Assembly (NCBI GenBank): GCA_023132875.1
Contig: JAGLXN010000032.1
Coordinates: 1 to 43,237 of the forward strand
DNA length: 43,237 nucleotides
Direction of reading: 5' to 3'
From: Candidatus Parcubacteria bacterium
Lineage (GTDB): Bacteria > Patescibacteriota > Minisyncoccia > JAHIHE01 > JAGLIN01
Shown here: positions 1-43,237 of the stretch, in pieces
Numbering within the stretch: position 1 is the first letter of the stretch
Layout: every line of letters starts with the position of its first letter
Program-made: the position numbers and the translations under genes
Notes under the pieces: generated by a model
The model's input: only the letters and a program-made list of their open reading frames with translations
What the model was told of the DNA's origin: nothing
Databases searched by the model: none

Positions 1-260
1 ATTATCAAGTTTATCAAAAACCGCCCCCTCCTTACCTTTCTCCTAATTTCCAAAGACAATTTCTGTTTATAAAATCTTTTGTAAATAGAAATCTCCACGG
101 AAGATCCCGGGAGATAGAAAGGATTATCTTGTAAAAGGAAAATATCCTAAGATAATCCTCTCATAATTCTAATAATGAAATTAAAAAGCAAAAAGATATT
201 TTAATTTTATTTAATCTTGATAAAAAAGATTATTAGAAGCTTGAGGAGGCAGCAATAATA

Positions 261-401
261 ATGAGCGATGAACAAAAAAGCAAAGAAGATATAGGAAAAA
301 ATATAAAAGAACAGCCCACTGCAACAGAGACGTCGATTGCTATTTTTATAGATAAATCAAACGATGATCGTATCGAGGAAAGAAGTCATACATTAAGATA
401 A
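261..401 (+). CDS. small orphan protein (46 aa, MSDEQKSKED...SHTLR)
   Basis: Hand-translated ORF below the track cutoff; GAGGAGG Shine-Dalgarno at 243-249. Confidence 0.4.
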   Translation: MSDEQKSKEDIGKNIKEQPTATETSIAIFIDKSNDDRIEERSHTLR

Positions 402-624
402 TGTTTAATTTCTTTTCTTCATTTTTCAAACAAATCAATTTATATATACACCCAAAAAACTAAAAATGAACTTAGCCAATAAACCACAACAAAATATAAT
501 TATCAGCATTATTATTAGCCGCGGGGCTTTGTCCTGTAGGTTGGTTTGATATTTCAAATTTAATCTGCAGAACAAAGTCCCGAGTTTCAAAAACTCGGGA
601 TTTTTGTTGTTTGGAAAATATAAA

Positions 625-692
625 TGTCATGGTGAGCTTGTCGAATCATTATCCTTCAACAAGCAGAGCCTGTCCTGAATTTAGTTCAGGAA
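625..692. repeat. degenerate TGTCAT-family palindromic repeat with nested TCCTGAATTTAGTTCAGGA hairpin
   Basis: TGTCATGGTGAGCTTGTCGAA start resembles the copy at 25330; internal hairpin. Confidence 0.5.
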
Positions 693-753
693 TAGCATTT
701 GTTATCTGAAATAAAAATCAAAAGGTTTGTAAAAAAGCAAGGAGGAACAATTA

Positions 754-942
754 GTGCCAACTGGAATAGATGTAAGTCTGTCCGATATTGAATTTGTAAA
801 TGAACTTGCTGGAGAAATAGGAATAACACTAGAGAAGGAGGAGAGCCCCTTTGGTGTTGATATGATAACTGTTTATCCGTGCGGAAGCGAAGGAAAAAAA
901 CAAGAATTTTTCAATTCTTTTTGGAAAATAAAAAAATATTAG
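754..942 (+). CDS. hypothetical protein (62 aa)
   Basis: GTG start preceded by AAGGAGG; protein-like acidic composition; followed by a hairpin. Confidence 0.55.
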   Translation: MPTGIDVSLSDIEFVNELAGEIGITLEKEESPFGVDMITVYPCGSEGKKQEFFNSFWKIKKY

Positions 943-949
943 CCAAAAA

Positions 950-990
950 AAAAGCGGATTTTCAATTTTATTATTGAGATTCGCCTTTTA
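950..990. terminator. probable bidirectional intrinsic terminator
   Basis: A-tract, GCGGATTTTCAAT/ATTGAGATTCGC imperfect stem, T-tract; lies between convergent ORFs. Confidence 0.5.
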
Positions 991-1003
991 TTTTTGAATT
1001 TTT

Positions 1004-1273
1004 TCATTTAGTTTTTTTAGGTTCAATATAACTGAAATAACGAATTATAGATCCTTCTATTCTATCCGTTTCAGAACTTATTAACTCTGATTTAATAAGT
1101 TCCGCAAAGCAGCTTCTAATATCTACTATAGACTCCTTGAAATCTCTTTGCTCTCTTACCTCATTTTGCAATCTTTTGGACTCACAAGGACTGTTATCTT
1201 TTAAATATTCCAGTATTATTTTTTTTATCCCCTCCTTCATCTCAGATTCTTTTTTATTGGCTATTATAGCCAC
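1004..1273 (-). CDS. hypothetical protein, possibly winged-helix-like
   Basis: IILEYLKDNSP...LQNEV...FAELIKSELI pattern; GGAGG elements near the start; true start uncertain. Confidence 0.5.
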   Translation of the reverse strand: MAIIANKKESEMKEGIKKIILEYLKDNSPCESKRLQNEVREQRDFKESIVDIRSCFAELIKSELISSETDRIEGSIIRYFSYIEPKKTK

Positions 1274-1432
1274 CTCCTTATCTAAATATTATCAGAAAAT
1301 GAATTGCCCTGTCAATTTTACATATTTCTTCCAATTCCATTTTTTAAAACTCAAAATAATTGGGAAAATTTGGCTTAAGATGATATAATTTGGTCAGGAG
1401 ATAAATTCATACAATTTACCCGCATTAACTTT

Positions 1433-2020
1433 ATGGAATATTTAAAAGAAGCTAGGCAGTATTTATACGGCTTAAAGAAATATATCTTATTTTCTTCGTA
1501 TGTTTTTATTATTGCGGTTTTCTGCGGATATGTCATTGCGCAAAATTATCCGTCAGAAACACAAATGCTTATTGAAGAAATGAAATCAATGTTTCTGTTT
1601 GAAGAAGAAGTTACTTCTTTGCAGCTTTTTTTCTTTATTTTTGAAAATAACGTCAGCAAGCTTTTTGTAATATTACCGCTTGGGATCTTCGCGGGACTAA
1701 TTCCGCTTTTGTCTGTTTTTGCTAATGGACTAATTTTAGGTGTTTTTGCTCAAGTTGTGTCAGGAGAAATATCATGGATTTTTTTCTTTCTTGGAATCAT
1801 ACCTCATGGTATTATTGAGATTCCAGTTTTAATTATCTCTTCCGCAATTGGCATAAGAATTGGAAAAGTCGCAGTTTGGAGATTATTCAGCAGAAAAGAA
1901 AGTCTTAAAGAGGAATTCATAAAAGCTTTGAAATTTTTTGTTTTAATTCTTATCCCGTTATTGTTTGTTGCAGCATTGATCGAGGCTTTTCTGACAACTC
2001 TATTATTGGAGATGGTCTAA
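1433..2020 (+). CDS. SpoIIM-family (DUF95) integral membrane protein
   Basis: IFENN, NGLILG, IIPHGIIEIP and AALIEAF motifs; multiple TM helices. Confidence 0.85.
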   Translation: MEYLKEARQYLYGLKKYILFSSYVFIIAVFCGYVIAQNYPSETQMLIEEMKSMFLFEEEVTSLQLFFFIFENNVSKLFVILPLGIFAGLIPLLSVFANGLILGVFAQVVSGEISWIFFFLGIIPHGIIEIPVLIISSAIGIRIGKVAVWRLFSRKESLKEEFIKALKFFVLILIPLLFVAALIEAFLTTLLLEMV

Positions 2021-2049
2021 TTTATTTCATTTTATATTTGCAAATATTT

Positions 2050-2084
2050 TGTTTAAATGTTTAAATGCTTATATGTTAAAATGA
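2050..2084 (+). repeat. period-8 array (TGTTTAAA TGTTTAAA TGCTTATA TGTTAAAA TGA); putative extended -10 for tRNA-Ala
   Basis: Read directly; last TGnTAAAAT ends 6 nt before the tRNA 5' end. Confidence 0.6.
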
Positions 2085-2088
2085 TTCC

Positions 2089-2159
2089 GGGCTCATAGTA
2101 AAACGGTATTACACGGCATTCGCATTGCTGAGTTCTGGGTTCGATTCCCAGTGAGTCCA
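2089..2159 (+). tRNA. tRNA-Ala(CGC)
   Basis: Acceptor GGGCTCA/TGAGTCC with G3:U70, anticodon arm CGGCA-TTCGCAT-TGCTG, T-loop TTCGATT; no encoded CCA. Confidence 0.92.
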
Positions 2160-2160
2160 C

Positions 2161-2321
2161 AATTATATTCTTCACTCAAAATAGTGAGAGTTCTCAGCCC
2201 ATGGCTGACCCGCCACGGGCGGGGATTCTCGCCGGGTCCACCTTTACATTTTCATTATAATAATGAGGGTTCTCAGCCCATGGCTGACCCGCCACGGGCG
2301 GGGATTCCCAGTGAGTCCACA
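2161..2321 (+). repeat. two tandem ~80-bp units ending in tRNA 3' fragments with a 30-bp double-hairpin insert
   Basis: Identical 39-mer at 2190-2228 and 2269-2307; 2303-2321 equals tRNA end 2143-2161. Confidence 0.85.
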
Positions 2322-2428
2322 GAGTTTATTTTTTTCATAAAAAGAGTATAATAAATATAGCTTCTTTGGGTTGTAGTTTTTAGACAATAAAAATTAGGTA
2401 TTAAAGACACGAATGCAAAGCTCTTCTG

Positions 2429-2527
2429 GGTGACGGGCACCTCGAATATATTCAATAGGCTGAAAATTATGCTCTTTATTAAATATCTTGATATTAAAAG
2501 AACAAAATATAAGAGGTGCCCGTCACC
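2429..2527. repeat. 15-bp perfect inverted repeat pair (REPIN/MITE-like)
   Basis: GGTGACGGGCACCTC at 2429-2443 and GAGGTGCCCGTCACC at 2513-2527. Confidence 0.75.
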
Positions 2528-2605
2528 GTAGCGTATATTGAAATTCCGCACATTAAACTAAAATGTTCATACTTAAAGAATTTTATAACTTTTAATACTT
2601 TATCT

Positions 2606-3250
2606 ATGCCAGAAAAAAAACAAAGAGTAAAAAAAATTATAACTCTTTTAAGTAAAAAATATAAAAATCCCAAAACGGCTTTGAATTATAAAACTCCGCA
2701 TGAGCTTTTGGTCGCGACAATGCTTTCCGCACAATGCACAGACAAAAGGGTTAATGAAGTAACGAAAGATCTATTCAAAAAATATAAAAAGGTGAAAGAT
2801 TACGCGCAAGTTAGCGCTGAAGAATTTGAAAAAGATATAAGAACAACCGGATTTTTTAGAAACAAGGCAAAAAACATAGTTGAGTCTTCAAAAATAATAA
2901 TGGGAAAATTTCACTCAAAAATTCCAGATACTATGGAAAAATTGATTATGCTCCCAGGGGTCGCGAGAAAAACCGCTAATGTCGTCCTTTCGGAAGTATT
3001 TGGAAAAAATGATGGAATAGCAGTTGATACTCATGTCAGAAGGCTTTCGCAAAGACTTGGCTTATCTGAAAATTCAGATCCTGAAAAAATTGAAAAAGAT
3101 TTAATGGAAATTACAGATAAAAAAAACTGGAAGAAAGTTTCCAACCTTTTAATTTCACATGGCAGAACGATCTGCGCGGCTCGCAATCCAAAATGTAAAG
3201 CTTGTATTCTAAACAAAGATTGTCCATCGGCTTTTAGTTTTGAAAATTAA
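2606..3250 (+). CDS. nth: endonuclease III
   Basis: LSAQCTD, HhH LPGVARKTAN, AVDTHV, C-x6-C-x2-C-x5-C Fe-S motif; ATG 2606 preferred to the track start 2516, which lies in a repeat. Confidence 0.95.
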   Translation: MPEKKQRVKKIITLLSKKYKNPKTALNYKTPHELLVATMLSAQCTDKRVNEVTKDLFKKYKKVKDYAQVSAEEFEKDIRTTGFFRNKAKNIVESSKIIMGKFHSKIPDTMEKLIMLPGVARKTANVVLSEVFGKNDGIAVDTHVRRLSQRLGLSENSDPEKIEKDLMEITDKKNWKKVSNLLISHGRTICAARNPKCKACILNKDCPSAFSFEN

Positions 3251-3264
3251 CTTTTAATAAAAAA

Positions 3265-3801
3265 ATGCTTGAAACATATAGTCTAAACATTTTTAGATGC
3301 AAACTTTGTTCGGAAGTGATCTTTGCCGAACACAAATCATCTACTTGTCCTTTTTGCGGCGCGCATGACGATTATTTAGTCCGCGCTCAGGACTGGAAAG
3401 ACGAAAATGATATTAATAATCTTTCCAAAATTTCAAGAGAGAATCTTGAAAAAGCAATGGAATTAGAGCTTGAAAACGCAAAATTTTATAGATGCGCCAT
3501 GTCTTACGCGCAAGACGCGGAAAATAAATCAATTTTTCAAAATCTTGCAAAGATTGAAATGGAACATGCTTTCTTAATTTCAAAGGTCCTGAAAAAACCC
3601 AGATCAGACATAAGTATGCAGGATATTTGTTTTCGTCTTGATAATGAAAATGTAAAAAACTCGCTTGAACTTGAAGAAAAAACAAAAGAATTTTATGTGA
3701 AAGCTTATAACCAGGCAACGGAACCGCGAGTAAAAGAAATATTTTTCGGGTTGATAGAGGCAGAAGGAGATCATATAGAGTTGCTTAAGGAAAGAATGTA
3801 A
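3265..3801 (+). CDS. rubredoxin-like + ferritin-like (rubrerythrin-family) protein
   Basis: N-terminal CKLC...CPFCG; two ExxH motifs (EMEH, EGDH). Confidence 0.85.
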   Translation: MLETYSLNIFRCKLCSEVIFAEHKSSTCPFCGAHDDYLVRAQDWKDENDINNLSKISRENLEKAMELELENAKFYRCAMSYAQDAENKSIFQNLAKIEMEHAFLISKVLKKPRSDISMQDICFRLDNENVKNSLELEEKTKEFYVKAYNQATEPRVKEIFFGLIEAEGDHIELLKERM

Positions 3802-3858
3802 GATAAGGAGTTGGAATTGTAAATTTTAAAAAGAGCTTTTAGCTTTTTTTTTATATTT

Positions 3859-4033
3859 TTAGACTGTAGAAGAACACTTTTGTCATCTCGAAAGAGTGAT
3901 AACGACTAAGAGATCTATAAGCTAAACAAGTCTCACCTAAACCTTTCTTATTTCTGGCATAGTATAGTTCACAGATTTCTCACCCTATCGGGTTCGAAAT
4001 GACAGCTATAAAAAGTATTCTTCTATATTCTAA
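3859..4033. mobile_element. MITE-like element with TGTCAT...ATGACA core
   Basis: Imperfect terminal IRs TTAGAnTRTAGAAGAAYACTTTT; right part nearly identical to the reverse complement of 17176-17235. Confidence 0.7.
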
Positions 4034-4173
4034 TTTTATGTGAAGTTTTAAATTACGAAATGCTTAGAAATAAATTTTTATATAAAATACTGCCGTTAAA
4101 AAAGTTTAGACTTGTATTGCTCTTTATAAAAAACCTAAGAAGCTAAGAAGCTGCAATCTAAAAAGCTAGCTAG

Positions 4174-5631
4174 CTATTTCACCCAAAATTTCTTTTTATC
4201 TTTTAAATCTTCTTCTTCCTTTTTTTCTTTAATAATTTTTTCGCTTTTTTTAATTTCTTCTTCTGATAGTTTACTTAATTCTTCTACTCTCTTTTCAAGA
4301 TATTCTTTTGTATTTTTGTCTGGCTCTTCAATGACTTCAGATAAAAGAACTTTTAAGATTGCTCCGATTTTTGGACCTGGTTTTGTATTCAAAATTTTCA
4401 TAATATCCTGCCCATTCACTTTAAGCATCTTGGCTGATACGGGATCCTTGCTTACTTTTTCAATTAAATATTCAAGATGGCGCAATTTATACGGCTTTGC
4501 CTTAGGCACTCCGCTTCCAAGGCGATCAGCTATCCGAAGATCCATCAAGTCTTTCAGATTTTCTTTGCCAGTTCTCCTGATAAGCCTTCGAACGCCAGCT
4601 TCTGAAACTTCGTCAACATTATAATAAAACATGTGATTTTTAACAAGAAGCGACACTTTTTCAATCGTCTTATTTGAAAATTTTAGGCGAGTAAGTATTT
4701 TTCTCGCGAATTTTGCGCCTACAAGATCATGATTATAAAAAGTGCTATCAGGTCCAATCCCCGCTTTTGTCTGAGGTTTGGCGATATCATGAAAAAGCGC
4801 GGCCAAACGCACTTCAAGTTTTTTACTCGGACAGTGTTTTAAAGACAAAATCAAATGCTCGTAAATAGTATAGATATGATGGCGATTTTGGCTTACTCCA
4901 ATGCCCTTTTCAAGCTCAGGAACTATAAAACTTAATAATCCGGAAACGCGGAGAAATTCAATGCCTTCATACGCCCTGTCTGACAAAATTATTTTCTCAA
5001 ATTCGTCTCTAATTCTTTCTTGAGAAATAAATTTTAAAAGACTGTTGTTTTTTTGAATAGCCTTAAATGTATTTTTTTCAATTTCAAATCCAAGCTGCGA
5101 TGAAAAACGAATTGCCCGAAGCATTCTAAGAGCATCTTCGTTAAATCTCGCGCCAGGATCACCAACAGCTCTTATAATTTTACTCTTCAAATCCTCCCGC
5201 CCGCCGAATAAATCAATGATTTCATAATTCTTGATTCTTGATTCTTGATTCTTGATTCTTAATGCCATTGCATTCACTGTAAAATCCCGTCTTGCCAAAT
5301 CTTCTTCCAAGCTCGGTGTAAATTTGATCGCGTCCGGATGGCGCTTGTCGCTATAACCGACATCAATTCTATAAGTCGTGATTTCAACATTTTTTAAGCT
5401 TTCATCTTTCGCGTCTTTATTAATAACCGTAACCGTGCCGAATTTGTTATTATAAAAACTTTCCGGAAATACTTTCTGAATTTCCTCCGGTTTGGCATTT
5501 GTAGTTACATCCCAGTCTTTCGGCATTTTTTCAAGCAAAAAATCGCGCACAGGACCGCCCACAACATAAGCCTCAAATCCGCTTTTTTCAAGTTTTTCTA
5601 TAATAGATCGTATTTCTTTTGGTATATTCAT
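4174..5631 (-). CDS. cca: CCA tRNA nucleotidyltransferase with HD domain
   Basis: VGGPVRD, DWD, RRDFTVNAM, EDALRMLRA, ERIRDE, HDIAK motifs; CCA vs CC/A specificity not determinable here. Confidence 0.88.
   Translation of the reverse strand: MNIPKEIRSIIEKLEKSGFEAYVVGGPVRDFLLEKMPKDWDVTTNAKPEEIQKVFPESFYNNKFGTVTVINKDAKDESLKNVEITTYRIDVGYSDKRHPDAIKFTPSLEEDLARRDFTVNAMALRIKNQESRIKNYEIIDLFGGREDLKSKIIRAVGDPGARFNEDALRMLRAIRFSSQLGFEIEKNTFKAIQKNNSLLKFISQERIRDEFEKIILSDRAYEGIEFLRVSGLLSFIVPELEKGIGVSQNRHHIYTIYEHLILSLKHCPSKKLEVRLAALFHDIAKPQTKAGIGPDSTFYNHDLVGAKFARKILTRLKFSNKTIEKVSLLVKNHMFYYNVDEVSEAGVRRLIRRTGKENLKDLMDLRIADRLGSGVPKAKPYKLRHLEYLIEKVSKDPVSAKMLKVNGQDIMKILNTKPGPKIGAILKVLLSEVIEEPDKNTKEYLEKRVEELSKLSEEEIKKSEKIIKEKKEEEDLKDKKKFWVK
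5221..5262. repeat. in-frame heptamer array TTCATAA(TTCTTGA)4TTCTTAA inside cca
   Basis: Six 7-mers = 42 nt; peptide RIKNQESRIKNYE. Confidence 0.85.
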
Positions 5632-5787
5632 GATTCTAGTTTAACATAGATATAGCGTGTAACGCAAAACGTGTAACGTGTAACACAATTTTTTCTTTAT
5701 TAATTTTCTCTGAACCACAAAACAACACTCTTTGTCATTGACATTTCATAATTCATAATTCATAATTCATTTCTCTGAATACATAAG

Positions 5788-5817
5788 TTGACTTACTATA
5801 AAACATTCTGTTATATT
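5788..5817 (+). promoter_or_regulatory. sigma70-like promoter upstream of tRNA-Arg
   Basis: TTGACT-18 bp-TATATT with TG extension. Confidence 0.5.
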
Positions 5818-5851
5818 TAATAAGCAAAACAAACTTAGTATCATAATATCC

Positions 5852-5923
5852 GTCCTCGTAGTTCAACGGATAGAACAAGAGCCTCCTAAGCTCTAGATGC
5901 AGGTTCGATTCCTGCCGAGGACA
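5852..5923 (+). tRNA. tRNA-Arg(CCT)
   Basis: GTCCTCG/CGAGGAC acceptor, AGAGC-CTCCTAA-GCTCT anticodon arm, GCAGG-TTCGATT-CCTGC T arm. Confidence 0.95.
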
Positions 5924-5954
5924 CAGAATCATATTAAAATGTTAACATGATTAC

Positions 5955-6028
5955 GGGCCATTAGCTCAGTTGGCTAGAGCGCTTCCATGGCATGGAAGAG
6001 GTCAAGGGTTCAAGTCCCTTATGGTCCA
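5955..6028 (+). tRNA. tRNA-Ala(GGC)
   Basis: GGGCCAT/ATGGTCC with G3:U70, CTTCC-ATGGCAT-GGAAG anticodon arm, TTCAAGT T-loop. Confidence 0.95.
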
Positions 6029-6156
6029 CTAAAAATATAACCATTACTAACAAGGCAATATTTGTTATAATGAAAGCATTAATTTATGTTTGAATAATTT
6101 ATTTTTATAATGTGAAAAATATAAATAAATTTCAATAATTATTAACTTATTTTATT

Positions 6157-7116
6157 ATGCATATCAAAAAAGTCATTACAATCATAATTTTATTTTTTAT
6201 TTTCGCAGCCGTCTTAATATTTATGTTTAGAGATAAAATCTTTTCTAATGGCAGGATCGTAAATAACGAAACTAAACAGGAAGACTTATCTAAAAAAGAT
6301 CCTACACAAGATTATTTAATAGAAGTAAAAACGGATAAAACTATTTATAATCAAAATGAGCCTGTTAATATTTCCATAATGAATAAAGGTAAAAATGATG
6401 TTTGGCTCTTTTTTTTACCAAAACAATGCGAAAGAGAACTTTATTTTTCGGTTCAGAAATATGTTAAAGATGATTATTGGATGACGCTTTCAACGTGGTA
6501 TTCTTGCTTTTCTAGCGGAGTTGATTTTAATAGTATTGAAACAAAGAAAATAAATTCGCAAGAAGATATAGAAAGTTTTTGGGATAAGAAAATTCCTTTT
6601 GGCTATGATGAAGCTTATGCAGAATCAGGAATTTATAAAATTGTGCTCCACTACAGTAAAAATGAAATAACTGAAGATAATAGGGATGGGGAATCAAGTA
6701 TTCCGATAGATGTCTTCTCTAATGAATTTGAAATAAAACCATCTTCAGAAAATAGTTATGTTTCAGATCAACTTAAAATAGAACATGATATTATGAGAAA
6801 GTCTAGTTTGCGTCGTATAAAAAGCGCATTAGAAGCATATGCGAATAATAATGGCGGATATCCAATCAGTAACGAGATTTCTAAATTGAACAATGGCTCT
6901 TCTAAGATACGCAAAGAGCTTATGGGATATTTTGGATCAACAGATTTTCAAGATCCAAAATATCCTGAATTTTATTATGGCTATAAGTCGGATGGAACTT
7001 ATTTTGAACTTTCTGCCAGACTTGAAAATTTGAATGACGAAGAATGCGAGCTTGTAAAAAGCAATCTTTGTATTTATAAAATTGATTCAAAAGACGACAC
7101 AAGTAAAAGAGAATAA
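6157..7116 (+). CDS. membrane-anchored protein with Ig-like domain and C-terminal GspG/type IV pilin-like domain
   Basis: N-terminal TM; TDKTIY..NEPV; D..RKSSLRRIKSALEAY...GGYP...DP...YGY...FELSARLEN. Confidence 0.6.
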   Translation: MHIKKVITIIILFFIFAAVLIFMFRDKIFSNGRIVNNETKQEDLSKKDPTQDYLIEVKTDKTIYNQNEPVNISIMNKGKNDVWLFFLPKQCERELYFSVQKYVKDDYWMTLSTWYSCFSSGVDFNSIETKKINSQEDIESFWDKKIPFGYDEAYAESGIYKIVLHYSKNEITEDNRDGESSIPIDVFSNEFEIKPSSENSYVSDQLKIEHDIMRKSSLRRIKSALEAYANNNGGYPISNEISKLNNGSSKIRKELMGYFGSTDFQDPKYPEFYYGYKSDGTYFELSARLENLNDEECELVKSNLCIYKIDSKDDTSKRE

Positions 7117-7165
7117 AATAATAATAAACCAATCAATCTAAAATGCACGAAGTCTATCTCATTCT

Positions 7166-7203
7166 AAAACAAAAAAACCGTTTTTAAAAATGGTTTTTTG
7201 TTT
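7166..7203 (+). terminator. intrinsic terminator-like hairpin
   Basis: AAACAAAAAAACCGTTTTT/AAAAATGGTTTTTTGTTT after the 6157 ORF. Confidence 0.5.
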
Positions 7204-7210
7204 ATAATAC

Positions 7211-7290
7211 TGTCATGAGATTTAAATTTACAGACTAAAATCTGATCTCCAGATTTCTCTTTTGAAGTTCAGGTTTTAACCCGTATGACA
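7211..7290. repeat. degenerate TGTCAT...ATGACA element
   Basis: Same termini and internal AGATTTCTC as the copy at 3881-4004. Confidence 0.5.
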
Positions 7291-7379
7291 CCAAAACTTT
7301 ATTTGCCAATCAACTCTATTATATATACAATATAATAAAATGGGCATTAAAACAAATTTAATTTAAAAAGTATATTTTG

Positions 7380-7407
7380 CTGGTTCAGGCCAGAAACCTG
7401 AACCAAC
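7380..7407. repeat. REP-like palindrome CTGGTTCAGG-N-CCTGAACCAAC, copy 1
   Basis: Related copies at 7795-7823 and 37141-37169. Confidence 0.75.
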
Positions 7408-7450
7408 ACCAACGGTTTTAAATAAGAAGTTTATTTTTAAAATTCACATT

Positions 7451-7768
7451 ATGCTTCATTTAAAAGAACAACCAACGCTAAAAGATCTCCAAAAATATGT
7501 CAACGAGATGGAAAACGAACGTGGATTTACAGATGAGTCCATATTGCAAAAATGCCTTTTGCTTGGTGAGGAAATTGGCGAATTATTTAAAGCAATTCGC
7601 AAATCAGAGAACATAAAGGTTGATCGCAATTCTAAATTTAGTTCTGTAGACCACGAGTTATCTGATATATTAACCTATTTATGCGCAATTGCAAATCGTC
7701 TTGATATTGATTTAGAAAAAGCGTTTAGAGAAAAAGAGGAGTTGAATAAAAAGAGAGTTTGGGAATAA
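7451..7768 (+). CDS. MazG-like nucleotide pyrophosphohydrolase
   Basis: EEIGEL...ELSD acidic motif; DLEKAFREKE..NKKR.W. Confidence 0.85.
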   Translation: MLHLKEQPTLKDLQKYVNEMENERGFTDESILQKCLLLGEEIGELFKAIRKSENIKVDRNSKFSSVDHELSDILTYLCAIANRLDIDLEKAFREKEELNKKRVWE

Positions 7769-7794
7769 ATTTGTAACTCATTTCAGATTCCGTG

Positions 7795-7823
7795 CTGGTT
7801 CAGGTCTCCTGACTTAAACCAAC
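7795..7823. repeat. REP-like palindrome, copy 2
   Basis: CTGGTTCAGGTCTCCTGACTTAAACCAAC. Confidence 0.75.
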
Positions 7824-7925
7824 CACAATGGAGTGTTTTAAAACAGACAAAGTAATTAGTCAATAGACACAGACACTATCCTTCATCCAAAACAAAAAAC
7901 AAATTTTTAAAACCTAGAAAATAAA

Positions 7926-8315
7926 ATGAAAGTAAAATTACATCATTTTGCATATAATATCGCGCCAAACAGCTTGGAATTAGTTTTAGAACTTTTAGAA
8001 AAATTAGGATGCACGCTTGTTTACAGAGAAGAAAATGCGCGATGGTGTATGATACAACAAAAGCCAATTCCAATTAATATTCAAATGATTGAAACTAAAG
8101 ATAAACCGATTTCAATTGAAAAGAAAATTAATACTCATGTTGCCTTTTTATCAGATACTCCCAAAGAAGATATTGAAGAAATTAAACAATGGTCAGAAGA
8201 TAAGAGTATAAAATTTAGACAAGATGGCTGGTCTAATAAAGAATTATGGTTCGACTTACCCGATGTTTTCGTTAATTTTGTAATTGAAATAATACATACT
8301 TCAATAATTAAATAG
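7926..8315 (+). CDS. VOC/glyoxalase-like protein
   Basis: LHHFAY...HVAF...VIEI metal-ligand pattern. Confidence 0.65.
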   Translation: MKVKLHHFAYNIAPNSLELVLELLEKLGCTLVYREENARWCMIQQKPIPINIQMIETKDKPISIEKKINTHVAFLSDTPKEDIEEIKQWSEDKSIKFRQDGWSNKELWFDLPDVFVNFVIEIIHTSIIK

Positions 8316-8412
8316 TTTTCCGCAAAAACTGGTTTGTAGTCAAAACAAAAAACAAATTTTAATAATATAGCTTATCAAAAGATATTTAATAAAGAATAAA
8401 TATGACGATCAT

Positions 8413-8943
8413 ATGAAAGTATATTTTGTAAGACATGGTCAGACAAACTACAATGTTTTAGATTTATGTAATGATGATCCAACTAAAGATGCGCATCTTA
8501 CTGAATTGGGCAAACAACAGGCTAAAATTGTAGGTGAAAAAATTAAAGATACTAAACTGGATATAGCCATTGTATCTGAATTGCCAAGAACAAAAGAAAC
8601 TGCTTCAATAATTGCAAATAATCATACGATTGAATTTAAAATTGAGCCAAGAATTAATGACAGAAAAACAGGCTTTGATGATAAACCAGTATCCGATTTT
8701 CTTGAAGCATTAAAACCTGATATTTTTAATTTAAAACTTAATAATGGAGAATCTTTTCAAGAAGAAAAGAAAAGAGCTTTTTCTTTCTTAGAAGAATTAA
8801 AAAATTATAATTTGACCAATGTTCTTGTTGTCTCACATAGTGAAATTTTACAAATAATAAATGGATATTTTAATAATTTTTCTGATCAAGAAATGTGGGA
8901 TACGAAAATAGACAATTGTCAGGTTTTAGAAGTCAATTTCTAA
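8413..8943 (+). CDS. histidine phosphatase (PGM-like) family protein
   Basis: VRHGQT, LTELG, S.L.R..ETA, GES, LVVSH. Confidence 0.9.
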   Translation: MKVYFVRHGQTNYNVLDLCNDDPTKDAHLTELGKQQAKIVGEKIKDTKLDIAIVSELPRTKETASIIANNHTIEFKIEPRINDRKTGFDDKPVSDFLEALKPDIFNLKLNNGESFQEEKKRAFSFLEELKNYNLTNVLVVSHSEILQIINGYFNNFSDQEMWDTKIDNCQVLEVNF

Positions 8944-8974
8944 AAAACAATATATAAAAAACTTAGAGAATATC

Positions 8975-9253
8975 ATGAAAATTAATATAAAAAAAAGTGA
9001 TTTAAAAGAAAATTTGTATAGCTTTCTGCGAAAGTGTGGGTATGCTCCTTTTCATGATAGTTATATAAAAGTTCTCTCTGGATCGGGATATCCCAGATTC
9101 CATCTTTATATAAACGAAAACGATAATCAATATATTTTAAATCTTCACCTTGACCAAAAACGACCCACCTACGGAAAGGAAACAGCGCATAGCGGAGAAT
9201 ATGATGGAAAAGTTGTGGAAGAAGAGAGAGAAAGAATTGAAGATTTAGTTTAA
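8975..9253 (+). CDS. conserved hypothetical protein
   Basis: YPRFHLY...LHLDQKRP...HSGEYDG; recalled as CPR-type, function unknown. Confidence 0.6.
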   Translation: MKINIKKSDLKENLYSFLRKCGYAPFHDSYIKVLSGSGYPRFHLYINENDNQYILNLHLDQKRPTYGKETAHSGEYDGKVVEEERERIEDLV

Positions 9254-9321
9254 CACACCATCTAGCCCCTCTCAAGAGGGGATTTGTATAAAAAATTTGG
9301 AGAAAATTAATAGACCTATCT

Positions 9322-9373
9322 ATGTTAAAATGTTAGTATGTTAGTATGCTAAAATGTTAATATGCTAAAATGA
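9322..9373 (+). repeat. period-8 array (TGTTAAAA/TGTTAGTA/TGCTAAAA)x6
   Basis: Read directly; last TAAAAT ends 8 nt before ATG 9380. Confidence 0.8.
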
Positions 9374-9379
9374 TATCCA

Positions 9380-10516
9380 ATGAAAATCGCGCTTGTTCAT
9401 GATTATCTGGTCCAATATGGAGGAGCAGAAAGAGTTTTGGAAGCATTTACGGAAATTTTTCCTAAGGCTCCGATTTATACCATGGTTTATGACGAAAAAC
9501 TTATGAACAGAGCTTTCTCAGACAGGAAAATATATACTTCATTCCTCCAAAAAATTCCGTTTATAGGACCTAACCACAGGCTTTTTCCGCTTCTTATGCC
9601 AATGGCAATAGAACAATTTGACCTTTCAAAATACGATGTTGTGCTTTCAGACTCAAACAGTTATGCCAAAGGCGCCATAACAATGCCGAAAACTTTGCAC
9701 GTAACATACTGCCACACGCCAATGAGATACGCATGGGACGACTGCCATAAATATCTCCGTGAATTCAAATATTCAAATATCACAAAAAAACTTGTTCCTT
9801 TCGCAATGAATTATATAAGACTGTGGGATAAAATTTCGGCAGACAGGCCTGATATATATATAGCTAATTCAAATTTTGTTTCCTTTAGAATAAAAAAATA
9901 TTATAATAAAGACACTTTTGTTATTAATCCTCCCGTAAGCACTGAAAAGTTTTATATCTCTGAAAAAATTGAAGATTACTATCTAATGATAGGCCGAGCA
10001 CTTCCATATAAGCGTTTTGACATAGTTATAGAAGCTTTCAATAAACTTGACCTTCCCCTGAAAATTATTGGCAAAGGCCCTGAAATGGACAAGTTGAAAA
10101 AAAACGCGAAAGCAAATATAGAATTTCTTGGATATCTGGACGATGAGAAAATTAGCCGCTATTATTCCAAATGCAAAGCCTTTCTTTTCCCTCCAGAAGA
10201 AGATTTTGGCATAACTCCGCTTGAAGCAATGGCCTCCGGAAGGCCCGTTATCGCGTTCCGCGGAGGAGGAGCATTGGAATCTGTAGTAGAAGATAAAACT
10301 GGATTATTTTTTGACGAGCAAACTCCTGAATCAATAGTAGAAACTGTAAAAAGTTTTAATTCTAATAAATTTAATTCTCAGGAAATAAGAAATCACGCTT
10401 TGAAATTTGACAAGGAAATATTTAAAGAAAAGATAAGAGAGTTTGTTGAAGAAAAATATGATAAATTAAACATTAAAAAACAATATGGAACTAAGAGAGT
10501 ATTTAAAAATAATTAA
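9380..10516 (+). CDS. GT4 glycosyltransferase (WbaZ-like)
   Basis: HDYL..GGAERV, YCHTPMRY, EDFGITPLEAMASG. Confidence 0.92.
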   Translation: MKIALVHDYLVQYGGAERVLEAFTEIFPKAPIYTMVYDEKLMNRAFSDRKIYTSFLQKIPFIGPNHRLFPLLMPMAIEQFDLSKYDVVLSDSNSYAKGAITMPKTLHVTYCHTPMRYAWDDCHKYLREFKYSNITKKLVPFAMNYIRLWDKISADRPDIYIANSNFVSFRIKKYYNKDTFVINPPVSTEKFYISEKIEDYYLMIGRALPYKRFDIVIEAFNKLDLPLKIIGKGPEMDKLKKNAKANIEFLGYLDDEKISRYYSKCKAFLFPPEEDFGITPLEAMASGRPVIAFRGGGALESVVEDKTGLFFDEQTPESIVETVKSFNSNKFNSQEIRNHALKFDKEIFKEKIREFVEEKYDKLNIKKQYGTKRVFKNN

Positions 10517-11090
10517 AAGCAATTTTAAACTAATTATAATTATTAGCATCATCACGGCTGTGTCTGCTTTTCTATTTTCCACTATGAAACCGGTTGTGTA
10601 TGAGATATCAATATCTCTTGCAATAAATAAAAATAAAACGCAAATTACAGACGATTTTAAATATGATGGATATTATGCCTTGCAAGCAAGCGAGATGTTA
10701 GCTAATACTATTGTGGAGTGGACGAAAAGTCCGACTATAGTAGATGCGATTTATCAAAAAGCCGGAGTCAATCAGAATTTTAAAAACATCAAAAGCTATA
10801 CTAAAAAATTCACGGCAAAAAAAATGTCCTCCCAGCATGTTGAAATAAAATTCAAAACGAACACAAGAGAAAATGCGGAAAAAATTTCATCGGCGACTGT
10901 GAAAATAATAAGCGATAAAATAAAAACTCTGGAAAAAGACAGTGAAAAAGAAATAGCTTTCTCAGTAAGCAGTGAAAATCCCATAATAATTGAAAATAAA
11001 CCAGATGCGTTTTTAAATTTGTTTATTGGACTTGTTTCAGGATTTATTCTCGGCATTTTTATTGTTTTTGGAAGAAGATATTTTACATAA
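10485..11090 (+). CDS. Wzz/CapA(YveK)-like polysaccharide co-polymerase
   Basis: MELREYLKII, TM1, P.Y, C-terminal P...N..IG..SG..LG TM. Confidence 0.75.
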   Translation: MELREYLKIIKSNFKLIIIISIITAVSAFLFSTMKPVVYEISISLAINKNKTQITDDFKYDGYYALQASEMLANTIVEWTKSPTIVDAIYQKAGVNQNFKNIKSYTKKFTAKKMSSQHVEIKFKTNTRENAEKISSATVKIISDKIKTLEKDSEKEIAFSVSSENPIIIENKPDAFLNLFIGLVSGFILGIFIVFGRRYFT

Positions 11091-11096
11091 TTATAT

Positions 11097-11177
11097 AAAC
11101 ATTTTAACATTTTAACATTTTAACATTTTAACATTTTCAAAGTGTTAGTATGTTAGTATGCTAAAATGTTAAAATGA
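11097..11177. repeat. inverted period-8 array pair (ACATTTTA)4 ... TGTTAGTA/TGCTAAAA
   Basis: Read directly; the right arm supplies ATG 11174. Confidence 0.85.
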
Positions 11178-12322
11178 TCATCGGTATTGATATCCGCATG
11201 CTTGCTCGCGGAACAAAATCAGGCATTGAAGAATATACGACCAATCTTCTTTCAAATATGATTAGCTTGGACAATAATATTGAATACAAGCTTTTTTATA
11301 ATGGATACAAAAAAACTAAATTGGAATATGATTTCTTAAAACTGCCCAATGTCCAATTAAAAGAATTTAAAATCCCAAACAGGCTGCTTGATGCTTCATT
11401 TCAATTTCTAAATTATCCAAAAATTGACAAAATGCTTGAAAAAATTGATCTTTTCTTTTCTCCTCATATATTTTCATCATCTGTGTCAAAAAAATGCAAA
11501 ACTATAACAACTTTTCACGATTTGAGTTTTGAGAATTATCCTGAATTTTATTCATTCGGTAAAAATTACTGGCACTTTTTAATGAATCCCAGAAAACAGG
11601 CTCAAAAAGCAGATAAAATAATCGCTGTTTCCAAGTCAACAAAAGATGATTTAGTTAAAATTTACGGAATAGAGCCTGAAAAAATAAAAGTTATTTATTC
11701 GGGAATCATATTGGAATCTGGAATCTGGAATCTGGAATCTGAAGTTTTGAAAGTTAAAAGAAAGTATAATCTGCCTGACCATTATATTTTATATTTAGGA
11801 ACGCTGGAACCGCGAAAAAATATTATTGGATTAATTAAAGCGTTTGAAATTTTAAATACTAAATACCAAATACTAAATACTAAATACCAATTAGTTATTG
11901 CCGGTTCAAAAGGATGGCTTTATGAAGATATTTTTAAAGCAGTAAAAGACTCTCCGGTAAAAAATGATATAATTTTTACAGGATTTATTGATGATAAGGA
12001 CAAACCTGCTTTATATAGTTTAGCTGATTTATTTGTTTATCCGTCTTTTTATGAAGGCTTCGGCTTTCCCCCGCTTGAAGCAATGTCCGTTGGAACGCCT
12101 GTTATCACTTCAAATTTTTCATCTTTGCCGGAAGCGGTAGGAGACGCGGCTATTATGGTCAATCCTTATAATCTGGATGAGCTTGCAAAAACAATGGGAA
12201 TGGCTTTGTCTGACAAAAAATTAATGGATATTTTAATTGAAAGAGGATATGAAAGAGTGAAAAATTTTAGCTGGAAAAAATGCGCGGAAGAAACACTTGA
12301 AACTTTAAAAATGGCTATTTAA
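11174..12322 (+). CDS. GT4 glycosyltransferase (MtfB/WbpY-like) with two internal heptamer arrays
   Basis: [28 protein letters not shown]. Confidence 0.92.
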
Positions 12323-12336
12323 GCATAATCAACATT

Positions 12337-13482
12337 ATGTTAACTCAAGAGCATAAAAAATATAGAATCGGTATTGACGCGCGGATGTATGGTTACGCGC
12401 AAACTGGAATTGGAAATTATATCCGACATCTTTTGCAATGTATTTTTGAAATGGATAAGAAAAACGAATATGTTATTTTTCTTATGCCTGAAGAATATGA
12501 TAAATTCAACCTGCCAAACAAAAGAATAAAAAAAATAGGAGTTTCAGCAAAATGGTACGGATGGAAAGAACAATTGTTGTTTCCGTTTCAATTATACAAA
12601 GAAAACTTAGACCTAATACATTTCACGCATTTTAATTCTCCAATTTTATACTCTAAAAAATCAATTGTTACAATTCATGATATAACCCCTTTTTTCTTTC
12701 CAGGACATAAAATGAAATCTATTATAAGAAGAACTGGATTCAGAACAGTATTTTCTTTATCGGTTAAAAAAGCGTCAAAAGTAATAGCAGTTTCTGAAAA
12801 TACAAAGAATGATATTGTTGAACATTTTAAAATTAAAGAAGACAAAATCAATGTGATTTATGAAGGAACTGATAGTCAGTTTAAAGTAATTAGCAATAAT
12901 CAAAAAATTGCAGGGATTAAGAAAAAATACAACATAACTAAACCATTTATTTTCTATACGGGAGTTTGGAGAAACCACAAAAATCTTGTCGGACTTATTA
13001 AGGCTTTTGAGATTTTGAGAAACAAATATAAGTTAGATTATCAGCTTGTGCTTGGCGGTAAAGAAGACCCTTATTATCCGGAAGTCCGAGAAATATGGGA
13101 AAAATTGAGGCTAGAAAATGAAATTATAAGAACTGGGTTCATAGATCAAAAAGATCTTCCTCTTTTTTATAATGCGGCAGAAGTATTTGTTATTCCTTCC
13201 TTTTATGAAGGCTTTGGACTTATTGGACTTGAAGCTATGTCCTGCGGAATTCCTGTTATTTCCTCAAATACCACGAGTTTGCCGGAGATATTAGGCAATG
13301 CGGCAATATATTTTAATCCAAATAGTCCGAAAGAAATGGCTGAGAAAATAAAGCTGGTTCTAACCGATAAAAAATTGTATAATGAACTTAAAGAAAGAGG
13401 ATTTAAACAAGTTGAAAAATACAGCTGGGAGAAAATGGGGAGGAAGACAATGGAGATTTATAGGAAGGTATTGGGAAATTAA
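12337..13482 (+). CDS. GT4 glycosyltransferase (MtfB/WbpY-like), paralog of 11174
   Basis: IGIDAR, TIHD, HKN, YEGFGLIGLEAM. Confidence 0.92.
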   Translation: MLTQEHKKYRIGIDARMYGYAQTGIGNYIRHLLQCIFEMDKKNEYVIFLMPEEYDKFNLPNKRIKKIGVSAKWYGWKEQLLFPFQLYKENLDLIHFTHFNSPILYSKKSIVTIHDITPFFFPGHKMKSIIRRTGFRTVFSLSVKKASKVIAVSENTKNDIVEHFKIKEDKINVIYEGTDSQFKVISNNQKIAGIKKKYNITKPFIFYTGVWRNHKNLVGLIKAFEILRNKYKLDYQLVLGGKEDPYYPEVREIWEKLRLENEIIRTGFIDQKDLPLFYNAAEVFVIPSFYEGFGLIGLEAMSCGIPVISSNTTSLPEILGNAAIYFNPNSPKEMAEKIKLVLTDKKLYNELKERGFKQVEKYSWEKMGRKTMEIYRKVLGN

Positions 13483-13720
13483 AATATTGAATATTAGGAT
13501 ATTTCTACTCTTATAGAACATAATAAATTTCAAAATCCAAATTATACCAAATTATACCAAATCAAGTTCAAATGCCTTAAAATAACAATTTTTGAGATTT
13601 TGGATTTGATTTGGAGTAATTTGAGCTTTGAAATTTGATATTTAAAAAAATTTTAAAAGAAGAAATTTATTTAAAAATCAATACTTTGTATAAAATAGTT
13701 AAAATTATTATAAATTTACC

Positions 13721-16012
13721 GTGGACATAATCCCAAATAAAAAATCGAATCTCCTATATCAAAAAGGAGATCAAAAAATAAGAGGTGTTATTGACTTACG
13801 CTGTTTTTCTAGTGAGAAAAAGAAAATAGAGAAAGAAGAAAATAAAAAGAAAACCGTTTTTGAAATTATAAAGAAAAAAGATGAAAAAAAAGAACTTATA
13901 AAACAAGCGCCTTCTTTAAAAAACGAACACGGCATTTCTAATAAAATATATAATGCAAACAAAAAATTTAAAATAAAAGCGCCTAATCTATTGCCAAAAA
14001 CCGGATTTTTGACCAAATCAAAATTTAAATTTCCGCTTTTATGGCAAAGATCATTTATCTTTTTTGTTTTAACGGTTGTTATCACGTCGCTTACGGTTTT
14101 TTCATTATCATTTATTCAAAAGGGGATTGAAGAAAGGGGGAAAATCCTCGGAGCAAGCACTCAGGCTTATGATTATCTAAAACAAGCCGGATTATCGGCA
14201 TCAAATCAAGATTTTGAAAATAGCATAAATAGCTTTGATTCCGCAAACTTAAATTTTTCAAATATAAAAACGACAATAGAAGAATTTGGAATAGGCGTTT
14301 CCGGAAGTGTAAGTAATTTGCCGATTAGCACTCCAATTTCAACAGCAAAAAATATTGCAGAAGCTGGAGAAAATATATCTTTGGCTGGAAAAAATATTTC
14401 GGCGCTTCTTGAAAAAATTTCTAAATTAAATAAAGAAAATTTCTTAATAGGTTCTTCATTAAATTTACAAACCAAAATTGGCAACATAGCGCTAAACTTG
14501 AAAAACGCGGAAAATAACTTAGACAAAGTAGATTTAAATTATATTCCGGAAGAATTTCGAGAAAAAATAAAGTTAAGCAAAAAAGAATTACCCGTAATAG
14601 CCAATAATTTTAAAAACTTATCTGAAGATTTTGAGACGATAACCGAGATACTTGGCAATAATAAACCGCAAAAATATTTAATTCTGTTTCAAAATAACAG
14701 CGAAATAAGAGCAACTGGAGGTTTTATTGGAAGCTATGGAATTTTAGACATAGAAAATGGCGAGATAAAGAATTTATTTATTAACGGAATATTCAATCCA
14801 GACGGCCAGCTAAAAGAAAAAATAATTCCTCCGATGCCTATTCAAAAAATAAGCGCCGCGTGGAGCATGCATGACGCAAATTGGTTTTCTGATTTCCCCA
14901 CAAGCGCAAAAAAAGTTGCTCTCTTTTATGAAAAAACGGGAGGACCAACTGTTGACGGAGTTATTGCAATAACTCCCGATGTAATAGAAAAAATGCTGGA
15001 AGTAACAGGACCGATAGAAATGCAAGAGTATGGAACAATTATCAACAAAGAAAATTTTCTAATTAAGGCACAGTTACAGGTTGAAGAATTATACAATAAA
15101 GAAGAAAATAGGCCTAAAAAATTCTTATCAGACCTTGCCCCAAAAATAATTGAAAAATTGGTTAATACGGACAATTTAGATTCACAAGAAAAAATTCAAA
15201 AATATTTAAGTTTTATTGGCGCAATAGAAGAAAGTCTTAGAGAAAAACATATAATATTTTACCACAGAGACCGAGAGATAGAAAATATGATAATCAAAAG
15301 AGAGTGGGGGGGGCAAATGTTAAATTCAAGCGGCAATTATTTAAGCATTGTGCATGCTAATATAAATGGACATAAAACAGATGCTGTTATAGACGAACAA
15401 ATTGACCATAACACTGAAATTTTAAGTGACGGATCGATAATCAACACTATTAGAATTACAAGAAAACATTTAGGCGGAAACAGCGATTTTGACTGGTACA
15501 ACCGCGTAAACTCTGATTATATGAGAGTGTATGTCCCATTAGGAAGCGTTTTGCTTGAAGCTAGGGGACATACAACGCAAGAATACGAACCGCCGATTGA
15601 TTACAGCGATTTCAAAACAGATCCGGATGTTAAAAAAATTGAAGACACTATAAGAATTGATCCTGATTCTAGAACTCATATTTTTGAAGAATCGGGAAAA
15701 ACAGTCTTTGGAAATTGGGTTTATTTAAGTCCGCAAGAAACAGTTGAAGTGACTTATAAATATCGATTGCCTTACAAAATAAATTTCGATTCTTTCACGA
15801 AACCTGCTGATAAATACAGCATACTGATTCAAAAACAGCTTGGAAGTGAAGGAAGTAATTTTATTGGAACAATAAAATTGCCAGACGAGTGGAAAGCGAT
15901 TTGGAGATCGCAAAGCTTGAATATTAAAAATTTCAACGAGAGCATTATAAAAACGAATCTAAAAACTGATAGGGTTTATGGGATCGTGTTTGTGAATAAC
16001 TTAAGTGAATAG
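13721..16012 (+). CDS. DUF4012-domain membrane-anchored protein
   Basis: YLILFQNNSEIRATGGFIGSY, DANWFSDFPTSA, VDGVIA, YMRVYVP; single TM. Confidence 0.85.
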   Translation: MDIIPNKKSNLLYQKGDQKIRGVIDLRCFSSEKKKIEKEENKKKTVFEIIKKKDEKKELIKQAPSLKNEHGISNKIYNANKKFKIKAPNLLPKTGFLTKSKFKFPLLWQRSFIFFVLTVVITSLTVFSLSFIQKGIEERGKILGASTQAYDYLKQAGLSASNQDFENSINSFDSANLNFSNIKTTIEEFGIGVSGSVSNLPISTPISTAKNIAEAGENISLAGKNISALLEKISKLNKENFLIGSSLNLQTKIGNIALNLKNAENNLDKVDLNYIPEEFREKIKLSKKELPVIANNFKNLSEDFETITEILGNNKPQKYLILFQNNSEIRATGGFIGSYGILDIENGEIKNLFINGIFNPDGQLKEKIIPPMPIQKISAAWSMHDANWFSDFPTSAKKVALFYEKTGGPTVDGVIAITPDVIEKMLEVTGPIEMQEYGTIINKENFLIKAQLQVEELYNKEENRPKKFLSDLAPKIIEKLVNTDNLDSQEKIQKYLSFIGAIEESLREKHIIFYHRDREIENMIIKREWGGQMLNSSGNYLSIVHANINGHKTDAVIDEQIDHNTEILSDGSIINTIRITRKHLGGNSDFDWYNRVNSDYMRVYVPLGSVLLEARGHTTQEYEPPIDYSDFKTDPDVKKIEDTIRIDPDSRTHIFEESGKTVFGNWVYLSPQETVEVTYKYRLPYKINFDSFTKPADKYSILIQKQLGSEGSNFIGTIKLPDEWKAIWRSQSLNIKNFNESIIKTNLKTDRVYGIVFVNNLSE

Positions 16013-16320
16013 AGAGAAAACGTCAGAGCTTTTCTCAAATTATTTGAAAAAAAGTTGACGTTTAGACTGGTATAGACCCTTTTCCATTATTTCCTTTAAA
16101 TATTGCCATTATAGACAAAATTATTTTAAAAGGAAAATATAGTGGATTTTCTTTTTCTTTTCCGATTGACACAAATATCACTCTCCTCGTTTTAATTTTA
16201 TCATTACTAAAGAAGTCCGCAAGAAAGTTATCCACAGCCATATCGCACAACGTGTAACGTATAACCTGTAACATAAAATAATTTTAAATATCATATAGAC
16301 ATATCTTACGTTATACGACA

Positions 16321-16348
16321 TTGACACAAAGACTTATTTCCTTAGAAT
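16321..16348 (+). promoter_or_regulatory. sigma70-like promoter for the iscU-like gene
   Basis: TTGACA-16 bp-TAGAAT. Confidence 0.5.
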
Positions 16349-16399
16349 AAAGATAGTTGTTATTCATAATTCATAATTCGTTATTCTAAATTCCAATTC

Positions 16400-16771
16400 A
16401 TGTATACTAAAAAAGTAATTCAACATTTTACGAATCCGCATAATTATGGTAAAATTGAGAAAGCAGATGCGATAGGAGAGGCTGGGAACCCAATTTGCGG
16501 AGATTTAATGAAAATCTATATAAAAGTGAACAAAAATATTATAGAAAACATAAAGTTTGAAACTCTTGGATGTGTGGCCGCAATTGCCACTTCGTCAATG
16601 ATAACAGACTTAGCTAAAGAAAAAACTTTGGACGAAGCAATGAAAATCAGCAATAAAGATATAGCTAAAAGCCTTGAAGGGCTTCCGCCTATCAAAATGC
16701 ATTGTTCAAACTTAGCGGCCGATGCTTTGCATGATGCAATTGAAAAATATCAAAAAACTATTAAGTCATAA
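16400..16771 (+). CDS. iscU: Fe-S cluster scaffold, IscU/NifU-N family
   Basis: HF.NPHNYG, NPICGD, GCVAAIA, LPPIKMHCS. Confidence 0.9.
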   Translation: MYTKKVIQHFTNPHNYGKIEKADAIGEAGNPICGDLMKIYIKVNKNIIENIKFETLGCVAAIATSSMITDLAKEKTLDEAMKISNKDIAKSLEGLPPIKMHCSNLAADALHDAIEKYQKTIKS

Positions 16772-16792
16772 ATTATTAAATATAACACTTAA

Positions 16793-17152
16793 ATGTATTC
16801 CAGTATTAAACATAAAATAAAGCAATTTTCAAAATACTTGTCTATTTTCTCTTTTGTTTCTTTATTTTTTGTAAAAAAAAGTCAGGCTGTTATAACTTTA
16901 ACAAAAATATCAGGCGTCCCCACAAAACCAATTGCCGACATTTTAGATGACATAATAAAATGGATTTTAGGATTTGGACTTATGATTGCGGTAACTTTCT
17001 TGGTTTGGGGAGGAATCAATTATGTAGCATCATCGGGAGACGCCACAAAAACAGAAAACGCGAAAAAGGTTGTAAAATACTCAATATTGGGAGTTCTTGT
17101 TATAGGATTTTCTTACGCGGCCATTATTATGTTGGATGTAATTTTCAGCTAG
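16793..17152 (+). CDS. VirB2/TrbC-like (T4SS-type) pilin 1
   Basis: Signal peptide ending SQA; W.LG...WGG..Y..SSGD..K...AKK...Y..LG. Confidence 0.75.
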   Translation: MYSSIKHKIKQFSKYLSIFSFVSLFFVKKSQAVITLTKISGVPTKPIADILDDIIKWILGFGLMIAVTFLVWGGINYVASSGDATKTENAKKVVKYSILGVLVIGFSYAAIIMLDVIFS

Positions 17153-17175
17153 AAAATTAATAGAAATTGCTATAT

Positions 17176-17283
17176 TTAGAACATAGAAGAATATTTTTTA
17201 TAGCTGTCATTTCAAATCCCGATAGGGTGAGAAACCTACCAGCCGGCGAATTGAGATGACAAGATTGTTTTTCCACATTCCAA
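17176..17283. mobile_element. MITE-like TGTCAT...ATGACA element, shorter inverted sibling of 3859-4033
   Basis: TTAGAACATAGAAGAATATTTTTTATAGCTGTCATTTCAAATCCCGATAGGGTGAGAAA matches the reverse complement of ~3975-4033. Confidence 0.7.
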
Positions 17284-17366
17284 TGTTATAAACAATGTAA
17301 AAATTTAGCAATACAGCAATTTAATATAATTTGACCAAATAATAAAAAAGTGTAATAATAAACATA

Positions 17367-17720
17367 ATGAAAGAAAATAAATTATCAATCTTATTTGCTT
17401 TTTCTGTTTTGACAGTTTTGTTCTTATCTCTAACTAACTCTGTAAGCGCTCAATGGTCAGTTCCTAATAATGTGTTTAGTCTTCCAGAAGATATTGACCA
17501 GGGAATACTAAACCTAACTAATTGGCTTTTGTGGTTTGTCGGACTACTTTCAGTTTTAGCTATAATTTGGGGAGGAATCAATTATATATTCTCTTCAGGA
17601 GACACTCAAAAAGCAGATTTGTCCAAAAAAATAATATATTACGCGCTAATTGGATTGTTTGTTGCCGGTTTTGCTTATGCTATTATGCACGTAATAACCA
17701 CTATGATACTTACACAATAA
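17367..17720 (+). CDS. VirB2/TrbC-like pilin 2
   Basis: Signal peptide ending VSA; NLTNWLL...WGGINY..SSGD...SKK..YALIG. Confidence 0.75.
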   Translation: MKENKLSILFAFSVLTVLFLSLTNSVSAQWSVPNNVFSLPEDIDQGILNLTNWLLWFVGLLSVLAIIWGGINYIFSSGDTQKADLSKKIIYYALIGLFVAGFAYAIMHVITTMILTQ

Positions 17721-17768
17721 TAAAATTTTTTAGACAAGTTAAAATGTTATTATTAAATTTATAGCGCT

Positions 17769-18119
17769 ATGAAAATAAATAAAAAAAATCTAATAGTGTC
17801 TATAAGCACTGCTTTTTACCTTTTAACCGCAAATTTAGCAATGGCAGCAAGTTCGTGGGGAGCTCCTCCACAACCGGGCGGTGTCCCTATAAATATTGAA
17901 AGCGGATTATTAAACCTGACCAATTGGATTTTAGGATTTGTTTCAATGATTGCTGTTTTGATGGTTATATGGGGCGGAGTGTTATATTTAACTTCAGCAG
18001 GCGATGAAAGCAAAGCGGAAAGCGGAAAAAAGACAGTGACTTATGCGCTTATGGGATTAATTATTGCCGGCTTAGCTTATGGAATAATAAAGGTAATAGT
18101 AGTAAATATTTTAGCATAA
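17769..18119 (+). CDS. VirB2/TrbC-like pilin 3
   Basis: Signal peptide ending AMA; NLTNWILG...WGGVLYLTSAGDE..GKK..YALMG. Confidence 0.78.
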   Translation: MKINKKNLIVSISTAFYLLTANLAMAASSWGAPPQPGGVPINIESGLLNLTNWILGFVSMIAVLMVIWGGVLYLTSAGDESKAESGKKTVTYALMGLIIAGLAYGIIKVIVVNILA

Positions 18120-18160
18120 CAGATTTTTAAATAAAAAATAAATTTATAATTTGAAAGGGG

Positions 18161-18529
18161 GTGAAAAAAATGAAGAAATTAATTAAAAGTATTTCAGCTT
18201 TGTCAATAATGGCTTTCGCATTCGCTTTTAGTTACAGTACCGCTTTCGCCGCAATTTCCACTTGGGGAGCTACATGCAAACCAGCAGGAGTTCCTACCGA
18301 TATCAGAGCAGCTATTATGAATGTTACTAACTGGATTTTGGGCTTCATTGCAATCGTCGCTACATTGGTAATTATCTACGGAGGCGTCCAATATCTTACT
18401 GCTGGAGGAAATGAAGATAATGTTGGTGCCGCAAAGAAAACTATTTCCTATGGAATTATCGGAATTGTAATTTGTGGTCTCGCATACGCTATGGTAATTG
18501 TTGTTTCTACTGTTATTTTGTCAGCATAA
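18161..18529 (+). CDS. VirB2/TrbC-like pilin 4
   Basis: Signal peptide ending AFA; NVTNWILG...YGG..YLTAGGNE..AKK..YGIIG; AAGGGGGTG SD suggests start at ATG 18170. Confidence 0.78.
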   Translation: MKKMKKLIKSISALSIMAFAFAFSYSTAFAAISTWGATCKPAGVPTDIRAAIMNVTNWILGFIAIVATLVIIYGGVQYLTAGGNEDNVGAAKKTISYGIIGIVICGLAYAMVIVVSTVILSA

Positions 18530-18554
18530 TAACTACACGATTATATCTATATTT

Positions 18555-18587
18555 AAAAGAAAGGCAAATATTCGCCTTTCTTTTTTT
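18555..18587 (+). terminator. intrinsic terminator after the pilin array
   Basis: AAAAGAAAGGC-loop-GCCTTTCTTTTTTT. Confidence 0.75.
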
Positions 18588-18739
18588 ATAATTTAAAAGA
18601 GTAACAATAACACTGTTTTCTTAATACAAAAAATTGGCTTAATGCTTAAAAATTATGATTTGGATTTTTTGAGTTGTTGTTTTACGAGATAAAAGTTTTT
18701 ACCATTATTTTGTTAGTATAAAATATCATAATTTTATTC

Positions 18740-18771
18740 AAAAAAGAGAGATAAGTAGTTCTCTTTTTTTT
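18740..18771 (-). terminator. terminator-like hairpin after the flippase
   Basis: AAAAAAGAGAG-loop-TTCTCTTTTTTTT. Confidence 0.5.
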
Positions 18772-18787
18772 GGTTGGATTGTAAAAC

Positions 18788-20026
18788 TTATTTAAACTTT
18801 TGATAAATTGTCATTAAGTTACATGAAGTATAAAATAAATAAGTGGCTATTAATGAAACTAAAGAACCTTTAACTCCATAATGAGGAATTAAAATAATGG
18901 AAAGCGAAATATTTAATAGTAAACTAACATTCATAAAAACTACTCTTTTCTTTATAAGTCCCATATAATCTGAAAATCTTACTAGAAAAGTGTTTATCCC
19001 TGCCAAAAAAAAGTATGCTATCCCAATTCTCAATAAACTAACTAAACTTAAATATTCACTTTCATAGAAATAGATAATCATATGCTTTGAAAAAATAAAA
19101 ATAAACGAGAGTATAAAAATATAAATAAGTATTAAAAAAATAAAGTATTTTGTAAAAATTCTGATCAATTTATCTTTATTTCCAGTATCAATTTCAGAAA
19201 AAAGAGGAGCGATTCCCATTCCGAGAGAGAGAGGAATTATATTTATTCCCCTGTTTAAATATTTTATAATACTGAATTCAGCAACCCAAGAAAAATTACC
19301 GAATATACTAAGAAGAATTACATTAACTTCCCTTAATAAAATACCAGATCCGGATGATAATAAAAAAAAGGAGGATTCTAAAAAAACTCCCTTTTCTAAT
19401 ATTACGGTTTTTTGATAACTGACTTTCTTAAAAAATAACCATCTAACAAAAGAAGAGCTTATTATCAAACCAATTAAGTAAGATAATAATAAATACTCAA
19501 TGGTAAAACTATATATTATTGGAATTAATAGTGCTATTACCGATACAAAATTTTTTACAAAACTTGAAATAGCTAAATATTTATTCCGATGTATAGCATT
19601 AAAAAAAGTATAAAAATCTAAATAATAAGTCAAAAAGCAAGCTATTGTAATTATAATCAGCCAAATATTATATGGAGATTTATCAAAAAATAAAAATAAC
19701 AAAATAGAAAATAGAATACATAAAATAAAATTAATTCTTCTAAAATATTTATAAGAGTTTACAGCAGGAGAAATATCTTTGGTTGTTTTGATTATTCTTG
19801 AAATTCTTCGGGCAATAGCTCTATTAAGTCCAAAATCAGTAAACACTTGAATGAATAATATTAAAGAAAGATAATAATTAAACTGTCCAAAAAAATCTTT
19901 TGTAACAATTAATGGAAGAGAAATAATAAAAAGACCAAAAAGAGCATCAAGCAAATTAGCAACAAATGCCCAAATAGTTTCTTTGTTGTTTTTTTTTATA
20001 ACCCAGTTTCTTAACTCCTCCTTCAT
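18788..20026 (-). CDS. Wzx/MOP-superfamily oligosaccharide flippase
   Basis: About 12 TMs; FG.F, DFGLN.AI.R, LN..L..ILIP.YG..G motifs. Confidence 0.8.
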   Translation of the reverse strand: MKEELRNWVIKKNNKETIWAFVANLLDALFGLFIISLPLIVTKDFFGQFNYYLSLILFIQVFTDFGLNRAIARRISRIIKTTKDISPAVNSYKYFRRINFILCILFSILLFLFFDKSPYNIWLIIITIACFLTYYLDFYTFFNAIHRNKYLAISSFVKNFVSVIALLIPIIYSFTIEYLLLSYLIGLIISSSFVRWLFFKKVSYQKTVILEKGVFLESSFFLLSSGSGILLREVNVILLSIFGNFSWVAEFSIIKYLNRGINIIPLSLGMGIAPLFSEIDTGNKDKLIRIFTKYFIFLILIYIFILSFIFIFSKHMIIYFYESEYLSLVSLLRIGIAYFFLAGINTFLVRFSDYMGLIKKRVVFMNVSLLLNISLSIILIPHYGVKGSLVSLIATYLFYTSCNLMTIYQKFK

Positions 20027-20826
20027 AATTTATGATGCTTAATTATTTTTTTACTCCTTAAATGTTTCCAAAATTCTGGTTTGTTTAAACTATATTTATC
20101 TAAACAATTCAGAATCTTTTTTTTATTCTCTCCATAATCCTTCAACATTTTATTTAATAATGTAAACTTATCAAAGTTCTTAAAATAAATTTCGGAATCA
20201 GAATAATCAATAAAATAAACCTTGCCGCTTATTAAATATATGTTATCTGGAGTAAGATCGCCATGAATTAAGCATTTATTTTTTGATCCGTATAGAATAT
20301 TGAGTGAAAAGGAGATTTTTTCAAAAATATTAAAAATTTGCTTTTTTGAGTATTTGCCATGTTTTATTTCTATAGACAAACTGGGCACTTTTATAAAAAA
20401 ACATTCTGTAAAATTTTTATGGAAAATAAAAGATGGAAGATTTATTGCTGTATCATTGTTATAATATTCTGAAAAATATTTTAATTCTCTTTCAAGAATA
20501 TTTTTATTGTCAAACTTCTTCTTAATTACCAGTTTTTTATGAGTATCTTTACTTAAAGTAACTACACTTGGATAATTTCCCGTTCCAATTCTTTTAATTA
20601 AAAATTTGTTATTAAAATTTTTTGAAAATAACAAATTTATTTTAAGCTTAAAAAACACTAAAGCAATAATATAAATAAAGGATTCAAAAAAGAAGAGCAG
20701 TATTTTTGGTTTAAATACTGGGCGAAATAAAAAAAATCTATAAAAGATTTTAAATGTTTCAAAATCATTTCTGATTAAATATTCATTTTCAACTAATTTT
20801 GCAACTTTTAACTTTAGATATTTCAT
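20023..20826 (-). CDS. APH/choline-kinase-like phosphotransferase
   Basis: IGTGNY loop, VIKK, HGDLTPDNI, FIDY. Confidence 0.7.
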   Translation of the reverse strand: MKYLKLKVAKLVENEYLIRNDFETFKIFYRFFLFRPVFKPKILLFFFESFIYIIALVFFKLKINLLFSKNFNNKFLIKRIGTGNYPSVVTLSKDTHKKLVIKKKFDNKNILERELKYFSEYYNNDTAINLPSFIFHKNFTECFFIKVPSLSIEIKHGKYSKKQIFNIFEKISFSLNILYGSKNKCLIHGDLTPDNIYLISGKVYFIDYSDSEIYFKNFDKFTLLNKMLKDYGENKKKILNCLDKYSLNKPEFWKHLRSKKIIKHHKL

Positions 20827-21982
20827 TTGGTAAACACTTAAAAATTTTCTCTGTTACTCTTTTCGCAATTTCTTCTTGTGAATATTTGCTTGTGTCAATA
20901 GATATATAATTTATATCGTTTTTTTTTCTTTCAAAAGCATCTTGCACTTGTTTTATATTTATAATACTAATTTCTGGTTTTCTTTGATACAATATTTCTG
21001 GTGAAGCTGTCAAATAGAATATTAAATTAACTTTCGGAGTTAAACAATAAAATAGTTTATACAAAAAATTATTTTTCGCCCTTATTAATCTATCATAGAA
21101 AAAGCGATCAAAAATAATAATATTTTTATTAGAGATTATCAATTTAAAATAACGAATGTGTAATTCTAAGTAAAATATTGCTAAACTAAAAAATCCAAAT
21201 TTTTTTATCTTACGGCTGTTATCTAAATACGGATTTTTTTTAGGTTTAGTAACGCTTTCATAAATCGCTATTGGAAAAATCTTAAAATTTTTCCATCCCA
21301 TATATTCTACCGCGACTTTCAAACATTTTATTTTTTTCTTTAACTCCACGATAGCAGAAGATTTACCGGAACCATCAACACCAATAAAAACAACTTTTAC
21401 TTTTTTCCCTGGCGGAAAATTTCCAAAAATTTTATACAGTATGAATTTTTTAATGTTTTTTCTTATCAATGCTTTTTTAATTATAATTGGATTTTTAACT
21501 TTTTTAATTGATAATTGTAATTTATCAGACAAAAAATCTGTAGGAATATCGTTATTATTAAGATATCTTATTATTCTTTCTTTTTTTGATTTAAAAAACA
21601 TAAAACCTAAATACCTATCCAAATAACAATAATTATTATTTAAAACATAAATATTCTGATTTAAGAAAGAAACAGAATTATTTTCAATTTTGTTAAAAGC
21701 AATTTTAAAAACACCGCAATATTCCAATCCATCAATATGAAAATCTAATAAATTCAATGCTCCTGTTTTTTTATCCAGCCGGATTACAAAGATATGGTTG
21801 TTAAAAAATAATTTTTTTCTGACTATCTTATAATTCTTAGGAAAATTTATTTTATGAAAATCTAATTTTGATATAACAATATCTATATCTCTGTCTTCTG
21901 GTAATATTTTATGCTTAAGATATATTTTTTCTAAGCTTAACTCTTTTCTAATATCAAATAAAGTTTCTTTATCGTTTTTCAT
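20789..21982 (-). CDS. putative NTase-like + thymidylate-kinase-like P-loop fusion
   Basis: N-terminal DIDIVI; GVDGSGKS, YMG, DRFFYD, ILYQRK. Confidence 0.65.
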   Translation of the reverse strand: MKNDKETLFDIRKELSLEKIYLKHKILPEDRDIDIVISKLDFHKINFPKNYKIVRKKLFFNNHIFVIRLDKKTGALNLLDFHIDGLEYCGVFKIAFNKIENNSVSFLNQNIYVLNNNYCYLDRYLGFMFFKSKKERIIRYLNNNDIPTDFLSDKLQLSIKKVKNPIIIKKALIRKNIKKFILYKIFGNFPPGKKVKVVFIGVDGSGKSSAIVELKKKIKCLKVAVEYMGWKNFKIFPIAIYESVTKPKKNPYLDNSRKIKKFGFFSLAIFYLELHIRYFKLIISNKNIIIFDRFFYDRLIRAKNNFLYKLFYCLTPKVNLIFYLTASPEILYQRKPEISIINIKQVQDAFERKKNDINYISIDTSKYSQEEIAKRVTEKIFKCLPNEISKVKSCKIS

Positions 21983-23147
21983 TATGTTTGCTTATATTCA
22001 TATAAATTTTCGATGTTTCATCAACCATTTTCTCTACTGAAAAATATTTCGCTGTTTTCAATCCATTTTCTACAAACTTTTTTCTTATATTATTATTATC
22101 TAACAAAATAGAAATTTTATCAGCCAAATTTTTATAATCTTTTTTATTTATTAAAAATCCATTCTTATCGTCTTTGATTAGCTCTTTTGTTCCTCCAACG
22201 TTTCCTCCAATTACAGGAGTTCCGCAAACCATTGCTTCTAAAAATGTTATACCAAAACCCTCTCTTAAAGATGGCATGACATAAATTGAAGCTTTTTTCA
22301 TTTTATCCAAAACATATTCATTTGATTTTCTACCCTTAAATTCTACTCGTTTTTTTAAACCCATTTTATCTATAAAACCTTCAAGATATTCCTGATTTAT
22401 GTCTTGTCCAATAATAATAATTTGTAAATCAGAATATTTTTCTTTTATCAAAGAGAAAGCTTTAAATAAAGTAATAACGCCTTTCCTTTGTAAATTATTC
22501 CCTATTATCAAAATAAATTTTTCTTTTTTACTTTTGTGATTTTCAAAATTTAAAGAAATTCCATTATAAACAACCAGCGTTTTTATCTTGTCTATTTTAT
22601 AAACATCAACTATCTTTTTTTGAACATGGCCAGAAACAGAAATTATAAAATCCAGATTTTTTAAACAAATTTTTTCTATTATATTAACAAAATTATAATA
22701 AAAATACCTTTTAATCCAGTCATTATATAATTTTTTATAGAAGAATGGGTTGCAATTAGCTTCCATAAAAGTATAATCATGCATTGTCCCAATTATTACG
22801 GCTCTATTTTTCTTATAATGAAAAAGGTTAGTCCAAAAAAATTCTCTTGCGTCGGTAAAATGAATAATATCAATTTTTTCTTTTTTTATTAACCTTTTTA
22901 ATGCAAGAAAAAACTGAAAAGACAAAGTAAACCAATTTCCATGAGATGGATCGCATTTACATCTTTTTATTTCTATTAATTTGACATTTAGACTTATAAA
23001 CTCCCTTTTTTTTTCTTTCGGACATATAACAGTAACTTTATGTCCTTGCTCCGCGACTGAATTTATCAAGTTTGTAGAATAAGTCCCAACTCCGCTTGCA
23101 AAATTACCGTACTGCTGAGTTAAATAACATATATTTAGCTTTTTCAT
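21969..23147 (-). CDS. GT4 glycosyltransferase
   Basis: SGVGTY, MHD, RKG, EGFGITFLEAM. Confidence 0.9.
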   Translation of the reverse strand: MKKLNICYLTQQYGNFASGVGTYSTNLINSVAEQGHKVTVICPKEKKREFISLNVKLIEIKRCKCDPSHGNWFTLSFQFFLALKRLIKKEKIDIIHFTDAREFFWTNLFHYKKNRAVIIGTMHDYTFMEANCNPFFYKKLYNDWIKRYFYYNFVNIIEKICLKNLDFIISVSGHVQKKIVDVYKIDKIKTLVVYNGISLNFENHKSKKEKFILIIGNNLQRKGVITLFKAFSLIKEKYSDLQIIIIGQDINQEYLEGFIDKMGLKKRVEFKGRKSNEYVLDKMKKASIYVMPSLREGFGITFLEAMVCGTPVIGGNVGGTKELIKDDKNGFLINKKDYKNLADKISILLDNNNIRKKFVENGLKTAKYFSVEKMVDETSKIYMNISKHNEKR

Positions 23148-23171
23148 TATTATATTTTATTTGCCTTTCAA

Positions 23172-24323
23172 TTATTTTTTCAAATCAATAATTATATCTG
23201 CAACCATTTTTCCTATTTTCTCAGAGTTTAAATCTTTTTGAAAAAGAAAATAACTATTTTCAGCTATTTTATTTTTTAATTCGTTGTCATTCTTTATTTC
23301 CAAAATCGCATTCTTTAAAGATTCCGCATTCCTATTTTCACAAAGCAAAATATTTTCCTTATCTGTAAATAATTCTCTTATCGCAGAAGAATCACCAGTA
23401 ATTACGGCTTTTTTACAAGCAATCGCCTGAAAAACCTTGTTTGGAATAACTCTTGACGATTTATTTGTGCCTCCGAAAATTCCTAAAATTACATCGGCTT
23501 TATTTATTTCATTTATCAGTTCATTGTACTCTATCCACTTTACAAAATCAATATTTTTAATCTTTAATTTTTTTCTTAAATTCATTATTTCCTCATCAAG
23601 CTGTCCGCTTCCAATTATCTTAATTTTAACACTTTTATCCTCATTTTCTAAAAATTTTGCGGCTTTTATAATATATTCAAGCCCATGAAGCGGGATATAT
23701 TTTCCGATAAATAAAACCGTAAAAACTCCTCCTAATCTCCCCTTATCGGAGGGGGAACATCGCGGAAAAAAAATATCTTCATCGGCTCCGACCCAAACTC
23801 TCTTAAATTTGCTTTTATCTAAGCTAAATAAGTTGCTTATGTAATTTATATGCTCATTTGTGTCAAAAATAATTATATCAGCCATTTTGAAAGAAAATCT
23901 ATCAATGTAGAATAGAAGCTTAGCAAATAGATTATTTTTACTGGAAAGACCTCTATCAGCAATCACCGTATCATAGAGAGATACAAGAGGAACGAATAAT
24001 ATTTTAGGCTTATTTTTTTTGAATAATAATAACGCTTTAAGAAAAAAAATGTCCAGTTGTCCGATATATCCGACAATAATCACATTAACATTTCTGCACT
24101 TAGAAAAAAACACAAAACAAAGCCTTGCGTAAGCAGATACTAAACCAACAGCCAGCTTAAACATAGAAAATAATTTTAAAAAATTGCCGTGCTTATTTCT
24201 ATATTTTTCCCATAAAGAAACATGGCATTCAACAATGTCTATGCCATTTTTCTTTAATCCCTTTATTATTATACGATTTGAGGGATAATTCTTTTCATAT
24301 GTTCCAAAAAAACATACCTTCAT
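23172..24323 (-). CDS. GT4 glycosyltransferase
   Basis: G.YIPLHG, LGIFG, VIPNKVFQAIA; GT-B layout. Confidence 0.85.
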   Translation of the reverse strand: MKVCFFGTYEKNYPSNRIIIKGLKKNGIDIVECHVSLWEKYRNKHGNFLKLFSMFKLAVGLVSAYARLCFVFFSKCRNVNVIIVGYIGQLDIFFLKALLLFKKNKPKILFVPLVSLYDTVIADRGLSSKNNLFAKLLFYIDRFSFKMADIIIFDTNEHINYISNLFSLDKSKFKRVWVGADEDIFFPRCSPSDKGRLGGVFTVLFIGKYIPLHGLEYIIKAAKFLENEDKSVKIKIIGSGQLDEEIMNLRKKLKIKNIDFVKWIEYNELINEINKADVILGIFGGTNKSSRVIPNKVFQAIACKKAVITGDSSAIRELFTDKENILLCENRNAESLKNAILEIKNDNELKNKIAENSYFLFQKDLNSEKIGKMVADIIIDLKK

Positions 24324-24325
24324 AA

Positions 24326-25276
24326 TTAACTTTTTATAATTTTCTTAATCTTTAGTGATTCATCTTCTTTGGCATAATTTTTAACAAACATTTCTCCGAT
24401 CAACCCTAAAGATATAAGCTGAACGCCAACCATTATAAGAAGAATTCCGGCAATAAAAAGAGGCAATCTGTTTTGAATTGAACCAAAGACAAGTCGCAAA
24501 TAAGTTATATACAAACTAATGGCAAATCCAGATCCAAAAGCCACGGTACCCAATCCTCCGAAAAAGTGAGCTGGTCTTTTGAAATACTTAGTCAAAACCA
24601 TAACTGTAAGCAAGTCTAAAAAACCATTTAAAAATCTAATTGGACCGTATTTAGATTTTCCGAACTTTCTTTTTCTGTGATGAATAGGAATTTCAGCTAT
24701 TTTATATCCTTGATTTCTGGCTATAACGGGAATATACCGGTGAAGCTGACCGTATAAATCCAGACCTTTAGCAACTTCGCTCTTATATGCTTTAAAACCG
24801 CAATTAAAATCATGAAGCTGGACTCTGGAAAATAAAGAAGTAACAAAATTAAAAAATTTTGAACTTGTATTCTTTATAAACGAGTCTTTACGATTTTGTT
24901 TCCAACCAGATACAAGATCATAACCCTCGTTTATTTTAGCGATAAAATTCGAAATTTCTTTCGGATCGTCTTGAAGATCGGCATCCATTGTAAAAATAAT
25001 TTTCCCGCGCGCCTCGCTAAAACCAGCTTCTAATGCTGAAGCTTTTCCAAAATTAGACCTAAATTGAATTCCTCTGATATGAACATAATCGTCCTGAAAT
25101 AGCTTCTCAATAACTTCCTGTGTTTTGTCACTACTTCCGTCATTTACAATTATTATTTCATAATCACCAGTAATATTTTTCATAACAGAAGTTATCTCAT
25201 CGCGTAGTAACGGCAAATTTTCAGCTTCATTATAAGCGGGAATAATTATGGATATTTCTTTTTTATTATTGTTCAT
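24326..25276 (-). CDS. GT2 polyprenyl-phosphate glycosyltransferase (ArnC/GtrB-like)
   Basis: IPAYNE, DGSSD, NFGK, MDADLQDDP, DFNCGFK, HRYIP; two C-terminal TMs; start moved to ATG 25276. Confidence 0.9.
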   Translation of the reverse strand: MNNNKKEISIIIPAYNEAENLPLLRDEITSVMKNITGDYEIIIVNDGSSDKTQEVIEKLFQDDYVHIRGIQFRSNFGKASALEAGFSEARGKIIFTMDADLQDDPKEISNFIAKINEGYDLVSGWKQNRKDSFIKNTSSKFFNFVTSLFSRVQLHDFNCGFKAYKSEVAKGLDLYGQLHRYIPVIARNQGYKIAEIPIHHRKRKFGKSKYGPIRFLNGFLDLLTVMVLTKYFKRPAHFFGGLGTVAFGSGFAISLYITYLRLVFGSIQNRLPLFIAGILLIMVGVQLISLGLIGEMFVKNYAKEDESLKIKKIIKS

Positions 25277-25329
25277 TATATACAGTATTATTTTAAATTT
25301 GTACAAAATTTTGTTATTCTAAGCCTAAT

Positions 25330-25510
25330 TGTCATCCTGAACTTGTTTCAGGATCTTTGTTGTTTTGGGTTTAATTTATATTTATAATGCTAAAAGTTAT
25401 ATTACAGCTATTGTGTTTTCAATTTAATAAAAACTTATGATGTTTTGTAGGTTTGTTTAACATAATAGTCAGTAGATTCTGATCCCGAAATACTTCGGGA
25501 CAGAATGACA
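25330..25510. mobile_element. TGTCAT...ATGACA element with nested 18-bp palindrome
   Basis: TGTCATCCTGAACTTGTTTCAGGATCT ... AGATTCTGA[TCCCGAAATACTTCGGGA]CAGAATGACA. Confidence 0.7.
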
Positions 25511-25586
25511 ACTTTTTGCAGATGAGTTGAAATAAGAAAACTCTAAATTCACAATATCTTAAATATTCAAATTCCTTAGCAATAAA

Positions 25587-27227
25587 TCATTTATTAAATG
25601 ACAGTCTAAATATTTTAATTGGTTTAATAGAATCATCTTCATAAAAAAGCTCGATATTCTCAGAATATTCATCTAAGCTCGCTAATTCTTCATAATTTCC
25701 CCTTATTCCAAGATATCTCTTGTCAATTATAATATAGCTAACATTTTGAGCTTTGGCAAATTTTATTACATTTTCAGCAGATGTGTATGGAATTCCAGCG
25801 CCTCTTGTCTTGCTTTGAGAGTAAAAAGAAATAAACGGTTTCCTGGACATTATAATATCTTCTTTTGAATTATAAGATGGATTATTTTTCAGGCATTCAC
25901 CTGCGATCTTATGTTCTGTCGGATAATTAAAAGTAAAATGCAAATAATATGAGATAGCTCCAATAAAATTAACAAAAATTAATATCACAACCAACAATCT
26001 TAGAGCCGTAAAAAAATGTCTGATGTTAAACCTTATACCTTTGACTGTTAATAAAATGGATTTAGTGCACAAAGAACAGCCAACTGAAGCTAATAAAATT
26101 ATAAATATCATTACTTGAAGAATATATCTGCTTTCAATGTGAAATATCGGAAAAACTGATAAAAAAACAATTGGAAAGAACGACAATATGAATATTTTTT
26201 TAAACAACTTTTTTGCCATAAGTGAAAAAAATAAAAGCGCGCTGATTGGAATCAGAAAAATATCAACTGAATACATATCAATCAATATTTTAATTTCAGA
26301 TAAAATTCCTTTCATATATCTATCCAAAAAATCAGTTGGATTGTTAAAAATATATTCTTTTAGGCTGACATTTGCAAATTCTTCAGAAAGTTTGATAGAA
26401 TTAGTTTTCTCATCATAATTTGAAAAAGTTTGCTCGTAAAAAATAGCATCGTCTTTATTTATTTTTCCAAAATCTTTTCCATCAAGAATTGCGCCTGTTA
26501 TTAGATTTGGAGCTGATTTGGCGGTCAGACTGACTTCTCCAGTATGCTGATATAAAAAAAATATATATGGAGCAATAATAAGAACAAAGGAAAAAACAAC
26601 AATCAAAAAACTTTCCATTGCTTTTTTTGTTCCCAATTTCCTTTTTTTAAAAATAAAAAGTAAAAATGGAAAAGCTAAAAAAATTATCCCCTCAGGCTTA
26701 ATTAAATAAGCATATCCTATAACAAAACCTAACATAACAGCCAGCCAAATTTTATATTGATCTAGAAGCTTTAAATATATATAAATTATCAATAAAATAA
26801 AAAATAAATACAACGATTCAGACCAGCTTTCATTAGACAATATTATAAACATATGATGAGTCGCCGCGAAAAAAGCGGCAAAAAGTCCGGCTGTTTTGTT
26901 AAACATTTTTTTTCCAACCAGATAAAAAAGATAGACTGCTAAAAAACCAAAAATAAAAGAAATAAATCTGGCAGAAAAAAGCAGATTATCAAAAAAGTAG
27001 TCTGCAATTCCTATAAAAACTGGATACCCCGGAGAAAATATAGTTTCTGGATTGCCAAAAACTTCATATTTTCCGTTTTCAATCAGATTTTTTCCCGCTA
27101 TTGCGTATCTCACTCCGTCAGTAGTGATAAACCCTTCCTGAGAAAAAAAATAAAGCCTTGAGAAAAAAGCTACGGATAGAATTAGAATAAGTATTATTGT
27201 ATTACTATGCTTTTTAAAATAATTCAT
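25587..27227 (-). CDS. GT-C (PMT/ArnT-like) membrane glycosyltransferase
   Basis: TDGVRY after TM1, PGYP, SESLY, IKPEG, RY; many TMs. Confidence 0.8.
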   Translation of the reverse strand: MNYFKKHSNTIILILILSVAFFSRLYFFSQEGFITTDGVRYAIAGKNLIENGKYEVFGNPETIFSPGYPVFIGIADYFFDNLLFSARFISFIFGFLAVYLFYLVGKKMFNKTAGLFAAFFAATHHMFIILSNESWSESLYLFFILLIIYIYLKLLDQYKIWLAVMLGFVIGYAYLIKPEGIIFLAFPFLLFIFKKRKLGTKKAMESFLIVVFSFVLIIAPYIFFLYQHTGEVSLTAKSAPNLITGAILDGKDFGKINKDDAIFYEQTFSNYDEKTNSIKLSEEFANVSLKEYIFNNPTDFLDRYMKGILSEIKILIDMYSVDIFLIPISALLFFSLMAKKLFKKIFILSFFPIVFLSVFPIFHIESRYILQVMIFIILLASVGCSLCTKSILLTVKGIRFNIRHFFTALRLLVVILIFVNFIGAISYYLHFTFNYPTEHKIAGECLKNNPSYNSKEDIIMSRKPFISFYSQSKTRGAGIPYTSAENVIKFAKAQNVSYIIIDKRYLGIRGNYEELASLDEYSENIELFYEDDSIKPIKIFRLSFNK

Positions 27228-27958
27228 TATTTATTATATTTTTTCGTTAATAGATTTATCTTTATTTTTAAGAGTTCTTTAAAGGTAAATAAATAATCCT
27301 TGTAACGCACTCTTGTTTCTTTTCTGTTTTCCCAAATCACGGGAACAGTTTTTATTTTATATCCAAATTTATTTGCAATGGCTAATATTTCAATATCAAA
27401 ACCCCAACGATCAATTGTTAGTTTTGGAAAAATATTTTTTACAAAATTAGACGAAAAACATTTAAAACCGCACTGTGTATCGCTTATTTTGGATACTACG
27501 AAGAGTTTTATTAATTTATTTCCAATATTCCCAAACAATTCTTTATAAAACGGCTGGTGCTTTTTAATTTTACTATTTTTAAGCGCCCTGTTTCCTATTA
27601 TAATATCACAACCATTTTCTAAAAATGGAATAAAGTTTGCAAATTGATCTATGCTCGTTGAATTATCAGCATCCATAAATAATCTAAATTTTCCTTTTGC
27701 AAACAGCATCCCCCTTTTTACGGAATATCCTTTGCCTCGATTTTTATCATTTTTAATAATAGCCAAATTCTTAAAATCTGATTGTAGGCTTTTGACTATA
27801 GAAAATGTTTTGTCTCCTGAACCATCATCTACGACAACTATTTCATAATTATATTTTTGTTCAGAAAGAAAATTTTCTATTTCAATCAAAGTGCTTTTTA
27901 TTAATTTTTCTTCATTATATGCCGGCATAACCACCGATAAATATATTTCTTCTTTCAT
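27227..27958 (-). CDS. GT2 dolichyl-phosphate glucosyltransferase-like (DPG synthase)
   Basis: PAYNEE, DDGS.D, NRGKG, FMDADNS, DTQCGFK, WGFDIE. Confidence 0.9.
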   Translation of the reverse strand: MKEEIYLSVVMPAYNEEKLIKSTLIEIENFLSEQKYNYEIVVVDDGSGDKTFSIVKSLQSDFKNLAIIKNDKNRGKGYSVKRGMLFAKGKFRLFMDADNSTSIDQFANFIPFLENGCDIIIGNRALKNSKIKKHQPFYKELFGNIGNKLIKLFVVSKISDTQCGFKCFSSNFVKNIFPKLTIDRWGFDIEILAIANKFGYKIKTVPVIWENRKETRVRYKDYLFTFKELLKIKINLLTKKYNK

Positions 27959-28159
27959 TGCTTTATTTTAATATTACCTTGAATTACGGAACTCTTACAA
28001 TTTGTTCGTTTAGTGTGAATATTAGCTCAATTAGTGTTTATTATAGAAGGCACTAATAAAACTAATATTTACACGAAGGTAACTAAAACTAAAATTTCGT
28101 AATCCAAAGAAATTAGTTAAACCATAGAACAATACAACAATTTTATTCTTCAATTTTAC

Positions 28160-29452
28160 TCATCTGCCCACACTCAAATAATTAAACCCCAATTTTTTCA
28201 TTTTGTTCAAGTCATAGATATTTCTTCCATCAATAATATTAGGTTTTTGCAGAAGATTCTTTATTCTTTTTAAATTCGCGTTTTTAAATTCGTCCCATTC
28301 AGTGGCTATTATTAAAGCTTGGCAATTTTTAAGCGCGTCATATTTATTTGAATAAAAATTTACAGTCTTAAATTTATTATCTCGCCGAAGTTTTTCATAA
28401 TCAACCTTTGGATCATAAGCGTTTATTTTTCCTCCTTTTTTTTCAAGCAAATCAATAATATCAATTGCTGCTGATTCTCTCGTATCATCTGTATTTGGCT
28501 TAAAAGAAATCCCCCAAACGCATATTTTTTTATTTTTTAAATTGCTTAGCAATTTCTCCGTTTTTTCCGCCAATAGCAGCCTTTGATCATTATTAACTCT
28601 GACAACAGCCTTTAAAAGCTTAAATTTATAATTATTATTCAAAGCGATATTATGAAGAGCTCGGACATCTTTCGGAAAACAGCTCCCTCCATATCCGATA
28701 CCCGCGTCTAAAAATTTATTTCCTATTCTGGAATCTAATCCCATAGCATAAGCGACTTCATTAACATTCGCCCCGACCCTTTCACACACATTCGCAATTT
28801 CATTAATAAAAGATATTTTTGTCGCTAAAAACGCATTACTTGCGTACTTTATCATTTCTGCAGTTTCAATTTTCGTATTTACAATAGGACAAGAAAATGG
28901 CTCATAAAGATTTTTTATTATATCTTTTGACCCCGCGGAATCTATTCCAACAATAATTCTTTCCGGATTCATAAAATCAAATACCGCGCTTCCTTCTCTT
29001 AAAAATTCTGGATTTGAAGCTATGTTAAAATCTCCCTTATATTCTTTCTTTATTATATTTCTAACTAAACATCCGGTTCCGATCGGAACAGTGCTTTTAT
29101 TGATTATGACGGTATATCCTTTAAGATTTTTACCGATTTCCTTCGCGGCTTTCTTAACATACGACAGATCAGCTTCTCCGTTTTTTTTCTGAGGAGTGCC
29201 AACCGCTATAAATATTGCTTTTTTATTCAGAACCGCTTCTTCCGGATTTAGCGTAAAAAAGATTCTTTTCTTTTTTATATTTTTATTGATCAAATCTTCC
29301 AATTTAGGCTCAAAAAAAGGAATTCTGCCTTCTTTTAATTTTTCTATTTTTTTCTCATCTATATCATAACAAACAACATTATTTCCAAGCTCAGCAAAAC
29401 AAGCTCCTGTTACAAGCCCTACATATCCTGTGCCAAAAATTGAGATTTCCAT
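28160..29452 (-). CDS. ugd: UDP-glucose 6-dehydrogenase
   Basis: GTGYVG, KSTVP, NPEFLREG, KYASN, GYGGSCFPKD, FKPNTDD.RES. Confidence 0.93.
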   Translation of the reverse strand: MEISIFGTGYVGLVTGACFAELGNNVVCYDIDEKKIEKLKEGRIPFFEPKLEDLINKNIKKKRIFFTLNPEEAVLNKKAIFIAVGTPQKKNGEADLSYVKKAAKEIGKNLKGYTVIINKSTVPIGTGCLVRNIIKKEYKGDFNIASNPEFLREGSAVFDFMNPERIIVGIDSAGSKDIIKNLYEPFSCPIVNTKIETAEMIKYASNAFLATKISFINEIANVCERVGANVNEVAYAMGLDSRIGNKFLDAGIGYGGSCFPKDVRALHNIALNNNYKFKLLKAVVRVNNDQRLLLAEKTEKLLSNLKNKKICVWGISFKPNTDDTRESAAIDIIDLLEKKGGKINAYDPKVDYEKLRRDNKFKTVNFYSNKYDALKNCQALIIATEWDEFKNANLKRIKNLLQKPNIIDGRNIYDLNKMKKLGFNYLSVGR

Positions 29453-29456
29453 AGTA

Positions 29457-29522
29457 TTGGAATTATGAATTATGAATTATGAATTAAGTATAAAAATATT
29501 CCTGATTCCTGATTCATAATTC
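29457..29522. repeat. inverted heptamer array pair (TGAATTA)n ... (TTCCTGA)2TTCATAA
   Basis: Read directly; fills the intergenic gap. Confidence 0.8.
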
Positions 29523-29530
29523 TATCATTA

Positions 29531-30868
29531 TTATCCAAAATACGGCAGATTTTCTATTTTCTTAATTTCTGAATAATATATCAGCAATCCCTGTGAAATT
29601 AATATAAAAATAACCGCCCAGAGATAAATCAGTTTTTTATCAGTTATATTATTTCTTTTAATAAATATATTAGCGAATTCATAAATACCGATTCCAGATA
29701 TTATCTGAAAAGCAATTAGAACTGGAACAATATATCTAAAAGAATAAGTTTTGCTAAACAAAATCACAAAAGCGAAGAATGAAAAGAAATAAATCGCTAA
29801 AATTAAAGCTTCGCTGCTTACATTCATTTTATTACTTATTCTTCTTATAATCAATAGCAAAAACCCAACAAAAATTATTATTACAAAAAGATTAAACGAC
29901 AGGACAAACGAATCAGACAAATACGCAAGCGCTACATTGGAACCGAAAAGAACGCTATGATTCTCAGTTATAATTCTTTGGGAGCTTTCTTTCGTTATCA
30001 AATTTAATACAGATCGCGGATTTGATATTATAGCGGGTAAAAAAATAACGCTTGTTGAGAAAAAAACAATGATCCAAGACGCGTAATCTTTGATTATGTT
30101 TTTTATATCACTGTAGAGACGCAATATTGCTGCGTCTCTACGAAAATATGACGCAAAACTTAACTTATAAAACATTAAAACAAATAAGCCAAAGGGGATA
30201 AGAAATAAAGCTGACATTTTTGTAAGCGCGGCCCATGAGCCAAGCACCGCTGAAAAAACAAGAAACTTTCTGCCTCCTTTACCGCTTGAATAAACCAATA
30301 AGCTTAAAAGACTTAGAATGGAAAAAATACCGACAAATTTATCGGTTGGAGTTGTAAAATATATATAGTATGGAGTAGTTACTATTAAAAGCACGGAAAA
30401 AATTACAGCCCATCTGCTAAATGCCAGTTTCCGCAATAAATAAAATAAAGAAAAAATAAAGAAAAAAATTGTTGTTAATATCGGAATATTAAACAAAAAA
30501 CTCATTTCCTTATAATTACCAAATAATTCTTGATTTCTTTCATTTATAACATTATAGCCAACACCAGATTCATTGAGATTTTTTATAAAGCTAACAATAG
30601 AATTAAAATCATAATTTAAAATCTCCATAAAGGGTCCTGCTGCCCACATTACCATAATTCCCGGATGCGGCGACTGTATTAAATTAGAAAAATCAAAACT
30701 TAAAATACTATCCATAAAAAATCTTGAACGAAACATCCACAAAAGTTCGTCAAGATTTATAAAGGTCATGGAATGTTTTATTTTAAAAAAAGATAAAAAA
30801 ACAATCCCGACAAAAACAATTACAAACACAACGAGAAAATCTTTTATGTTTTCTTTATTTTTTTTCAT
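29531..30868 (-). CDS. GT-C (PMT-like) membrane glycosyltransferase
   Basis: LDELLW, HPG, DK, LTK, RY; paralog of 32750-34093; start likely ATG 30868. Confidence 0.75.
   Translation of the reverse strand: MKKNKENIKDFLVVFVIVFVGIVFLSFFKIKHSMTFINLDELLWMFRSRFFMDSILSFDFSNLIQSPHPGIMVMWAAGPFMEILNYDFNSIVSFIKNLNESGVGYNVINERNQELFGNYKEMSFLFNIPILTTIFFFIFSLFYLLRKLAFSRWAVIFSVLLIVTTPYYIYFTTPTDKFVGIFSILSLLSLLVYSSGKGGRKFLVFSAVLGSWAALTKMSALFLIPFGLFVLMFYKLSFASYFRRDAAILRLYSDIKNIIKDYASWIIVFFSTSVIFLPAIISNPRSVLNLITKESSQRIITENHSVLFGSNVALAYLSDSFVLSFNLFVIIIFVGFLLLIIRRISNKMNVSSEALILAIYFFSFFAFVILFSKTYSFRYIVPVLIAFQIISGIGIYEFANIFIKRNNITDKKLIYLWAVIFILISQGLLIYYSEIKKIENLPYFG
30113..30141. repeat. GTAG-type REP palindrome in-frame within the GT-C gene
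   Basis: GTAGAGACGCA-ATATTGC-TGCGTCTCTAC. Confidence 0.85.
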
Positions 30869-31016
30869 TTTATTGGTTGTTGTTGAAATAGTTAACAAAA
30901 ATTAAGTCTAAAGATACATATCTGCCTACCGGACAGGCAGGCATAAAAAAGAATGATATAGCTAGCTCCCCTCCTTAAAAGGGAGAAGATTTTAGCGAAA
31001 ATCACCACATAACAAA

Positions 31017-32615
31017 TTACTCTAAAACCCAAATCCGCCCTTCTTCGTTTTCATACGATTTTTCAAACCTTTGATCTGATTCCAAAACAAATATTAATTT
31101 GCCATAATCGGTCCCGCTATTTTTGGGCACATAAACATAACTTGCTTTAAATTCTTTTTTGATTATATTATAAACAGAATATCTGCCTTCTTTTGTACAT
31201 TTTTCTTTATTACAGATGATTCCTTCGCTTATATGACTATAAAGCCAATATTTTTCAGGAGATAGTTTATAGAGAAATTTTGGATCAAGACCCATAATAT
31301 AATAATTGTGAGTATTATAAAAAAACAATTTTGAAAAATCTCCCCAATTAACATTAAAAACTACAGATTCTTTGGGAGTATTTTTTTCAAGCCACTGGGA
31401 AATTTCCTGAATGCCCCTGCTAGAACCACTTTCTCCCATTCTACCAAAAACAAATTCTGCTTTTAAGAAAAATGATATTCCTAAAATTATAATTAAAAAA
31501 ATAATGCATGCTGATTTTGACTTATACTTAACACCAGGTATCCGATTAGATACCCGATGCCTAATTAACAATGAATAATTTCTCAATAGAAACTCAAAAT
31601 AAAATGCGATAAAAATTACACAAAAGGGAATCCAGTAATCAATATATCTGCCCTGCAAAAACATTGCAACAAAAAAAACGCTAGAAACAATCAGTAAAAA
31701 ATTAATTACTATCGCATGTTCCGTTTTCTTTTTCTTGTTATTTTTATTACTAGCAATCTTTGAAATAAACATAACAAAATAAATAGCAACAAGCAATAAA
31801 AACAAAATTAAAATAATTGTAGCATCAAAAAAAACAAGACTTGCGCCGAGAGGCTGCCATTCGGATATACTCGAAGTAAGAGAATATGGCACTGATCCTA
31901 TATAATAAATATTAAAATAATTTAGATTATTTGGAAAAAACGGGTTAACAAAAAAAGCTAAAACTATGCCGAGCAAAGATGCCGAAATTGTCTTGTAGTA
32001 AATTTTCTTTTTATGTATATAATTCACAAAGACGAAGACGAAGACGAAAAAAATAGACAGCGGAAATGACGCATGACCCCACACAAATAAAAAAGAAACT
32101 GCAAAAAGCAATAAGTTATTTTTTTTAATAAGAGCGTAAAATACCAAAAGGAGAAATATCACAGCGAAACTAAGAGGTCTGGCAAGATTCATTCTAAAAA
32201 GAAAATATCCTGAACTTGAAAGCAGCAAAAAGCACCAAAATAAATTATATTTTAATCCCAGATTTTTTAATACTAAATAAAACATTGACATCATAGATGA
32301 AAAAAAGAACAATGAAGCAAGTTTCGCGCCAAAAACCAAATTTCCTAAAAAAGTAAAAGGGATGAGAAAAAAATAATACAAAAAATGAAGGCCAGTAAAA
32401 TTCCTATTCATCACAGTAGAATTAAGCCATGGAAATTCTTTTATTAATCCCTGATTTTTTGTTATCTCGGCCAGTTTTATGTATAAATGACTATCATTTC
32501 CCGCCAGATTTCCGCTTGAAAACTGTATTATAGAAAATAATAAAAAAATGACAAAAAAAACAAGAACTACATCTCTATTTCTATAAAACAAATTTAAAAT
32601 TCTTTTATTGTTCAT
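31017..32615 (-). CDS. GT-C membrane glycosyltransferase with STT3/AglB-like motifs
   Basis: GNDSHLY, SISEWQP, WLEKNTPKESVVFNVNWGDF; ~12 TMs plus C-terminal soluble domain; track extension to 32741 translates a repeat array. Confidence 0.65.
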   Translation of the reverse strand: MNNKRILNLFYRNRDVVLVFFVIFLLFSIIQFSSGNLAGNDSHLYIKLAEITKNQGLIKEFPWLNSTVMNRNFTGLHFLYYFFLIPFTFLGNLVFGAKLASLFFFSSMMSMFYLVLKNLGLKYNLFWCFLLLSSSGYFLFRMNLARPLSFAVIFLLLVFYALIKKNNLLLFAVSFLFVWGHASFPLSIFFVFVFVFVNYIHKKKIYYKTISASLLGIVLAFFVNPFFPNNLNYFNIYYIGSVPYSLTSSISEWQPLGASLVFFDATIILILFLLLVAIYFVMFISKIASNKNNKKKKTEHAIVINFLLIVSSVFFVAMFLQGRYIDYWIPFCVIFIAFYFEFLLRNYSLLIRHRVSNRIPGVKYKSKSACIIFLIIILGISFFLKAEFVFGRMGESGSSRGIQEISQWLEKNTPKESVVFNVNWGDFSKLFFYNTHNYYIMGLDPKFLYKLSPEKYWLYSHISEGIICNKEKCTKEGRYSVYNIIKKEFKASYVYVPKNSGTDYGKLIFVLESDQRFEKSYENEEGRIWVLE

Positions 32616-32652
32616 TGGCGATAAATTAATCCTGAGCGAAGCCGAATGGGAC

Positions 32653-32746
32653 AGTAATTTATAGTAATTTATAGTAACTCGTTGTAATTTATTGTAATAA
32701 CCAATTACAATGAGTGACAATAAGTTACCATTAGTTACCATAAATT
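32653..32746. repeat. inverted period-10 array pair
   Basis: AGTAATTTAT-like units followed by GTTACCATTA-like units; sibling at 40780-40900. Confidence 0.75.
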
Positions 32747-32749
32747 AAT

Positions 32750-34093
32750 CTAAAAAAACTTTAAAACACCGTCTTCAATTATTCTTTTTGATAATTGCCC
32801 GCTTGAGGTAATAAAAATAATCTGAGACAACACCACTACAATAAACACTAATGTATAAAGAATTTTCTTATCTTCATTGTCCAGTTTTATCTTTTCCGCA
32901 ATTAATTCAAAAATTCCATACAGTCCAACAGCGGAAATAATATTTAATACAACAAAAGCAGGTGACATAAATCTAATATCATGATTTTTACTTATCAGAG
33001 TAACCATGACAAAAAATAGAACTATATATAAACTTATAATATTAATGATTTTTTTAGGAAGCGAATCAAGCACATGCCTATATTCTTTTTTAAAATTAAT
33101 AATAAAATAGGCAAATAACGACATAGAAGATGCCTGTGCCATATATCCTATTATCACAAACGCAAAAGACTTTAAATAGTCAAATAAGACTCTATGTGCA
33201 TAATTACTGACTTCGTAGCTTTTTTCAATAACATGTTCCGATTTAAAAACTAAACTATAAACCTCTTGCGAATTTGTAATTATGGTCGGCAAAAATACTA
33301 TGCTTATAACAATAAAAATCAAAATCCATGATAAATAGTCTTTCAAGATAAGTTTTATCTTTTTTTTATCAATTGGCCATGCGTAAAAAACAAAAATCAA
33401 TAAATAAAAAGGTAAAATAAAAAACGCTGATAATTTAGAAAGTACAGCCCAAGCACCAAACACTGCGGATAAATATAAATATTTTTTGCTTCCAAGCTTG
33501 TTTATATATATAAGAATTGTCAAAAAACTCAGAGTCATAAAAATATTTAGCATTTTGTCGCTTGGAGTATTCCAATAAGCAAGAAATACGTTTGTTGTCA
33601 AAAATAAAAGAGCGAAACTTGATATTACTTTATTAAACCCCAATTTTCTTATTAGATAATAAAATGCTATAAAAAAAGCCACTGTTAACAATATTAACGG
33701 TGCATTAAAAGCAAAACTTATCGTTTCATATGCCATATAAACGGCTTGATTATTATCATTAATCGCGTGATTAAAATCAAGGCCTTGGGCTTCTTTCTCG
33801 GCAATTCTCCTCATAACATCATTAAAATCAAAATCTATAAACTTCATCATAAAACCGGTAAACCAATATACCATTATCCCCGGTTGGGCTGATTGAATGA
33901 GTCCTGAAAAATCAAAATTTACAATCTTGTCCCAAAAAATACTTGCTCTATAATGCCAAAGCATTTCATCAAGACTGGGGAAAGTAAAGAAATTATTTAA
34001 TTTCATAATAGCAGTCACGACAAATCCAGAAAATATAATTACCATAACACTAATAAATTCTTCAAGTTTTCGATAATTTGATTTAAAATCCAT
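32750..34093 (-). CDS. GT-C (PMT-like) membrane glycosyltransferase
   Basis: LDEMLW, FDFSGLIQSAQPGIMV, DK, LSK, RF; paralog of 29531. Confidence 0.75.
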   Translation of the reverse strand: MDFKSNYRKLEEFISVMVIIFSGFVVTAIMKLNNFFTFPSLDEMLWHYRASIFWDKIVNFDFSGLIQSAQPGIMVYWFTGFMMKFIDFDFNDVMRRIAEKEAQGLDFNHAINDNNQAVYMAYETISFAFNAPLILLTVAFFIAFYYLIRKLGFNKVISSFALLFLTTNVFLAYWNTPSDKMLNIFMTLSFLTILIYINKLGSKKYLYLSAVFGAWAVLSKLSAFFILPFYLLIFVFYAWPIDKKKIKLILKDYLSWILIFIVISIVFLPTIITNSQEVYSLVFKSEHVIEKSYEVSNYAHRVLFDYLKSFAFVIIGYMAQASSMSLFAYFIINFKKEYRHVLDSLPKKIINIISLYIVLFFVMVTLISKNHDIRFMSPAFVVLNIISAVGLYGIFELIAEKIKLDNEDKKILYTLVFIVVVLSQIIFITSSGQLSKRIIEDGVLKFF

Positions 34094-34188
34094 ACTAACA
34101 TATTAACATTTTAACATACTAATATTTTAACACATTTAGACATCTGAAGTGTTTGTTAAAATGTTAATATGTTAGTATGTTAAAATGA
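34091..34188. repeat. inverted period-8 array pair between the GT-C start and the tRNA-Leu 3' end
   Basis: CATACTAA CATATTAA CATTTTAA ... TGTTAAAA TGTTAATA TGTTAGTA TGTTAAAA TGA. Confidence 0.85.
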
Positions 34189-34193
34189 CTCTG

Positions 34194-34273
34194 TGCAGGC
34201 GGTGGGAGTCGAACCCACACTCCGAAGAACACGGTCCTAAGCCGTGCGCGTATGCCAATTCCGCCACGCCTGC
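34194..34273 (-). tRNA. tRNA-Leu(TAG)
   Basis: GCAGGCG/CGCCTGC acceptor, CACGG-CTTAGGA-CCGTG anticodon arm, variable arm, TTCGACT T-loop. Confidence 0.95.
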
Positions 34274-34581
34274 GTATTACGAATTAAGAATTATGAATAA
34301 ATTAGATGCTGATAATTCATGATTTATGATTCTTCTGTATATACTACAAAAGTATAAATCAACTATCACAAAAAATCAAGAGCACAACAAATCATTTTAA
34401 CATATAAACATATAAACATTTTAACATAATTTAGAAAAGTCTAAAAAACTAATAAATTTCTATTCTATAATCTATATTTTGCCTTAAATCCCGGATTCCT
34501 GCCAGAATTTATTTCAGTACTGAGATGACAAAAACTATGTTTTTTAGAGGTTCCTTAATACTAAATACAGTATACTGTATA

Positions 34582-35532
34582 CTATTTATTATTTTTTGAA
34601 TGAAACTTTTTGTGAATATCTTTCAGATGACGATTTGTTATGTGAGTATATATCTGGGTTGTTGTTATGCTTGAATGCCCAAGCATTGATTGAACAGAAC
34701 GAATATCGGCTCCATTCATCAGCAAGTCCGTAGCAAAACTGTGGCGCAGAGTATGCGGAGTTACTTTTTTTATAATTCCGGCTTTTATGGCATATTTTTT
34801 GACAATTCTTTGAATGCTTCTGGGAGTTAGCCGCAGAGAGCAAACATTTTTGCTACTTTTGGTTTTTTCATTATTATTGACTTTAGCTGGTTTTTTTATA
34901 TTAACAAACAAAGCCGAGTCAATATCTTTTCTTTTTTTGATATAATTTATTATAGCATTTTTTGCTGAATCAGAAATAAAAACAAGGCGTATTTTCCCTC
35001 CTTTTCCCCGAATTGAAAATTCACCGCTTTTAAGATTGATACTGTCCCTGTCAAGACCAGACAATTCTGAAACACGAAGTCCTGTTGAAAAAAGCAGTTC
35101 CAAAATCGCCCTGTCACGCAAATCAGAAATTTTATTTCCTTTTACCGCAAGAATCAATCTCCGCACTTCTTCTAATTCTAAAAACTCAACCTCTCTTTCT
35201 TCGCTCTTGCCAAGCTCTACTTTCTCGCTTGCTAATGTTTTAATGTCTTGCTTCGCCAAATATTTCAAAAACCCCCGCAGAGCGATCACATAATAATCCT
35301 GCGTTGCTTTTTTTAAATTTCTGCCTTTATCATCCTTATACCTATTAAGATATAATCTAAATTTTCTCACTAAATCGCTTGTTATATCTTCCGGATCTCT
35401 TACCATCGCCCAATCCAAAAACCGATCCAGATAATGATCATAATTTCTAATTGTAAGCTGAGATCTGTTCTTTTCAATTTCCAGATACTCAAGAAATTCA
35501 GATTTCAGATTTTTTATTTCATCTATTGACAT
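34582..35532 (-). CDS. XerC/XerD-like tyrosine recombinase
   Basis: SAM-like N-domain; TGLRVSEL, GKGGK.R, HTLRHSFAT, LGHS, TTQIY. Confidence 0.92.
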   Translation of the reverse strand: MSIDEIKNLKSEFLEYLEIEKNRSQLTIRNYDHYLDRFLDWAMVRDPEDITSDLVRKFRLYLNRYKDDKGRNLKKATQDYYVIALRGFLKYLAKQDIKTLASEKVELGKSEEREVEFLELEEVRRLILAVKGNKISDLRDRAILELLFSTGLRVSELSGLDRDSINLKSGEFSIRGKGGKIRLVFISDSAKNAIINYIKKRKDIDSALFVNIKKPAKVNNNEKTKSSKNVCSLRLTPRSIQRIVKKYAIKAGIIKKVTPHTLRHSFATDLLMNGADIRSVQSMLGHSSITTTQIYTHITNRHLKDIHKKFHSKNNK

Positions 35533-35974
35533 ATTTTAGTTATTAGGTTAGTATTTTATTGCCGTTCTATTCATCCCCTCAGTGCTCAATACAAGCGCTA
35601 GAACGGTCTTGAGAGTCTCCTTCTACTTAAAATTAGGCATAGAAGCATAGACTCTCTCGTATTCATCTTTTCAAGTATTTAAGCCTTGTTTTAAGGTTTT
35701 TTATTTTGACAACTTTAACAATAGAGCAATGAGACAATAGAACAATATAATCTCATTTTACGACATAAAGCAAAACTTGTCTATTTGACTTTTTTGTGCT
35801 ATTATATCTTAAAGAATTCTTGAAAAATAACAACTTTGTCATTTCCATAAATGTTAGATGATTCAATAACAGAATAATTAAAAATTTAGTCATTAGGATT
35901 TATTTATAAAATTACAAAATTTAAAAATTAAAAATTTTCTATACAGCAATATAATTAACATAATAACCAAAAAG

Positions 35975-36295
35975 ATGATAAAAAAAGATAAAAAAAGCAA
36001 GATAATGAAAACTTATGGAGCGCATAAAGAAGATACCGGATCTTCAGAGGTGCAGATCGCGATCCTTACAGAGAGAATAAAAGAGCTCACGGAACATTTA
36101 AAAACAAATAAAAAAGATAATCATTCAAGAAGAGGACTTTTACAAATGGTAGCTAAAAGGAAGAAACTCCTAAAAGACATTCAAGACCGCGATGAAGAAA
36201 GATTTGCTAAAATTGTAAAATCATTAAAATTAAAAGCGGCTAAAAGCTTATCAGTTAAAGACAAAGAAAATGATAAAGAAGACAAAAAAAAGTAG
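35975..36295 (+). CDS. rpsO: 30S ribosomal protein S15 with charged C-terminal tail
   Basis: DTGSSEVQIAILT, HL..NKKDNHSRRGLL. Confidence 0.95.
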   Translation: MIKKDKKSKIMKTYGAHKEDTGSSEVQIAILTERIKELTEHLKTNKKDNHSRRGLLQMVAKRKKLLKDIQDRDEERFAKIVKSLKLKAAKSLSVKDKENDKEDKKK

Positions 36296-36821
36296 CAGTG
36301 AGCTTTCGTTTGAACGCAAAAGCCTCAAGCACAAAGATCAAAGAATTGGCGTTTTTGTTGATGCCCAAAATATGTATCATAGCGCCAGAAATCTCTATAA
36401 AGCAAGAGTAAATTTTAAAGAAGTACTGAGCGTTGCCGTATCTGGAAGAATTTTAATAAGGGCAATAACTTATGTAATAAGAACCGAAAGCGGGGAAGAA
36501 AAATCATTTTTTGAAGCAATGGAAAAACTTGGATTTGAAATCAAAGAAAAGGATCTTCAAATATTCGCCGGCGGGCAAAAAAAAGCGGATTGGGATGTGG
36601 GACTTGCCGTTGACGCGATAAAACTGGCAGATAAGCTTGATGTAGTCGTTATCGTATCAGGAGACGGAGACTATGAACCTTTAGTTGAATATTTAAAAAT
36701 AAACAAAGGATGCCGGGTAGAAACTGTCGCTTTTGGAGAAAGCGCTTCAGCTAAACTCATAGAAGTAGCCGACGAATTTACGGATTTAAGCAAGGATAAA
36801 AAAAGGTTTTTGATAAAATAA
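36270..36821 (+). CDS. NYN domain (LabA/DUF88) protein
   Basis: FVDAQN, KADWDVGLAVD, SGDGDY. Confidence 0.9.
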   Translation: MIKKTKKSSSELSFERKSLKHKDQRIGVFVDAQNMYHSARNLYKARVNFKEVLSVAVSGRILIRAITYVIRTESGEEKSFFEAMEKLGFEIKEKDLQIFAGGQKKADWDVGLAVDAIKLADKLDVVVIVSGDGDYEPLVEYLKINKGCRVETVAFGESASAKLIEVADEFTDLSKDKKRFLIK

Positions 36822-36825
36822 ATAT

Positions 36826-36906
36826 CATACTAATATATCAACATTTTAACATACTAACATTCTTAAATACTTGTTAAAATGTTAGTATGTTAGTATGTTA
36901 AAATGA
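36826..36906. repeat. inverted period-8 array pair
   Basis: CATACTAA...CATTTTAA CATACTAA / TGTTAAAA TGTTAGTA TGTTAGTA TGTTAAAA TGA. Confidence 0.8.
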
Positions 36907-37079
36907 ATAATATGTTCAAAAAATTAAAAGAAAAAATAAATATCAAAAAGAAAATGATGAAAAAGGCGGCTTTTTTGGCTATTATTACTTATATTTATGA
37001 TAAAGTCGCGAATAGGAAGAAACTAGGAAAAAAGAAGTATATCGAAGATGTGGAGTATGAGGTGAAAGATAAGAAATAG
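36903..37079 (+). CDS. small basic protein (58 aa, ...IEDVEYEVKDKK)
   Basis: Hand-translated; short hydrophobic patch and acidic tail. Confidence 0.5.
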   Translation: MNNMFKKLKEKINIKKKMMKKAAFLAIITYIYDKVANRKKLGKKKYIEDVEYEVKDKK

Positions 37080-37140
37080 CTTTTTAGGTTGTAGCCCTGC
37101 CTGCCGGCAGGCAGGTTTTTAGCTTCTTAGAACTTTTTTC

Positions 37141-37169
37141 GTTGGTTCAGGTCTCCTGACCTGAACCAG
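37141..37169. repeat. REP-like palindrome, copy 3
   Basis: GTTGGTTCAGGTCTCCTGACCTGAACCAG. Confidence 0.75.
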
Positions 37170-37298
37170 ATATTTCTTAAAGCCGAATTAAAAAACTTGT
37201 ATTGCTGTTTATAGATTAGATGAAAAAAAAGAAAAAGCTTGAGTTAGAGGATTGAATCAACATTAGAGGATTGCGATGGAAAATAAAATAATTTGAAT

Positions 37299-37583
37299 AT
37301 GGAACTTAATAAAATCAAAATTATCAAATCTGATGAAAGGGGTATTATTTACGATTGTGGAAATTCTAGTTTCATTACAAGAAAGAAGGGAACCATTAGT
37401 GCAGACCACGCCCATGAAGATCCAGAAATTATTTATTTAGTTAAAGGAGAAATAGAATTAACTATTGGTGATGAAATTAAAATAGTTAAAGCGCCAATGA
37501 TGTTCAAAATTAATTCTAATGTTTATCATAAAGTAGTTTCTTTAACTGATATAGATTTTGTAATTGATAGAAACGGAGAGTAA
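37299..37583 (+). CDS. cupin-domain protein
   Basis: HAHEDPE...KG...YH cupin motifs; DERG. Confidence 0.8.
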   Translation: MELNKIKIIKSDERGIIYDCGNSSFITRKKGTISADHAHEDPEIIYLVKGEIELTIGDEIKIVKAPMMFKINSNVYHKVVSLTDIDFVIDRNGE

Positions 37584-37588
37584 TTTCT

Positions 37589-37715
37589 GCGGGAACTGTT
37601 TTGTAAACAGTTCCAAATATTTCCCAAGTACATAAACCGTATTACAAAAATCATTTATATAATAATACAATTGAGATTTAAAAACATTAGGAACGGATTG
37701 CAAATCCGTTCCCGC
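37589..37715. repeat. inverted doublet of REP-like palindromes
   Basis: GCGGGAACTGTTTTGTAAACAGTTCC and GGAACGGATTGCAAATCCGTTCCCGC. Confidence 0.7.
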
Positions 37716-37852
37716 TAAAAAGATATTAAAAAAACTGTCTTACAAAATAAAGTTAAAAGAAACTTTTAATTTTAAAACCAAAAGAGGTTTATAATTTTAA
37801 TTAATAAACTATATAATGCAACAAAAACTTTTTTAATTTTTAATTTAATTCT

Positions 37853-38389
37853 ATGCCAAATATTAAACAATCATACCAAATAAAAAATATTTCTATTGAT
37901 AATGTCTATTTAGAAAGTTTAGAAATATTGAAAAAATTAGGAGCGTCAGATATAAAAGAAAATAACACAAACATGGGCATAAAAGAATTAACAGGAACAA
38001 TATCAAGTGCGTGGGGATGGGGAGGAATGAATATTTCTGTACATTTAGAACAATCATCTGATGATGTACTTTTTGTTTTGAATGGTTATATAGCACAAAT
38101 GAGTACAAGTCCTTTAACAAAACAGATGGACAATTTCCTTCAACAATTACAATCCACACTTAAAGAAAAACATAATTGCTTGTTTGAATATGAAAAATTA
38201 ACTCGTTTTTTACCAAAGTATAAAATGTCAATAAATATTAAGGATAAAAAAGTATTTATAACAATTGCAATTGTTCTTTTTGTAACAATGTTGTTAGGCG
38301 AATTTGGAGGACGAGGAGTTGAAATATTATTAACAGGTATAGTTGTTTTAATGGGATATAAATTAGGCAAAAAATATCTTTATAAATAA
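37853..38389 (+). CDS. hypothetical protein with two C-terminal TM helices
   Basis: 178-aa ORF with hydrophobic C-terminus. Confidence 0.6.
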   Translation: MPNIKQSYQIKNISIDNVYLESLEILKKLGASDIKENNTNMGIKELTGTISSAWGWGGMNISVHLEQSSDDVLFVLNGYIAQMSTSPLTKQMDNFLQQLQSTLKEKHNCLFEYEKLTRFLPKYKMSINIKDKKVFITIAIVLFVTMLLGEFGGRGVEILLTGIVVLMGYKLGKKYLYK

Positions 38390-38403
38390 TTTAATTAACC
38401 AAC

Positions 38404-38645
38404 TCCCTAATCACCAAACAAGTAGATTATTTCAGTTTAAGATAAACCGAATCTTAATCTAAAGTTTGTTGATTAGGGAAATAATAAGGGCTTAAGAAAA
38501 AACAAATTGTTTAATTCGTATTCAAATTTGCGACAGATAAACTTTTAAAAAATTGAAGAATAGCCGAGTTATTTTGAAAGTTTTTAAAAGTTTAGATAGC
38601 GTGAATTTGAATACGAAGTGAATAAGTTATTTTTTCTTAAGCCCT
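38404..38645 (+). promoter_or_regulatory. structured pnp 5' leader (two long hairpins)
   Basis: Stems 38404-38479 and 38487-38645 with G-U pairs, ending just before the AAGGA SD. Confidence 0.65.
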
Positions 38646-38662
38646 AAGAAAGGAATAAAAAA

Positions 38663-40753
38663 ATGGAAGTGAAAAGTTTTAAGAAAGATTTTGCGGGGAG
38701 GGAGCTGATCGTGGAAACAGGCAAAATGGCAAATCAAGCCAATGGTTCAGTGACAGTTCAATACGGCGGGACGGTAGTTTTGGCCACAGCCGTAATGAGC
38801 GACAATATTCGGGAAGGAATTAATTATTTTCCGCTAATGGTAGATTATGAAGAGCGGCTTTACGCGGCAGGGAAAATCAAAGGAAGCAGATTTATTAAGA
38901 GAGAAGGTCGTCCGACAGATGAGGCAATTTTGTCAGGACGAATGGTGGATCGAACGATCAGACCATTATTTAATGGTAGAATCAGAAATGATATTCAAGT
39001 TGTTTTAACGATTTTATCCGTGGATCAAGAAAACGATCCTGATATTTGCTCTTTAATCGGCGCTTCTTTGGCACTGGCGATTTCAGATATTCCATGGGAC
39101 GGACCGATCGGCGCGGTGCGAGTCGCTAAAATTGATGGAGAGTTAATTATTAACCCAACCTACGAACAAAGGGATAAATGCTTATTTGATGTTATTGTTG
39201 CCGGAAAAGATGACCAGATAAATATGATTGAAGGCGGCGGAAAAGAAGTTCTGGAAGAAGATATATTAGATAAAATTAAATTCTCCCAAAAATGCGTTAA
39301 AGAAATAATTAATTTCCAGAAAGAAATAATCGCGGAAATCGGCAAAGATAAAAAAGAAGCGAAATTAATTGAAGCAGATGAAAAAACGGAAGACGCGATG
39401 AGAAAATTTTTGGCGGACAGATTAAGCAAGGTTGTTTTCGCGAATAATAAAGATGAACAGCACAAAGAAGGAAAACAACTCAGAGAAGATTTGCATAAAT
39501 TTATAGAAGAGAAATTTAATGATGACGGAGATTTGAAATATATTGCTGATTTAGTGACAGACGAAGAAATAGATGCTTTGGTTCATAAAGAAATTTTAGA
39601 GAATAACAAACGACCAGACAAAAGAGGCGTGGAAGAAATTAGAAAAATCAGCGCACAAGTCGGGCTGTTGCCGAGAACACATGGTTCCGGACTTTTTAAC
39701 AGAGGAGAAACACAAGCCTTGACCGTGGCGACTTTAGGTTCGCCGGGAGACGAACAAACTTTAGACAGTATGGAAGAAGAAGGAACAAAAAGATTTATGC
39801 ATCACTATACTTTTCCTCCATTTTCGGTTGGTGAAGCCGCGCCAATGCGCGGACCGGGACGTAGAGAAATCGGACACGGCGCTTTGGCGGAAAAAGCGCT
39901 ACAGCCATTAATTCCAGCTGACAAAGAAAAATTTCCCTATACAATTCGTTTAGTATCTGAAATATTATCATCAAACGGATCTTCTTCAATGGCGAGCGTT
40001 TGCGGAAGTTCATTGGCGCTAATGGACGCGGGAGTTTTTATCCCAAGACCGGTAGCGGGAATCGCAATGGGACTGATTTCTGACAGTAATGGAAACCACA
40101 AAATATTAACCGACATTCAGGGATATGAAGACCACCACGGCGATATGGATTTCAAAGTCGCTGGCACAGAAAAGGGGATTACGGCAATGCAAATGGACGT
40201 AAAAGTCGCTGGGATAACTTTGGAAATAGTATCTGAGGTTCTATCTAAAGCAAGGGAAGCAAGAATGAGAATTATAGAAACAATGAATGAAGCAATTTCA
40301 GAATCGCGCGCTGATCTTTCCAAATACGCACCGCGAATTACGACAATGAAAATCAATCCCGAAAAAATAAAAGATGTTATCGGTCCGGGCGGAAAGATGA
40401 TCAATGAAATCATCGCGGAAACTGGCGTGGCAATAGATATTGAAGATGACGGGTTAGTGATGATCACTTCCAAAGATTCAGAAGCGGCGGCCAAAGCCGA
40501 AGAGTGGATTAAGAACTTAACCAGAGAAGTTGTCGCGGGAGAAATGTTTCAAGGAAAAGTTGTAAAAATTATGGACTTCGGAGCTTTTGTGGAAATTCTT
40601 CCAGGCAAAGACGGACTGGTTCATATTTCAGAGCTTGCAGAAGGTCGCGTTGAAAAAGTTGAAGACGTTGTAAAGATAGGAGATACTATTAAAGTTAAAG
40701 TAAAAGAAATTGATTCACAAGGAAGAATTAATTTGACTCACAAGGGAGTTTAA
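38663..40753 (+). CDS. pnp: polyribonucleotide nucleotidyltransferase (PNPase)
   Basis: FFPL-like YFPL, RREIGHG, SNGSSSMAS, DMDFKVAG, KH and S1 domains. Confidence 0.97.
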   Translation: MEVKSFKKDFAGRELIVETGKMANQANGSVTVQYGGTVVLATAVMSDNIREGINYFPLMVDYEERLYAAGKIKGSRFIKREGRPTDEAILSGRMVDRTIRPLFNGRIRNDIQVVLTILSVDQENDPDICSLIGASLALAISDIPWDGPIGAVRVAKIDGELIINPTYEQRDKCLFDVIVAGKDDQINMIEGGGKEVLEEDILDKIKFSQKCVKEIINFQKEIIAEIGKDKKEAKLIEADEKTEDAMRKFLADRLSKVVFANNKDEQHKEGKQLREDLHKFIEEKFNDDGDLKYIADLVTDEEIDALVHKEILENNKRPDKRGVEEIRKISAQVGLLPRTHGSGLFNRGETQALTVATLGSPGDEQTLDSMEEEGTKRFMHHYTFPPFSVGEAAPMRGPGRREIGHGALAEKALQPLIPADKEKFPYTIRLVSEILSSNGSSSMASVCGSSLALMDAGVFIPRPVAGIAMGLISDSNGNHKILTDIQGYEDHHGDMDFKVAGTEKGITAMQMDVKVAGITLEIVSEVLSKAREARMRIIETMNEAISESRADLSKYAPRITTMKINPEKIKDVIGPGGKMINEIIAETGVAIDIEDDGLVMITSKDSEAAAKAEEWIKNLTREVVAGEMFQGKVVKIMDFGAFVEILPGKDGLVHISELAEGRVEKVEDVVKIGDTIKVKVKEIDSQGRINLTHKGV

Positions 40754-40779
40754 GGCTTAGAATTATGGAATTTAAATTG

Positions 40780-40900
40780 AATGGTAATTTATGATAACTA
40801 GTAATAATTCATTGTAATTTGTTGTAACTTGTTGTAAAAATCTACAATTAGTTACTATTAATCACTATAAATTACGCGTAGCTAGTTACTATAAATTGCG
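40780..40900. repeat. inverted period-10 array pair after pnp
   Basis: TGTAATTTGT-like units then GTTACTATAA-like units. Confidence 0.7.
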
Positions 40901-40930
40901 TAAAATTCTTAAATCTTTAATACAACACTT

Positions 40931-42874
40931 ATGAAAAATGGCGCAAAAATAAGAACAATGAGTGACGACCTCAAAGATATAAAAAGCGATTCAACTAAAC
41001 AAGATGAGCAGCAAAAATCAGTATCCGAAACTGCCGCAAAAAAAATACAGCAGCCATCCGTTCAATTAAACTCAACTCAACCCGCCAAACCCAACACTTT
41101 GCAGGCTGTTCGTTCTGATATGCAACAACAGCCGGCAGAACCCGATGATAAACAGTCTGAGATAAAAGAAAAAACGGTTCCAGAGTCTCTAAATAATGAC
41201 TCTAATAAACCATTAATCAAACCAATTAGCGATCAAGACAATAAGCTGAAAGAGCTTATAAAAAAAATATCAGACCAAACAGATAAAGACTCTGATGATA
41301 AATATAAGACAGAAAAAAAAGAAGAGGTGACAGCTATATCACAATTAGAAAGAAAAGACGTCACAGCAAAAGAAACAGAAATAGTTGACGAGCTTGCCGG
41401 CAAAAACAAAAATGAATCGGAAATAAAGAAAGAAGATATATCAAAAGAAATCGCGAACGAGCCTGTAAAAAAAGAAGTTGATGATAAAAATACGGATGAT
41501 ATAGATAAACTAAAAAAGTTAATACACAGGATTTCAGAACCAAAATCCAGCATTGAAGAAAAACCAGAAAATAAAACTGTAGATTTAGAAAACACGAAAG
41601 AAAAAAATACAGCTAGCGGTACGGCAAGCCCTTTAGTTCAAAAACCTAAACAAAATATCCAGCAAAATCAAACGATAAAAAAACCGAAAAAACCTTTTTG
41701 GGGGAATATTTCAGAAAAATTAAAAAAAACCAGTGATTCAGAAAAAATCAACGCACTTAGCAGTAAAAAGAAAATTTCCGATATTATGGAAAACGATGAC
41801 AGTAAAACAAAAGAATTAGCCAGCCGATCGGGAATATTGCAAGATAATAAAGATGCGGAACAAAAGGAAGCGTCTCAAAAAGAAAATTTATCAAAAAAAG
41901 CTTACTACGATAAAAACTATGTATCTCCTAATGAAAGATTAATACACGGAAAACAAAAATTCTATAGTTCTGTTTCAAAAAGAATAAAACTAAGAGAAGA
42001 GAAAGATGAATTAAAAGACTTAGAAGATGCCGCAAAAATGAAAAAACAGAAAAAGATTGCCACAAAAGAAGAAGAATATAAAGAATTAAAAAAGAGTATA
42101 ATACAAAAATATCACATAAAATTGTTTTCCTTGCCTTGGAAAAAAATTATTTTTATTGCAGGTATTGTGTTTATATTAACAGGAAGCGCTTTATATTTTG
42201 TTTCAAAAATTAAACCTCCCGCTCCTCCCGCTCCTCCCGCGATTGTTACTGGCATTGAACTTGAAGAGTTTTCAAATCTGGAAAAAGAAATAATAATTGA
42301 AAAAAATGGTCTAAAAGGAAATGATACATGGCTGAAAATAAAAGCTGAAGAAATTTTTGATTCCAGCACAAACATAAAAATTATAAAGCTGATTATAATT
42401 GACAATAATACAAACAAAAATATTCTAACACTGGAAGAAGCTCTTGATACTATCGGTATAATTAATATTGAAGACAATATAAATTATCTTCCAAAAAACT
42501 TTTTAGAAATATCTACAAATAACTATAATTTGTTTATGTTTCAAGCAAATAAAAACTCTCTTAGATATGGATTAGCCATAAAAGTGAATAATGCAGATTC
42601 TATGTCTGTGATAATGGAATCATGGGAACAAGAAGGGGCAAAAAACAAAAAAATGACCAGTGTTCTCAAGCCATTATTTATAGATGATAAAAATTTTGAA
42701 GATGTGTTTGTTCCTTTATCAGCAACAAGGTATAGAAATGTTGAAATAAAATATGTTAGCTTAATAGATAAAGAAACCGCTTTGGATTATTTTATTTACA
42801 ATGACATATTAGTTTTTGCGACTTCAAAAGACAGCGCTTTTATGATGGTTGACTTATTGACTTCAAATGAATAA
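40931..42874 (+). CDS. bitopic hypothetical protein (long low-complexity N-terminus, TM, Pro linker, folded C-domain)
   Basis: IRTM..DL start, K/E/Q-rich region, IIFIAGIVFILTGSALYF, PPAPPAPP. Confidence 0.75.
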   Translation: MKNGAKIRTMSDDLKDIKSDSTKQDEQQKSVSETAAKKIQQPSVQLNSTQPAKPNTLQAVRSDMQQQPAEPDDKQSEIKEKTVPESLNNDSNKPLIKPISDQDNKLKELIKKISDQTDKDSDDKYKTEKKEEVTAISQLERKDVTAKETEIVDELAGKNKNESEIKKEDISKEIANEPVKKEVDDKNTDDIDKLKKLIHRISEPKSSIEEKPENKTVDLENTKEKNTASGTASPLVQKPKQNIQQNQTIKKPKKPFWGNISEKLKKTSDSEKINALSSKKKISDIMENDDSKTKELASRSGILQDNKDAEQKEASQKENLSKKAYYDKNYVSPNERLIHGKQKFYSSVSKRIKLREEKDELKDLEDAAKMKKQKKIATKEEEYKELKKSIIQKYHIKLFSLPWKKIIFIAGIVFILTGSALYFVSKIKPPAPPAPPAIVTGIELEEFSNLEKEIIIEKNGLKGNDTWLKIKAEEIFDSSTNIKIIKLIIIDNNTNKNILTLEEALDTIGIINIEDNINYLPKNFLEISTNNYNLFMFQANKNSLRYGLAIKVNNADSMSVIMESWEQEGAKNKKMTSVLKPLFIDDKNFEDVFVPLSATRYRNVEIKYVSLIDKETALDYFIYNDILVFATSKDSAFMMVDLLTSNE

Positions 42875-42925
42875 AGTTGAAATGCTCGTATTCAAATTCC
42901 TTAGCAATATAACAATTTAATAAAT

Positions 42926-43078
42926 ATGAAAAAAAGTAGAATTTTTCCAATAATAAGTTTTTTACTTCTTCTTGGGGCTATATTATTAGCAACATATTTT
43001 AAGAGTGCAGAAAAAAAACTAGAAATAGAGCAGAATCAGATGCAAAATGAAAGCTCAACCGTAAATCAAACGGAATAG
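42926..43078 (+). CDS. small membrane or secreted protein (50 aa)
   Basis: Hand-translated MKKSRIFPIISFLLLLGAILLATYF... Confidence 0.5.
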   Translation: MKKSRIFPIISFLLLLGAILLATYFKSAEKKLEIEQNQMQNESSTVNQTE

Positions 43079-43102
43079 AAAATTATTCCTTGCGCGTTCG
43101 TT

Positions 43103-43131
43103 GGCTCCATACTCCCGTGTGGAGCCTTTTT
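43103..43131 (+). terminator. intrinsic terminator
   Basis: GGCTCCATAC-TCCC-GTGTGGAGCC-TTTTT. Confidence 0.6.
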
Positions 43132-43237
43132 GCAAGATTTTCTCCAATAAACTAAATGGTAAAATACCCTTTTCTTTTTGTTTATTTATTGATAGACTGA
43201 GATTATGATAAATTAAATTGCTGTATTGTTATATTGT

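Follow-up and report, generated by a model that had tools for sequence, protein, structure and literature searches.

The period-8 arrays in the 43,237-nt stretch of DNA analysed here (the window) belong to a dispersed repeat family of one Patescibacteria order that recurs in other CPR lineages. The explanation that we favour, and to which we give about an even chance of being right, is that the repeat consists of a self-overlapping promoter box, which would serve as a leaderless promoter wherever it stands in register with a gene. The building block is an 8-bp unit, TGTTAnnA, arranged head to tail and typically present in four copies per arm. Extended -10 promoters of the sigma-70 type have the form TGnTATAAT, do not require a -35 element and start transcription ~7 nt (about 6-7 nt) downstream. 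Because the next unit starts with T, each unit of an arm reads as such a box, TGnTAnnAT (T-15, G-14, n, T-12, A-11, n, n, A-8, T-7), and since the motif has T at both ends, a period of 8 is its tightest packing. The arms thus resemble extended -10 promoters in TG at -15/-14, T-12, A-11, A-8 and T-7, in having no -35 element and in a distance to the first base of the gene that equals the usual one from -10 box to transcription start; unlike them, they repeat the box (usually four times, with period 8), occur at 86 sites and also face 3' ends.

Where an arm adjoins a gene start, its last hexamer, or the next-to-last where the final unit gives the ATG, ends 7 nt (range 6-10) upstream of the gene's first base. 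In the mechanism that we propose, a housekeeping RNA polymerase of the sigma-70 type would melt this in-register box without a -35 element, and RNA synthesis would set in at the start codon, or at the mature 5' end in the case of a tRNA or tmRNA, or else 1-2 nt upstream of it. Such a start, together with initiation that does not use a Shine-Dalgarno (SD) sequence, would give leaderless mRNAs; the upstream units would be spare overlapping -10 boxes, and their number may drift, probably via slippage. Arms at gene 3' ends or upstream of ordinary promoters would be copies of the repeat and not the promoter of that gene, with terminator replacement as one possible role. Judged from its sequence, an arm in register is probably an active leaderless promoter.

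Across the genome under study (G000, 1.13 Mb, Patescibacteria/CPR; compared within 41 genomes), a regular expression for at least three repeats of TG[TC]T[AT]NNA, which fixes unit positions 1, 2, 4 and 8, returned 86 arms, so that the dispersal suggested by an earlier sequence-only reading of the window is borne out. Exactly four units make up 67 of the 86. TG, at -15/-14 of the box, is present in all 347 units by construction of the repeat and is demanded by the expression; within the hexamer, T-12, A-11 and T-7 are found, with A at -11 (unit position 5) in 265/347 units, including 24 of 26 in-register units, and T in 24%. Position 3 (-13) is T in 339 of 347 units (98%), and variability among the free positions lies mostly at 6 and 7 (-10 and -9). 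Near-every four-unit arm is unique in sequence, the commonest sequence occurring four times among the 67. This composition supports the view that the unit is a self-overlapping extended -10 motif, although the conservation profile is not what sigma-70 recognition alone predicts, given the T at -13 and the replacement of the critical A-11.

With a period-8 detector, the genome yielded 268 arrays as against 18 after block shuffling, and 232 of the 268 fall in the ~17.5% of the genome outside called genes. A 26-base three-unit pattern with the variable positions left free matched 72 times in this genome, and its reversed control gave no match across the 41 genomes. Of the 40 relatives in this set, 16 carry arms and 24 lack them. 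The outward-facing inverted pairs noticed in the window recur as well: 40 of the 86 arms make 20 (-,+) pairs within 150 nt, with no inward-facing and no same-direction pair within that distance. The remaining 46 arms have no partner of the same family (family A, at least 3 units) within 150 nt, a few showing weak partner remnants. A related family, TGTTAAAT, in contrast faces inward and lies 60-400 nt away from genes. Family-A arms lie at the margins of intergenic spacers, and each points toward the neighbouring gene.

Table 1. Arms and neighbouring features in the window
Feature	Position	Strand	Remark
Four-unit arm	2050..2081	+	before tRNA-Ala(cgc)
tRNA-Ala(cgc)	2089..2160	+	gene beside the 2050 arm; ARAGORN; Rfam tRNA, 61.7 bits
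Terminator-like hairpin, CCCCTCTCAAGAGGGG then ATTTGTAT	9266..9281	+	upstream of the 9323 arm
Six-unit arm	9323..9370	+	before ATG 9380
Group 1 / family 4 glycosyltransferase gene	9380..10516	+	Pfam PF00534, E = 1.1e-29
Wzz-like gene	10485..11090		stop codon 11088-11090
Five-unit arm, end-type	11094..11133	-	faces the Wzz-like stop at d = 3, antisense into that gene
Spacer between outward-facing arms	11134..11142		9 nt
Four-unit arm	11143..11174	+	final A is the A of ATG 11174
Family 4 glycosyltransferase gene	11174..12322	+	start codon inside the arm; Pfam PF00534, E = 1.2e-37
Five-unit arm, one unit degenerate (TATTAGTA)	34093..34132	-	final A is the A of minus-strand ATG 34093
Four-unit arm	34154..34185	+	d = 7 from the 3' end of tRNA-Leu(tag), antisense to the tRNA
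tRNA-Leu(tag)	34193..34273	-	
Canonical promoter for tRNA-Leu(tag), TTGATT-17 nt-TATACT	34351..34379	-	kept in relatives
Four-unit arm, start-far class	34395..34426	-	15 nt ahead of the -35 element in the tRNA-Leu promoter
Degenerate four-unit arm, TGTTAGTA TGTTAAAA TGTTGATA TATTAGTA	36828..36859	-	by eye; TRF 36826-36871
Four-unit arm	36872..36903	+	final A is the A of ATG 36903

Within the window, the arrays first seen at 2050, 9322, 11097, 34091, 34393 and 36826 are all present and of the TGTTAnnA type (Table 1). TRF gives period-8 rows at 2050-2083, 9322-9372, 11098-11137 (5.0 copies, 100% matches), 34091-34136, 34154-34187, 34399-34428, 36826-36871 and 36879-36900; at 34093, the strict expression covers 34093-34116, and the two inner units were added by eye. 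At 2050, the outermost unit, TGTTAAAA, alone has A at position 5, the other three being TGTTTAAA, TGTTTAAA and TGCTTATA; the hexamer of this outermost unit, TAAAAT (2077-2082), ends 7 nt before the tRNA-Ala(cgc) +1 at 2089. The spacings to start codons were given correctly. In the 11143 arm, 6 nt lie between the next-to-last hexamer, TAAAAT (11162-11167), and ATG 11174 (7 positions to the A). The same 6-nt gap separates the corresponding hexamers from ATG 36903, the start of a 58-codon ORF (36903-37079), and from minus-strand ATG 34093, the start of a 447-aa gene. At the 9323 arm, 8 nt lie between the last hexamer (9366-9371) and ATG 9380 (9 positions to the A), which puts the predicted transcript start of that gene at the start codon or 1-2 nt upstream. 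No -35/-10-like site was found on the + strand between 9281 and 9380 in a consensus scan; in keeping with their lack of a -35 element, the arms themselves were not picked up when the window was scanned in this way. The caution that the arm beside tRNA-Leu points antisense into the 3' end of that gene was confirmed. The canonical promoter of tRNA-Leu(tag) implies a leader of ~70 nt, which contains a period-7 array, and the 36828 arm faces the stop codon (36819-36821) of a gene with an NYN domain (Pfam NYN). An Rfam gathering scan of the window returned four tRNAs and nothing else.

Genome-wide, 29 arms adjoin gene starts, namely those of 22 ORFs, 6 tRNAs and the tmRNA, with starts taken from an in-house ORF map and not from a gene finder. 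Their distances d are -1 (8 arms), 6 (3), 7 (9), 8 (2), 9 (3) and 10 (1), with 3 outliers. In the d = -1 class as in the d = 7 class, a hexamer stops 7 positions short of the first base, and the fixed register proposed from the window thus recurs throughout the genome. The sequence-only reading had cautioned that such spacing is automatic when a period-8 array ends in ATG; this holds for the d = -1 class, where the 7-nt register is dictated by the period. At the tRNAs and tmRNA (7 of the 29 arms), the spacing is not made by an ATG, because stable RNAs have none. A -10 box 6-8 nt before the ATG without an SD, which characterizes leaderless genes, is found at d = -1 (8), 6 (3), 7 (9) and 8 (2). 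The in-register unit carries A-11 in 24/26 arms, compared with 16/24 outermost units of end-type arms (p = 0.035) and 64/81 other units of the same arms (p = 0.15); competence of the outermost hexamer did not differ significantly between start arms (23/29) and end arms (18/29; p = 0.25). Where both neighbours are called, 18 of 24 start-adjacent arms have a spacer free of any other -35/-10-like site (these 18 include 3 of the 5 divergent cases).

The genome as a whole shows no SD enrichment (56/713 genes versus 52/756 in the background), in agreement with the earlier remark that the arm genes have no obvious SD. In 105 of 737 genes, a TAnnnT hexamer ends at an offset of 7 nt from the ATG, as against 19-72 at other offsets, and array genes make up just 17 of the 105; non-array genes thus have an independent -10 peak at the offset of the arms, which favours the leaderless reading. 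The peak amounts to 75/550 genes with upstream gaps of at least 40 nt and 20/121 divergent genes, and is absent at gaps below 40 nt (11/143). In-frame stop codons were considered as its source and rejected, because the peak is absent at these short gaps and present in divergent genes, and because TAA peaks out of frame too. The full TGnTAnnnT motif occurs in the 710 non-array genes 9 and 4 times at offsets 7 and 8 and 0-3 times per offset from 9 to 26, with a broad zone at offsets 27 to 70, and antisense at gene ends no comparable -10 peak was seen. Two observations weigh against our explanation: the non-array peak overlaps a TAA-rich motif at -13, -12 and -7, which could in part be a translation signal, and some non-array genes in the offset-7 group have, by eye, a canonical promoter further upstream.

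For tRNAs, a general -10-like signal before all genes was looked for and not found, TAnnnT at offsets 6-7 being confined to the family-A cases. We also considered whether a lack of RNase P would make leaderless tRNAs a necessity; this was rejected, as leaders are present on other tRNAs and the genome has an RNase P RNA candidate (C39:8180-8658), which spans the whole model with E = 1.3e-15 and 52.4 bits, a score below the cut-off of 100.

The arms are not confined to starts. The proposed enrichment at gene starts was not upheld, given that 29 arms adjoin gene 3' ends, pointing antisense, as against 29 at starts, and that the totals of facing arms are 49 for starts (29 adjacent, 20 far) and 34 for ends (29 adjacent, 5 far). 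A tight border distance is not specific to starts either, because gene ends are approached as closely (d = 3 in 8 arms; 6-9 at tRNA 3' ends). A scan of the 86 arms placed TTGAC within 40 nt after the arm in 13 of the 20 far start-facing cases, and about 6 further ones have a canonical promoter by eye; these arms mostly precede canonical promoters and are therefore not needed as promoters.

This even distribution is one argument for regarding the arms as selfish or neutral, fast-evolving repeats. They would belong to a wider CPR class of periodic 7-8-bp arrays whose spread through intergenic spacers stops where selection on adjacent genes prevents it. The -10 spelling would then be coincidental, and the adjoining genes would be transcribed from elsewhere and translated without an SD like all others. 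In favour of this idea, many families with different units share the architecture, and arrays lie on both sides of tRNAs: in addition to the period-8 arrays, the genome has 524 period-7 arrays (122 after shuffling), in which the -10 box is not consistently spelled and which flank other tRNAs in the same manner. Occurrence is also patchy, with 0 versus 39 matches in two genomes of one genus; one orthologous site may carry different array families in different genera, and arrays are found even in the predicted tRNA-Leu leader, downstream of a conserved canonical promoter. We nevertheless consider the neutral account unlikely. Neutral decay would not leave the core intact while positions 6-7 vary among near-unique arms, and the strict orientation of the arms and the match between their register and the independent -10 peak of non-array genes argue against it. 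With respect to orientation, public genomes of other CPR lineages supplied 66 perfect three-unit arms, of which 25 have an open ATG at d = -1, 6, 7 or 10 on the outer side and 2 have one on the inner side.

Comparison with relatives bears on the same question, since arms are retained at orthologous positions in genera that share 55-88% protein identity, and canonical promoters occupy equivalent sites in other relatives. Before tRNA-Ala(cgc), an arm lies at 6-7 nt in 6 genomes, with homologous arms in G005, G006, G007, G011 and G016 and an arm-to-tRNA spacer that is kept in length and variable in sequence; five relatives instead have, by eye, a canonical TATAAT 15-16 nt upstream. Orthologous arms with an equal 9-nt spacing precede the 9380 glycosyltransferase gene in G007, G011 and G002, the outermost unit in G007 having decayed to TTTTAAAAC. 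The number of units ranges from 2 to 4 before tRNA-Ala and from 2 to 6 before the glycosyltransferase gene, which supports, to that extent, the earlier notion that unit number is tunable. The arm at the 3' end of tRNA-Leu (34154) is present at that place in G006, G007 and G011 and decayed in G004; in G019, a terminator-like hairpin and then a promoter-like site follow tRNA-Leu, by eye, in place of the arm pair. The 34395 arm has a counterpart at the equivalent place in G014 (locus L077), and the 11174 gene has one in a CPR record, L152, with an arm at d = -1 from the orthologous start. A mobile element, as had been suggested, is not supported by such conservation at orthologous sites, nor by the near-unique sequences of the four-unit arms, nor by the paired arms, which are separated by 9 to 106 nt and do not mirror each other at the variable positions. 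MITE-type inverted repeats in near-identical copies are likewise rejected, in view of the unmirrored arms, the range of spacers, the 46/86 arms without a partner and a commonest sequence of only 4 in 67.

The arms may alternatively serve as operators to which an oligomerising protein binds, such as one of the ribbon-helix-helix type; acting as a roadblock, repressor or activator, it would mark or insulate the borders of genes. We regard this as quite unlikely. Such a protein would account for a fixed core with 2-3 free positions, the strong preference for four units (67/86), the conservation of -13, which sigma-70 recognition does not need, and the symmetry of arms at both gene ends. It is also in keeping with the observation that arm-bearing gene ends seldom have a terminator (1/27 versus 122/647 for others, p = 0.043). 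However, the operator idea offers no reason for an exact 7-nt register to the first transcribed base, and the recurrence of the unit in distant CPR lineages fits a universal reader, RNA polymerase, more easily than a lineage-specific factor.

A reading that gives both borders a function is that the arrays are two-way gene punctuation in a Parcubacteria-type lineage without SD initiation, in whose genome no Rho RNA-binding domain was found: starts would launch and ends would block. An arm at a gene start would launch leaderless mRNAs, and tRNAs or tmRNA from their mature 5' ends, and an arm at a gene end would hold RNA polymerase or drive convergent transcription, stopping read-through and replacing a terminator. 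We consider this decidedly improbable.

Highly improbable, finally, is action at the RNA level, with paired arms folding as long AU-rich hairpins in read-through transcripts and serving as terminators, processing sites or stabilisers between cistrons or tRNAs: the predicted folds of the 20 outward pairs (-17 to -41 kcal/mol), the same depletion of terminators at arm-bearing ends, the apparent lack of Rho and the 37 tRNA 3' flanks examined, which have a terminator (9) or an array (10) and never both, agree with it, but 46 arms are unpaired within 150 nt, the variable positions are unmirrored across spacers of up to 106 nt, either unit orientation would serve and yet no family-A pair faces inward, and fold energy shows no G-U strand asymmetry (sense -30.7 versus antisense -30.4 kcal/mol, n = 45, p = 0.79). 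The arms do not have the G+C-rich stem and U tract of an intrinsic terminator; a scan for terminators over 33900-37100, a region with both the 34093/34154 and the 36828/36872 pair, gave no site, and the sole site in 9200-11300 was the hairpin at 9266-9281, outside the arms.

Returning to the preferred reading of the arms as self-overlapping promoter boxes, several known systems share features with them. In leaderless mRNAs of Actinobacteria and Deinococcus, the spacing between the -10 box and the start codon is fixed, as Cortes et al. reportedly described in 2013. The arm genes are similar in having a -10-like hexamer that ends 7 nt before an ATG start and in lacking an SD; they differ in that the box comes as an array. 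REP/BIME and Correia (CREE) elements are small dispersed intergenic repeats, and Correia elements are said to carry outward promoters. Like these, the arms are intergenic, present in high copy and often arranged as inverted pairs at gene ends; unlike them, they are periodic 8-mers, not single palindromes, and paired arms do not mirror one another, each arm behaving as an independent element. Ribbon-helix-helix proteins bind tandem 7-8-bp sub-sites, as in omega (heptads), MetJ (8-bp metboxes) and ParG boxes. These sub-sites are direct or inverted and number 2-10 copies, and the 8-bp geometry is present here, whereas 86 gene-border sites contrast with the few operators of such proteins.

In Nanoarchaeum equitans, tRNAs are reported to be leaderless and RNase P to be lacking (PMC10100707). 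The likeness to that account is a promoter element at a fixed distance for a start at the mature tRNA 5' end (here 6 tRNAs and tmRNA); the organism here is, by contrast, a bacterium with an RNase P RNA candidate and a sigma-70-type -10 box, and other tRNAs in this genome and its relatives have leaders from canonical promoters. TIGR arrays consist of two alternating 8-12-nt repeats with 9-nt spacers in 5-15 units beside Nop-domain Tas genes, and come from parasitic bacteria and phages (PMC12045711). Both are tandem short repeats with variable positions; identity was rejected because the architecture differs, each arm repeating one 8-nt unit, in which 2-3 bases vary, about four times, and the arms being spread over 86 gene borders. 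A literature search directed largely at journals open without subscription found no published description of arrays like those reported here.

Much of bacterial diversity belongs to the CPR/Patescibacteria, and their transcription and translation starts are almost unmapped; for Nanosynbacter lyticus, a member of the CPR, a set of 188 transcription start sites is listed in a table of PMC12641261. An anti-SD motif was detected in only 48% of Parcubacteria, as stated in PMC9297842, and the genome analysed here fits this picture; its assembly was examined for SSU rRNA, and none turned up. Should the arms prove active, they would provide SD-less expression through promoters that place the RNA start at the start codon in a repeat whose copy number can drift, and would add a bacterial example of tRNAs whose transcription begins at the mature 5' end. 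The motif and its 7-nt register could also sharpen gene-start and promoter calls in CPR genomes. Of 67 public stretches with the unit, 43 are labelled as Patescibacteria-type and represent several candidate phyla, and several of the genes beside arms in public genomes encode N-termini that, by eye, resemble those of EF-Tu, S20, L6, L20 and L11.

The stretch at 11097-11177 contains two arms with 9 nt between them, an arm being a tandem run, usually of four copies, of the 8-bp unit TGTTAnnA; the ATG at 11174, which opens a family-4 glycosyltransferase gene, takes its A from the last base of the right arm. When the window was read at each place where the earlier sequence-only reading had cited such arrays, all of them were present, and the hexamer-to-ATG spacings it had given were all correct. 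The arm beginning at 36872 supplies the ATG of a predicted 58-codon ORF (36903-37079; MNNMFKKLKEK..., with one hydrophobic stretch). By eye, the 30 nt separating tRNA-Arg(cct) from tRNA-Ala(ggc) at 5925-5954 resemble a pair of one-unit arms: they run AGAATCA, one inverted unit, TGTTAACA and TGATTAC, with the end of hexamer TAACAT 7 nt upstream of the 5' end of tRNA-Ala(ggc).

Repeat arrays and associated elements (C, contigs of the same genome)
Feature	Position	Strand	Sequence or remark
Left arm	window 11094-11133	minus	TGTTAAAA x4, then TGTTTATA
Right arm	window 11143-11174	plus	TGTTAGTA TGTTAGTA TGCTAAAA TGTTAAAA
Arm	window 2050-2081		unit as at 11097-11177
Arm	window 9323-9370		unit as at 11097-11177
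Arm	window 34093-34132	minus	unit as at 11097-11177
Arm	window 34154-34185		unit as at 11097-11177
Arm	window 34395-34426	minus	unit as at 11097-11177
Arm	window 36828-36859	minus	degenerate
Arm	window 36872-36903		unit as at 11097-11177
Period-7 array	window 11712-11741		TGGAATC x4.3
Period-7 array	window 11853-11887		TAAATAC x5
Period-7 arrays, perfect	window 5227-5260, 5745-5770, 29460-29486
TGTTAAAT arms, examples	C52:3260-3283, C67:15520-15543, C25:13430-13453
REP-like hairpins behind partnerless arms, examples	C9:89070-89118, C78:34060-34103

Across the genome (G000; 1.13 Mb, 33% G+C, 93 contigs), our detector returned 268 period-8 arrays, as against 18 in a block-shuffled genome, and 232 of the 268 lie outside called genes. 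A regular expression requiring at least three units yielded 86 TGTTAnnA arms (family A), of which 67 have four units, 10 three, 5 five and 4 six. Forty of these form 20 outward-facing pairs; no inward-facing pairs occur among the 86, nor any same-direction neighbours within 150 nt. Paired arms do not mirror each other's sequence and are separated by 9-106 nt, so the unit is the arm and not the pair. Four-unit arms almost all differ from one another at the variable positions, the most frequent combination being present in 4 of the 67. Of 347 units, 339 have T at position 3, and position 5 holds A in 265 and T in the other 82; positions 6-7 vary. TGA(T/A)T follows the final unit in most arms. 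Together with the next T, a unit spells TGnTAnnAT, with the variable positions landing on -10 and -9. Read simply as sequence from each unit's A, arms also contain a four-codon mini-ORF (AUG UUA AAA UGU UAA, or ...UAG), the stop of which lies 1 nt ahead of the AUG two units downstream. Within 10 nt downstream of the six-unit arm at C10:4003-4050 lies TGTGGATAA, which we take to be a DnaA-box-like sequence.

Gene borders were taken from our own ORF map, the tRNAs and the tmRNA, and an arm was considered to abut a gene start when its distance to the border, d, was 12 or less (at d = -1, the last A of the arm is the A of the ATG). Twenty-nine arms abut gene starts (22 ORFs, six tRNAs and the tmRNA) and 29 abut gene ends (23 ORFs, five tRNAs and the tmRNA), while 20 face a start and 5 an end from further away and 3 have no called neighbour; the genome-wide scan for enrichment at gene starts thus revealed no significant preference. 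The approach is equally tight at both borders, with d to starts of -1 (8 arms), 6 (3), 7 (9), 8 (2), 9 (3) and 10 (1), and d to ends of 3 (8), 4 (3), 6 (3), 7 (5) and 8 (2), plus several other values. This equality, together with the lack of a start preference, is the main result against interpreting the whole family as promoters of downstream genes. Among the more distant start-facing arms, 13 (of the 86 in all) are followed by TTGAC within 40 nt, and a canonical -35/-10 site was recognized by eye at about six further ones, for example TTGATT-17 nt-TATACT at 34379-34351.

At gene starts, the hexamer end falls 7 positions before the first base in both the d = -1 and the d = 7 classes. The caveat attached to the earlier reading, that such spacing follows automatically when a period-8 array ends in ATG, accounts for the d = -1 class and fails for six tRNAs, the tmRNA and the ORFs at d = 6-8. 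Position -11 of the register unit is A in 24 of 26 arms, compared with 64 of 81 other units of the same arms (p = 0.15) and 16 of 24 outermost units of end-type arms, which point at a gene 3' end (p = 0.035). Another -35/-10-like site is absent from the spacer in 18 of the 24 start-adjacent arms for which both neighbours were called, including three of five divergent cases; in the divergent case at C33 28252-28692, the arm occupies the 40 nt before the ATG. By eye, the start-adjacent genes include apparent rplO, atpD, ftsA, ruvB and ftsE.

The genome does not use Shine-Dalgarno (SD) sequences: 56 of 713 genes have GGAG or GAGG between -18 and -4, versus 52 of 756 in-gene controls, and no G peak was found upstream of its starts. 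This agrees with a published study that reports finding the anti-SD motif in no more than 48% of Parcubacteria (PMC9297842). The 16S gene is absent from the G000 assembly. Of 737 genes, 105 have a TAnnnT whose end lies 7 nt upstream of the ATG, as against 19-72 at other offsets, and array genes make up only 17 of the 105. The peak is kept at upstream gaps of at least 40 nt (75/550) and in divergent genes (20/121), is lost at gaps below 40 nt (11/143), and has no comparable antisense counterpart at gene ends. For TGnTAnnnT, the 710 non-array genes yielded 9 and 4 matches at offsets 7 and 8, 0-3 per offset at 9-26 and a broad zone at 27-70, a split into two classes as would be expected were some genes leaderless. 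The sharp peak in non-array genes and the lack of SD enrichment suggest a sizeable leaderless class, although TAA shows peaks of its own at -13, -12 and -7 and some of these genes have, by eye, a canonical promoter further upstream, which means that the TAnnnT peak may partly reflect an mRNA signal.

The reading of the arrays as tandem extended -10 promoters for leaderless genes survives in part: the start-adjacent evidence and the variation in unit number support it, and a promoter role for the whole family and mobility are not supported. From the sequence evidence, we put the chance that start-adjacent arms act as promoters for leaderless or near-leaderless RNAs at about even, the other half being shared among neutral repeat DNA, an operator array for a putative protein and punctuation at the RNA level. 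As for end-type arms, a terminator-like site occurs in the spacer at 1 of 27 gene ends with a family-A arm versus 122 of 647 other ends (p = 0.043), and the 37 tRNA 3' flanks examined include 9 with a terminator and 10 with an array, never both; the Rho RNA-binding domain was not found in G000. These observations hint that arms stand where terminators would, a hint qualified by the lack of strand bias in the fold energies of arms and by the 46 arms without a family-A partner of at least three units. By eye, REP-like hairpins of two families (ATTCTGAA...TTCAGAATGACA and GGTTCCACAG...CTATGGAACC) lie 10-40 nt behind many partnerless arms.

Orthologous loci show replacement, with an arm in some genomes and a canonical promoter in others. 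Among 26 tRNA-Ala(cgc) loci compared by eye, six genomes have an arm 6-7 nt before the gene, with spacer length conserved and spacer sequence not, five have instead a canonical TATAAT 15-16 nt upstream, two have period-7 arrays, and in three the gene lies within about 15 nt of the upstream stop codon. The arm before glycosyltransferase gene 9380, with its 9-nt spacing, is shared with relatives G007 (outermost unit decayed), G011 and G002; G017 retains a two-unit remnant, and of the 20 loci compared the remaining 15 have no arm. Unit number was confirmed to differ from one orthologous site to another. A terminator-like hairpin precedes the 9323 arm, and the scan found no same-strand -35/-10-like site between this hairpin and gene 9380. 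At a locus running from tRNA-Leu to a 447-aa gene (L007; G006:C43), G006 and G000 are, by eye, nearly identical in trailer, left arm and spacer, and their proteins only ~64% identical; a ~130-nt insertion lies inside the right arm.

The three-unit pattern, with 72 matches in G000, is present in 17 of 41 genomes (G000 counted). It was found in 13 of 23 relatives from G000's own family, in 3 of 8 from the order's other families and in 0 of 9 from the rest of the class; a reversed-pattern control gave no matches across the 41. Within one genus, two genomes have 0 versus 39 matches. Searching one genome each of ~185,000 species for exact (TGTTAAAA)x3 gave 67 stretches, counted manually as 43 with Patescibacteria-type labels (Moraniibacteriota, Paceibacterota, Nealsonbacteria, Saccharibacteria-labelled, Doudnabacteria, Falkowbacteria and Minisyncoccales), 5 unlabelled and 19 with other labels. 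The outer side shows an ATG open at d = -1, 6, 7 or 10 in 25 of 66 stretches, the inner side in 2 of them, and 15 stretches appear end-type. Several of these starts resemble, by eye, EF-Tu, S20, L6, L20 and L11. No published description of such arrays was found in the literature searched.

Other arrays occupy similar positions. Period-7 families (GTTAnnn, ATTCnnn, CGTTnnn and ATACTnn) flank other tRNAs as family A does, the same orthologous site can carry different families in different genera, and the transcribed leader of tRNA-Leu(tag) holds a period-7 array downstream of a conserved canonical promoter. A sister period-8 family, (TGTTAAAT)n, with 20 arms in G000, forms inward-facing palindromes that lie 60-400 nt from genes and have centres richer in G+C; since it also spells an extended -10 box, spelling the box is not enough, and the distinguishing traits of family A are its register and its strictly outward orientation. 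The glycosyltransferase gene at 11174-12322 contains two in-frame period-7 arrays, read as 13 and 14 residues. Clustered with tRNA-Val, at G000:C20:8251-8349 and 8371-8444, are two tRNA-like genes whose anticodons ARAGORN left undetermined ('aacc' and 'ta'). An RNase P RNA candidate at G000:C39:8180-8658 (479 nt versus a 367-position model; 52 bits, Rfam cut-off 100) is likely to be divergent or to carry insertions.

Follow-up and report, generated by a model that had tools for sequence, protein, structure and literature searches.

A block of 12 genes in a 43,237-nucleotide stretch of DNA from a Candidatus Parcubacteria bacterium (hereafter the window) encodes a putative surface glycosylation island, one of whose enzymes appears to be a divergent relative of the STT3/AglB/PglB oligosaccharyltransferases. 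We put the probability at roughly 0.45 that the island glycosylates the cell surface from polyprenyl-phosphate-linked sugars in an Agl-like manner, with the STT3-like enzyme acting on at least one secreted or surface protein. An ultra-small bacterium would then possess, in one block, the means to load sugars onto lipid and to attach them outside the cell, including a relative of the enzyme that glycosylates proteins in archaea and eukaryotes.

The block (34093-18788, minus strand, about 15 kb) is a single operon-like island, its genes separated by short gaps or overlapping. It encodes a Wzx flippase, two kinase-like proteins, two GT4 enzymes, two GT2 polyprenyl-phosphate-sugar synthases, Ugd and four GT-Cs, and faces, in convergent orientation, four tandem small genes on the plus strand (16793-18529). 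The original prediction had described a tandem four-gene array converging on such a block, and every gene that it named was found in place. Such a layout is no chance pattern; the part of it that can be tested against chance is the linkage to the pilin genes of the array. Glycan genes flank the array on both sides: besides the block, a second set lies upstream on the plus strand (9380..16012: GT4, Wzz/CpsC-like at 10485-11090, GT4, GT4 and a DUF4012 protein). The far border of the block is formed by a XerC/D-type recombinase (34582..35532, minus strand) with S15 and an NYN gene, and is conserved in three further genomes (G007, G011 and G025).

The core order (447-aa GT-C, STT3-like GT-C, 455-aa GT-C, Ugd, PMT_2-family GT-C, GT2) is identical in G017 and G013, where one GT2 accompanies four GT-Cs, and is kept in G007 except that the PMT_2 gene is missing. 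The part from wzx to the GT4 genes is swapped for other genes in G007 and G017, and in G017 homologues of the Wzz and two GT4 genes adjoin the GT-C block on the same strand. No member of the Bac_transf, MraY-type, Wzy or Wza families was found in the window, in agreement with the original prediction, which had recognized no clear Wzy, Wza or initiating phosphoglycosyltransferase there. Elsewhere in the 1.13-Mb genome there are a Bac_transf phosphoglycosyltransferase (on C39), three Wzy_C genes and two LCP genes, while every PMT_2-type gene of the genome sits inside the minus-strand block.

The most informative gene of the block is the STT3-like one (31017..32741, minus strand). Its ORF spans 574 aa; public data call a protein of 532 aa, for which the start would be 32615. 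The AF2 model (pLDDT 91.9, pTM 0.92) was compared with known structures. Foldseek placed nine STT3 chains first (E 4.9e-10 to 1.2e-8); DPY19, AglB and PglB came next, and ArnT scored E 3.9e-5. In VIA, too, STT3 ranked first (8pn9_A, Z 27.3, 4.8 A, 485 aligned), with AglB (3waj) at Z 24.1 (3.3 A, 442 aligned) and PglB (5ogl) at Z 23.6, ahead of Pmt (22.6, with only 358 aligned), DPY19 (21.4), ArnT (19.9) and Aft/Emb (17.4 or less). The C-terminal domain alone matched the C-terminal domain of AglB-S2 (3vu0, Z 10.2, 2.6 A, 115 aligned).

Sequence profiles pointed in the same direction. The protein belongs to a large family, with 4,539 clusters at 50% identity and no Pfam model. A profile of 45 members matched Archaeoglobus fulgidus AglB (E 1.5e-10) and paired the invariant family residues E252 and R323 with AglB residues 360 and 426, the former being the loop Glu of the TIXE motif; the W..NTP stretch ahead of WWDYG was aligned as well. 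D41 is a further invariant residue of the family. The WWDYG motif is itself replaced by W-x-D-F, in the form W-[G/D/S]-D-F-[P/S]. At E <= 0.01, 31 of the 45 members matched the NCBIfam archaeo_STT3 model, but with scores of about 34 bits where the cut-off is 450. None of the 45 matched Pfam STT3 at E <= 1, nor did that model match anywhere in the genome. Taken with the structural model, these data suggest that the protein represents a large family, without a name so far, that is sister to the STT3/AglB/PglB oligosaccharyltransferases and is predicted to keep their fold, small C-terminal domain, catalytic loop Glu and donor-binding Arg.

Relatives of the STT3-like enzyme offer a clue to its donor. 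Homologues in two genomes measure 769 aa (G289) and 773 aa (G114), and the one scanned, from G289, has an N-terminal GT2 domain. Of 13 odd-length family representatives tested, 3 were GT2 fusions. A GT2 gene directly adjoins the family gene in six genomes (G124, G033, G025, G229, G340 and G369) and lies one gene away in G096. This fusion or adjacency to GT2 enzymes points to a polyprenyl-monophosphate-sugar as the putative donor. The fusion fits a single-sugar transferase (DPY19, PMT, ArnT) as well as an AglB-like enzyme, and the acceptor does not follow from the fold by itself. In one relative the fusion partner is a GDPD phosphodiesterase domain, a hint at a glycerophosphate polymer or lipid. 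Kinship with STT3/AglB/PglB, which was not part of the original prediction, makes the case for a protein acceptor stronger than that prediction could.

Of the remaining GT-Cs, the 546-aa protein (25587..27227, minus strand) is a PMT_2 family member (PF13231, 50.1 bits against a cut-off of 26.1). The 455-aa ORF (29531..30898, minus strand), which probably starts at the ATG at codon 11, has a GT-C_A fold without a soluble domain. Its AF2 model (pLDDT 79.9) produced a tie in VIA among the membrane part of AglB, Pmt4, ALG12 and ArnT (Z 21-23.5), D50-E51 is invariant, and 22 of its 76 homologues carry PF13231. The first gene of the block (32750..34093, minus strand) encodes its 447-aa paralogue (34.8% identity over 440 aa, E 1.4e-73), whose PMT_2 score of 19.7 bits is below the cut-off. 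All four predicted GT-Cs were thus recognizable, by Pfam match, fold, paralogy or, for the 574-aa ORF, fold and profile. They had also been expected to stand apart from Wzy and from wall-polymer-modifying enzymes. None grouped with Wzy, but the PMT_2-type GT-Cs are indistinguishable from enzymes that modify wall polymers or lipids, ArnT among them.

Both GT2s resemble donor synthases. The 326-aa protein (24326..25306, minus strand; PF00535, 116 bits) is of the ArnC/GtrB/PgfS type and has two C-terminal hydrophobic helices; its best NCBIfam match was ArnC (209 bits against a cut-off of 529), then PgfS and AglJ. The 243-aa protein (27227..27958, minus strand; PF00535, 98.8 bits) is Dpm1/PgfS-like and lacks membrane helices; its NCBIfam matches to PgfS and dolichyl-phosphate hexose transferase stay below cut-off, and the stop codon of its gene overlaps the PMT_2 start. 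Ugd (28160..29452, minus strand; Ugd/TuaD/AglM type) has three UDPG_MGDP_dh domains and scores 480 bits against the TIGR03026 cut-off of 189.8. The GT4-type proteins have 383 aa (23172..24323, minus strand; PF00534, 74.5 bits) and 392 aa (21969..23147, minus strand; PF00534, 148 bits, and PF13439, 84.7 bits). The last gene of the block encodes a 412-aa Wzx/MOP-type flippase (18788..20026, minus strand; PF01943 Polysacc_synt, 57.4 bits).

Two further genes of the block were absent from the original prediction. A 397-aa P-loop protein (20789..21982, minus strand), encoded where the GC content of the window is at its lowest (22.6%), has an NMP kinase-like C-terminal half (Thymidylate_kin E 7.7e-4, below cut-off; PDB thymidylate kinase 2plr, E 3.1e-4). 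A putative kinase-like membrane protein of 267 aa (20023..20826, minus strand) showed sub-threshold Pkinase/RIO1/Bud32 matches only, and weak kinase matches in the PDB (E 0.11 or worse).

Taken together, these assignments outline a pathway. Judged by family, Ugd makes UDP-glucuronate, and both GT2s are of the type that loads sugar onto polyprenyl phosphate at the inner face of the membrane. The two GT4s may extend the lipid-linked glycan, the Wzx-type protein would flip it to the outer face, and the four GT-Cs would transfer sugar there. The island would then correspond to an archaeal Agl-like pathway begun on polyprenyl monophosphate, a start for which a phosphoglycosyltransferase is not needed. 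The STT3-like enzyme would glycosylate at least one secreted or surface protein, and the PMT_2-type GT-Cs, three in number, would add or extend sugars. Lipid-linked glycosylation at the outer face of the membrane by GT2 and GT-C pairs, as originally proposed, is supported by this gene set.

Counting against a protein acceptor, the Wzz and Wzx of the window and the Wzy_C and LCP proteins of the genome are parts of a wall-polysaccharide route. It is possible, though short of probable, that the product of the island is a wall polymer or lipoglycan, or a decoration of one, its GT-Cs acting on a secondary wall polysaccharide, a teichoic-like polymer or a glycolipid. The GT2s would make polyprenyl-phosphate sugars, the Wzx-type protein would flip them and the GT-Cs would add them to a backbone supplied by Wzz, the GT4s and the genome's phosphoglycosyltransferase, Wzy_C and LCP proteins; the pilin array would be a neighbour by inherited gene order only. 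Precedents include Streptococcus pyogenes GacI/J/K/L, CsbB-YfhO, GtrABC, ArnC-ArnT and mycobacterial Emb/Aft. The placement of Wzz beside the GT-C block in G017, the fold tie of the 455-aa GT-C with ArnT, Pmt and ALG12, the ArnC-like 326-aa GT2 with Ugd adjacent, and the GDPD fusion are all consistent with this explanation. So is the single GT2 per four GT-Cs in G017 and G013, which resembles polymer routes from a single lipid-linked donor, and so is the restriction of the pilin linkage to one clade with a shared flank. On the other hand, both fold and profile put the STT3-like enzyme clearly closer to the protein-modifying STT3/AglB/PglB than to ArnT or Aft/Emb, and it has an AglB-type C-terminal domain. 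Moreover, the association with pilin arrays is kept in the window and in G025 although both flanks differ from those of the other families.

The array itself consists of four plus-strand genes encoding small proteins of 119 aa (16793..17152; signal peptide and two hydrophobic helices), 117 aa (17367..17720), 116 aa (17769..18119) and 122 aa (18161..18529). Their PF18895 T4SS_pilin scores of 38.2, 41.2, 46.4 and 48.2 bits, respectively, all exceed the cut-off of 26.6 bits, and two of them also matched TrbC/VirB2 weakly (TrbC 25.7 bits, below cut-off, for the second). Therefore, the predicted pilins are indeed pilins, but VirB2/TrbC-like ones of the secretion-system kind; a type IV (PilA) identity was rejected. 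They are 29-42% identical to the fourth pilin and are not next to virB4, AAA_10 matches being located on C63 and C35. In Patescibacteria, 441 VirB2-like pilin arrays of 2-11 genes have been described in 383 assemblies (bioRxiv 10.1101/2025.01.22.634366). The array of the window resembles them in its tandem, divergent PF18895/TrbC-type genes, and differs in its position away from virB4; the passages on these arrays do not mention neighbouring glycosylation genes.

The four pilins may be targets of the STT3-like enzyme, and by position they would be the best-placed candidate acceptors. That the island serves specifically to glycosylate them, a special case nested within the Agl-like reading, nevertheless seems unlikely to us. 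The arrangement between two glycan gene sets is suggestive, the more so as homologues of the upstream Wzz and two GT4 genes lie beside the block in G017. Glycan genes also neighbour three of the five pilin loci in the genome (Wzx here, a phosphoglycosyltransferase and RmlD on C39, GT2 on C9). However, the array is a transcription unit separate from the block, and array and glycan gene are always convergent in the linked genomes, which leaves no room for co-transcription. A terminator-like hairpin (18555..18584, no strand assigned; 11 pairs, A-run before, T-run after) lies between the array and wzx, suggestive by position only, as the eight such sites in the region do not exceed the 7.0 +/- 2.7 of shuffles. 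Across the exposed tails of 28 linked pilins, Asn, Ser, Thr and Trp were conserved at no position, and tails of linked pilins showed no enrichment of N-x-S/T sequons (5 in 728 residues, 8.1 expected). We also know of no glycosylation of VirB2-type pilins. A role in host attachment is speculation.

The predicted linkage of pilin arrays and glycan genes across genomes is real but partial. Of 51 genomes with the STT3-like family gene, 7 have it directly against a pilin array (6-166 bp, convergent; G033, G190, G114, G289, G124, G152 and G096) and 9 have it within 12.5 kb of one, the distance being 9.8 kb in G025 and 12.5 kb in the window. Chance would place no more than 1.9 loci within 1.7 kb, where 7 were observed; at 12.5 kb the expectation is at most 13 and 9 were observed, which is not above chance. 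The seven abutting genomes are related to one another. Within the subfamily that includes the STT3-like gene of the window, a pilin array lies next to or near the gene in nine genomes of five families, but all 10 linked genes belong to a single clade of 22 rows, with 4 changes of state, suggesting that the linkage may be inherited synteny. No linkage was found in the 46-row sister clade, nor in the fetched stretches of six other genomes of the window's own family. Likewise, the flank of GyrA, methyltransferase, solute-binding protein and pilins has equal gene sizes and order in three families (Pfam identity checked in G289 only), so the adjacency may be an inherited backbone, although in the window and G025 both flanks differ from those of the other families. 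That array and block are functionally unrelated variable surface-gene cassettes, gathered in a low-GC, rearrangement-prone region beside XerC/D, is consistent with the GC content of 22.6-27% at 20-24 kb against about 30% elsewhere, with the exchanged wzx-to-GT4 part and with the 12.5-kb statistics, but is improbable given the 6-166 bp adjacency in seven, albeit interrelated, genomes.

Among known systems, the three-component wall-polymer and lipid systems (GacI/J/K/L, CsbB-YfhO, GtrA/B/C, Ugd-ArnC-ArnT) use a GT2 synthase, a flippase and a GT-C in series at the outer face. The island shares with them the ArnC-like GT2, a PMT_2 family that includes ArnT and the adjacent Ugd. It differs in having four GT-Cs instead of one, one of them STT3-like rather than YfhO-, GtrC- or ArnT-like, and the window lacks ArnA/B/D-type genes. 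Bacterial protein O-glycosylation by Streptococcus mutans Pgf (PgfS, PgfM1, PgfM2) and actinobacterial Ppm1-Pmt likewise pairs a GT2 donor synthase with PMT_2-like GT-Cs, and PgfS matches both island GT2s below cut-off (136 and 74.5 bits). The island differs in having no equivalog-level match, and its locus contains no known acceptor adhesin or sortase substrate.

With STT3/AglB/PglB (CAZy GT66, PF02516), the STT3-like enzyme shares the GT-C_A membrane fold, the small C-terminal alpha/beta domain, its best fold matches and the AglB profile match. It departs from them in its altered WWDYG motif, the missing Pfam STT3 match, a C-terminal domain of only about 130 residues and the GT2 fusion or adjacency of its relatives, to our knowledge not a feature of known oligosaccharyltransferases.

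The Agl-like reading finds its closest counterpart in the N-glycosylation pathway of Haloferax volcanii (AglJ, AglG/I/E, AglR, AglB, AglD, AglS, AglM). There, a GT2 starts the glycan on polyprenyl monophosphate, so that a phosphoglycosyltransferase is not needed, cytoplasmic glycosyltransferases extend the glycan, and a Wzx-like flippase and AglB follow; a second GT2 with a GT-C provides a sugar added outside, and a UDP-glucose dehydrogenase is present. The island differs in its bacterial host, in extension enzymes that are GT4 rather than GT2, in three extra PMT_2-type GT-Cs and in matches that all stay below equivalog cut-offs. Among these sub-threshold NCBIfam matches are AglJ (83.7 bits), AglM (385.8 bits) and dolichyl-phosphate hexose transferase, and the role set of the island matches the outline of the whole pathway.

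ORF listing and Pfam/NCBIfam scans of the window confirmed the gene list of the original prediction. Twelve minus-strand genes, separated by short gaps or overlapping, run from 34093 down to 18788 and encode, in this order, a GT-C protein (447 aa), an STT3-like GT-C protein (574-aa ORF, 31017-32741), another GT-C protein (455 aa), Ugd, a GT2 (243 aa), a PMT_2 GT-C protein (546 aa), a second GT2 (326 aa), two GT4s, a P-loop protein, a kinase-like protein and Wzx. Four plus-strand pilin genes (16793-17152, 17367-17720, 17769-18119 and 18161-18529) converge on this block. Between wzx and the fourth pilin gene there is a terminator-like hairpin (18555-18584); such hairpins are no more numerous in the region than in shuffles, and it is the position of this one alone that is suggestive. 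Upstream of the array, plus-strand genes encode a GT4, a Wzz/CpsC-like protein, two further GT4s and, at the end of the cluster, a 763-aa DUF4012 protein (13721-16012). The window is an entire contig of a 1.13-Mb genome (93 contigs, completeness score 100%), and public homologues of its proteins carry the labels Patescibacteria, Pacebacteria and similar. Its GC content is about 30%, lowest (22.6-27%) in the wzx-to-GT4 part of the block.

The stretch with the lowest GC of the block (22.6%) holds two kinase-like genes (20023-21982), encoding a membrane protein with weak likeness to protein kinases, RIO and Bud32, and a second protein, one half of which is a P-loop region resembling thymidylate kinases. 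A PDB sequence search returned weak matches only, and BLAST of the syntenic blocks fetched from three related genomes (G007, G017 and G013) found no counterparts. The pair may serve sugar or lipid phosphorylation. Three ORFs of the window had no Pfam family: 6157-7116 (319 aa), 37853-38389 (178 aa) and 40931-42874 (647 aa). The first and last of these also had no match in an NCBIfam scan, and a 50%-identical homologue of the 647-aa protein is encoded at the same place in the related genome G011.

Lipid-linked glycosylation at the outer face of the membrane, as originally proposed, was well supported by the GT2s, Wzx and the GT-C set. We consider it about 90% probable that the block is a polyprenyl-phosphate-dependent surface glycosylation island. 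Family scans also agreed that the window encodes no phosphoglycosyltransferase, Wzy or Wza. Elsewhere in the genome there are a Bac_transf enzyme (contig C39), three Wzy_C genes and two LCP genes. A Wzx/Wzy-dependent pathway would bring an initiating phosphoglycosyltransferase, Wzx, Wzy and Wzz together at one locus; the window has Wzx and Wzz.

The main finding concerns the STT3-like protein. A Pfam scan of the protein gave no match, a PDB search with the single sequence returned nothing, and its sole family match was a sub-threshold one to NCBIfam archaeo_STT3 (8.5e-9). The AF2 model, built from 45 sequences, was confident (pLDDT 91.9), and the top nine Foldseek matches were STT3 chains, followed by DPY19, AglB and PglB. 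In VIA comparisons, the model scored highest with STT3 (Z 27.3, 4.8 A, 485 residues aligned) and AglB (Z 24.1, 3.3 A, 442 aligned), followed by PglB (Z 23.6), Pmt (22.6, 358 aligned), DPY19 (21.4) and ArnT (19.9). The C-terminal 135 residues alone matched the C-terminal domain of AglB-S2 (3vu0; Z 10.2, 2.6 A, 115 aligned). The model thus combines a GT-C fold of about 13 membrane helices with an AglB/STT3-type extracytoplasmic C-terminal domain, which is the fold of GT66.

Sequence comparison at the family level pointed the same way. The family profile found A. fulgidus AglB (E 1.5e-10), with the invariant residues E252 and R323 falling on AglB positions 360, in the TIXE motif, and 426, which we take to be the catalytic Glu and the conserved Arg that binds the donor. 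By this alignment, the family has both the Glu of the fifth external loop (TIXE/SVSE) and the Arg expected of GT66. D41, likewise invariant, directly follows the first membrane helix and may be the counterpart of the acidic residue or residues by which GT66 enzymes catalyse from their first external loop. A conserved W-L-x-x-N-T-P falls on the AglB stretch just before WWDYG, the motif with which STT3, AglB and PglB recognise Ser/Thr at position +2 of the sequon. At the WWDYG position itself the family has W-[G/D/S]-D-F-[P/S] (N-W-G-D-F-S in the window protein), with the Trp absent in some members. With the archaeo_STT3 model (TIGR04154; cut-off 450 bits), 31 of the 45 members gave matches at E <= 0.01 that scored about 34 bits, and Pfam STT3 (PF02516) matched none of the 45 at E <= 1 and nothing in the window's genome. 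Because of the missing Pfam match and the altered WWDYG, we regard the family as a sister of GT66 rather than a member.

The family is large. An exhaustive profile search returned 4,539, 3,363 and 2,229 clusters at E 1e-3, 1e-10 and 1e-30, respectively, with the 4,539 clusters counted at 50% identity. None of the 79 word-indexed homologues had a Pfam domain or a name beyond "hypothetical"; two were from Diapherotrites archaea, and in a protein atlas the family was found among unnamed clusters from other bacterial phyla. A literature search that covered sources other than subscription journals found no paper describing the family, and none that deals with STT3/AglB-like enzymes or the machinery of protein glycosylation in Patescibacteria. 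This GT66-sister family is thus unnamed; besides Patescibacteria it includes Diapherotrites and, judged by the atlas, members from other bacterial phyla.

Of the other three GT-C proteins, only the 546-aa one passed the cut-off of PF13231 (PMT_2; 50.1 against 26.1 bits), with the 455-aa and 447-aa proteins staying below it at 22.5 and 19.7 bits; all PMT_2 matches of the genome were confined to the block. At 34.8% identity (E 1.4e-73), the 455-aa protein and the 447-aa one are paralogues, and an acidic pair in the first external loop of the former (D50-E51) was invariant in 31 sequences, the 447-aa paralogue among them. PF13231 was found in 22 of 76 homologues of the 455-aa protein, three of which are named GT39 by NCBI. 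Its model (pLDDT 79.9) is a bare GT-C_A membrane domain that VIA placed in a tie (Z 21-23.5) among the membrane part of AglB, Pmt4, ALG12 and ArnT. PDB sequence searches returned nothing for the 455-aa family profile or the 546-aa protein. An acceptor cannot be assigned to any of the three.

Both GT2s of the block matched PF00535 (116 and 98.8 bits). Their best NCBIfam rows were ArnC, PgfS, AglJ and dolichyl-phosphate hexose transferase, all below the equivalog cut-offs, and the 326-aa protein is ArnC/GtrB/PgfS-like with two hydrophobic helices at its C-terminus. Judged by sequence, they belong with the polyprenyl-phosphate glycosyltransferases of the ArnC/GtrB/DPMS/PgfS/AglJ type. A GT2 gene also lies directly next to the STT3-like family gene in six other genomes (G124, G033, G025, G229, G340 and G369) and one gene off in G096. 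Natural fusions of GT2 and STT3-like domains were observed as well (proteins P0175, P0186 and P0298; loci L025:9921-12230 in G289 and L024:8521-10842 in G114). The G289 and G114 proteins have 769 and 773 aa, and an N-terminal GT2 domain was found in the G289 protein, the one scanned; the two fused genes directly adjoin pilin arrays. Among 13 family representatives of odd length that were tested, three were GT2 fusions; a homologue search confined to lengths of 1181-3370 aa returned nothing. The fusions and GT2 neighbours argue for a polyprenyl-monophosphate-linked sugar as the probable donor.

Protein glycosylation, the second part of the original prediction, gained support from the STT3-like enzyme but fell short of demonstration, and we place modification of protein by this enzyme just under even odds. 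Alternatively, the island may serve a wall polymer or a lipid. One of the 13 representatives, P0267 (786 aa), carries a C-terminal GDPD (glycerophosphodiester phosphodiesterase) domain, a fusion that hints at a glycerophosphate polymer or lipid as a possible acceptor. We hold this alternative to be possible, but somewhat less likely than a protein acceptor. A Wzy-type polymerase, one of the groupings that the original prediction had named as speaking against itself, was rejected: no Wzy or WaaL chain was among the fold matches listed, although absence from that listing does not exclude a family, and EpsG was touched weakly by 3 of the 45 STT3-like members (best E 4.7e-4).

The proteins of the convergent array were identified next. 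Each of the four matched PF18895 (T4SS_pilin) above the cut-off, two also gave a weak TrbC/VirB2 match, and each has a signal-peptide-like start followed by two hydrophobic helices. These features indicate VirB2-like secretion-system pilins, not type IV pilins. Tandem VirB2-like arrays have already been described in Patescibacteria; the available text of a preprint gives 441 arrays of 2-11 genes (bioRxiv 10.1101/2025.01.22.634366). No T4SS genes neighbour the window's array, and the AAA_10 matches of the genome are on contigs C63 and C35. A VirB4 operon upstream of the linked arrays in other families was considered and rejected, since Pfam identified the genes there (scanned in G289) as GyrA, a methyltransferase and a solute-binding protein. 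Of the 14 control genomes, the archaeon Haloferax volcanii alone gave PF18895 matches, which is unexpected if the family comprises bacterial pilins, as its description says. Elsewhere in the window's genome, locus L002 (C37:4897-10563) encodes two large putative pilin-anchored surface proteins that have a T4SS_pilin domain at their end. The first (938 aa) also contains LVIVD repeats, and in the second (658 aa) the domain match is sub-threshold; two M48 peptidase genes follow.

We then asked how far the pilin genes and the STT3-like gene stay together in other genomes. Family matches were found in 10 of 41 related genomes with a single-protein query and in 51 of the 401 genomes of the class with a profile. 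In two genomes of the window's own taxonomic family (G017 and G013), the core order 447-aa GT-C, STT3-like, 455-aa GT-C, Ugd, PMT_2 and GT2 is identical. In a third (G007), the order is the same except that the PMT_2 gene is missing, as is the wzx-to-GT4 part. The closest STT3-like orthologue (78% identity) is in G007 (L015:11422-13020 on contig C12) and, with one in-frame TAA, is either split or decaying. No pilin array lay beside the gene in what was fetched from six other genomes of this family (G002, G007, G009, G011, G013 and G017), some of it on short contigs; in G011 a 422-aa protein with a pilin-like domain is encoded 11 kb away, and nothing else pilin-like was found there. In G017, homologues of the Wzz and two GT4s of the window's upstream cluster adjoin the GT-C block on the same strand, so that the window's array lies between glycan genes that neighbour each other in G017.

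Across the class, PF18895 genes were present in all 51 family-bearing genomes (383 matches, of which 150 were listed). With our own HMMs we scanned the surroundings of the family genes in 52 genomes (64 stretches, none longer than 20 kb); the linked pairs are to be read as at least the numbers given, as distant pairs on the same contig may lie beyond these stretches and outside the 150 pilin matches listed. In seven genomes from three taxonomic families (G033, G190, G114, G289, G124, G152 and G096), the family gene has a convergent array at a distance of 6-166 bp. In G025 and the window the distance is 9.8 and 12.5 kb, respectively, with glycan-block genes alone in between. With the 63 loci placed at random, no more than 1.9 would be expected to have a pilin match within 1.7 kb; 7 have one (Poisson P 0.003 assuming independent loci, which these are not). 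At 12.5 kb, at most 13 were expected and 9 seen, and the window's own distance is thus not beyond chance. When 68 family proteins were placed on a tree, the 10 linked genes all fell into one clade of 22 rows, to which the window's gene also belongs, and linkage required 4 state changes against a shuffled mean of 9.5, with none of 500 shuffles as low. The pilin linkage of the original prediction held as direct adjacency in seven genomes; the stretches fetched from six other genomes of the window's own family showed none.

In the three families with direct adjacency, the genes before the array agree in size and order, suggesting that the adjacency may be part of an inherited backbone. The pairing is also kept with different flanks in the window, where NifU and DUF4012 are upstream, and in G025; beyond the block, both have XerC/D, S15 and NYN. 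The accessory set varies, with a methyltransferase accompanying the STT3-like gene in G096 (L073:10881-11465) and a GT87-like GT-C protein in G033 (L018:15291-16583). Three of the five pilin loci of the window's genome have glycan-gene neighbours. On contig C39 (4461-11045, locus L003), two further pilin genes are flanked, all on one strand, by genes for a Bac_transf phosphoglycosyltransferase (6554-8044) and for RmlD (4461-5297), the latter starting 33 bp beyond the second of them; a solute-binding protein is encoded upstream, and the stretch from it to the pilins is the one that precedes the arrays in other families. On contig C9, a GT2 gene adjoins a lone pilin gene.

The pilins as glycosylation target, the most specific part of the original prediction, became a minority possibility. 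The exposed tails of 28 linked pilins had no conserved Asn, Ser, Thr or Trp in common. N-L/V-T occurs just before the first helix in three of the four window pilins, but the position was not conserved (0 of 5 pilins in G033, 1 of 3 in G025), and tail sequons did not exceed shuffles in 25 linked pilins (5 in 728 residues, 8.1 expected) or in 38 unlinked ones (6 in 1,138 residues, 8.9 expected). The idea of N-glycosylation at pilin sequons was rejected on these grounds. Complex prediction for the STT3-like protein and pilin 4, run without controls, scored 0.01 and counts neither for nor against a contact. We consider it unlikely that the pilins are the target of the island. For Saccharibacteria, the available text of a 2024 preprint predicts that type IV pilins have O-glycosylation sites, and describes the machinery of glycosylation as "unexplored" (PMC11623550).

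One joint reading would make the STT3-like enzyme a genuine protein glycosyltransferase, representing a new lineage in bacteria and transferring a sugar from polyprenyl monophosphate, supplied by its partner GT2 (fused to it in some species), to the N-terminal tails that the VirB2-like pilins next to the island expose, with the three PMT_2-type GT-Cs then extending the glycan. As a whole we think this improbable. If true, these would be the first glycosylated T4SS-type pilins, and the family would represent a third and independent adoption of the STT3 scaffold by bacteria, possibly common to DPANN archaea, with the altered W-x-D-F reading an acceptor other than the N-x-S/T sequon. To our knowledge, STT3-type protein glycosylation outside the PglB lineage is regarded as an archaeal and eukaryotic trait, and the surface chemistry and host-contact structures of ultra-small episymbionts are barely known. 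An STT3-like enzyme that modifies surface proteins would offer a direct handle on their surface coat; if a wall polymer is modified instead, the STT3 scaffold would be in use for non-protein acceptors. Under either reading, the GT2 fusion opens the question of the donor to tests in vitro.

In its set of roles the island resembles the Haloferax Agl pathway: it contains a GT2, GT4s, Wzx, an AglB-like enzyme, a second GT2 with a GT-C protein, and Ugd. The NCBIfam matches to AglJ and AglM were sub-threshold only. A pathway that starts on polyprenyl monophosphate, as the Haloferax Agl pathway does, needs no phosphoglycosyltransferase.
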